DNA of 63,857 bases, counting the filler, from Octopus bimaculoides (lineage: Eukaryota), in NCBI RefSeq assembly GCF_001194135.2. It is 10 parts of 9 records of this genome, joined end to end, with 100 filler letters (N's around TTAATTAATTAA, not from the genome) between each part and the next. Parts side by side here need not be neighbours in the genome. Positions count along the whole stretch, not along the records: positions 19,425 to 25,866 come from NC_068993.1; positions 25,967 to 37,955 come from NC_068998.1; positions 38,056 to 45,541 come from NC_068992.1; positions 45,642 to 48,643 come from NC_068990.1; positions 48,744 to 61,392 come from NC_068991.1; 5 more parts are not named here. The stretch is one strand, 5' to 3'. The translations under genes were made by a program, and so were the position numbers. Positions 1 through 63,857 of this stretch are shown here, in pieces. The stretch's first letter is position 1. The number at the start of each line of letters is the position of its first letter. The notes below the pieces were generated by a model, which saw only the letters and a list, made by a program, of their open reading frames with translations, searched no databases and was not told the DNA's origin.

Positions 1-11424: not shown

Positions 11425-11592
11425 TATTTACATTTGACGGATATTTGTCCTCAACTTGTTTGTTACTAGGGTTCTCATTCCTAAGGCATTTTCGATGTTA
11501 TCATTATTATTATTATTCAGGTTACTGCCTGGAATTGAACTCGGAATCTTGGGGTTAGTATCCCGCGCTCTTAACCACTACACCATAAGCCC
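11425..11592 (-). mobile_element. tRNA-headed SINE (family D)
   Basis: Reverse complement begins gggcttatggtgtagtggttaagagcgcgg (A box)...ccgagttcaattcc (B box), followed by (AAT)n and a short tail. Confidence 0.6.
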
Positions 11593-11659
11593 GTGAAATG
11601 TTAAGATTCAAGACGGAATAATACAACTATACCATTGTATTCACTTAAGGTGTATACTA

Positions 11660-11890
11660 TACGAGGGGGTGCTGATAGATAGATAAATAGATAGAGACTG
11701 AAAATGGAAACGTATCACCAGCATTAAAGCATAAAAATCCTTCTAAACGCTCTGAAATTGTCAGAACACTTGAATTTATCAAGCAAGTTCAACAGAGCAT
11801 TGATTACAATCCCATAAAGTCATACTTAACTGATCCTCACGTATTTTCTGTTAACCAAAGCCAGGAATTTTTTCAGCACGCCGTCGCATA
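11660..11890 (+). mobile_element. Mariner-derived MITE (same family as 3957)
   Basis: TA-cgagggggtgctga left end; right end aaagccaggaattttttcagcacgccgtcg; a (GATA)n insertion interrupts the left TIR. Confidence 0.65.
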
Positions 11891-13689
11891 TAGCTATGTG
11901 TCATTGTTAAATTATTCAGTTTCAGACTATCAAAAGTGACTCATAGGAAATTGTGGAATTTTTCATGATTTTCAAAATAATCTGCATATTGAAATCTGGT
12001 AATTGAATCACGATAAATTGCATTTAATCTACTAAAATATTGATTAATCACACGGAGGAGAGAGAAGGCAGCTTTTGAATAGGATGTGTGTTGTTGTGTG
12101 TGTTAACCCTTTTATCAATGGGACCTCTGAGAATTCGTATTCCAGTAGTGGCTATACTATTTTTAGACAGCAGACATGGTCCGTCTAGTAAGAGAAAGGA
12201 AAATGTTTGCCTGTTACATGAAAACATATCTGGATGCGGATGTGGCTGATTTATCTGGTACTTCTAACAGAAAACGAAGCAACCAAGAAGCTCTGTTTCG
12301 AACGTTACATTGATAAATGTATTAAATGTTCAGAAAATAAAATACTCATTTTTTGGCATCGTCTAACTGGATATATATATNNNNNNNNNNNNNNNNNNNN
12401 NNNNNNNNNNNNNNNNNNNNNNNNNNNNNNNNNNNNNNNNNNNNNNNNNNNNNNNNNNNNNNNNNNNNNNNNNNNNNNNNNNNNNNNNNNNNNNNNNNNN
12501 NNNNNNNNNNNNNNNNNNNNNNNNNNNNNNNNNNNNNNNNNNNNNNNNNNNNNNNNNNNNNNNNNNNNNNNNNNNNNNNNNNNNNNNNNNNNNNNNNNNN
12601 NNNNNNNNNNNNNNNNNNNNNNNNNNNNNNNNNNNNNNNNNNNNNNNNNNNNNNNNNNNNNNNNNNNNNNNNNNNNNNNNNNNNNNNNNNNNNNNNNNNN
12701 NNNNNNNNNNNNNNNNNNNNNNNNNNNNNNNNNNNNNNNNAGACTGCCATAAGGGTATAAATTAGTATTTACATCAATTAACATTTTAAGTTGTTTCAAC
12801 CAGCTAATCTTGTTTATTATTTCGTTTTCTGCACACAAGCACACTATCAATAAAGGTCTCACAGATTGATTAGCCCGTTTCGGAATTATTTCGTATTTAT
12901 TATGAAGCTAATGCAGTTGGGAAAATCATGAACGCCTCGCCATCTTGAACATGTAAGCAAGTATGCCCTGTCAAAAAATTAAATTGTAATTACGATAGAA
13001 TGTTAAACCATGCGAGTAGAGAAAAGAAATGGTTTCTGGTTCTAATTTAACTGTTTCATTGCAATAAATAAGTGTTTAGTTTGAAAGTATTTCATGAATA
13101 AACAAGGTTAAATACATGATTGAAAATAACAAACCAAGCGTGAAATGGAACGAAATGATATCCTAGAAACACAAGAAAGATTTTAATTTATTCTCTTCAT
13201 AGCATAGACTGATGTTTCCTTTTGTTTCCGCTAAATAGACACTGACGAATCACAATCATATACATACAAACACGTTTATATACACTCGTTACACACACAC
13301 TCGAATTGAATTACATTGAATATATAACCCTATGTGCTTGTATGCTTGCTTAAATCTGTGCATATATACATTTATTCAGATATAAATACATACATGTATA
13401 AATACATTCCTGTATAAATATATATACATGATCACAGATATACGTACATAATAGACAGATATCGGTGCTCGCTCTACCATAAAAAAAAACAGCTACTGAT
13501 TGCGACACGGAGACTAATGTATAGCTCCACACATTCGAAACAGCAACGTATGAGCATGTGTGTGTACACATATATAGAATATAGTAACCGACTCATACGG
13601 TGACATACGCAGACATATATGAACTCTATAAATATACAGTTGTGAATAGAGAGACGAAAGTATACACCTGCTTACTGAAAGGAATGGTA

Positions 13690-15790
13690 CAATCTGACAT
13701 AGCTCTCACTCGCAGTGATTCAATATTTCAGATGAGCTAAAGTTTCTTCTGTTTAGGCTTATGTGCGTCAGAGTACTAGATTGCCTTTGACATGTTTTAA
13801 GTACCCAAACTTGTTTTCCCAATAGTCTATTTCAAGACAGTTTCTTCTCGATGATATATAGGTTTGGCATAGTGTGAATGAAGGATTCGGGTTTTATTAT
13901 TCTCTGTTTCCAGCCAGAGTTCTGTATCTAGTACTGGTAGTCCATGTTTAGGGTGTTTTGTAGGGTAGTCTATCGTGACCTTAATACTTTGGTGAATGGA
14001 GTTAGCTATTTGCTGGATGCTCCCAATAGTATTAGTTTCTATTTCTATCTCAAGAGTACTCTCTTGTGGGGCTGCCTTTATAACTACGTTGATATCATCC
14101 ACATTGCGAGAGTACATGTTCACGAGTATGGAGTTCTGTGTCAGGCGTTCCTTAAGCCTTCTGTCCCATCATACCAGGAAAAGGTTTGCCACATCAACGG
14201 CTATACTAACACCGATGGCTGCCCCCTCGTTCCGGGCTTATATTTTGTTGTTAAACTTAAACGTGAGGCCTTTTAGAGTAACTCTTATACTAGATCATAA
14301 TGCATATGCAATCATTTTCTTTACTTGATAATCATTTGCAGGGGTTGATATGGCTCTGGTCCATACACCCCATCTCTGTATAGGGTCTTCCTAGCCATAG
14401 AAGTAAATTTGGGTGGTCTACCTCTTAAACGTCTACTGAGGCAGAAACGTCTAAGGTCGTGTTTATCTAGATATTCATAGTCATATATCAGTCTAAGTAG
14501 GAGGCCCAGTTCCTCTGTGTTGACATTGCGGAACTCCACTTCGCTCCTGTTGATCATCTCCACGCACTTCCCTACTGCAAAATCCACGTCGATAGATGGG
14601 TATAGGGATACCACATCCATGCTACCCACTATACATCCTGTCAGGTCGCAGGTGTTGTTACAGTCGTTGATCCTGCTGAGGAGATCTTCTGTGCTTTCAC
14701 AAACATCAGGTGGCATCCGGGTTATGGGGCGCATGATCATTGAGAGGAAGTAGGAAATCCTGTAGTTGCTAGCGATATTCGCTCCACTAACTGGTCTTGT
14801 TGGTGGTCCGGCCACTGGATCAGTTGTTATTTTGTGGTCCTTGCGAAGTCGATATAGTGTCGGGATATCGTTGTTCCAGGCTTGGAAACTGTTGGCTGTG
14901 CGTTTCTGGAGTCCGAGAACAATTGTCCACATCATCATGTGGGCGTCGAGGATCTTTTCTCTCTCCTCATGCGTCCGTAAAGTTGTTACTTTCGCATTGG
15001 TGATGTGAGGTTGCATTGCCTGGATGTAGCTCGGCAAGCTGTCTATTGACATCTTGCCGGTCTTATCTGTGAGAAGGCATACCACCTCTCCGTTCCATGT
15101 GTGCTGCATGAGCTTACGTAGGCCACATGCGAGTATATTCCCGAGTTGTTGGGCCTCTGTCTTATTCTATCTCTGTCTCTTTGTGAATAGTTCTAAAATC
15201 TAAGTTTGGTCCTGGCTATAGTGAATTGTGCTTCCATGTGGTCACTAGTAAGTTTTGGGATGCAGACCCTTTTGTTAAGGGTAATGTTGTCGGGTAAACA
15301 CGGCTCATGTTGTAAGATTTGTCACACATGTTGAAGAACTGAGTGTCCAGGGGTTGGGTTGTTGGCCCTTCTAGGGTTATCTTCCTCATTACCGCTAATA
15401 CTACTACTATTACCGTCGTTTCTGCTACTATCTTCGACCCTACTACTATTAGCACCACTATTGGTACTCACTACTACTACTACTACTACCACTCCTGCTG
15501 CAACTGCTATTACTACCACTACCTCCACCACTATTACTACTACCACTATTACTATCTCTATGGTTATCGCTAGTGATATTCTCGTTGTTTTTGTACCTGG
15601 TGTCGGTGTATGTGTTGTTAGTATTAGTGTTGGTTCTTATGTCTGTCTGTTGCCATCCCCCTGGTTGTGCTTGTTGTTTCTGTTCCTAGCAGCAGTGTTT
15701 TCTTTTGCTCGACTACAACCTGTGTTTTTGGAGTATTTAACGTGGTTTTAGCGCCATTTGCCGTCAATTTTCAGGGTGTGGTGAGGCGTA
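13690..15790 (-). mobile_element. Penelope-like retroelement (PLE), reverse transcriptase region, multiply disrupted
   Basis: Motifs in order on the minus strand: RVCIPK, GEVVCLLTDKTGK, PTLYRLRKDHK, PPTRPV, SMDVVSLYPSI, GAAIGVSIAVDVANLF..WDR, YSRNVDDI (YxDD equivalent), LPVLD, HSHYAKP. Confidence 0.85.
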
Positions 15791-16230
15791 TTCCTTGTTG
15801 TAATAATTTATATAATTATTAATATATATTTTTTTTTAATATTTATCCTCTTGTATTTTTATATATTTATATTTATATTATTTTAGCTCCATTGTCTTAA
15901 ATTTTTAGTATATTTATTCCTTATATTTTTTTTCATTCGACTTCACTCATATTTCCCTTTTAGGTTTTATCACCCTTTTATTCGTGCATATGGGTATAAC
16001 ATATACTATTGAGCTTTACCAGTGGGTGCCATATTATTTTAATATATATTTATATTCTATTTCTTTTATCATTTGGGAATGATATAATGTTCTTTTGACC
16101 AATACCTNNNNNNNNNNNNNNNNNNNNNNNNNNNNNNNNNNNNNNNNNNNNTTAATTAATTAANNNNNNNNNNNNNNNNNNNNNNNNNNNNNNNNNNNNN
16201 NNNNNNNATATATATATATATATATATTGT

Positions 16231-16272
<42 letters not shown>

Positions 16273-17083
16273 TTTGAAACAGAAGTTAGTATATGTGTGT
16301 GCATGCAAGAGTGGCTGAGAGGGAGAGAGAGAGGAGAGAATTCGAGAGAGAGGAGAGAATTAGAGGGAGCGTGAGAAAACAGACAAGGCATTCATTGTAG
16401 AACGAATAAGGGCGCTTTGAGTGAATATAATTCACTGATTATATACATTTACATTTTACACGTGAGCATAACAGCATATATTTTTACCAACACGTTTCAA
16501 TGTAAATGCTTATACATAAGAAAACCTGTTTATAATTACTCAGCATGTGAGGCGTGACATGAGTAATTTTTTTTTTTTGCTTACTAATATTATTAACAGC
16601 TGGACCATAGCTTCTGTGTTCAACAACAGGAACAAGACATACCTTTATAATTCGTGTATTGATGACAAAAAAGAGAAACTAAGACATTCACGAAACACTA
16701 GTTATGAGTCATTTTAAAAGTGGAAATGAAACATAAATCTCTATATAATGTGATTATGTCTCACATGGGCAGTGAATGATGGAATCAGTTGAGCGATAGA
16801 CAAAAATGTCCATTACTGGATTCAGTCACTGGACTGTGGCCATGCTGGTACACCTCCTTCAAGAGTTTTCAGTTAATCATATCGATCTCTGTAGTGGTTT
16901 CAGCCAGGTTCTAATTTAACCTTTATCTCCTTCATCACATGCTAAGATGCGTTGCTTTTATTTACATAAAAGAACGCAACTCGATATACTGGTTTACACC
17001 GGTAAGCATAAAACACGGTCACGGACGTTCACACACACACGCACACACACACACGCACACACACACAAACACACACACAGAAA

Positions 17084-17141
<58 letters not shown>

Positions 17142-17224
17142 NNNNNNNNNNNNNNNNNNNNNNNNNNNNNNNNNNNNNNNNNNNNNNNNNNNNNNNNNNN
17201 NNNNNNNNNNNNNNNNNNNNNNNA

Positions 17225-17295
<71 letters not shown>

Positions 17296-17299
<4 letters not shown>

Positions 17300-17575
17300 T
17301 GTTCAGAGAAAAATTGGATATTAGAGACATCAGTTGTAGTGTACAAGAGAGAAGACTGCGCTGGTATAGTCGTGTGATGCCTATGGGTGAAAGCAACTGC
17401 TTAGAGAAGTACTGGTCCTTAAATGTGGATGGAACTTGTGGAAGAGTGAGAGCAAGGAAGACGTCGGACGAAGTAGTGAAAATCAATGTCAGGTTGTTGA
17501 ACCTCACTAAAATGATAAATGACCGATTTTGACGATATGACCGATGATTGACGATATGTTTTACTCGAGAAGACT
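17296..17575 (+). mobile_element. RTE-clade LINE 3' coding fragment
   Basis: REKLDIRDISCSVQERRLRWYSRVMPM...GRVRARKTSDEVVK matches the RTE C-terminal RLRWxGHVxRM...GRPRKTW region. Confidence 0.75.
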
Positions 17576-18399
17576 CTATTTTCAGTAAAGAAACGAGGTC
17601 CTAAAAGTATATCATTTATGTCCTGTCACTGACCCTACAGTCTGTATCAGTCAACCCTTCTTTACAATTTATCTTTCTAACACCGATCTCGCTATCGCTC
17701 TTCGAACTACGGCAATATTTCCTCCGTTTTAATAATATTATAGCAGAACTGGACATATTTCGTCTCTCCGTGTAGTACACGTTATACTTCTGGGAACCCT
17801 TCTTTTTGTCTCCCATCTTGCTTTTTAAATATCATCCCTTACTACATTTTATTATTCCCTTGAATAAACTCGCATGATAAATACTTCCCGCACTGTTACT
17901 TCCTACATTCACCCCTACGTGTCTCTGACCTCCATCAATGTCACTGTGCAAGCTTTTCTCACTCCACTTCACATGATCTCTTTATATCTCATCTTCCTAC
18001 AATTTTATTATACCGCTGCTCTCCAACCCCTTTTGTACTACCACATATCACCTTCTCCTCTCTGACTCACACCTACTTCCTTAACCTACTCCACCCCAAA
18101 TCGATACTCACCCCTCTTCACCATTCCATTCAATCATCTATTCCCTATCTTTCACTATCTGTCACTCTTCTTTCACACTCTTATGAACTTACTTACGCAT
18201 TCTTTCCGATCTTCTATTCTATTCTCTTTTATATTCACTTTCTTGTACATTGAAGCCTCACCCAGACATCTCATCACCATCCTTTCTCTCTTTCCAGCTG
18301 GGGTAGCCATGTATCTCCCCGGTTCCTACCCCTCTGTCATAATTTTGCCTCCCAACAACTAGTACAATGAAAACTCTCTCAATACCCTCACTCACTTTA

Positions 18400-18612
18400 G
18401 GCGGCTTGTTTTGCATTTTACCTGGTGACTTCACTAGTGCCAATGTCATAAAAAAACTACTATAACCTGTAAAGTAGTTGGCATTAGGTAGGACACCCAG
18501 TCGTAGAAACCGTGCTAAAGTAGACATAAAGCTTGACGCAGCCATCTGACTTGTCGCATCCAATCAAACCGCCCAACCCATTCCAACATGGAAGACAGCT
18601 GTTAAATGATAA
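18400..18612 (+). mobile_element. RTE LINE 3' UTR fragment (decayed)
   Basis: gttggcattaggtaggacacccagtcgtagaaac...aaaccgcccaacccattccaacatggaagacagctgttaaatgat is homologous to the RTE tails at 50983 and 61096. Confidence 0.6.
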
Positions 18613-18954
18613 CATACCTAATGTCATACCGGCCATGATGAAATACCACAAGGTATAGAAAATACGTATTCGCCTTTATATATTTAATCCTTTATGTTGA
18701 ACACTCAATATTTCATCTATTCAATAAGACATATTCCATATATTCAATAAGACATTCAATACTTTATTTCATTGTACCATCCATTTTTATATTATATTAT
18801 ATATTGTATATTCCATATTCTATCTCCAACATTGGTTTTGCAGGAATATAAATAAAACATAAAAAACAGACTGTGTTGGAACTCTTTTAAACAAAATAAT
18901 ATATTCCTCTATACACAATCATACAAAACCCCTTTTTTTGTATTTATTTTTACT

Positions 18955-19040
<86 letters not shown>

Positions 19041-19194
19041 TATTTATATATATCGTCGTCGTCGTCGATGTATATATGTGCACATACATACATACATACA
19101 TACGCAAACACACACACACACACACACATACGAACATACATACATGCAAACACATCCATCCATCCATCCATCTATCCATCCACACATTCATACA

Positions 19195-19228
<34 letters not shown>

Positions 19229-19424
19229 CATATGTGCATGTGCACATATATTCTAAATGAGCATAACACAACGAAGCGAAATATATAAATAAATAAAACG
19301 AATTAAAAGACTCAAATTTATAAANNNNNNNNNNNNNNNNNNNNNNNNNNNNNNNNNNNNNNNNNNNNTTAATTAATTAANNNNNNNNNNNNNNNNNNNN
19401 NNNNNNNNNNNNNNNNNNNNNNNN

Positions 19425-19830
19425 GAGAAAAATGCTTTCTAATTGATGTATCAATACCAGCAGATGACAACGTTTCCCTAAAAGAAATGGAAGAACTTTC
19501 AAAATACAAAGACCTGGGAATAGAGGTAACTCGAATGTGGAATCTAAAAACAGAAACAATTCCTATCATAGTAGGTGCCTTAGGTATAATAAAAAAAATA
19601 CTCAGACAAATACATAACAAAAACACCAGGACTTACAAATATATATAACATACAGAAAATTGCAGTATTGGGCACTGCACACATTCTACGCAAAACACTT
19701 TCAATACAGTAACCATAAGAACATCACAGCAAACCACAGCACATACCCAAAGCGCACAGAGCTGCACTCGCTAGTGAAGTGAAAACACGTTATAAAACTA
19801 AAACTACTGAACAATAATAATAATAATAAC
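19425..19830 (+). mobile_element. R4/Dong-like non-LTR retrotransposon 3' end (restriction-like endonuclease C-terminus, 3' UTR, (AAT)n tail)
   Basis: CFLIDVSIPADDNVSLKEMEELSKYKDLGIEVTRMWNLKTETIPIIVGALG...LGTAHILRKTLSIQ* shows the PD-(D/E)xK-type ID..IP/KY.DL/P.IVGALG motifs. Confidence 0.85.
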
Positions 19831-19834
19831 AACA

Positions 19835-20100
19835 AAAATGGTACATGCACCACCCTGAGACTGTAACTAAGGGAGAAAATGTAATGATTCTTTGGGACTT
19901 TCCAGTACATACAGATCGGACCATCAAAGCTAATAAACCAGATAGTGTTGAGAAAGACCTAAACAATAAAGTTTGTTTATTGATTGACATGAGCATACCT
20001 TGTGATTATAATATCTCGGCAACAGAATTTGCCAAGCTCAGAAAATATTAAGATTTGTTGCTTGAAAGACGGTTACAATACCAGTGATTGTAGGAGCACT
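19835..20100 (+). mobile_element. Second R4/Dong-like REL endonuclease fragment
   Basis: WYMHHPETVTKGENVMILWDFPVHTDRTIKANKPD...LLIDMSIPCDYNISATEFAKLRKY. Confidence 0.8.
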
Positions 20101-20289
20101 TCACTTGGCAAGAAATGGAAACAAAATTGAAAGAAGATACGGCGGAATTTCAAAGGATGAAGGCAAAGCCTTCTCCTGCCAGTCAGATAATTTCTGTTCT
20201 TTTTTCTGGTTTTTAATTTTGTTTGGGCTTTAGGTTTCCCTATGTTTTAGTGTAACTCTAGCAGCTTTTAATAAACTTTCTTCGCTATT

Positions 20290-22650
20290 ATATACATAGG
20301 AGTCTATATCTACTATATGAGTAACGCTTTCCTTTTTGATTTGCATAATCTACATTGGGAATCTATTTGGCTTTTGTCTATCTTGGCTTTTCTACAAGAC
20401 TCCACGCAGTCTTCTACTGATATTAACCCTATTCTACCATCCTTTCTAGGTAGGTATAATCGTGGTACTCTTGCCCTTGGGTGGAATCCTCCAGTCATAT
20501 TGAATCCCTTCCTAGTTCTTCTGTCTAGCTTTGCTAGTTCAGTTTTTGTTCAATCTACAAAAGCTGCTGAGTATCTAAGTAGTGAAACTACCCAAGTATT
20601 TACAGCCTTCACTATATTCGGACCACTTAGCTTTGATTTCATTAGCGTCCTTACCCTTCTGATGTACTCCTCAATTTTCGTTTAGATTCTAATACCACGT
20701 TATATATTTCTCTCATTTCAGTGATCTTAATGTGTGGCTATCTGGTAGTTGGATGCCTTCGCTGTTGACTACCTTTCCCCTTCTCATGTCTAATATTACA
20801 CACTTATCTATGTTAAAATTCCATGCCTATATCTTCACTGAAAAGTCTTACAGTCTGTATTAAGGAATCTATCTCTTTTTCATTCTTACTAAAAAGCTTC
20901 AGTTCATCCATGTAGAACAAATGGTTAATTTTTTCCCTTGCTATTTCTGAACTGATGCCCTGCCTTTGCCTTCTTTAATACTAAACTGAGGGGGATCAAC
21001 GAGTCCCCATAGAAAATTCCTCTTTTGATATTAACTTTCCCTGAGACTGTGTTACCTAAGTAGAGATCTACTTTCTATTTCTTCATGCTAAAACTAATTA
21101 ATTCTATTATAACATAATTCTATTATGTTGTCTGCTATACTGAATATACTCAGACATTTATTTATCCATGAGTGTGGGATCATGTCATAGGCTTTCCTAT
21201 AATTCATTCTTAGATTTTTCTTTCTAGCTTTTACTTCATTTAGAGCTGCTTTGTCTATGTATAATAGATCATGCGTTCCTCTAGTCTTCTTCCTACAACC
21301 CTTTTGCTCTTCTGGCAGTAAATTCTGGTTGTTAAGGTGTTCGTAAATGCTTTCTGAAGGCATTCCTGTTAACAGTTTCCACACTAATGGTAAAGAAGTG
21401 ATTGGTCTATAGTTGCTAGCTGTATTACCCTTGCATAAATATTGTCCTCCGTCAATATTGTCCCCCATCTAGTCATTCAATCTGGTGTCATTCCTCTATT
21501 AACACAGCCTCCCATGTAAACTACTAAATTGCTTTAGCCAGTACTCTTGAACTAAATATGGTCCTGGGTCCTCCCAATTCGGCATTTCTCCTAACACTTT
21601 ACTCATTAAGGCACTAATCTTAGATCTGGCTGCTTCTCGCTCATTACTTCTTCCATCACTTCCCTTAACCATACTGCATTTCCATTATAATTGACTGGCT
21701 TATCCCAAATATTACTGCAGAACTTTCTAGCTTTTTCTGCATTAGGTTTCTCATTTTCAGTACTTCGTTTCCCTCTATTTATTTGGTTATAAAATCTCCT
21801 CTGGTCTGTCTCAAATAATCTATTCTGTTGATTCTGATCTATTCTTTTCTGATATCTGGAAAGCCTGCCTGCTACTGCTATGATACGCTGTTTCAACTCT
21901 TCTATTACTGTCCAAAACCCTTTCTCTTTGACAAAGTATCTTTTCTCGAGGGAAGATTTACATCTTGTGTTTCCCAACTTGTTCAGTTTCCAGGTTTCTA
22001 GTCTACTCAGATCTTGTCGTAAAGTCTTCACTTTATTTTGTAGTCTCCTTTTCCACATTTGCTCTTTTTTAATCTTTCTCTGTGAGATATCTAATCTTCT
22101 GGCGATTACTACCCCTCCTGCATAGATCAATAAGTTAGTATCTCCTATATTTTTACTGATAACAGAATCTACTTTCTTAGTCATATCTAATAGCTTCCTT
22201 TTGTTGACGCCTTGAAATTCTAGCAATCTTTTTCTTACTTCTTTACTCATTAATTCCTGCAGCTCATCTAAAATCATCTGATCTTCCTCACTTAAATCAC
22301 TTAAATCGCTGGTACCAGTTGTCCCTTCCTTATTGGTAGCGCTATTATTATTTTTTCTGGTAGATTCTTCTTTGGTTTGAGCTGTGTCTCTTATATTGTT
22401 GCTTGTCTTCTCCACTGCCTGGTCTTTCTTTTCCAGTTCTCTTGCGATCTCTTCTGCCTCCAATTCTGTCATCCACTTTCTCCTAATAGCATTAGCTTGA
22501 TCAACTAATCTCTGTTTAGAAACTTTAAACATCCTTCTGTACCCAAAGTGTTAACATACTTTTTTAATGGCCCCTTTTTTAGGTTCACTTTCTAAGTAAC
22601 ACTGCATCACTATCCTGTTTTCTTCGCTGGTCCACTTCCTCCTCCTAATA
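20290..22650 (-). mobile_element. R4/Dong-like LINE: N-terminal domain, RT and zinc knuckle, disrupted
   Basis: RRKWTSEENRIVMQCY N-terminus; NYRPITSLPLVWKLLTG; EEQKGCRK; YRKAYDMIPHSW; RGIFYGDSL; HLFYMDELKLF; RLYLPRKDGRIGLISVEDC; CRLCK. Several deletions and frameshifts. Confidence 0.9.
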
Positions 22651-23449
22651 GATTATTTGCCGATGCTGTATTAGGATAACAATAGTCTGCATGTTTACTG
22701 AACCATTGCTTATCGAGAGGCCTTCCCTTAATGGTCCAGCTGCATTTTCACTATTACAACCAGAGATTCTTCGAGAACTCCTCGCTCTCATAAACTGAGG
22801 TAAGGTAACGTTCGTCACCATCGTCATCACCACCATTATTTTTCGACATCTGAAAGTTTCAAGCAACTTTCTATTGCATCATTTATTACACCTTTATGCT
22901 GGTGGGGCGGTGTGTGCTGCATTTTTTCTACTTTTTTTAACTGAACACCACCTATGGACATGTGTTGATGTTTCTTTCGTAGTAATAACCATAATTATAA
23001 TTATTATTGATGTATCATCAATCTACTATTTCATAGTATTTATGTTTATCGGTCCGCCGTTCTTTCTCTTTTGATTGGTTTTGTTATGTTATGGGTTCCG
23101 TTTTTACAGCGTTTACTTTTTTTAACTGAACACTGCCCATGGACATTGATGTTTCTTTCGTAGTTATAATTATAATTATAATTACTAGCTGGACCCTTGA
23201 AAAATTCACGGAAAATATAAAAAACGTAAGCATCTGTAAATTGTGTGCTGGTGCCATGGGAAACGTTTCTATATTTTGACAGTTACAGAATATAGAAAGA
23301 CGTGTAAAACCGATAATTATATAGTCCAACCAAAATATCTCAGTTACGCAAACGTAAACAGAATTACTGTTTAGCCTTAAAATACATCGTACATATTCAG
23401 AGAACCCTCTTGGTTTAGTGGTACGGAACGTTCTTCTGGTATTCTTTTA

Positions 23450-23883
23450 TTCTTTTACTTGTTTCAGTCATTTGCCAGTGGTCATGCTTGAGCAGCGCAC
23501 TTTAGTCGAAGAAATCGACCACTGAACGTATTCTCTGTAACCCTGGTGCTTATTCAATCAGTCTCTTTTGCCAAACAGCTAAGTTACAAGGATACAAACA
23601 CACCAACATCCGTTGTCAAACTATGGTTGCGGTTGTGGTGGGACAAACACAGACATAAACACACACATAAAAATATTATATATAACCTCATGTAACCTCG
23701 TGGGCATCGGTACCATTTTCCTCTTTCTCCGTTCTTCCATTCTCCGAACTTTCCATCTTTCCGACGAAGGGCTACGCCCGAAACGTCATACACTCTCTCT
23801 TTCCTTTCCTGAGCGTCCAATAATACTATCCATATCACGTCCTCACTTTGTTGTTTTTTTGTTTTTTTGTTATTGTTTTTTTG

Positions 23884-23928
<45 letters not shown>

Positions 23929-23995
23929 AGGCTTCTTTCAGTTTCCGTCTACCAAATTCACTCATGAGGCTTTGGTCGGCCCGAAGCTATAGTAG
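23450..23995 (-). mobile_element. CORE-type SINE family A interrupted by a ~200-bp insert in its central (TA)n
   Basis: SINE 3' half at 23450-23680 and 5' half at 23925-23995 flank the foreign segment 23685-23886. Confidence 0.75.
23761..23787 (+). ncRNA. Minimal type-I hammerhead ribozyme motif (PLE/retrozyme type)
   Basis: CCGACGA-A-GGGC-TAC-GCCC-GAAA-C-GTC: core with U4C, 4-bp stem II, palindromic ACGT stem III, GUC cleavage triplet; stem I is weak. Confidence 0.6.
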
Positions 23996-24504
23996 ATGAC
24001 ACTCTTTAAAGTATGGAGTTGAATTTCGTGTAGCCACTTGTTGTTTACTTTTCTCCCCTACCTATTTTGTAGGGGGTATTACCCATTTCTCTAGGCTCTT
24101 TACACAGCTGTATCCCGTTCGAAATTTGCATTAGTTTTTGTATGAAAAGAAAAACAGAAAGGGAGGTGGGCTTGTTTGTAGTTTGTAGAGAAAACGTTAA
24201 ACGTGCCTGAAGAAATAAACATGGTCTTTCCCCCCAACTAAAATACATGAAGAACAATGAAAGAAGGCGAATAAATACCGAGGATGGGGGAAAGAAGAGA
24301 GAACTAACAGTCGATTGTTCTAGAACTCCCAGAATAAAAACGTAAACACCCGAAAGACTTTCCTTCTATTCATTACTAAATGTCTATCCCTCTTTTTCAT
24401 TGTTAAAAGAAGCTAGAGAAGATCGATCGTATTGTAAATGATCGAGGCTTTTCTTTCTCTGTCTCTATTGCTTCATTCCTTTTCTCTACGGTTAAGAGAG
24501 TGAA

Positions 24505-24800
24505 GGTGCGTGGCTCAGTGGTTAGGGGTATTTGGCCCACGATTGTAAAGTTGTGAGTACGATTCCCTGCGGCGCGCTGTGTTTTTGAGCAAGGTACTCT
24601 ACTTCACTTTGCTGCAGTCCACTCAGCTGGCAAAAATGAGTTGTAGCTGTAATTCAAAGGGGCCAGCCATGTCACATTCTGTGAATTAGTTAATGGTATG
24701 CATGTCTGTGGAGTACTCAGCCATTTGCGCGTTAATTTTACGAGCAAACTGTTCATTGATCAGATAAACAGGAACCCATAGTGACCCTAACGACTAAAAA
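24505..24800 (+). mobile_element. tRNA-derived SINE family C (near full length), with a partial second copy at 24860-25015
   Basis: A box ggtgcgtggctcagtggttagg, B-box-like gtgagtacgattccc, CORE-like gtgtttttgagcaaggtact; the gctccagtccactcagctggc..aatgagt block is repeated at 24860. Confidence 0.7.
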
Positions 24801-25524
24801 GATTTTCCTGTCTCTATATAGAATCTTTTTTCGTTTTCTTTCAATAACTTCAAGGTTTATGTTGCTCCAGTCCACTCAGCTGGCCAAAATGAGTTGTAGC
24901 TGTAATTCAAAGGAGCCAACCTTGTTATATTTTGTGTGAAGCTGAATCTCTCTGGGAACTTCGTTAATGATATGCATGTCTGTGCAGTACTCAGTCACTT
25001 GCGAGTTAATTTTATCCTCGTGTGGTAATGAAAAGTAAAAGTGGCATCCAATATTTGCTGCGTCTACCTATCTATGTATCAACTTTTCTGTGTCTACTGT
25101 CTCACTTTTTCTCTTTCCCTTCTACTGTGTCCCTCCTCTCTCCCGCTTTTAATTTAACAATATGTGTGTGCATCTATGTATCTACTTTTCTTGCGATGTA
25201 ATAAACATTTAAAAACACAAAACGAACGCCGTCACCATTCACTGGCTCTTTCACTTTCTCTCTGACTCTCTCTCTTTCTCTTTTACTTCCTATCTGTCCT
25301 TCTCTCTCTCGCTTTGCCACTAACTTCTATGAAGTAAGTGTGACACATACGACAGGTACGGACAAAAAGAACAAATTGGCATATCAATATTATTGATTAT
25401 TGATGTATCAGCGAGAGACCGAGAAGAAATTGTTTTGCGGAGTCTTAATTTCTGCTTCATAATGGTTTCAGACTTGATCTATCTTCCTAACAACTCGCTG
25501 TCACACGTCCATGTTGTTTGGTAT

Positions 25525-25528
25525 TCGC

Positions 25529-25571
<43 letters not shown>

Positions 25572-25866
25572 TGGTTTTATTTTTATAACGTGTTTTCACT
25601 TCACTACTGAGCGCAGCTCTGTGTGCCTTGGGTATGTGCTGTGATTTGCTGTGATGCTCTGATGGTTACTGTATTGAAAGTGTTTTGCGTAGGATGTGTG
25701 CAGTACCAGTTTATTATTATTATTATTCAGTAGTTTTATTTTTATAACGTGCTTTCACTTCACTACCGAGCGCAGCTCTGTGCGCCTTGGGTATGTGCTG
25801 TGGTTTGCTGTGGTGCTCTTATGTTTACTGTATTGAAAGTGTTTTGCGTAGAATGTGTGCAGTACC
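25525..25866 (-). mobile_element. Two head-to-tail R4/Dong-like 3' tails, each ending in (TAA)n
   Basis: Both units are reverse complements of 19675-19830 (TAHILRKTLSIQ* plus 3' UTR), separated by (ATT)n. Confidence 0.85.
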
Positions 25867-25966
25867 NNNNNNNNNNNNNNNNNNNNNNNNNNNNNNNNNN
25901 NNNNNNNNNNTTAATTAATTAANNNNNNNNNNNNNNNNNNNNNNNNNNNNNNNNNNNNNNNNNNNN

Positions 25967-26018
<52 letters not shown>

Positions 26019-26329
26019 ATATGAATGTACGTACATATGTATGTGTATGTATATGCGCTCAATATTAGGTTTTATATTGATATATAGACTGTATGTGTAT
26101 GTATGTAGATACACATACATACACACACACATACACTCACACGCACACACATATATGCATGTATGGAATAAGTGTCTCTTTGTATAAGTATTTGTGCATG
26201 AGATTATTAGCTCAAGTATATTTCCATACCCAACACACATCTGTATCCTTTCTGTATTCCATCTTCGTTTTTATTTACTGATTGCTTTTTGAAACTTTAT
26301 TTATTTCTTCCTTCTTTTCTTTCTGTCTT

Positions 26330-26445
26330 TCTCTCATTCTTTCTTTCTTTCTTTCTTTCTTTCCTTCTTTCTTTCTTTCTTTCTTTCTTCCTTCCTTCCT
26401 TCTTTTCTTTCTTTCTTTCTTTCTTCCTTCCTTCCTTCCTTCTTT

Positions 26446-26492
<47 letters not shown>

Positions 26493-26495
26493 CTA
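26330..26495. repeat. (TTTC/TTCC)n microsatellite; representative of dozens of simple repeats ((TA)n, (CA)n, (GATA)n, (AAT)n, (TAG)n, (TTC)n) across the window
   Basis: Directly visible. Confidence 0.95.
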
Positions 26496-26682
26496 TCTAG
26501 TTATTTATTTTTATTATTTTTCAGGTATACTTTCATCATTTCTTTCCCAGAGACATACGAAGACATTGCAAATAACTGTGCTTTTAAGAATTCCTAATAG
26601 CATTTTTTTGTCAATAATGAAAGTATATATCTATACATACATGTACACGTACATACACACACACACGCACATACGTTTATAA

Positions 26683-26729
<47 letters not shown>

Positions 26730-26943
26730 AATTTATACATACGAATATATAAACACTCTCACACATGTATATACATATGTGCATATATATAGGTTATATA
26801 TGTCTCCACACATGCATATATACCAAGATAGATAGATAAATAGATGGATAGATAGATAAATAGATGTGTATATATTAATATATGCCTGTGTGTGCGTGTA
26901 ACCATGTGTGTATGTATATATCTATATCTATGTCTACATGTCA

Positions 26944-26976
<33 letters not shown>

Positions 26977-27509
26977 TACAAACATTTGCACACGCACACG
27001 CACACACACACATATTCACTCAGAAACAGACGATATCTTTGATGTTTATTGATGTGTCGCTAGCCAATATCAAACAAGCAACCAACCAAATATAAAAAAA
27101 AACCCTCCCCCGCAACCAAGCCGCCACCCTCTGAGTGGTTCGATCTTCAATCATCCGGCATGGTACATATTCGAGATCTAATTCAGTTTCGTCGGCACCA
27201 AATGTTGTTCCAAAACACAGAAATTCATTCCTTTCACTCAACATGCAGACAGATGTTCCAGTATCATTAATGAGGAATTTTCAGGAGACTCAGAGTCTGA
27301 AAAAGAGAAAAATAGAACTTTATTCTCTCGTCTACGAATGTTTTAATACATTTTATTTATGATATTCACTTACATAATCAACATCACACATATGATGGAC
27401 GTAAGTGGAATGTTTTCAATTTAACCTTTCCCTGTCGGAAATTGAGGCAATTCTTATTCTTTGGCCGCTTGCCATCAAAACATGTGAAGCTATTTATTTT
27501 TTCCCTCAG

Positions 27510-27596
27510 CGTCACCGAGAGCGGTGCTTAATTTTCGCAATGGGGAAAATATAGCGTCAGCGTTGTCTAAAAGACAAGTTCATAATTTATTCAAAG
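27510..27596 (+). CDS. Candidate 87-nt symmetric (phase 1-1) coding exon, product unknown
   Basis: Acceptor tatttattttttccctcag|, donor CAAAG|GTGGGT; only one open frame: SPRAVLNFRNGENIASALSKRQVHNLFK. No homology recognised. Confidence 0.4.
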
Positions 27597-27641
27597 GTGG
27601 GTTTTTGTGGCATGTGCCTTCAACATGAAATAAGCGCACAA

Positions 27642-27680
<39 letters not shown>

Positions 27681-29029
27681 GTCTTTTTATATAGAACTGT
27701 ATGTTCATTTCCTTTCTATTTATCTATATACACACATATATATGTGGAGGTGATTGTGACGGTGCGAGAAGTACAGCTGTGACCGAATACTTAAGAAATT
27801 CGCATCACAATTATGTGATACTTGATGAGATCCTACAACGTATCTTCACGTCATATGGACTTTATCTGAACTTCAAAATGCCGGCCTTTCCCAACTGATC
27901 CACGCCGATTTTACACGAGGGCTGCGTATAGTGTACATCCGTCCGTGGAATGCTGAGGCATATTTACTAGTTAATGCAATTAGTATGTCGTACAGTTGAC
28001 AATTCAAATAGAATATTCATCGTCGAAATCGACGAAGATCCACTTGTGTGTTAGTGCGTTGTATGTTTATAAATCGTTGTAAAGCAGTAAAGTACCGTCT
28101 TGCGTTAGATTCGTTTGCGTCAAATGCAGGTTAATCCATTCAATAAACAAGGATCAATAAATTATGAGTTTCACTAAGTACTGAGATCGATATAATCTGG
28201 GGGATGTGTTCCAGCATGACCGCAGCCTAATGAATGAAACCAGTTAAAAGAAAGAATTGAAATATCGAACAATAGTGTGATATTAAAATATAAAGAATAG
28301 TTATTGATTGTGTGATGTTGATGATTTTTCTTGAGTGTTTTATCTACTTAAGTGGCGACGAAATGACTACGATTCAAAAATAAGACTCATTACTTATTCC
28401 TTTTCATCTTAAAAATAAAATACTTTTTTTTTTTAATGGCATAGAATAAGGGAAAACTCTGTGGTTAAGAGATATAGGCTAAGATATATCGGACTCTGAC
28501 GATGATTGACCCTTAGATACGTGTAGCAGAGGCTCACCGTTGTCTCATTATACCGTGAGGTCCTGCGAGTTAGTCCCCCACCCCTGTCTAAAAGCTTAAC
28601 ACGCTTTGTACCTTAAGGATACGCTCATGAGAGTAGGAGACGAGTAGAGAAAATCAATCGAAAATAAACAACAGCTGCATCGTCGTTCCCAAATTGAAAG
28701 TCATGTATCATCAAAAAACTATGTAACACAGGTATGGATAAATTTGTGTGGTAATGGAGGACAAGGTACTCCAGAATGTTTGGCAACTGGACATGTATCA
28801 CATATGCTCATCATCTATGTATGCATCTGATGTGAAGTGATCTAATCCACTTCCCAAAAGGTTAAATATGCTCTGTGATTCAGTAATAAAGTTGAGAGTG
28901 TAGGAAACTAGCAATGTAAAGTGTTGGAAAGCCAGTTGAAAGTAAAAGGGAAACTACAATTGTATCTTTCTCAAGTAAAAACATGTCATGTCACACTTTA
29001 TAAAATGCAGATGATGAAGGTGACGATCT

Positions 29030-29200
29030 GGTAGAACCTTTAGCACACCGGAAAATTGTTAAGCGGCGTTTCGTCCGTCTTTATGATCTGAGTTCAGATT
29101 CAGCCGAGGTCAGTCATTCTGTTCAACTTTTCAAGGTCGATAAAGTAAGTACCCCTTGAGTACTGGGGACGATATAATCGATTAATACCCTTCCACAAAT
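29030..29200 (+). mobile_element. Partial SINE family B
   Basis: ggcgtttcgtccgtctttatgatctgagttcagattcagccgaggtc...aaggtcgataaagtaagtacc. Confidence 0.6.
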
Positions 29201-30180
29201 TTACAGTCTTTTTACCTATAGTAGAAAGGACATAAATCAGACAACAATAGCTTTGTGTGTGGAACAAGAGGACACGGGGCTCTATAATTGCCGATGCTTG
29301 CGGACATGAATAAATAACCAACAGGGAAAGCCATGACACTTTTCAGCTCTGCTAAAACTGGTGGCTGAAAGAGGTGACGTAGCCGCTTGAGCGGAGGCCA
29401 TTGCTGGAATTTTCTCAACAGAATATGCTCTACTAAATGTATAGTCCAGGTTGTGGTGGGTAAACAGAGTGGAAGTTTAATTCTAGCCCCCAAACCTAAG
29501 AACAAAAACAGATTTCTTCCAGAGTCCTCGTCAACCAAAAGTAGATTGACATAACTTTGACGGACCCGATGCTATACTCCAATGGTGCTCAACCGAGGAT
29601 CCATATAAGATATTGTTGTTGAAATATATGAGCAATAAATTGTTAGGCTTCTATAATGCACAAAAGATTTTAGCAATATTTTTATACAATTCTTCATAAT
29701 ATTTAATTATAAAAATATAAAAGGAATATTTTAAATATCGGATGACTATGCGGATCCAGCTAAATAAAATATGTATAAAAGAGGTCCGTAGGTAGAAAAA
29801 TGGTTGAGAACCACAGCAGCAGTCGCGTACTCTTTCCAAAGATGTCGAACAATGGGATCGAACGCGATAATTGCCTACTTACAAAGTGAACTCCTCAACC
29901 ATTCACGCAAGTGAACATTCATGAACTTGGCGCCCACGCAAGATGTCCTGTTTACAGCATGATGAGGTTAACATAGAATGATTCTGTATAATACGTGCAA
30001 TACTGTGTGAAGAATATAATTTAACTGATGTCGTTTATTCTTAATTACTTGTCTGAATTTTGAGAAAACATACATGAAGCTATCAACACTTAGGTCAGTA
30101 AGGAAACAGTCACCGTAAACACTAATAAAAATCTATAGGTAGTTATGCAGATAAATAAACAGATAGATAGATAGGTAAGT

Positions 30181-30217
<37 letters not shown>

Positions 30218-30273
30218 CACAGATAATCTGAGTGAGTCAGACAGATATGTGTATGTGTATGTGTAAGCATGCA

Positions 30274-30309
<36 letters not shown>

Positions 30310-30522
30310 NNNNNNNNNNNNNNNNNNNNNNNNNNNNNNNNNNNNNNNNNNNNNNNNNNNNNNNNNNNNNNNNNNNNNNNNNNNNNNNNNNNNNNNNNNN
30401 NNNNNNNNNNNNNNNNNNNNNNNNNNNNNNNNNNNNNNNNNNNNNNNNNNNNNNNNNNNNNNNNNNNNNNNNNNNNNNNNNNNNNNNNNNNNNNNNNNNN
30501 NNNNNNNNNNNNNNNNNNNNNN

Positions 30523-30574
<52 letters not shown>

Positions 30575-31029
30575 CATGTATGTATGTATATATGTATGTA
30601 AGTGGTTCGGAAGATTAATTTGAAGAAGTGAAAGGTTGTTTTATTTGGGTGAAATTAAACTTCACGATAACTTTGGTAATCCATCTTCGTTCTTTGTAGC
30701 CTACTTCCAAATCACCTAGACTGGCACGTGTCGGGTTTGTTTTTTTTTTACTGCTTTTGTATCGTAGCAACAGAGAATAAAAATGACGGTGCTGCTGGTA
30801 TTGGTGGGAGCGGTGATTTTCGTTAATTTGTTGTTGTTGATGTTGTTGTTGTGTAGCTGTCGATCGATGAGAACTATTTTAGAAGACGTCCTCGTCATAA
30901 CCAATTCCTTTCTGTTCAGAGATTAAACAGACGGAACAACGCCATTGTAAAACTGATTTCAAGTGGATGTCACCGGAAGGAACATGAAAGAGAGGAAGAT
31001 CGTACATAGTGCAGAACTTTCAGGCATGA

Positions 31030-31370
31030 ATATATGGTAGGAAATTTGCTTCACAACCAGATGGATCTGGGTTCAGTCACACTGAGTGCCACCTTGAGCA
31101 AGTGTCTTCAACTATAGCTTGTGAGTGGATTTGTTAGACGGAAACTGAAATAAGCCCGTCGTATATATGTCTATATGTAAGCATGTGTGTGCGTGTGTGA
31201 GTGTATGTGTGTATATCCCCCTTTACCGCTTAACAACTGGTGTTGGTGTGTTTACATCCAGGTAAGACAGCCTGATAGAAAAGTGACACGTTTTTAAAAG
31301 AAATATGTCCTGGGGTCGTTTCTTCAAGGTGATGCCTCAGCATGGCGGCAGTCTAATGACTGAACGAATG
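31030..31370 (+). mobile_element. CORE-type SINE family A (decayed, near full length)
   Basis: caaccagatggatctgggttcagtcacactgagtgccaccttgagcaagtgtctt...gtcctggggtcg...cagcatggcggcagtctaatgactgaa. Confidence 0.7.
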
Positions 31371-34029
31371 AATTATAAAAAATAATAGATAACAAATATG
31401 AGAATGAATGGCCTATGTCTTATGACAGATTGTAATGAAAACCGCAGCCAACAGAAATGAGTGACATTAGCTTGCTTCCCAAAGTGTTCGAGAGTCCGGT
31501 AGGAACTCATATCGATTCTGATACTCCGTCGGTTACGACGATGAGTTTTGGTGGTGGTGGTGGTGGTGATGGTGGTGGATATGATGATAAATTGACTTTT
31601 GCTTGGAGAAGGGTTCCAACGGTGGTCTCCTGTCAACCTCAAATTCCCTGAGATGGTTTCAGTTGCCATGGTTACCTTCTTGGTAACCTTTTCAGTTTCT
31701 TCGTCTTGGAACCGATCTTCGTCAGGAAATAGCGCACCGATCTTGCTGAAGAAACTCTGAGAGCCGATTTCAGTATGGGGTAGTTTGCCATCTTTTGACA
31801 ATAGTCTTATAGACCATGTTATGATATCAGGATTTCTTCAGTTTGCGAGAAATTTCAATTCTGTCCTCCCAGGGTACGGTGAGTTCAGTCACAACCATTG
31901 GTTTTGCGTTCCTGAATAACAAGAACATATCGCATATGCAAGGAAAACAGTGAAATATTGAAAATAGTGTTTATGGTGCTCACAGAAAACATTCACATTA
32001 CATCGTGAAGGACTGCCTGCCGTAAATAAACAATTTCCTTTCTGTAACAATAATGGTTTTATTTTGTAACGCACAGAAGCTGATCTGCAAATCTGCAAAT
32101 CTGCACAAAATTTAGTCTTCTTTCCTTCGTTTTTCTTTTTCTTTTTATTTTTATGCTTCTAAATCTGTAGCTTTCAATACAGCTTCCTTGTTTCCTTCCG
32201 CGTAAGCGTTTTATTTTATTTTCAATTCGCATCAGCGATATTCTTAAGTGTTTTTCCTTGTCAATGATTCGCCCAGTTAATCGATATGAGACGTTTGCTC
32301 TACGTCTCACAGGAATACACCCGTATCGTGGGGGATGATATTTTTCAAAACATTAGCTTTCTTCTCTTGAATATGTATCAGGCGCACACAGATTGCTTTA
32401 ATATGATGTCAAAGTCTTGAATTGAAATAATGTTTAGCAAGTTTAGCATGCAGGTAGAGTTTATAATTGATTTCCTGTGAATGTGAGTATAGTTATGAAC
32501 AGGTGGAGGAGGATGTAGAAGTAGAGGTGGTGGTGGTGGTGGTGGTGATGGTGGCGTTGGTGGAGATGGGATGGGTTTCCACCGTTTGGCAATGAGGATT
32601 CGTCCTAAAATGAATTGAATTACTGCTACAGATTTAATGTGTACCTTTAACAAAATTCTCAGAATGAATCAGTGTGGCACAGTGTCTTACAAGGCTGTAC
32701 TATATGAAATCGATACAAATAACAACCCTTCCGAGAAGCTTCTTACAGTTTCCGTCTTCCTACTTTCAGTCACAAAATATGTGGTAGTACGAGGTTATTG
32801 AAAATCACATTTGTCCAAGACACCAATCAGCGGAATCGAATTTGCTGACGCCACGGTTTGCGAAGCACACTTCTAACCAATTCAGTCTTTCTGCACCTCC
32901 ACCCACTGACCCACCGCCCTCTCTTTCTCACTCTCTCTCATACTTTGTTTATGTATATGGGGGTGTATATACATACATATATACATATATATGTTTGTTT
33001 GTATCTATGTATATATATATCTTTATATATATATATATATATATATCTTTATATATATCTTTATATATATATATTTATCTATGGCTGCGGTTTCTACCCC
33101 GTGGAGCATATTCGTGATCGAAGATGCTGGTCTCGGAGGTGGAAAATAACGATAATTTCATTGAATTTGTGATCTGGATGTCATCTGTATTTGTCTCTAT
33201 TTCTTTTGTCTTCTGTCTTCAGTTTTGTGATTGGCCAAAGTTTAGTTTGTGAATTGCCGGAGAAGTGGAAACAGAGGAAAGATATTTGGTTGTATATGCG
33301 TACGAACATACACAAAATCACAAACACCACACACACACACACACAGACATACACACGCACCATTTACAAACATTGATAGGAACAGATACTCACACATACA
33401 CACACGAACGCAAACACACACACGCACACACACACATACATAAATCCTATTATATAAAGTATAAGATGGCCATGGCTGGACGTTCATTGACCCTAATTCT
33501 GCTCGATCAAAGCCGATCTGAAGATAAAATAACAATATCGACAATACAATGATCACCACCATCATCATCGTCATCATCATCAGCAGCAGCAGAATTAGTG
33601 GTAAGTTTTCCCAATAACAATGTCAACGACCGTAGCAACGTTATGTCGACACCATCACCACCAACAACATCATCACAACCACCACCACCAACAACAACAA
33701 CCCCAACGCCACTGTCATCACCATCACCAGCATCGTCACCATCAGCATCATTATCACTTCCACTGCTGCTACCATCAGCAATAGTTCAATCACCAGCAGA
33801 AGCAGCAAAGTTGTTGACTTTGTGAGTGTATATATATATATATATATATATGCACTCACATATATACGTATTCTAATCAATAGGTAATGGGAGTGCTACT
33901 ATAGTAACCGAAGCTAAAGCAGGCAGAGAGAAGCCTTGAACTCTGCTGTGCATGCGCGCTAAGCTTTAGCCTTCCAGGTCACTTTCAATGTTTACAGTAG
34001 TGCTTGGAAGGAACGTGTGTAGCGTGTGA

Positions 34030-34470
34030 TCGTCGCATTGACAATAACTGAGAAATTTGAGCAGAGAATCTGTATCAAACCTTGTCAAAACTTTGGTCAT
34101 ACCTGCTCAGAACCCTACGCAAAGTTTTCAAAAGGTTTTCATCGTTTATGTGACTATGGAGGAGGTCTTGTGCAACTGAAATCCGAGTGTCCTCGTGGTC
34201 AGCTGAAAGCGGTTTTGACACAAACTTAGCAGACATGCGTCTCATACCCAAATCTTCAGTGATAATGGACTGAACCGTAACTAATCTGCACATCCTCTGA
34301 TAACTCACGGATGGTGATTCGACGATTTGCCGTCACAGTTGCACGCACATCTGCGATGTTTTTCTCGTTCTACTGATTGCGGGTCTCCCAGAACGTTCGT
34401 CAATATCGATATTTTTTCGTCCATCTTGGAAACGCCGCAACAAACTTTCTCATCGATGTCAGGCTCTACC
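34030..34470. mobile_element. Mariner transposase remnant with internal inversion
   Basis: Plus strand 34040-34130 encodes the N-terminus (EKFEQRICIKPCQNFGHTCSEPYAK); minus strand 34460-34130 encodes the following part (RFQDGRKNIDIDERSGRP..NRRITIRELSED..IITEDLGMRRMSAKFVSK..NLLKTL). Confidence 0.75.
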
Positions 34471-35149
34471 AACTGGATCGACTACCGTCTTTTGAAACCA
34501 CCATCACATGAACCGATGTATTTTGAGAACAGAACCACTACTCGTATTGCATAACCATGCCTTTTGAGCAAACAGGTACCTGACTCACACTCATACTTCC
34601 TTTCTCTAGCCAGGATCTATCATTTATATTCAGCCATATTCAATAACAAACTCTCTCAACATCGCTTGAATTTCGTTCAAGATGGCGTTTGCTTGATGAT
34701 GATTAGACACGTGTTTCTGTAGCGAAACGCGTCATCGGTATGTAGCCCCAACTTTTAAATGTAAGCCTACTACCATTTATATAGATGATATCAGCAACCA
34801 TTTTGAACTTACGACATTCGTCAGGAATTAAAGAAAATTAACTTTGTAGCTTGGGTTATATAAAATAATACAGCCGCAAGAAAGAAACCTATATAAACAA
34901 GAAACACACACTTGAAGAAATAACAATGAATCTTAGGCAGAAAGATTTAATCTAAAGTTTAAAATCTAAATATCTAGTTTTTAATGAGATCTACCATTGT
35001 TTGAGTCATCATTCACTTGTCAACTGGAAATTACGAGGACTTTGCTGTTGTTTCCTCTTCATTCGCTTCTTCTTCTTCTTCTTCTTCTTCTTCTTCTTCT
35101 TCTTCTTCTTCTTCTTCTTCTTCTTCTTCTTCTTCTTCTTCTTCTTCTT

Positions 35150-35540
35150 CTAGCACATCGAGCAAAATGCTTCTCGGCGTTTCGTCCGTCTTTTCATTCT
35201 GAGTTCAAATCCCACCATGGTCGACTTTGCCTGTCATGCTTTCGAAGCCGATGAATTAAGTACCAGTGAAACTCCAGGGTCGATGTAATCGACTGGTCAA
35301 AAATTTCAGGCCTTATGCCTATAGTAGTAAACATTTTTATTTGTGCTTGTGAAGGTGGTGCGTTGGTAGAATCGCTAGCACGCAGGACAAAATGCCCAGC
35401 GGCATTTCGTTTATACATTCTGAGTTCAAATTCCGCCTAGGCCGATGTCGCCTCTCATCCTTCCACAGTCGATAAAATAAATACCACTTTAACATTAATG
35501 TAATCGACAAAGCCACTACCCTGAAATTTCTGGTTTTGTA
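35150..35540 (+). mobile_element. Two adjacent partial SINE family B copies after a (TTC)n tract
   Basis: The family B core (ttctgagttcaaat..gtcgactttgcct..tcat..gataa..aagtacc) occurs at ~35195-35270 and ~35415-35490. Confidence 0.65.
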
Positions 35541-36487
35541 TCTAGATTAGAAGAATAATTCCAAGGAGTAGTAGTAGTATTAGCAGCAGTAGCAGCAGAA
35601 ACGGAAGGGAAGAGGAGAATGTGAGAGTAGTAGTAGTAGTAATAGCATTGTTAGTGATGTTATTCCATTCCTTTTTTCGGTTTTGTTTTCATCTTTTTTT
35701 TTCTCTCCGCTCTTTGTGTTTTCTGAAGTCGTATATTTTGAAGCTGCACCGTAAATTGCCCAAACTTGATAAACAAAAACAAAAAGGAACAAATCATTGA
35801 CAATTGAGAGACGCAAACAATTCTATGTAAAAGTTATTATTTGAAACCATAAATATATTAATTGGAATTTTACTATAGATTTTAATTTGTTGTTGTTTGA
35901 TTGTTTGTGTCCTCCTTCTCCACTCCCCCCTTTCTCCCCTTCCTCTCTCTCTCGGCCACTATTATTGCGTTACAACACTCTGACAATGGTGAGATTATGA
36001 TCTGCAAGGGATTGTTAAGCCATCATACTTGAGACACATTGTTGTAGAATCCTCCCCAGATAATACAATGCAAGCTATCATAACAGTGATTCTTTCCAAC
36101 ATCCTCAGGTATTGTAAGGAAAGAACAATTAACATGTTCAGCGGGAATGAAAGTGACAGTTTATTGTTGGCTTATTTTCGACTTTAAGCTCACTTCATGC
36201 AATCTAAATTCTATGAAATAAAGCTAAGTCTTGACTGAGTTATTCACTACATATTTAATGATAACAACGGACAATTCCCAGATAATGAGAATCCTAATGT
36301 TTCCAGCGATAAATCTGAAGTAGAATATTTTATGATGTTTCTCTTTAATTGGTTAGAAATTCATGTCTACTATTTCGTCCGACATATTTTCAAGTCAGGT
36401 TTGATGTAGTGTTGCTAAAAGTAAAATTTAGATTGGGACATTGTGGTTTCTATCACAACTGACGCTGACATCAATGTGGTTATGTAT

Positions 36488-36524
<37 letters not shown>

Positions 36525-37194
36525 NNNNNNNNNNNNNNNNNNNNNNNNNNNNNNNNNNNNNNNNNNNNNNNNNNNNNNNNNNNNNNNNNNNNNNNNNNNN
36601 NNNNNNNNNNNNNNNNNNNNNNNNNNNNNNNNNNNNNNNNNNNNNNNNNNNNNNNNNNNNNNNNNNNNNNNNNNNNNNNNNNNNNNNNNNNNNNNNNNNN
36701 NNNNNNNNNNNNNNNNNNNNNNNNNNNNNNNNNNNNNNNNNNNNNNNNNNNNNNNNNNNNNNNNNNNNNNNNNNNNNNNNNNNNNNNNNNNNNNNNNNNN
36801 NNNNNNNNNNNNNNNNNNNNNNNNNNNNNNNNNNNNNNNNNNNNNNNNNNNNNNNNNNNNNNNNNNNNNNNNNNNNNNNNNNNNNNNNNNNNNNNNNNNN
36901 NNNNNNNNNNNNNNNNNNNNNNNNNNNNNNNNNNNNNNNNNNNNNNNNNNNNNNNNNNNNNNNNNNNNNNNNNNNNNNNNNNNNNNNNNNNNNNNNNNNN
37001 NNNNATATATATATATATATATACATATATGTGTGTGTGTGTGTGTGTGTGTGCGTACAAGGGAAGTATTGAACGTTTATATGTGTGAACCAGCGTTCTT
37101 TCAGTAACAAATTATGATCGATGTCACATCTCAAAAGACAACCATTAGATAACATTGACAAGTCTATTAATTTGATTTATCATCTATACTTATA

Positions 37195-37520
37195 TGTTCT
37201 TTTCTACTCTAGGCACAAGACCTGAAATTTTGGGGGAGGGAGCCAGTCGATTAGATCGACCACAGTACGCAACTCATACTTAATTTATCGACCCCGAAAG
37301 GATGAAAGACAAAGTCGACTACGACGGAATTTGATCACAGCAATTTCGAGAACGGGGGCAAGTCGATTACATTGGCCCCACCGTTGAACTCGTTTTTATT
37401 TTATCGATCCTGAAACGATGAAAGACGAAGTCGACCTCGGTGGAATTTGAACTCAGAATGTAGACGGACGAAATGCTGCTACTTGTTTTGTCCGACATGC
37501 CAACGATCTTATCAACTCGG
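37195..37520 (-). mobile_element. Two adjacent SINE family B copies
   Basis: tttatcgaccccgaaaggatgaaagacaaagtcgac and tttatcgatcctgaaacgatgaaagacgaagtcgacctcgg. Confidence 0.7.
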
Positions 37521-37900
37521 CGCCGGATGTTATGTATATCTTCAATCGATAGCGTATTCTTATCTAACTACCTTTTGCGTAACGCTAAGGGAATTAAACA
37601 CTTAAACAGAGAAAGCTACAAAAGTGAGAGGGATTGCAACTGGATCAGGAAAGGTTTCTAGTCAAGGCCGTCTTAGCTTTGATGGCGATTGCGAAGTGGT
37701 TCCTGGTTTTCTTCTTTATCTTTTCTTCTACTCTCCCCTTCTTCTTCCAGCTCCTTCGTTTGCTCTGTTCTTTGTTCTTGTTCTTTCCATCCTCTTCCTT
37801 TTACTTCTTCCGATTCTTCTTCGTCGTCGTTCGCTCTTCCCGTTCGTCTCTCTGTTTCTTTTCCTCCCCAACTCCGACTTTTTCATCCTCCGTATTCTGA

Positions 37901-37955
<55 letters not shown>

Positions 37956-38125
37956 NNNNNNNNNNNNNNNNNNNNNNNNNNNNNNNNNNNNNNNNNNNNT
38001 TAATTAATTAANNNNNNNNNNNNNNNNNNNNNNNNNNNNNNNNNNNNNNNNNNNNTGAAAGGGTATGTAAACATATGTATGAATGTATGTATATATATAC
38101 AGATATGTATATATGTATATATGTA

Positions 38126-38201
<76 letters not shown>

Positions 38202-38979
38202 CATATATATATATGTATATGAATATATATGCATAACAAATATGTAAGTATGTATATGTATATTTGCATATATAAAACATTTACATATATTTTTTCGTGC
38301 GTGTGTATATAAATGTGTGTGCATGTAAGTGTGGGTGTGTGTATGAATGTACGCATGCATGTATTTATATATGCATGAATGTATGTATGCATGCATGTAT
38401 GTGTGTGTATGTTTATGTGTATGTGTGTGTGTATATGTGACTGAGTGCATTCACGTATACATTTATGCATGTAATTTTGTATTAGGGAAAATGCGAATCG
38501 TTTCCATAAACTTTTGTATTCGTGAAAACGTTTTCTTTTTTTTTTTTTTGCCAAATCTGTATAAAACTTTTTTTGCAATGAAGATATATGGCAAACGAGG
38601 AAAAAAATAAATAGATAGTATACTGAAGTTTTGGTAACATGTCCCAGCTATACCACTTCAGTCACTCCAAAATGCGAAGTAGTTCAAGTCTCCAAAACTT
38701 TCAAGCACAAGTATTTGGAATAAATGCTTATCAAAAACTCATGATCTGTGCGTTTAATAGTTTAAGTGCATGTATGCATAAATATGTATCTATGTACATT
38801 TATATACATTACGTATGTGTTTACACGCACGCCCCCCCCCCACACAAATCAAATATGTATGCGTCTATGTATATGTTCNNNNNNNNNNAGTGATTGGACA
38901 AACGGAAGAACATGGCATTCAAAATATTTAGTAGGAACTACCTATATTATTTGTTTTAAAGAAGCCTGGGTTATAAAAA

Positions 38980-39267
38980 CATTAGTCAAACCCAAAGACC
39001 TTTCATTATGTGAAAGAAACAGCGTCAGTACGCTGCACGATAGGACCCCTCTTCCAAAAGGATGTCTCCCTCACAGATAGTCCAACCAGGATCAGTGAGG
39101 TACTGAATGACCAGCTCAAAAGTGTCTTTACCACTTCGTTGGAACACAGACAAGTGAACGAACCAGTGGGTTTCTTAGCAGCCTCACCTATAACCAGCGA
39201 GGCTGTCGCGATGGATTACATCGACTTTAGCGAAAAAAATATACTACTAGCCATAGATGAGGTCTAA
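38980..39267 (+). mobile_element. CR1/L2-group LINE fragment (region upstream of RT)
   Basis: PKTFHYVKETASVRCTIGPLFQKDVSLTDSPTRISEVLNDQLKSVFT matches the NPKxFWxYV...IGPL...AExLNxxFxSVFT pattern. Confidence 0.7.
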
Positions 39268-39321
39268 CTTTGTCTCCTTGTTGTGGTCTTTATGTTGAAT
39301 CCTTATATATATATATATATA

Positions 39322-39509
39322 AGTCCAACAGCTGTTTCTTGGAGTTCAGAGATGTATCATGATGTTAGTAGATGTAGTTCAAAATGATTCACCCATTTTC
39401 TACGCCGTGGAACAGATCTCCTGTAAAGACCTCGGAGTCTAAGTTTGTGTCTTTTGAGCGCTACTAATTGTCTTCTATACTGAAAATCTCTAAATCTCAT
39501 CTGTGGACT
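39322..39509 (-). ncRNA. Degenerate type-I hammerhead ribozyme with ~155-nt stem II domain
   Basis: AGTCCA-CAGATGA-GATTTAGAGAT...ATCTCTGAACTCCAA-GAAAC-AGCTGT-TGGACT: complementary stem I (AGTCCA/TGGACT), 9-bp stem II helix, palindromic ACAGCTGT stem III; core has U4A. Confidence 0.55.
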
Positions 39510-40261
39510 GCATACATACATACACACATACATACATACATTCATTCATACATGCATACATACATGCATATATGTATACATATNNNNNNNNNNNNNNNNN
39601 NNNNNNNNNNNNNNNNNNNNNNNNNNNNNNNNNNNNNNNNNNNNNNNNNNNNNNNNNNNNNNNNNNNNNNNNNNNNNNNNNNNNNNNNNNNNNNNNNNNN
39701 NNNNNNNNNNNNNNNNNNNNNNNNNNNNNNNNNNNNNNNNNNNNNNNNNNNNNNNNNNNNNNNNNNNNNNNNNNNNNNNNNNNNNNNNNNNNNNNNNNNN
39801 NNNNNNNNNNNNNNNNNNNNNNNNNNNNNNNNNNNNNNNNNNNNNNNNNNNNNNNNNNNNNNNNNNNNNNNNNNNNNNNNNNNNNNNNNNNNNNNNNNNN
39901 NNNNNNNNNNNNNNNNNNNNNNNNNNNNNNNNNNNNNNNNNNNNNNNNNNNNNNNNNNNNNNNNNNNNNNNNNNNNNNNNNNNNNNNNNNNNNNNNNNNN
40001 NNNNNNNNNNNNNNNNNNNNNNNNNNNNNNNNNNNNNNNNNNNNNNNNNNNNNNNNNNNNNNNNNNNNNNNNNNNNNNNNNNNNNNNNNNNNNNNNNNNN
40101 NNNNNNNNNNNNNNNNNNNNNNNNNNNNNNNNNNNNNNNNNNNNNNNNNNNNNNNNNNNNNNNNNNNNNNNNNNNNNNNNNNNNNNNNNNNNNNNNNNNN
40201 NNNNNNNNNNNNNNNNNNNNNNNNNNNNNNNNNNNNNNNNNNNNNNNNNNNNNNNNNNNNT

Positions 40262-40300
<39 letters not shown>

Positions 40301-40723
40301 AATACACACGCATACATGCATATACATAACAGAGAATCACTCTGTGGTCAGGTAGCCGAGTCCATTTGAGAAGCCTGTTTTGATAGCCACACGTTTCTAT
40401 GAATCCGTATTTACCACTAGTAATTTACATATAAATCTATGTATGTATATTTTGAACTAGATACGTTTAGGATTTAACCGGCAATATATTACCCATTTTA
40501 CTGTTCATAAAAACTTGTATTCGAAAACCTCTTGTTTTTGCAGGACTTTATATCTTAGGTCTATTATGAGTAATCCTCGAGAGTTAATGCAGTTGATACA
40601 GTGTTATTGCTTGAGATGTGGTTTGCCTGGCTTCTATATCTACTGTATATAGATTTTAGCATTGAACGTCCTCTAATATAACATCGTGAACAGAACGTGA
40701 ATATGGTAAATAGTTCATCTATC

Positions 40724-40794
<71 letters not shown>

Positions 40795-40980
40795 TTAGCT
40801 ATTGTATTTGTCCCTTCTGTGTGCAGCCCTGTGTGGCTAATAAAAGAAAGATATCTATCTATCTATATATATATCTATCTATACATCTATCTATCAATTT
40901 GTCTGTATGTCTGTCTGTCTACCTAAGTATCTATCTATTTATCTATCAATCCATCCATCCATCCATCCATCCATCCATCC

Positions 40981-41014
<34 letters not shown>

Positions 41015-41643
41015 TTATATGTCTGTATGTCTATATATTTATAAGTGTACATATACATGTTATTATGTAGATATACATGCATATATGTGTCTGAATGTTT
41101 ATGAATATCTAGCTACCAATACACACATGTGTATATGTACACATACACACACACGCACACACACACACATACACATATATATAGACATCTGAATGTACAC
41201 ATATAAAACTGTGTGTTCATATGTCTGTGACTAACTTCACTATAAACACAGCGATCCCACGATGATTGATAATGTTGCTGAGGTTGAGATTAACGATTAA
41301 ACAATCAAGCTCTGTTTAGTGAGAGGGACAATGGTTATTTGTCCTAATTTATGAAGAGGCCTTGTATATAAACACAGCAGCTTATGGTGCATTCTACTTC
41401 TCATACCGAAGTTGTGGAACAGCATTTACAGCGATTACCCACATCCACACGCGCATACATAGAAGCACCTGCATTAATACAATGGCAACGCGCACACCAA
41501 CGTACATATATTCACAACCGCAACTCGCACATGTGCAAATATATAAACAGGCGCAATACACACGAGCGCACGCGCACACACAACCTCCCCCTCACACACA
41601 CACAGACACATAGACACGCACACACAGATTTCGGTTAAACAAG

Positions 41644-41835
41644 TACGAGAGGGTGCTGAAAAGTTCCTGGCTTTATGAGCATCGCGAAAGGCCTCACTGG
41701 AGGCCCACATATTCGATTACTTTTACAGGACTTAGAGAAACTTCAGGGCGGCCACAATAAATGTGTGAATCTGAGAGTGGAATATGTAGAATATAAATAT
41801 ATTTTACAGATCCTCTTGCATTTTCTTCTACAGAA
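41644..41835 (+). mobile_element. Mariner-derived MITE (same family as 3957), right TIR truncated
   Basis: TA-cgagagggtgctgaaaagttcctggcttt left end; internal NKCVNLRVEYVE remnant. Confidence 0.75.
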
Positions 41836-42795
41836 CGCTAGAAATGTTTAGGCACACCTACGTATGTACACATGCGTGTGTATATATAATTTATACAAGT
41901 GTGTGTATGTACATGAGTGTGGGCGCGCGTGCGTGTGCATGTATGCATGTCAGTTTGTATACATGTGTGTGTGTGCTCATAAACGACATAGATATGCGCA
42001 GACTTGTATAAATGTACGCTGCCATACACGTACACACATATTTATAGATATGTACATGTGTATATATAATATGTACATATATATGTTGTATATATGTATA
42101 CATTTATATATATATATATATATATNNNNNNNNNNNNNNNNNNNNNNNNNNNNNNNNNNNNNNNNNNNNNNNNNNNNNNNNNNNNNNNNNNNNNNNNNNN
42201 NNNNNNNNNNNNNNNNNNNNNNNNNNNNNNNNNNNNNNNNNNNNNNNNNNNNNNNNNNNNNNNNNNNNNNNNNNNNNNNNNNNNNNNNNNNNNNNNNNNN
42301 NNNNNNNNNNNNNNNNNNNNNNNNNNNNNNNNNNNNNNNNNNNNNNNNNNNNNNNNNNNNNNNNNNNNNNNNNNNNNNNNNNNNNNNNNNNNNNNNNNNN
42401 NNNNNNNNNNNNNNNNNNNNNNNNNNNNNNNNNNNNNNNNNNNNNNNNNNNNNNNNNNNNNNNNNNNNNNNNNNNNNNNNNNNNNNNNNNNNNNNNNNNN
42501 NNNNNNNNNNNNNNNNNNNNNNNNNNNNNNNNNNNNNNNNNNNNNNNNNNNNNNNNNNNNNNNNNNNNNNNNNNNNNNNNNNNNNNNNNNNNNNNNNNNN
42601 NNNNNNNNNNNNNNNNNNNNNNNNNNNNNNNNNNNNNNNNNNNNNNNNNNNNNNNNNNNNNNNNATGTATATATATATATACATACATGCATGTGTATAT
42701 ATACACGCATATGCATATATATATATACGTATGTATATGTATATCTATCTATGTATCTGTCTGTGTATCTATATATCTATATATCTACCTACCTA

Positions 42796-42837
<42 letters not shown>

Positions 42838-42959
42838 TATATATATGTGTGTAACTGAAAAAAGCAAAATCACTTCCTCAGAGAAAATTGACTGGCATTT
42901 TTCACAACCTAACGAATACGGAGTTTATTCCGATTGAATTATAAAATGACCGTCTAGGA

Positions 42960-43295
42960 CACCGTTCTAAAAATAGCTAGATATTGCTTTTGAATTTACT
43001 GAACACGGTATAGATATAATTCAGAAAAACTAGGTCGTGTTACTATTTTCTCTTTTGGTAGTGTCGATAAACCGTTTACAATCTAGCAACTACCCTTCAA
43101 CCTTTTCAGTATGCCCATAACACATTCGTCTACGTCCTTATTCGGCCCTTTTGGCCAACTTTATGGACTATTTATTGCAATTGAATTGTTACATGTGCGT
43201 CTTGGATTCTGTCTTAAAAGTAGCTAGAGTTTGCTTTTGGTCTTACTGGACAAGGATAGGTATAGTTTAGAAGAACTAGGTCATGTTACTACATG
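42960..43295. repeat. Diverged direct duplication, ~246-bp period
   Basis: aaaatagctagatattgctttt and agaaaaactaggtcgtgttact (42971, 43023) recur as aaaagtagctagagtttgctttt and agaagaactaggtcatgttact (43216, 43269). Confidence 0.55.
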
Positions 43296-43403
43296 CTATG
43301 TTTGATATTGTAATTAATAGTAATTAATATAAATTTTACAAACAATAAGTAAAGAACAGTGTTGATATAAAATAAATAAATGAAAGTAACAATTGGGTAC
43401 ATG

Positions 43404-43824
43404 CTCTTTTACTCTTTTACTCTTTTACTTGTTTCAGTTATTTGAATGCGGCCATGCTGGAGCACCGCCTTTAGTTGAGCAAATCGACCCCAGGACTTAT
43501 TCTTTGGAAGCCTAGTACTTATTCTATCGGTCTCTTTTGCCGAACCGCTAAGTTACGGGGACGTAAACACACCACTATCGGTTGTCAAGCGATGTTGGGG
43601 GACAAACGCAGACACACAAACATTCACACACACATACATACATATATATATATATATACATATATACGACGGGCTTCTTTCAGTTTCCGTCTACCAAATC
43701 TACTCACAAGGCTTTGGTCGGCCTGAGGCTATAGTAGAAGACACTTTCCCAGGGTGCCACGCAGTGGGAATGAACCCGGAACCATGTGGTTGGTAAGCAA
43801 GCTACTTACCACACAGCCACTCCT
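43404..43824 (-). mobile_element. Full-length CORE-type tRNA-derived SINE (family A, OR-like)
   Basis: Head aggagtggctgtgtggtaag (A box), ggttccgggttcattccc (B box), CORE ggcaccctgggaaagtgtctt, central microsatellite, (GAGTAAAA)n tail. Confidence 0.9.
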
Positions 43825-44514
43825 ATAGATTTATTTTATCAATAATAAGAGCATAGAGAAATATGTTATGGACATGTGGAATAGTATGAATAGTAGAGGG
43901 AGGTTTGTAAGCCTAAATAGTTAATAAATTTGGCCAAGAGGGCGGAATAAGGACGTAGAATCGGAATAAACTGTCCATCCGTTAGGATGTGCAAAACAGC
44001 AGTGAATTTGCCCGGAGGAGGATTTTGGCATGTTTCAAGTTCATAATGCACTTTAAATGTGTAAATATAGATAGGAGCAATTCAAGCGAAACACAGCGTT
44101 GGCAATATGAATGAACTCATTAATTCGACTGAATTATGATGATAATATATGAATTAATGATTCTGTGTATATTCTCCGTTTACTTTTGTAAAATATATTT
44201 GTTATAGATGTACATGTGTGTGTGTGTGTGTGTGTGTGACATTATTTTTTAATCGCGTCCCTGCTATTTTTCTTACGGTTACCTTTGACTAATTTTTTTC
44301 TCCTACTTTTTGCTTTATATTTCCGTTTCTCATCTTCTGTTGATACATCATTTCCTCAAGAGTCGATAAATATTTTATTAGTCATCGTTCACTACTTACT
44401 CTGTTTATACTCGTTGTTTATATTTTTGGCTCTTCATTTTTGAATACGTACTTTGTTCCTGATTATTGTTGTTCATTTATAGTCATTCACCTATGTTCAT
44501 GACTTCATAGACTG

Positions 44515-44620
44515 TCAGACAATTCTGACGGTGAAATGGATAATTTTGACGGTGAAAAGGACAAGTTTGACGTGAAATAGAAAATTTTGATGATGAAAAG
44601 TACAATTTTAGCGTTGAAAG
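44515..44620. repeat. 21-bp minisatellite, ~5 diverged units
   Basis: aatt(c/t)tgacggtgaaa(t/a)gga(t/c) repeated. Confidence 0.65.
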
Positions 44621-44944
44621 GCATACACTTTTGTAATTTGCCTGTAGTCTGTTATTATGAAAGTTGATAGAGGTCTGGGAACGCCTTAGATGGAAATTTA
44701 TCCCGGTTCGAAACGCAATTGGAATTCATGATTTTGCATAAGGCTTAAATAATCGTCTCTATAGACGTTTCTATACAAGTATTTCCTAATCTGAAGAGGA
44801 ATTTTACACACGCACTTGCTTTTCTAAACTCGTCATTGCTTTTCCTGTTACCAGCAAACTATTTTTATTCCAGCGTGTGACAATGGGTAGCTAATTGAAT
44901 TGATATTGTTGGGGAGTATTATTATATTCAAGATTGGGAGAGGG

Positions 44945-45110
44945 GCTGACAAAATCGTTAGCACATTGGACAAAAGTGCTTAATAGCATTTCGTCCGTCT
45001 TTATGCCCTGTCTTCAATTCCACTGAGGTCAACATTGCTTTTAGTCCTTTCGGAGACGATGAAATAACTGTTGAGCACGGGTGTCACTGTAATCAACGCC
45101 CCCACCCCCT
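44945..45110 (+). mobile_element. Decayed SINE family B
   Basis: aaaatcgttagcacattggacaaaagtgcttaatagcatttcgtccgtct...cactgaggtcaacattgctttt. Confidence 0.6.
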
Positions 45111-45275
45111 TACCAAACTCGCTGGCGTTGTCGAAAATTTGAAACCTATATTATATATGTAAGCTTAAAGCGGTGACCAGGCAGAATCATTACCACATAA
45201 GACAAAGTGCTTAATTACATTTCGTCCGTCTATATGCCGTGAGTTGACGGCGACCTGGCGTCTATATGCCGTAAT

Positions 45276-45506
45276 GGCGGCGAGCTGGCAGAAACGTTAG
45301 CGCACAGGGCGAAATGCTTAGCGGTATTTCGCCTGCCGTTACGTTCTGAGTTCAAATTTCGCCGAGGTCGACTTTGCCTTTCATTCTTTCGGGGTCGATA
45401 AATAAAGTACCAGTTACGCACTGGGGCTGATGTAATTGACTTAATCCCTTTGTCTGTCCTTGTTTGTCCCCTCTATGTTTAGCCCCTTGTGGCCAATAAA
45501 GAAATA
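45276..45506 (+). mobile_element. Full-length young tRNA-derived SINE family B (OK/Meta-domain-like)
   Basis: ggcggcgagctggcagaaacgttagcgc (A-box region), gttctgagttcaaatt (B box), gaggtcgactttgcctttcat..gtcgataaataaagtacc central domain, aataaagaaat tail. Confidence 0.9.
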
Positions 45507-45671
45507 TATATGCCATGAGTTCAAATTCAGCCGAAGTTGACNNNNNNNNNNNNNNNNNNNNNNNNNNNNNNNNNNNNNNNNNNNNTTAATTAATTAANNN
45601 NNNNNNNNNNNNNNNNNNNNNNNNNNNNNNNNNNNNNNNNNTTATATTAAGTGCTTAATACATTTAATATA

Positions 45672-45908
45672 TTAGGGTGGTAAGCTGGAAGAATCGTTAG
45701 CACGTAGAACGAACTACCCTGTGGTATTTCGTCTGCCATTACGTTCTGAGTTCAAATTCCACCGAGGTCGACTTTGCCTTTCATCCTTTCGAGGTTGATT
45801 AAAAAAGTACCAGTTACACATTGGGGTCGATGTAATCGACTTAATCCCTTTGTCTTTTCTTGTTTGTCCCCTCTATGTTTTGCCCCCTGTGGGCAATAAA
45901 GAAATAAA
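45672..45908 (+). mobile_element. Full-length SINE family B
   Basis: Colinear with 45276-45506 over its whole length. Confidence 0.85.
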
Positions 45909-45910
45909 TA

Positions 45911-47915
45911 TCTATATATATATATAAAAAGGAGAATGTATGTCTGTGTGAATCCCTAAAACTCCAGAACTACACAACCAATTTCATTCCAATTTTACAC
46001 ATGCCTTACTTAGGGTTCCGGTTGTGTTGTAGTCAAAAACGTTTTTAACTTCTTGCATAGTTCGAGCCCACAGCAACATAATATCTCCTCCACTATTTAA
46101 GTATTGACGACTGACATGCGTGAAGTGCGGGTTGGCCAGTGTCAACACACACACACATCTACACATACATTTACATACCTGACGACTTGATTTTTATTAA
46201 CCACACAGGGTCGAAACACAGAGGGGACAGCACAAGGACAGACAAAGCACAAAAGTAGGGAAAAAAATAAAATCGAATGAAAAGAATGGTAATGATAAAT
46301 GAAAAGGTGGAATGACGTCTACTGGAACCCCAAACTCCAGTTAACGTCATTTAACGTTTTTAGAAAAAAAATTTAACACGTGTTATTTTATTTTTGTCTC
46401 TTTCTCTTTCTCATGCGTGAAGTGCTGTCTGGCCAGTGTCAATACGAAATTTTATTTTCATTTCCTTTAAAACGATACACATTTACTGTTCTATTACGAG
46501 TTAATAATTATTGCAGCAGTTGCAAGGTAAAATATAAAATTCTTTGTCTCTCTGTAATAATTATTGTGGTATTTACCGTTAAATTAGCAGTTCCAAACAT
46601 GTGCTATTTCGTTCATTTGCTTATATTTCGTTAATTTACACTGCATACAAAAATACGGACATACTATATACATACAACTGCTTACAAAAATAGAGATTAA
46701 TGTATTGGGTTGTCCGGAAAGTTCGTGCCGATTTATAATAGCTTACCTTTCGACATACTTGCCATGAAACCACCTCAATTCTGGGAAGAGGTTATTTTCA
46801 AGTTAAAGGAGAGATGGAGATGCATTGTGTAACAAAATGGTTCATATTTGGTTGATTATAAATATANNNNNNNNNNNNNNNNNNNNNNNNNNNNNNNNNN
46901 NNNNNNNNNNNNNNNNNNNNNNNNNNNNNNNNNNNNNNNNNNNNNNNNNNNNNNNNNNNNNNNNNNNNNNNNNNNNNNNNNNNNNNNNNNNNNNNNNNNN
47001 NNNNNNNNNNNNNNNNNNNNNNNNNNNNNNNNNNNNNNNNNNNNNNNNNNNNNNNNNNNNNNNNNNNNNNNNNNNNNNNNNNNNNNNNNNNNNNNNNNNN
47101 NNNNNNNNNNNNNNNNNNNNNNNNNNNNNNNNNNNNNNNNNNNNNNNNNNNNNNNNNNNNNNNNNNCAAGAGAGAAAGGAGATGAGATTTTCCCAAGATC
47201 AGCTAAGGCATGCTGCAATACTTAATGCTGAGTCATTAGAACAACGTTTAGCACGCTATATTAAACAGATGTCCAATACAATATAGCTCTCAGAAATAGA
47301 CCACAGGCAAATTCGTTCTTCACACACCAGGAGTTGCTTTCAGACATGATCCATCCCAGCCTTATAAAAATGATAATTCTGTACAAATTGGTGTGCTACA
47401 AATTGTCTTTTCTGCAAAGCTTTCAAATTTCCAAATGAAACTAGTGGCATGTGCTGCTCAGGCGGTAAGGTAAGAATACCAGCACTACCAGCTCCTCCTC
47501 GACGTCTTTCGACAGTTCACTTCCCCGTCACCGTCTCCCATTAAAGCCCATTCCCAGAATGTACCCATTTACGTACAATATCTCCATTACACCTCAATTC
47601 ATTTGACTGTTAACCATAAGATGGGTCGTGTTACACACAGCGCTGAACGCCTCAAAGGCGAGTATATCCACTGACAGCTTTTCAGTGGGTTCAAAAATTA
47701 CACCCCCCACGCCAGTTTTCCACGCTAGGTTAGGGCATGGAATCCTCCAAACGGATGTATTGCATGTCGATTAGTCGAAATAGACCATCATTTACTCTAC
47801 AAATGTTTTGTCGTCAATGCTACACTTTCCCGTATCACCTGTTTCAACATAACTGTAATATATATAAACAAACTATACCATTTTAATCCCGAGCAACGCC
47901 GGGTATCTCCGCTAG
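45911..47915 (+). mobile_element. Non-autonomous Helitron with both termini, retaining the Rep N-terminal fragment
   Basis: A|TCTATATATA 5' end at 45911; 3' hairpin CCCG-AGCAACGC-CGGG (47888-47903) followed by CTAG|T (47912-47916); internal CLFCKAFKFPNETSGMCCSGGKVRIPALPAPP (47404-47499) is the Helitron N-terminal Cys motif. Confidence 0.9.
46703..46735 (+). mobile_element. Mariner-type TIR nested in the Helitron
   Basis: TA + ttgggttgtccggaaagttcgtgccgattt resembles mariner terminal repeats; the partner end is not visible (gap). Confidence 0.45.
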
Positions 47916-48743
47916 TATTTAATATGTTTGATGCATCTAATTTGTTTATCCCAATGATTGCTTCGGTATATATAGATAAGTTTATAAGTGTATATAAGTG
48001 TATAAATATATACATACATGTGTGCGTTGTGACACTTCTCAATGGCAAAAGGCTGTGTATAAGAATCAGCTTTTGTGTCCAGCAGACGTAATATCACCTG
48101 CTTCTTTTATTCAAGACATCTTCTGATTGATCAGCCATGCAATTCACAATTGCAACGAGAAGAATAAACTGTGAAGTGAATCACCAGCTGTTCTCTCATA
48201 CACACATACATATACATACATACATATGTTTGTATCCATGTATAAACATGTGTGTGGCAAGTATGTATGTATTATGCATGTATGTGTGTGTATGTATGTT
48301 CTGACCTTGTGAAGAGGAGCATATGTTCAGCAGACATATCATCAGCTGCTCCTATTCACGAGACAGTCTGATTCATCTCACTTGAAAATCATGTTTCTAA
48401 TTATGAAATATATCACCAGCAGTGTGTGTGTGTGTGTGAACTTAAGTCAGTAACTGGCTCCAAGACATGTGACTTCTTAACTCAAAAATATAACATAACA
48501 TGGAAAATCAATTTTAAAAATTTATTATATCTGTTTAAATAAATGATTTGTTAATATTTTCACGTTTTCTTTGATCTTTCCTCTTCAGTATTGTTTTTTT
48601 TTTTTGAGGGTTTAAAAAAATATTTTTATGTTTTTACATATGTNNNNNNNNNNNNNNNNNNNNNNNNNNNNNNNNNNNNNNNNNNNNTTAATTAATTAAN
48701 NNNNNNNNNNNNNNNNNNNNNNNNNNNNNNNNNNNNNNNNNNN

Positions 48744-49125
48744 ACTTGTCTCTAAGTCTCTGTCCATTTGCAGGGTCTTTAAGCTTCCACACCCTTCTCC
48801 TCCAAGCCGGTCTAATTCTGGGCACCCATTTTGCCTTGATCCCAAAGTCGCTAACTACTAATCTATGTTGTGGGGTACATTCTTCGCCAGGGTAGGTTTT
48901 GGCATTTATAAGCCGCCCTCTTTCCCTATTTCTGGCGAGGATGTAGTCGATTTGGCTAGTGTCTGCCGGAGTGGTAGGTGACTAGGTGACTGGCAGGTTT
49001 CCTGAAGTTGGTATTGCAGACCATAAGATCGGTTGCATCACAGAACTCCAGCAGTCTGGTTCCCTCCTTGTTGTGGGAACCGAAGCCATAGCCTCCATGT
49101 ATGCCATGGAAGCCTCTGCAAGATT
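48744..49125 (-). mobile_element. RTE LINE apurinic endonuclease fragment
   Basis: GFHGIHGGYGFGSHNKEGTRLLEFCDATDLMVCNTNFRKPASHLVTYHSG followed by frameshifted QIDYIL..HRLV motifs. Confidence 0.9.
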
Positions 49126-49158
49126 CTTGATGTGAAATTGTGAGTTGAAACAGATACA

Positions 49159-49480
49159 GTTGTATTTGGGGATGGTCATGTTGCCAGTTTAGCCAATAAA
49201 AACACACGCACTATATATTTGGTGTTAATTTGCTTCAGCTTTATATTACATTAATCGTATTTCAGCCAGAGTTCTTTCGTCATACTTCTGATCATTAGTA
49301 AGGAGGTACACACAAATAAGAATAAAGAAAGCAAAGGACCACTGATGAGGTCACAGAAGTGTGACGAAAGAACTCTGGCCAAAATACGATTAATGTGATA
49401 TAAAGCTGAAGCAAATTAACATCAAATATATAGTGCATGTGTTTTTATTGGCTAAACTGGCAACATGACCATCCCCAAAT

Positions 49481-49485
<5 letters not shown>
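49159..49485. repeat. Long inverted repeat (~140-bp arms, ~95% identical, ~43-bp spacer) carrying hammerhead motifs at the inner ends
   Basis: 49159-49298 is the reverse complement of 49342-49485 with 6 substitutions over the outer ~130 bp, then an indel in the ribozyme part. Confidence 0.93.
49336..49380 (+). ncRNA. Type-I hammerhead ribozyme with intact catalytic core
   Basis: GGACCA-CTGATGA-G-GTCACA-GAAG-TGTGAC-GAAA-G-AA-C-TC^TGGCC: CUGAUGA and GAAA cores, 6-bp stem II with tetraloop, minimal stem III, CUC triplet (cleavage after 49375), stem I CCA/UGG plus GG/CC. Confidence 0.75.
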
Positions 49486-49522
<37 letters not shown>

Positions 49523-50362
49523 TTTAACATTGGAACCCAAAGTATTTCTCTCTCTTGAGGCAAAATAGTAAACTCCAAAACTTAAACAGATTAAAAATTA
49601 AAAGCAGACAGTGAAAAGTTAGTCTGATCTTTAACATGCAGATAGCTTTGGATATGTTTCAATTTTATTAAATCTCCTCAATGAGTGGAATATATACTTC
49701 AACATGTACTTGAATGTCAATATTTTAAACTATATAATCACTGCCTAGAAAAAAAAGTAAACAAATTCTCAAAATCATTCTATGATCTGATGTTAGACTA
49801 GATTTTACTGATGAGGACTAATAATGTGAAAACATATTCAGAGTTATCAACATACAAACCAAAGATCAGTCATATTCCCCTACTTCGTGACGCCATTTAA
49901 TTTTCAAACGATTTGTAGTTCAGCGTCCTCTCCCTTGCTTTTTCTGACAAAAACTGCCATTAACACCATCCACAAAGATTTAACTTCAATGGAATAAAAT
50001 TATCTTTGGGGTTGTTTTTGATTAAATAATTCACCAACACTTAAAGGAATGACTGCTTGGACAACAGCAAAAACCATTCCATATTCAGTCAAATGACGAG
50101 TAACAAGAAAGTTTGAACCGAACCAAACCAAGCTACAACCATTGTGTAGTACTTCATTTCACACAACTCCCATCATTGATAAGATATATTTTGATGGCTT
50201 CAGTTTGCATTAGTTGAAAATAAGAGCAGCAGAAGACATAATGGAAACTGAGCAAACATCTACTCAAACAAAACACACACACACATCTCCATAACTTTAA
50301 TTCATTAACAGATATAGAAAAAAAGATACAAAATAAAAGGATTATAGGTATTTAAGTCTTAC

Positions 50363-50424
50363 TTGGGTTTCTTCATGGGGTTGGAGGAATCCCGTTTGTC
50401 GGGAAAACGCTTACCACTAGACAT
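50363..50424 (-). CDS. First coding part of an unidentified gene (exon 50439-50363; MSSGKRFPDKRDSSNPMKKPK...)
   Basis: Acceptor tattatttcag| at 50440/50439, donor CCAA|GTAAGA at 50363/50362, ATG at 50424; basic NLS-like peptide; a matching upstream non-coding exon exists. Confidence 0.55.
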
Positions 50425-50982
50425 CTTTTTCTTGTATAACTGAAATAATACAAGGAACATCATTATATTAATGTCTAGTTTTCCATGCTTACATAGGTCA
50501 ATAACATTTTTACTGATGCAGAATTTTCTATGGCCAGATGCTCTTCCTGTTTCAAACCTTTTGTCTATTTCCAGGCACTCCAGCACTCTTTATGCGACAT
50601 GTGTGGGCCTGTACTCTCCTGTTAAGTAAATTATTGGAATGACAGCTACCATGACCAGACCTGGGATGAATATTTAAGTGGATTCCCATTGACTTCTCCA
50701 TCTGTTGATGGGAACTGAACTCAGAAAGTAGAGAGTCAGAAGATATACCATAAAGCATATCTGACGATGCGCCAACGATCCTGCCATTTTCCCACCAGCA
50801 GAATGTGAAACGAAAATTTTTGCGCAAGAACACAACATGCCACCCAGTACAGGAATTGAATCCACAATCTAGCAATTGTGAGGGCAACACCCGAACCACT
50901 AGGCCACAGAAACATCCCTAAACTTTTGATAGGAAGCCTAACGAAAACGATGGTTCTGAAATTACATTTACCATAAGATTTA

Positions 50983-52829
50983 TCATCATCCTCATCGTTT
51001 AACGTCTGTTTTCCATGCTAGCATGGGTTGGACGGTTTCGACCAGGGTCTGGGAAGCCAGGAGGCTGTACCAGACACCAGTCTGATCTGGCAGTGTTTCT
51101 ACAGCTGGATGCCCTTCCTAACGCCAACCACTCCTTGAGTGTAGTGGGTGCTTTTTACATGCCACTGGCACAGGGGCCTGAGGAGGCTAGCAATAGCCAC
51201 GATCAGTTGGTGCTTTTTACGTGCCACCGGCACGGAAGCCAGTCAAGTCGGCGCTGGCATCAGCCACGTTCGGATGGTGCTTTTTACATGCCACTGGCAC
51301 AGGTATCACAACTACAATTTCCATTGATTTTTATTTTGATGTTGATGTACTTCACTCAATAAGTTTCCTCAAGCACAGCAGGTTGCCCTCTGATCCAAGG
51401 TACTTTTGAATGGGCTTGGGTTGGTTATGCGAAACTGGTGTAGGATACAGCTGTGAACCGACTTTATTTATCGGGTTTTTGCTGTCACGGCATATCTCCA
51501 GAGGTCTTGATTTTTCGTCATTGCCTCTGTTTGAAGGGTCATGCTTGACCACCTCATCCCATGTCTTCCTGGGTCTACTGCTACTCCGGATACCGTCAAC
51601 TTTGGGAGTGGCATTTCTTCACACATCTCTCCTCATCCATCTGTAGTACATGACCATACCAGCGCAAACATCTCTCTTGCACGCCACATCCGATGCCTCT
51701 TAGGTCCAACATTTCTCTCAGGTCGCTTATTACACATCCAGCAGATCATGCTAGCTTCATTTCTTTCGAGCCTACGCATGTCCTCCGCAGTCACAACCCA
51801 TGTTTCACTGGCGTGAAGCATGGCAGTTCGCACACATGCATCGTACAGTCTACCTTTCACTCTGACTGAGAAGCCTTTGTCACCACTAGGGGTAGAAGCT
51901 TTCTAAACTTTGCCCAGGCTAATCTTATTCTAGTGGTAACACTCTCTGAGCATCCACCCCCACTACTAACTTGGTCACCTAGGTAGCGGAAGCTATCAAC
52001 TACTGGTGTGTGGTGGAATCTGTTTTCTGAGCATCTGTGGTGTTTATTGCCCCTGTGCATCTGCCGCACATGAAAGCTATCTTCTCGGTTAATCTTCCTT
52101 TGATGTTGCTGCACCTCTTATGTGTCCATAGCTTACACTGGGTACATCTTACGGAGTTTCTACCTATACACTTTTTCTACACATCGAGCAGGGCCACCTA
52201 CCTGAGTGGGTGTGTGATGAGTTCGCCTTCCTACTTACTAGAACTTTGGTCTTTGCTACATCGACTCTAAGGCCTTTTGATTCTAAACCTTACTTCCACA
52301 CCCAAATTTCTTTTCTAGTTCCAGTAGTGATTCTGCTATGAGGGCCAGGTCATCAGCATAGAGGAGCTCCCAGAGGCAACCTGTCTTGAATTTCTCTGTT
52401 ATTGCCTGGAGGACTATGATGAATAAAAGGGGACTGAGGGCTGAACCTTGGTGGACCCCTACTTCTACCTGGAATTCTTCACTATACTCATTGCCATGAC
52501 TCTATCATGACTCTATCATGAACGACCTGGTTTACAATGCGAGTGACTAGGCCATAGACCACACCACCAGATGTTTTAAGCAGCTCAGCAGTGATTCCTG
52601 ATGAGCCTGGGGCTTTTCCTGGCTTTATACCCTTAATTGCTTTATCTACAAGGGAACTGGCTATTCGGATAGCTGGTCCCTCTACTGGGTCAACATTTGG
52701 CAGGCTCTCCTCCTCTCATTCATTCTCCACGTTCAGCAGTCTTTCATAATGGCTTCTTTAAGCCTCTTTCTTTTCAGAATCATCAAAAGCAAGTGCACCA
52801 TCATCCATGCTGACACATTTCTCTCCTAC
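50983..52829 (-). mobile_element. RTE-clade LINE, 3' half (RT, PHD-like finger, C-terminus, 3' UTR, (GAT)n tail), disrupted
   Basis: KAPGSSGITAELLK; VGVHQGSALSPLLF; ELLYADDL (YADD at 52360-52349); RIRLAWAKF; KGRLYDACVRTAMLHASETW; tail ccaacccatgctagcatggaaaacagacgttaaacgatgaggatgatga. Confidence 0.93.
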
Positions 52830-53043
52830 TAACATACAAATTAAATATGAAAATTAAAAAAAAAGACCTGCTATTATTAAAAAAATATTTCAAGTGACAT
52901 TTTATGGCATTGTCAGAGTAGCCTCCCTTGTAGTAAACAAATGAACGAGTTCCAAGAGTTACTTAGCTCTAGGTCACTATTAACAGGGTAGACCTACATT
53001 TACTCTAGCATTGACCATCCGGTCTTTTCCTGGTAACGCTTAC

Positions 53044-53130
53044 TTCGGCCCACAGTAACGTCTTCTCATGGTAGCATTTGCTGTGAGTTGGATGTTTGTC
53101 GTTTTGTTATTCCTAACAAGTTCCGGTATA
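53044..53130 (-). promoter_or_regulatory. Candidate non-coding first exon and promoter of the gene starting at 50424
   Basis: Donor GAA|GTAAGC at 53044/53043; locally CpG-richer; CCGGAA and ATCGAT motifs near 53120-53137; an in-frame TAA and no in-frame ATG make it 5' UTR. Confidence 0.45.
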
Positions 53131-53149
53131 CATCGATCATGAGTGTTAT

Positions 53150-55170
53150 AGTAAATATTTATAGGGAAAGTGAACGGGTTGGTGAGGAGGGGAGCAAAAA
53201 TTCACGAGTCCGTTTTGTTTCTTCATAACTTGCAGAAAAATGGGAAGCGTATTTTCCAAAGGTATTTCCTACAAATACCTTTCAGATGGTGTAGATTACG
53301 ATTATATCGGAATTTAATATAAAAAGAAATTGGAGGGTTGCAAACAAACATATTGACACACATCACATGTATCAACAAAATGAAACTTGAAATTTCGGGA
53401 AAGATTGCCGAGTAAAAGTTTACCCATGTTCTTTCTGCGGGTCATAAACAAAAATTGTATCGATTTTGTTTTAGTACACACTTTAAGCCCAGACGTATCA
53501 TATATATATTCAAACAGGACAGCAAGGCAATCCTTCGATATATATTTATGCGACACTGTTTTGTTGTTTTTCCCCCTAAAAAAATTGGTCCGCCAGCACG
53601 CATTTTTTTTTTCATATTTGTTTACTACATGTTGTTTTACACCTTTTTCATTATATTTTTTTTCATTTTTGTGACCGGGTGTCGAAAGTGATGTTACTGA
53701 ATCGTGTGAATTATCCGAGTCAACACCTCACCCACTCCCGTCACAAAGAATTGAAGAAAGAAATAGTGTTACTAGGTGTAAAATGATGTGTAGTAAACGA
53801 GGCAATCCTTCGTTTTAACTCGACAAAATCAAAACAAACGAATATGAAGAAAAAAATATTCCGAGTCCTTTCCATTTTTTTTTTTCATATTTGTTTATTA
53901 CATGTTGTTTTACACATAATTCTTTTTTTTTTCTTTGTTCGGATCAAACACTGGAGTTTGACCAAAAAATTACTGAGTGATCATTGTCCCTAATTTACAA
54001 ACGCTTTTCTTCATTTAGTCGTATCAAAGAGGTCGATGAAAAATATATATATATGTGAAATACCGATAACTAAAGGAAGAATTCCCAGCTGTTATTTCCT
54101 GAATGTCGATCGATCGCAAGAAGGCTTAATCGATGCTTCGAGCTGGAACTAATTGTCGACTCCAAGTCAGTTCTGAGTGAACAAGCTAATCAAGTGCCAG
54201 TGTTAGAGTTCCTTCGTTAGCTCTGTAACGTTAAGTTAGGGAACCCTATTCGCCTATGACGAAACTTTAAAAAATCAAGCTTGAGCATATATATACAAAC
54301 ACTAGTTGTTTGAGACTATAAGGTTACATAAGCAGTTAAAATTTTTTTAACAATGATTGTCAACATGGAATATTCAGAAAAGTCTTGCCGAATATTCTAG
54401 TCAAGTACTGATATTCTGTAAATAATTTCTATTTGCATCATAACCGGGAGTTTAGTAAGAATCACCTACGCATATGTTGATTTTTTTTCCCCTCGAAAAA
54501 TAACTTCGTAGCCAACTTAAAAATCGAAAGTAAAATTTACTAAGTCATTTACGAGACATAAATACGCAAACAACCTAGTAAATAAATTCATTTATATTTG
54601 TATTAAAACTGTAAATAGTTCGTGTGGATGCAAATAAATCATTTAAAACATTTATCTTCGAAAAAGTTTAATTACTCACCAGACCACAAGATTACTTCGT
54701 AAATGGCGCGAAATTTTAACACAGATATTAACTCCCCTCTCAGTCGGCGTAATATTAAGATAAGTTCCTTTGAAATTAGATGTCCGAGTAATCCTCGTTC
54801 GCTAAATATTGAATGGGTTGGTTCCCTTACAATTAGATACAAATCCACAAGTTGCAGTAAAAATAAATAACCTGATACCCGAATATTTTTAATATCGTTG
54901 TGAAATTAACTGTGTGAAGTTTTCGTTTACTTGAAATAAATAAGTAACTGGTCTGGTTGTTAATTAATAATTCGGTGGACATTGGAATTAGACACTGAAG
55001 GAAAATGGCTGTAACTTTTTTATTTTTTAATTTTGACGATATTCGTTTTCGATAATGTGTTCTATATGTCACGGTCATGCGATTCCCCCTAAAAAAATTT
55101 TGGACCACCCCCTCCCCTCCCCCACACACGGGGGGGGGGCGATTTTCATTTTTGACATTGTGTTCTACAT
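53150..55170. repeat. Unclassified ~2-kb non-coding element with an internal ~275-bp duplication
   Basis: aggcaatccttcg at 53525 and 53800; tttttcatatttgttta(c/t)tacatgttgttttacac at 53602 and 53874; no convincing ORF. Confidence 0.35.
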
Positions 55171-55179
55171 GTTCAGGTC

Positions 55180-55698
55180 GTACGAATAGCCTTCTCGCAA
55201 CTTAGATGTGAAAATTATACTGTCCATTACCCAACAAAGTTCCTTAATTCTCTTGAGCCACCTAGAACTCCTCCACATAAACTTTTTCTGAAGGCAGGAG
55301 TCCTAATAATGCTTCTAAGAAATTTAGATCCTCCTAAATTATGCAATGGGACAAGGTTGATTGTGAAAACATTATCATCTGATGTCATAGAAGCTACCAT
55401 CATCACTGGATGTGCCTCTAGGGAAGAAGTTTTCATTCCAAGAATTCCAATCAAGCCAACAGACATGTTATGTGAGTTCAAACGAACACAATTCCTAGTG
55501 TGAGTTTACTTCGCAATGTTTATTAATAAAGCTCAAGGTCAGGCTTTGAAATCTACTGGCTCTCACTTATTTGAGCCTTGCTTTTCTCATGGTCAACTTT
55601 ATGTTGGTTGCTCCAGGGTTGGTAATTTGCAAAACGTATTTGTCTATGCTCCAAACCAGAAAACAAAGAATGTTGTTTACCCAGAAGCTCTTAAGTAA
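55180..55698 (+). mobile_element. Helitron PIF1-like helicase C-terminal fragment (pseudogene)
   Basis: MLLRNLDPPKLCNGTRL...FIPRIP..FKRTQF..FAMFINKAQGQ..CFSHGQLYVGCSRV..TKNVVYPEAL*. Confidence 0.9.
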
Positions 55699-56014
55699 TT
55701 TCCTTCAACATATGTGATAGAATTTAATCTCCCTTCATAAAAGTGGTAAATTTTGTATTTTCGTTTATTATTATTATTATCATTTTGTATTATGAACTCA
55801 GAATTGATTTTCCATTTGAAGAATAAATTGTATCCCAGTTGAAGAATAAGTTTGTGGTTTATTTATTATTCAAGCTTATGTCTATTCCTCCGTGGTGTTG
55901 TTTTGCATTTATAATGAAATAGATATATACAAATTATAAAAATAATGAATAAAAGCATACAGCACAGTACTGTTTCTACTTTGTAGATTTTCACCTGCAA
56001 TAATCAAGGGAATA

Positions 56015-56053
<39 letters not shown>

Positions 56054-56193
56054 GATATNNNNNNNNNNNNNNNNNNNNNNNNNNNNNNNNNNNNNNNNNN
56101 NNNNNNNNNNNNNNNNNNNNNNNNNNNNNNNNNNNNNNNNNNNNNNNNNNNNNNNNNNNNNNNNNNNNNNNNNNNNNNNNNNNNNNNNNNNNN

Positions 56194-57120
56194 AAGTTTA
56201 CGGGTAAAAACTCAATTAAATTCAATTTATCAAAAATTGAAATTAAATTAAGTTTCACAGTATAAAATATATAAATATATAGTTTTAGAGAAAAGAACCA
56301 AAGTTCATGAACTCATTCATGAAAATCCACAGTCACATATAGAAAAATTAATAAGTAAATGGACAATAAATAAGTATAATATGATACAAAGTAAAAATCA
56401 TAAGATAATGATAATAAAACGACTACACGTGTTTCATGACCAAGTTTTCAAAGAGAAAATAAAATATATTAAAATCGATTAAATTAATCGAAAATCAATT
56501 CTATTCAACGATATAGCTAATCTTCAGGTCAAAATACAACAATAATAATAATAAAAAGAATGTATATATCAACCAACAATAAATAACAAATGAATGTATA
56601 TAAAAATACTTATTATATTAAGATAGAAAAATGTAAAACAACATTATTAAAATTATCAAAAATTATAAATGTGCCATAATTAACTTTACGTTTATTATAA
56701 TATAAACTAACAGAAATATTATATGCAAATCTTATCTTAACGAATCTTTCGTTTAAACTAAAATTATAAACGTAAAATATAAATTAACAAAAAATTCATT
56801 TATATAAATTAATATATAAAAGCAATTATATCACCATTAAATAAAGGAAAACACATTTAACAAAATTATTGAAAAGAAATACAAAATTTATCTAATCGCA
56901 TCTTTAGTTTAAATAAAATTAAAATGTACTATTGACTTATATAAAAAAATTATATAAAAATTATATAAAGAAATTATATAAAAAAAACTACTTATTTATC
57001 CCATAAATCAAAAAGAAATATTAAACAGTATTATTGGAAAAATTTCAACCCTAATCTAATCGAAGTTTTCGTTTAAACTAAAATGATAAACTTAATACTA
57101 TTAACTTACTGTTAAATAAG
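56194..57120. repeat. Very AT-rich PLE-terminal-repeat-like region with a ~55-bp direct repeat
   Basis: ttcgtttaaactaaaat(t/g)ataaac at ~56748 and ~57068; contains the hammerhead-like motif at 56420-56531. Confidence 0.4.
56420..56531 (-). ncRNA. Degenerate type-I hammerhead motif with ~85-nt AT-rich stem II domain
   Basis: TGAC-CTGAAGA...GAAAC-ACGTGT-A-GTCG: intact cores, 8-bp palindromic stem III (ACACGTGT), GUA triplet, stem I UGAC/GUCG; the base of stem II pairs poorly. Confidence 0.5.
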
Positions 57121-58130
57121 GTATCGGCTAACATATGTAATAAAATGTATAATAGCTAATTGAAATAAATGTCATAATATATAATATACAGTATATATAA
57201 TACAAATAATAAATGAGTATATGCATATATACGTACATGTATGTACATACTTACATCTACCTGTATACATAGATGCATATCTGGGTACAGGACATTGCAA
57301 ACAAAACGTAGACAAAATGATAAACAAGTACAGAAAACACATAGGCCACATAGAGAACATTTCCTTCATCAGCTGCCAGACGCATCGTTAAAATGGCTCT
57401 TCCCACGGACTACAAATTAAATTTGTAACGTGGAGGAATGTAGTGGGGGACAGAAAAGGAAACAGTGAGAACAAACAAGAAGGCTACACGGCCAGACGTG
57501 AAAAAAATATATGTGTGCTGAACGCTGTAAAGCAACAAACTCGAAGGGAGACGAAGAATGTTCATGCCAGCTTCTCGAAGGCGAAGATATGAAAGAAAGA
57601 TAAGTAGCCGGACACGTGACCAGCGAAGGGTAAGGAGAAAAAGTGGTAGAGGGAGAAAAAAGGGGGATGAAGTAGAAGATAAGTGAGCAAAGAGAGACAG
57701 GGAGGATCATAATTAAATATATATATATATATTTCACTCGTAATTAAATCTGCACAGGCAAAACAGCAGTCTTTAATGAAATAATGAATGAACGAACCTT
57801 AATTTCTGAATTTATCACATTCTGACCATCATTTCATACCACCTCCCAATGCATCACCTATCAGAGTAATATCATTATTTTCAAAAGTTTAATAACAAGG
57901 CTTTAAATTATGAGCAATATTTCCATGAATTTTTGAACAGCCTAGTAACAAAAGTTAGACTACAATTTGTGTGATTTCTATGGTTATAACATACTGCGAT
58001 CAAATGTCCTGCCTCCTTCCTACCTACGAAAAATTGTTCAAACCATGTGCTCACAAAAACCATTGCAGCTTGCGTGGAGACGCGGATCAGAGGTTATCTT
58101 TTTTTTTTTTTTTTTTCTACTAGGCCTTGA

Positions 58131-59987
58131 TATATATATATATATATATGTCAGGTTGAGTGTGAGTGTGTAAACCTGCATAACTTCTAAAGTTCACAAC
58201 TGATTTTCCCCCAAACTGGGAACATACATTACTTATGTTCCAGAGATGATTTTAGACTCTTAAAATTTTTCACATAAAGAGTAACAAACCCTCTGGAAAC
58301 AGAAAACATCCATTCCTGGGTTACATGGATAAGGAAGGTAACTCTTTGCAAAGTACCTTTCAATAATTGATTGTCTCCCTTACATCCAGTGTAATTATTC
58401 TGATGAACGTTTTTCAGTTTTTTAAGATATTGATATTAATGCTCTTCATTAACATTTAATTATGAACATAAGAGTGTAATCTCAGCTCATTGTATGTATT
58501 TCTTAAAATTTGCTAAGATACTGATATTATTTACCCTTTTTTTATTGACGTTTTATTATTAATGTACAATTGTCATCTTATTTGATTACATCATATTTCT
58601 TGACATAATGTCTCCAAAGAGGAGATCCTCCATTGGTCGAAAAATTATCACAAACTGAATTGGGTGTGTGGAAGAGCAATACTGGCTCGAAAAAACAGCA
58701 CTGTAAGTAAAATTAATGGGCAGCTGCTGCAGTACGTTCCTGGAAGTCCTCACATCTATAAGTCAGTTGGTACAATCCCAGATACAGAAGAGGTGGTAAA
58801 CTATCCAACAGAATTTCTCAATTCATTCGAGCCTCCAGGACTACCTCTCCACATATTGATGCTTAAAATGGGAACTCCGGTAATGTTATTGAGAAATTTG
58901 GACCCACCAACACTCTGCAATGGGACATGCCTGATGGTAAAGAAGATGATGCCACATGTTACTGAGGCCACCATTCTCTCTGGATGTCAAAAAGGAGAGG
59001 ATGTTTTCATACCCAGGATTCCTCTCATTCCATCAGGAAGAGAAGTTCTTTTTTCATTCAGAAGAGTACAATTTCCTATTCGTATCAGCTTCACAATGTC
59101 TATCAATAAATCCCAGGGTCAAACACTGTCTGTGGTCAGACTTTGCTTGAAAGCATCATGCTTCTCACATGGGCAATTATATGATGGCTGTTCTAGAGTG
59201 GGAAGCAAAAAAAAGGATCTATTTGCATTTGTTCTACAAATATTGTTTACCAAGAGGTTTTGTAGGAATTACTATATCCTACAATGTGGTCCAGTAACCA
59301 CTTCTCTTTATGAATGGTGAAGATGGATACCATTTTGGCATTCCACAGCATAATACCAACAAACCCAAAGACTGCACCAACAAAGCAGTTTCATGCATGG
59401 ACTTCAGTATCAAAGCATATTCTCCAATTACTCCTACCAACCATGCAGTAAACCATTACACCTTATTTTTTCAAGTAATTCATTACTAGATGTTCTCATG
59501 TGATGCATAGCCTCAGTTTATGTTTCTTATTCTACAGCCACACCAGCAATCCAATGTCAACCCTTTACCTTCTGTAACATTTCAACATTTCACTTCCTTG
59601 TTGCTGTCTCCTTTGTAGCCCCTTTCCGGAATGTATCCATTTACATACAATATCTCCATTATGTATACATTCATTGGACTGTCAACCATATGATGGGTCA
59701 TGTTAGATGCAGCACCAGCTGCCACAAAGGAGAGTATATCCACTGAGTTTTCAGTGTGTTAAAAAATCACATACCCTATCATCCTTAATTTTCCCTGACA
59801 GGTTAGGGCTTGGAATCCACCAAACGAATGCATGACATTTTGCTTAGTCCAATTAGCCCATCATTTACTCCACAAATGTTTTGTCATCAATGCTGCACTT
59901 TCCCATATCACACGTCAACATAATTGCAATATATATGTACAAACTATGCCATTTTTAATCCTGAGCAACACTGGATATCTCTGCTAG
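58131..59987 (+). mobile_element. Helitron derivative: helicase fragment, Rep fragment and 3' terminus
   Basis: ORF 58664-59320 (RAILARKN..YPTEFLNSFEPPGLP..LLRNLDPPTLCNGT..FIPRIP..SINKSQGQTL..FSHGQLY..SRV); 3' ~380 bp homologous to 47540-47915; ends CTAG|T at 59984-59988. Confidence 0.9.
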
Positions 59988-60244
59988 TATATATAAAATT
60001 TCAAGTTTTTGACTTTACAACTTATGTCCCTTTACAATTTGACATTTTTTAATTACAGATTACACAAGGAGTCTAAAGTGACTCTGTTTGAGAGTTCAGC
60101 TTTTTCTTACCCTGAGCAAGGCTTCTATGACTTTGGGTAATTCACTTTGGCAGGAATTTTCACAGCTCTTATTAAAGTCTACCACCCTTAATTGCTGCAT
60201 ATCAGCTGACACTGTTTGGTCAAAAATATTTACATAAGCAGTAT

Positions 60245-60540
60245 TTTGTCTTTTACTTGTTTCAATCATTAAGCTGTGGTCAAGCTAGGGCTTCACTGCC
60301 TTGAACTTTTAGTTGAATGAATCAACCCTAATTCTTGTCTTCTTTTAAGTCTGGTACATATTTTGTTGGTCTCTTTCACCAAACTACTAAGTTATGCGGA
60401 TGTGAACACACCAGCACCAGTTGTCAAACAGTGTGGTGGGGGACAAACACAGAAACAAGACACTTGCCCAAAGTGTCACACAGTGGTACTGAACCCAGAA
60501 CCATGTGACTGGGAAACAAACTTCTTACCACACAGCCACA
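60245..60540 (-). mobile_element. CORE-type SINE family A (decayed, internally deleted)
   Basis: ttttacttgtttcaatcatt...ggacaaacacagaaacaagacacttgcccaaagtgtcacacagtggtactgaacccagaaccatgtg. Confidence 0.7.
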
Positions 60541-61095
60541 TTTGTACTTATACAAATTTTTCTCATACCTGTACAGCCATGTAGATAAATAAAGCTATAA
60601 CTCAAAACTGAAAATTTGAGTGAGGCAGTTCAAATCTAGGTAGAGACCTGCTACACACTACTAATTATTCTCTCATATTTAGTATTTATTCTTTCTACCT
60701 CTCTTTCCCACCCACCAACACCACCACCACCAACAAATATGTAGGTTTGTGCTAATATAAAAATAAAGCAAAATCCTTGTTTATAGCTATATTAAAACTT
60801 GCTGCTGGTTAACCTGAAAAGGCTAAGGAAATACCAGAAAATAATTCAGTTACTTATCTCATCACTAATGTTGCTACGTGCCTAAGGTCAACACACTTAA
60901 TTCTCCACAGTCATCCAAGATAGTAGGGCTTATGAACTGAGGGAGGTTTTGGCTCCTATAGAGGAGTGTTGTTGTTGTTGCTGTGGTAGTGGTGATCATG
61001 GTGGCAACGGCAACGATGGTGGTGGTGACAATAGTGCGATAGTCATTGTGCATATATGCATCTATATATACATGTAGATGTAGGTATGTACATAC

Positions 61096-61392
61096 ATCAT
61101 CATCATCATCATCATCGTTTAACGTCCGCTTTCCATGCTAGCATGGGTTCGACGATTTGACTGAGGACTGGTGAAACCGGATGGCAACACCAGGCTCCAG
61201 TCTGATTTGGCAGAGTTTCTACAGCTGGATGCCCTTCCTAACGCCAACCACTCAGAGAGTGTAGTGGGTGCTTTTACGTGTCACCCGCACGAAAACGGCC
61301 ACGCTCGAAATGGTGTCTTTTATGTGCCACCCGCACAAGCCAGTCCAGGGGCACTGGCAACGATCTCGCTCGAAAATCCTACAGGAGCCAGT
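61096..61392 (-). mobile_element. RTE LINE 3' end with (GAT)n tail
   Basis: catcatcatcgtttaacgtccgctttccatgctagcatgggtt...gatgcccttcctaacgccaaccac; homologous to 50983-51300. Confidence 0.85.
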
Positions 61393-61737
61393 NNNNNNNN
61401 NNNNNNNNNNNNNNNNNNNNNNNNNNNNNNNNNNNNTTAATTAATTAANNNNNNNNNNNNNNNNNNNNNNNNNNNNNNNNNNNNNNNNNNNNTGTTAAAT
61501 TTTAAGGCACAATAAGAAAACGACTCTCCCCAGACACAACAGTATATATATATATAGCATGTGTGCATGTAGGTGTGTATCTGTGGTGTAATGCTAATGT
61601 TTATAAGCATAAATAGAAATTCACTCACTGTCTTGCCAACACTAAAAACTAAATGTTTCTCCACTTTTTATCCACGTAAACAGAACCAAGAAGGGCCAGA
61701 CAGTTGTGCTGGTTTGTACTTTATATATATATCTGTG

Positions 61738-61770
<33 letters not shown>

Positions 61771-63079
61771 GGGGAGAGAGAGACCAACAGATTAAGTACC
61801 TGGCTTAGAAAAAAAAAAGTCCTGGGGTCAATTCATTCAACTAAGAAATTCTCCAAAGTGGTGCCTCAGCATGGCCACTGTTTTTCTTAAAAGAAAAAAA
61901 GGTGAAAAGATGTGTGTGTGTATGATGAATGAGTAAAAGCAAGAAATTTTTTATTAGTGTAATGGTGAAAAGGAAAGGTAAAGGACTATGACGTTCTGGG
62001 TGTTAGTCCGTCATGTAAAAACAAAAAGAAGGAAAGGTAATGAAGAAGAAAACAGAAAAAAGTCAAGCTGGGTGGGGATGGGATCTTTTGGGGAAAAGTA
62101 AAGTGAGAGGAAGAAGTTGGTTATTATATGCATGTATATGAAGGTGTCCTATAAGGTGATGGGCATAGCAAGAAGTGTGTGAGCATGTGCAATGTAGGGT
62201 GCAGGTGGTTAGCTAGGGGTGAGTGGAGTAATGAAAGAGTTGTATGGTTATGTGACATGTGTGAAAAAGAAGTGTGGAAGAAACAGTGTGAGAAAAAAAT
62301 ATAGTATAAAAACAGGCACAGAACATATTGGTAGTCACTTGAGTCTGAGAAAGATGGTTATGCAATTTCTTGCTGAACAACCTATATAGATTGTTTGTGC
62401 TACACATAAGCTCACTCCTGCCTTCAAATTGATGTTGCCTGAACAAGTACACAATGTGCTGCATGCGAAATGTCAAAGTGATTGCAGAGGAACATCAGAT
62501 GCAATGTCTTGCTGAGGAACAAAAGCACTGCCTGGTCTTGGAATCAAAGTTGTTATCTTGTAATTGTGAGTGCTCCACCAGGCTACATACCTTCACATGA
62601 AAGAACATGTTAGATAAGAAGGATTATGCAAAAAGAAAGTGACAATTATAAAAAGGATTTTTAAAAATTAAAAAAAAAGGATTGTATATAAAAAAAAANN
62701 NNNNNNNNNNNNNNNNNNNNNNNNNNNNNNNNNNNNNNNNNNTTAATTAATTAANNNNNNNNNNNNNNNNNNNNNNNNNNNNNNNNNNNNNNNNNNNNTA
62801 TATATATATATATATATATGCATAAATGGGTACAGGATGTCACAAAACATAAACAACATGAAATGCGAAGACAAACTTGGGTATGCAAACAAAGAGAGAA
62901 ACAAATGGAAAATAAGACAAGTAACATAAAGAACAACCCTTTATCAGTTGTCGGCTGTTCATCTACTCCTCATTTCAAGCAATTAACAACAATATGAGGC
63001 TTAGAAAGGCAGTTGCTCCTGTGAACCAAAATAAAATTTGGGATTTGTGGAGGGTGAAAGTTGGTAACAAAAACAGGAC

Positions 63080-63785
63080 ATTGGAGACATACAACAAACC
63101 AAACAAAAACAAACATGGAGGGCTGTTAGGCCAGATGAGGTAAGGTAGCAAACACTGGAGGAATATTGTCTTTGACAAGAGAACAGATAGACAAGGAGAC
63201 AGATAAGAATGCATCTGGTCTCTACGAAGGAAAAGAAAGATGATCACTTGAGGAAAAGATAGATGAACGATGGTCATGCGTGAGTAACGAGAGTAAAGGA
63301 GAAATAGGGAGAGAGAGAGAGAGACAGAGAGACAGAGACAGAGAGACAGAGACAGAGAGACAGAGACAGATGGAAAATGGTGAAGGGGAGAAAAAAGAAT
63401 TAGAGTAAGGATGAAAGAAAAATGAAAGGGGGAGAAGGAGAGAAGAATTAGAGAAAGGAAGAGAGAAAACGAAAGGGGGAGTGAGAGAACTGTACAGGGT
63501 AGAATCACATCAAAATTATTAAGATATACTTACTTGGAAATGGATGCGTGGTGTTCAATCATATAATAATGTAAAAAAAAATATGTATATATATGCATAT
63601 ATGACATACAACAAACCAAACAAAAACAAACATGGAGGGCCATTAAGCCAGACAAGGTAAAGTAGTAAATGGTGGAGGAATATTGTCTTTGACAAGACAA
63701 AAGATAGAAGAGGAGATAGATAAGAATGCATCTGGTCTATACGACAGACTGAAAGAAAAGAAAAATTATCACATGAGGACAAGAA
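63080..63785. repeat. ~170-bp direct repeat pair, ~515 bp apart
   Basis: gacatacaacaaaccaaacaaaaacaaacatggaggg...ggaggaatattgtctttgacaaga...gataagaatgcatctggtct at ~63086 and ~63602. Confidence 0.85.
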
Positions 63786-63826
63786 AGATGGATGTCTTCG
63801 TCTTTTATTTTTTTTGTAAATTCCAG

Positions 63827-63857
<31 letters not shown>

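What the first reader, a model, noticed from the sequence alone, without database searches (positions are those of the whole stretch)
23685..56531. Four unrelated short hammerhead-bearing units beside microsatellites: candidate cephalopod retrozyme-like system
Seen: type-I hammerhead motifs at 23761(+), 39322(-), 49336(+) and 56420(-), on three different scaffolds, with no similarity outside the core. All have a tiny stem III (palindromic ACGT, ACAGCTGT, ACACGTGT, or a 2-nt loop). Stem II domains range from ~11 to ~155 nt. None has an adjacent ORF, and three abut (TA)n tracts. Established: minimal palindromic-stem-III hammerheads from PLEs and metazoan retrozymes cleave as dimers, and some produce circular RNAs. 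Inference: several non-autonomous ribozyme retroelement families, mobilised by PLE RTs such as the one at 13.7-15.8 kb, favour TA microsatellites in this genome. Four in ~50 kb of called sequence suggests very high copy number.
Basis: partly seen in the sequence, partly recalled or inferred. Interest (0 to 1): 0.75.

Follow-up and report, generated by a model that had tools for sequence, protein, structure and literature searches.

The report
Truncated Penelope retrotransposon ends, not retrozymes
The four motifs are the broken-off tail ends of four abundant Penelope-type jumping genes that sit in TA repeats of a likely octopus genome; three carry a predicted (untested) self-cutting hammerhead RNA, the fourth is a look-alike made by an inverted join, and this pairing is already well known.

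Summary
Verdict: ordinary. Each unit belongs to a high-copy family, and longer copies of each run, without a gap, into a Penelope-like (PLE) GIY-YIG endonuclease frame, two also into a reverse transcriptase. The window's RT at 13.9-15.5 kb is 86% identical in DNA to the family whose 3' end is the 49336 unit, so that link is in cis. The 39322 unit is a chimera: its 'core' is the antisense of the element's terminus, joined by an inversion; the family's native hammerhead has a 97-nt stem II domain. No short head-to-tail arrays were found (0 of 137 loci; 1 of 200 listed exact hits, across a 10-N gap). TA targeting and high copy number are confirmed. One unstranded RNA-seq run showed no end pile-up at the predicted cut sites. 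Solo hammerheads as truncated PLEs (PMC4209133) and a (TA)n-inserting octopus Hydra PLE with hammerhead (PMC8557442) are in print, and the scan reached the same reading on other DNA (e1-8829949, e1-10332479). Residue of interest: sharp 5' boundaries in short copies and a fifth, missed family with a variant core.

The parts
23690..23887 (+). U1: 5'-truncated 3' end of a young PLE with CX4CxxC linker and CCHH-type GIY-YIG; inserted in the TA spacer of another common repeat
   Evidence: host repeat 23440-23684 plus 23892-24003 matches 43410-43745
23761..23787 (+). U1 hammerhead-like motif, core CCGACGA (U4C), palindromic ACGT, 1-bp stem I; predicted cut after 23787
   Evidence: U4C in 72 of 72 parsed copies; 543 exact 27-mers
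23888..23926 (.). (TA)n target tract at the U1 3' end
   Evidence: 30 of 30 family ends
39318..39381 (-). U2 inverted arm: only the 3' half of the family's native hammerhead (GAAACAGCTGTT at 39338-39327)
39393..39509 (+). U2 sense arm: 3' terminus of a Hydra-like PLE; its antisense supplies the false core CAGATGA (39503-39497)
49117..49290 (-). U3 inverted arm with ~40-nt tail and a degenerate second hammerhead copy
49288..49486 (+). U3 sense arm: 3' end of an RT+GIY-YIG PLE; hammerhead 49342-49375, predicted cut after 49375; (TA)n follows
56194..57134 (-). U4: AT-rich 3' UTR, hammerhead (core 56527-56521, GAAACACGTGTA 56435-56424, 85-nt stem II domain), main end near 56281 and tail of a Hydra-like PLE; ends at an N gap
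13857..15703 (-). Broken PLE RT copy, no endonuclease; same family as U3
   Evidence: 85.7% DNA identity over 1720 nt to L231; 82-88% protein identity
18622..18957 (+).

Best explanation
The four units are short 3'-end remnants of four Penelope-like retrotransposon families whose longer copies encode a GIY-YIG endonuclease, and they were likely made when the element's enzymes nicked a (TA)n tract, primed reverse transcription at a TA-like spot near the RNA's 3' end and stopped or flipped early. Shown: fixed 3' ends at TA, variable 5' ends, inverted 5' arms, optional tail, physical link to EN (all four) and RT (U3, U4). Inferred: target-primed reverse transcription, and that the hammerhead normally trims tandem precursor RNA as a dimer through its palindromic stem III. 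A lone copy would cleave poorly or not at all; U1's motif (U4C, 1-bp stem I) is probably weak; U2's window motif is an accidental product of the inversion.
For: U1: L260/L145 runs EN to 3' UTR to U1 with no N; a copy 100% identical to the window's has EN about 1.1 kb upstream across a gap; Pfam GIY-YIG E=7e-4, below the curated cut-off. U3: L231 is inverted U3, RT, EN, U3 with no N; L241 is RT, EN, U3. U4: L254 runs RT, EN, U4 with no N; L255 adds an inverted U4. U2: L172 and L165/L258 run EN to native hammerhead. Unselected copies: U1 5' ends -22 to -448 (39 copies, 8 bounded by N gaps), U3 -4 to -2276 (21 copies, 2 into the ORF). TA within 14 nt of the end: U1 30 of 30, U2 23 of 36, U3 tail 13 of 17, background 4-6%. 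Inverted hammerhead pairs in 9 of 137 loci, short direct pairs in 0. Same picture in PMC4209133 and PMC8557442.
Against: Long copies are rare: 0 of 39 unselected U1 copies reached EN within 2.5 kb. 5' ends are not uniform: 9 of 30 U1 copies start at -71/-72 and none beyond in that sample, which could mean a short template RNA. No RT was linked to U1 or U2 in the loci fetched, and no intact ORF was found for any family. Pfam recognised only 1 of 4 endonuclease pieces; the others rest on motifs and tblastn. One U3 direct pair 205 bp apart and three rare back-joints in RNA, 3-4 reads each, are unexplained.
Confidence: 0.9

Rival explanations
1. Non-autonomous non-LTR retrozymes: tandem 150-450-nt units cut by hammerheads into monomers, circularised and re-inserted by PLE enzymes.
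For: Most copies are short and non-coding; one 205-bp direct pair with two intact U3 motifs; one RNA joint from near the U3 3' end back to about -60, 4 reads from 2 starts; earlier unchecked notes report true tandem families elsewhere in this genome.
Against: All four families run into PLE coding sequence; 0 of 137 loci with a short direct repeat; the one direct pair has identical copies around a 10-N gap, likely a scaffolding duplicate; no fixed unit length; U2 is a chimera.
Confidence: 0.04
2. PLE ends that also spread on their own: short copies derive from RNA started at a promoter inside the terminal repeat (or from priming on the 5' repeat of a tandem transcript), so solo repeats behave like SINEs mobilised in trans.
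For: Pile-ups of 5' ends: U1 at -70/-71 in 10 of 39 and 9 of 30; U3 at -56 to -71 in 9 of 30; U5 27 of 30 start at or after -30, 10 at -27 to -30, 31 nt below a TATAAAA. A TATA plus initiator in a PLE terminal repeat and trans-mobilisation by terminal repeats are described in PMC3846280 (passages).
Against: The U1 hot spots all begin with AT, matching the TA target, so microhomology explains them as well; no start-site data; U1 has no TATA box there. This is an add-on to, not a replacement of, the PLE origin.
Confidence: 0.2
3. Chance motifs in AT-rich repeat DNA.
For: Loose long-stem descriptor is not above shuffles; no Rfam hit listed; true for the U2 window motif.
Against: Strict descriptors exceed shuffles; motifs sit sense to the ORF in the 3' repeat in all families; U4 and native U2 match the published Hydra hammerhead pattern; exact-match controls are 0.
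Confidence: 0.02

Closest known systems
Minimal hammerheads in the pseudo-LTRs of metazoan Penelope-like elements (Cervera and De la Pena 2014, PMC4209133; parts 1-2 of 4 read)
   Same: Short or absent helix III with palindrome, extra nucleotide at the base of stem II, short helix I, mostly solo copies ascribed to truncated PLEs, opposite-strand pairs 100-700 bp apart.
   Different: Octopus not seen in the parts read; U1 has fixed U4C; U2 and U4 families have 97- and 85-nt stem II domains.
Hydra-clade PLEs, incl. Hydra-1_Obim (Craig et al. 2021, PMC8557442; section 11, passages, Files S1/S2 and alignment excerpts seen)
   Same: U4: DKT, LYRDD, CxCX5C linker, CxxC and CxH around E/N, no CCHH, (TA)n insertion, ctgaagat...tgaa acac/gtgt hammerhead. 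U2: same EN motifs; U17 and mismatch at stem II base as in several S2 rows.
   Different: S2 Hydra rows have 3-10-nt loop 2; here stem II is much longer. Neither family was aligned to Hydra-1_Obim; its S2 hammerhead differs from both.
Neptune/Nematis-type C-terminal EN+ PLEs (motif definitions from PMC8557442)
   Same: U1, U3 and U5: C-terminal GIY-YIG with CX4CxxC linker and CxxC inside the core, microsatellite targeting, inverted 5' arm and tail.
   Different: Clade not fixed by a tree here.
Metazoan non-LTR retrozymes (PMC7229834, passages; bioRxiv 10.64898/2026.07.22.740005, part 1 of 5)
   Same: Type I hammerhead, non-coding short copies, PLE connection.
   Different: Defined by head-to-tail arrays with a hammerhead per unit, mostly canonical motifs, and circular RNA; none shown here, and these units are attached to coding PLEs.

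Membership tests
EN+ Penelope-like elements | C-terminal GIY-YIG endonuclease frame upstream of the unit, same strand | tested here: met
   All four families, gap-free loci L260, L172, L231, L254; Pfam hit for U1 only
EN+ Penelope-like elements | PLE reverse transcriptase upstream of EN | tested here: inconclusive
   Met for U3 and U4; not reached for U1 and U2 in the loci fetched
EN+ Penelope-like elements | 5' truncation, inverted 5' copy, optional tail, partial tandem | tested here: met
   (L231, L234, L255, L268)
EN+ Penelope-like elements | Type I hammerhead in the terminal repeat, sense to the ORF | tested here: met
   U1 degenerate; U2 window copy holds only half
Hydra clade (U2, U4) | DKT, CxCX5C linker, CxxC and CxH, no CCHH, (TA)n insertion | tested here: met
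   Motifs read against PMC8557442 section 11; DKT seen for U4 only
Hydra clade (U2, U4) | Phylogenetic placement of RT | not tested
   No tree built
Neptune/Nematis group (U1, U3) | CX2-5CxxC linker plus CCHH endonuclease at the C-terminus | tested here: met
   which of the two clades not resolved
Metazoan non-LTR retrozymes | Head-to-tail arrays of 150-450-nt units, a hammerhead in each | tested here: not met
   0 of 137 loci; 1 of 200 listed exact hits, at a 10-N gap
Metazoan non-LTR retrozymes | Non-autonomous, no coding parent in cis | tested here: not met
Metazoan non-LTR retrozymes | Abundant unit-length circular RNA | tested here: inconclusive
   One unstranded standard RNA-seq run, about 6% read; three back-joints of 3-4 reads, none at a cut site
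Hammerhead ribozymes | Self-cleavage | not testable with these tools
   No end pile-up at predicted sites in RNA; genomic 5' ends at the site 3 of 30 (U1, confounded by AT) and 0 of 30 (U3)

The most novel reading that the evidence does not exclude
Octopus PLE terminal repeats act as their own SINE-like source genes: a promoter inside the repeat starts a 200-390-nt RNA just upstream of the hammerhead, which PLE enzymes paste into (TA)n hundreds of times, an intermediate between PLE and retrozyme; the families also carry hammerhead variants (85-97-nt stem II; C(A)UGAYGA core whose stems II and III are wholly swapped between two subfamilies) that would extend the known fold.
Probability: 0.2. 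Interest if true: 0.45.

Novelty: new member of a known kind. Interest (0 to 1): 0.15.

Why it matters
As it stands it adds four or five octopus families to a known class and warns that inversion junctions of PLE ends can fake hammerheads with long stems. If the sharp 5' boundaries are transcription starts, these young, near-identical families would give a direct test of how retrozymes arise from PLE terminal repeats and of whether the PLE hammerhead needs to cleave at all, since the youngest family carries a fixed U4C core.

Tried and rejected
Rfam scan: no hammerhead in the 150 of 183 rows shown. Mitochondrial origin of the AT-rich U4 region was considered and dropped: it is a dispersed repeat with a PLE ORF upstream. 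Six-frame reading of the U4 3' UTR gave no ORF. Pfam found nothing for the window RT pieces and no GIY-YIG for three of four EN pieces. Search for U1's RT upstream of EN in L262, L263, L265 met truncations. Sequencing-run search listed no indexed RNA holder; one raw RNA run was laid, is unstranded, and cannot give strand or starts; the last 42 nt of U1 were skipped as repeat. Test of cleavage from genomic 5' ends was inconclusive; the U5 pile at +40 turned out to be a subfamily with other stems. First U2 regex matched nothing and was redone. U4's 36 of 37 TA count is inflated by its own AT-rich tail and is not used. Monomer folds were not more stable than shuffles. Literature: six searches found no paper on these specific families; Repbase and Dfam could not be checked. 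bioRxiv supplements were not seen.

Full report
Window. It is a pack of ten stretches. The units are named U1 (23761+), U2 (39322-), U3 (49336+) and U4 (56420-). They lie on G000 contigs C13, C12, C11 and C11. The genome has 2.34 Gb; that it is an octopus is recalled from its repeats and was not tested.

Observation. The quoted letters are present and the four units share nothing else (0 of 6 pairs). A structure-aware scan against 40 local shuffles passed U3 under the strict setting (1 against 0) and U1, U3 and a new site at 18635 with one core mismatch (3 against mean 0.125). U2 and U4 as they stand in the window passed no setting, and the loosest long-stem setting was not above chance (7 against mean 4.0). 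Rfam listed no hammerhead in the rows shown.

Copy number. First-look candidates were 2046, 696, 2000 and 2555 for U1-U4 (lower bounds, 40 scored each). Exact hammerhead strings occur 543 times (U1) and 1103 times (U3), controls 0. The best U1 matches are 99-100% identical, so this family is young.

What lies upstream. U3: longer copies run into an endonuclease frame. U4: about 1.3 kb of AT-rich 3' UTR, then EN and RT; L254 is gap-free and L255 has an inverted U4 at its 5' end. Its motifs (DKT, LYRDD, CxCX5C, CxxC, CxH) are those given for the Hydra clade. U1: a CA-rich 3' UTR of about 1.3 kb joins it to a GIY-YIG frame, gap-free in L145/L260; Pfam GIY-YIG E=7e-4. U2: L172 and L165 run from a Hydra-type EN to the family's hammerhead.

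U2 is a chimera. Only the first 123 nt of the query matched family copies. The native motif is CTGATGA (18 of 23 copies), a 9-bp stem closing about 97 nt, GAAACAGCTGT and U17. The window copy kept only its 3' half, inverted against the terminal 117 nt. The two ends happen to resemble each other, which is why a fold closes them.

Architecture. 3' ends are fixed and sit on TA: U1 30 of 30, U2 23 of 36, U3 14 of 44 at the main end (many others continue into a tail) and 13 of 17 at the tail end, against 4-6% background. 5' ends vary in unselected copies: U1 -22 to -448, U3 -4 to -2276. Of 201 loci, 137 held a hammerhead region; 9 had an inverted pair, one a direct pair 1540 bp apart, none a short direct pair. 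Among 100 listed exact hits each, U1 had no same-strand pair under 1 kb and U3 had three head-to-head pairs and one direct pair of 205 bp whose identical copies flank a 10-N gap.

RNA. One raw RNA-seq run, unstranded, about 6% read, covers U1 (1395 reads) and U3 with its EN (2304 reads). No molecules pile up at the predicted cut sites. Three back-joints of 3-4 reads from 2 starts each were seen, none at a cut site; genomic partial tandems, library artefacts and rare circles cannot be told apart.

Mechanism. Shown: link to EN and RT, TA-anchored 3' ends, truncation, inversion, tail. Inferred from established PLE biology: nicking of (TA)n, priming at TA-like spots of the RNA, early stop or strand flip. 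Hammerhead action as a dimer in tandem transcripts follows PMC4209133, which found no activity for a single minimal motif and low activity for dimers. U1 carries U4C in 72 of 72 parsed copies with a 1-bp stem I; PMC3088659 notes U4C lowers activity in vitro (passage). Cleavage was not tested.

Against this reading. Long copies are rare (0 of 39 unselected U1 copies reach EN). 5' ends pile up just upstream of the hammerhead in U1 and U3 and most sharply in a fifth family at 18622-18957: 27 of 30 copies start at or after -30, 31 nt below a TATAAAA. That family also runs into a GIY-YIG frame. AT microhomology with the target or a start site in the terminal repeat could each explain the pile-ups.

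Comparison and novelty. PMC4209133 already describes thousands of solo minimal hammerheads as truncated PLEs and opposite-strand pairs. PMC8557442 describes inverted 5' copies, tails and (TA)n bias, and lists an octopus Hydra element with (TA)n preference and hammerhead. Retrozymes are defined by tandem units and circles; those tests fail or are inconclusive here. Earlier unchecked notes of this scan reach the same reading on other DNA and report separate tandem families. Verdict: new members of a known kind, interest 0.15.

Noticed in passing
   Followed up: partly
window 57300-57700 (-), core at 57372: Another repeat with a CTGATGA core and a TA-rich end into which U4 appears inserted; a relative in L057 has a GAAAC half upstream of the core, a permuted order.
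   Followed up: no
window 55156-55503 and 58604-59320 (+): Two Pif1 helicase fragments, likely Helitron remnants.
   Followed up: no
window 21094-22550 (-): Broken non-LTR retrotransposon RT fragment (RVT_1).
   Followed up: no
window 2819-3229 (+): Helix-turn-helix fragment resembling a DNA transposase N-terminus.
   Followed up: no
window 7914-7987 (+): tRNA-like gene, GUU anticodon, 65.8 bits.
   Followed up: no
window 203-646 and 9086-9532 (-): Two exon-like frames of an apparent membrane protein on the first stretch; no Pfam match.
   Followed up: no
window 19671-19839, 25552-25866; 45283-45911: 156-bp repeat in direct and inverted copies; the match 45283-45511 to 45683-45911 spans a pack joint and is two separate repeat copies.
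   Followed up: no
L310 = G000:C2:10927323-10927561: Two identical U3 ends 205 bp apart around a 10-N gap; a similar head-to-tail joint appears in 4 RNA reads.
   Followed up: partly
L187, L207 (U4 family ORF): Asparagine-rich stretch between RT and EN, like the N-rich inserts described for rotifer PLEs in PMC3846280.
   Followed up: no
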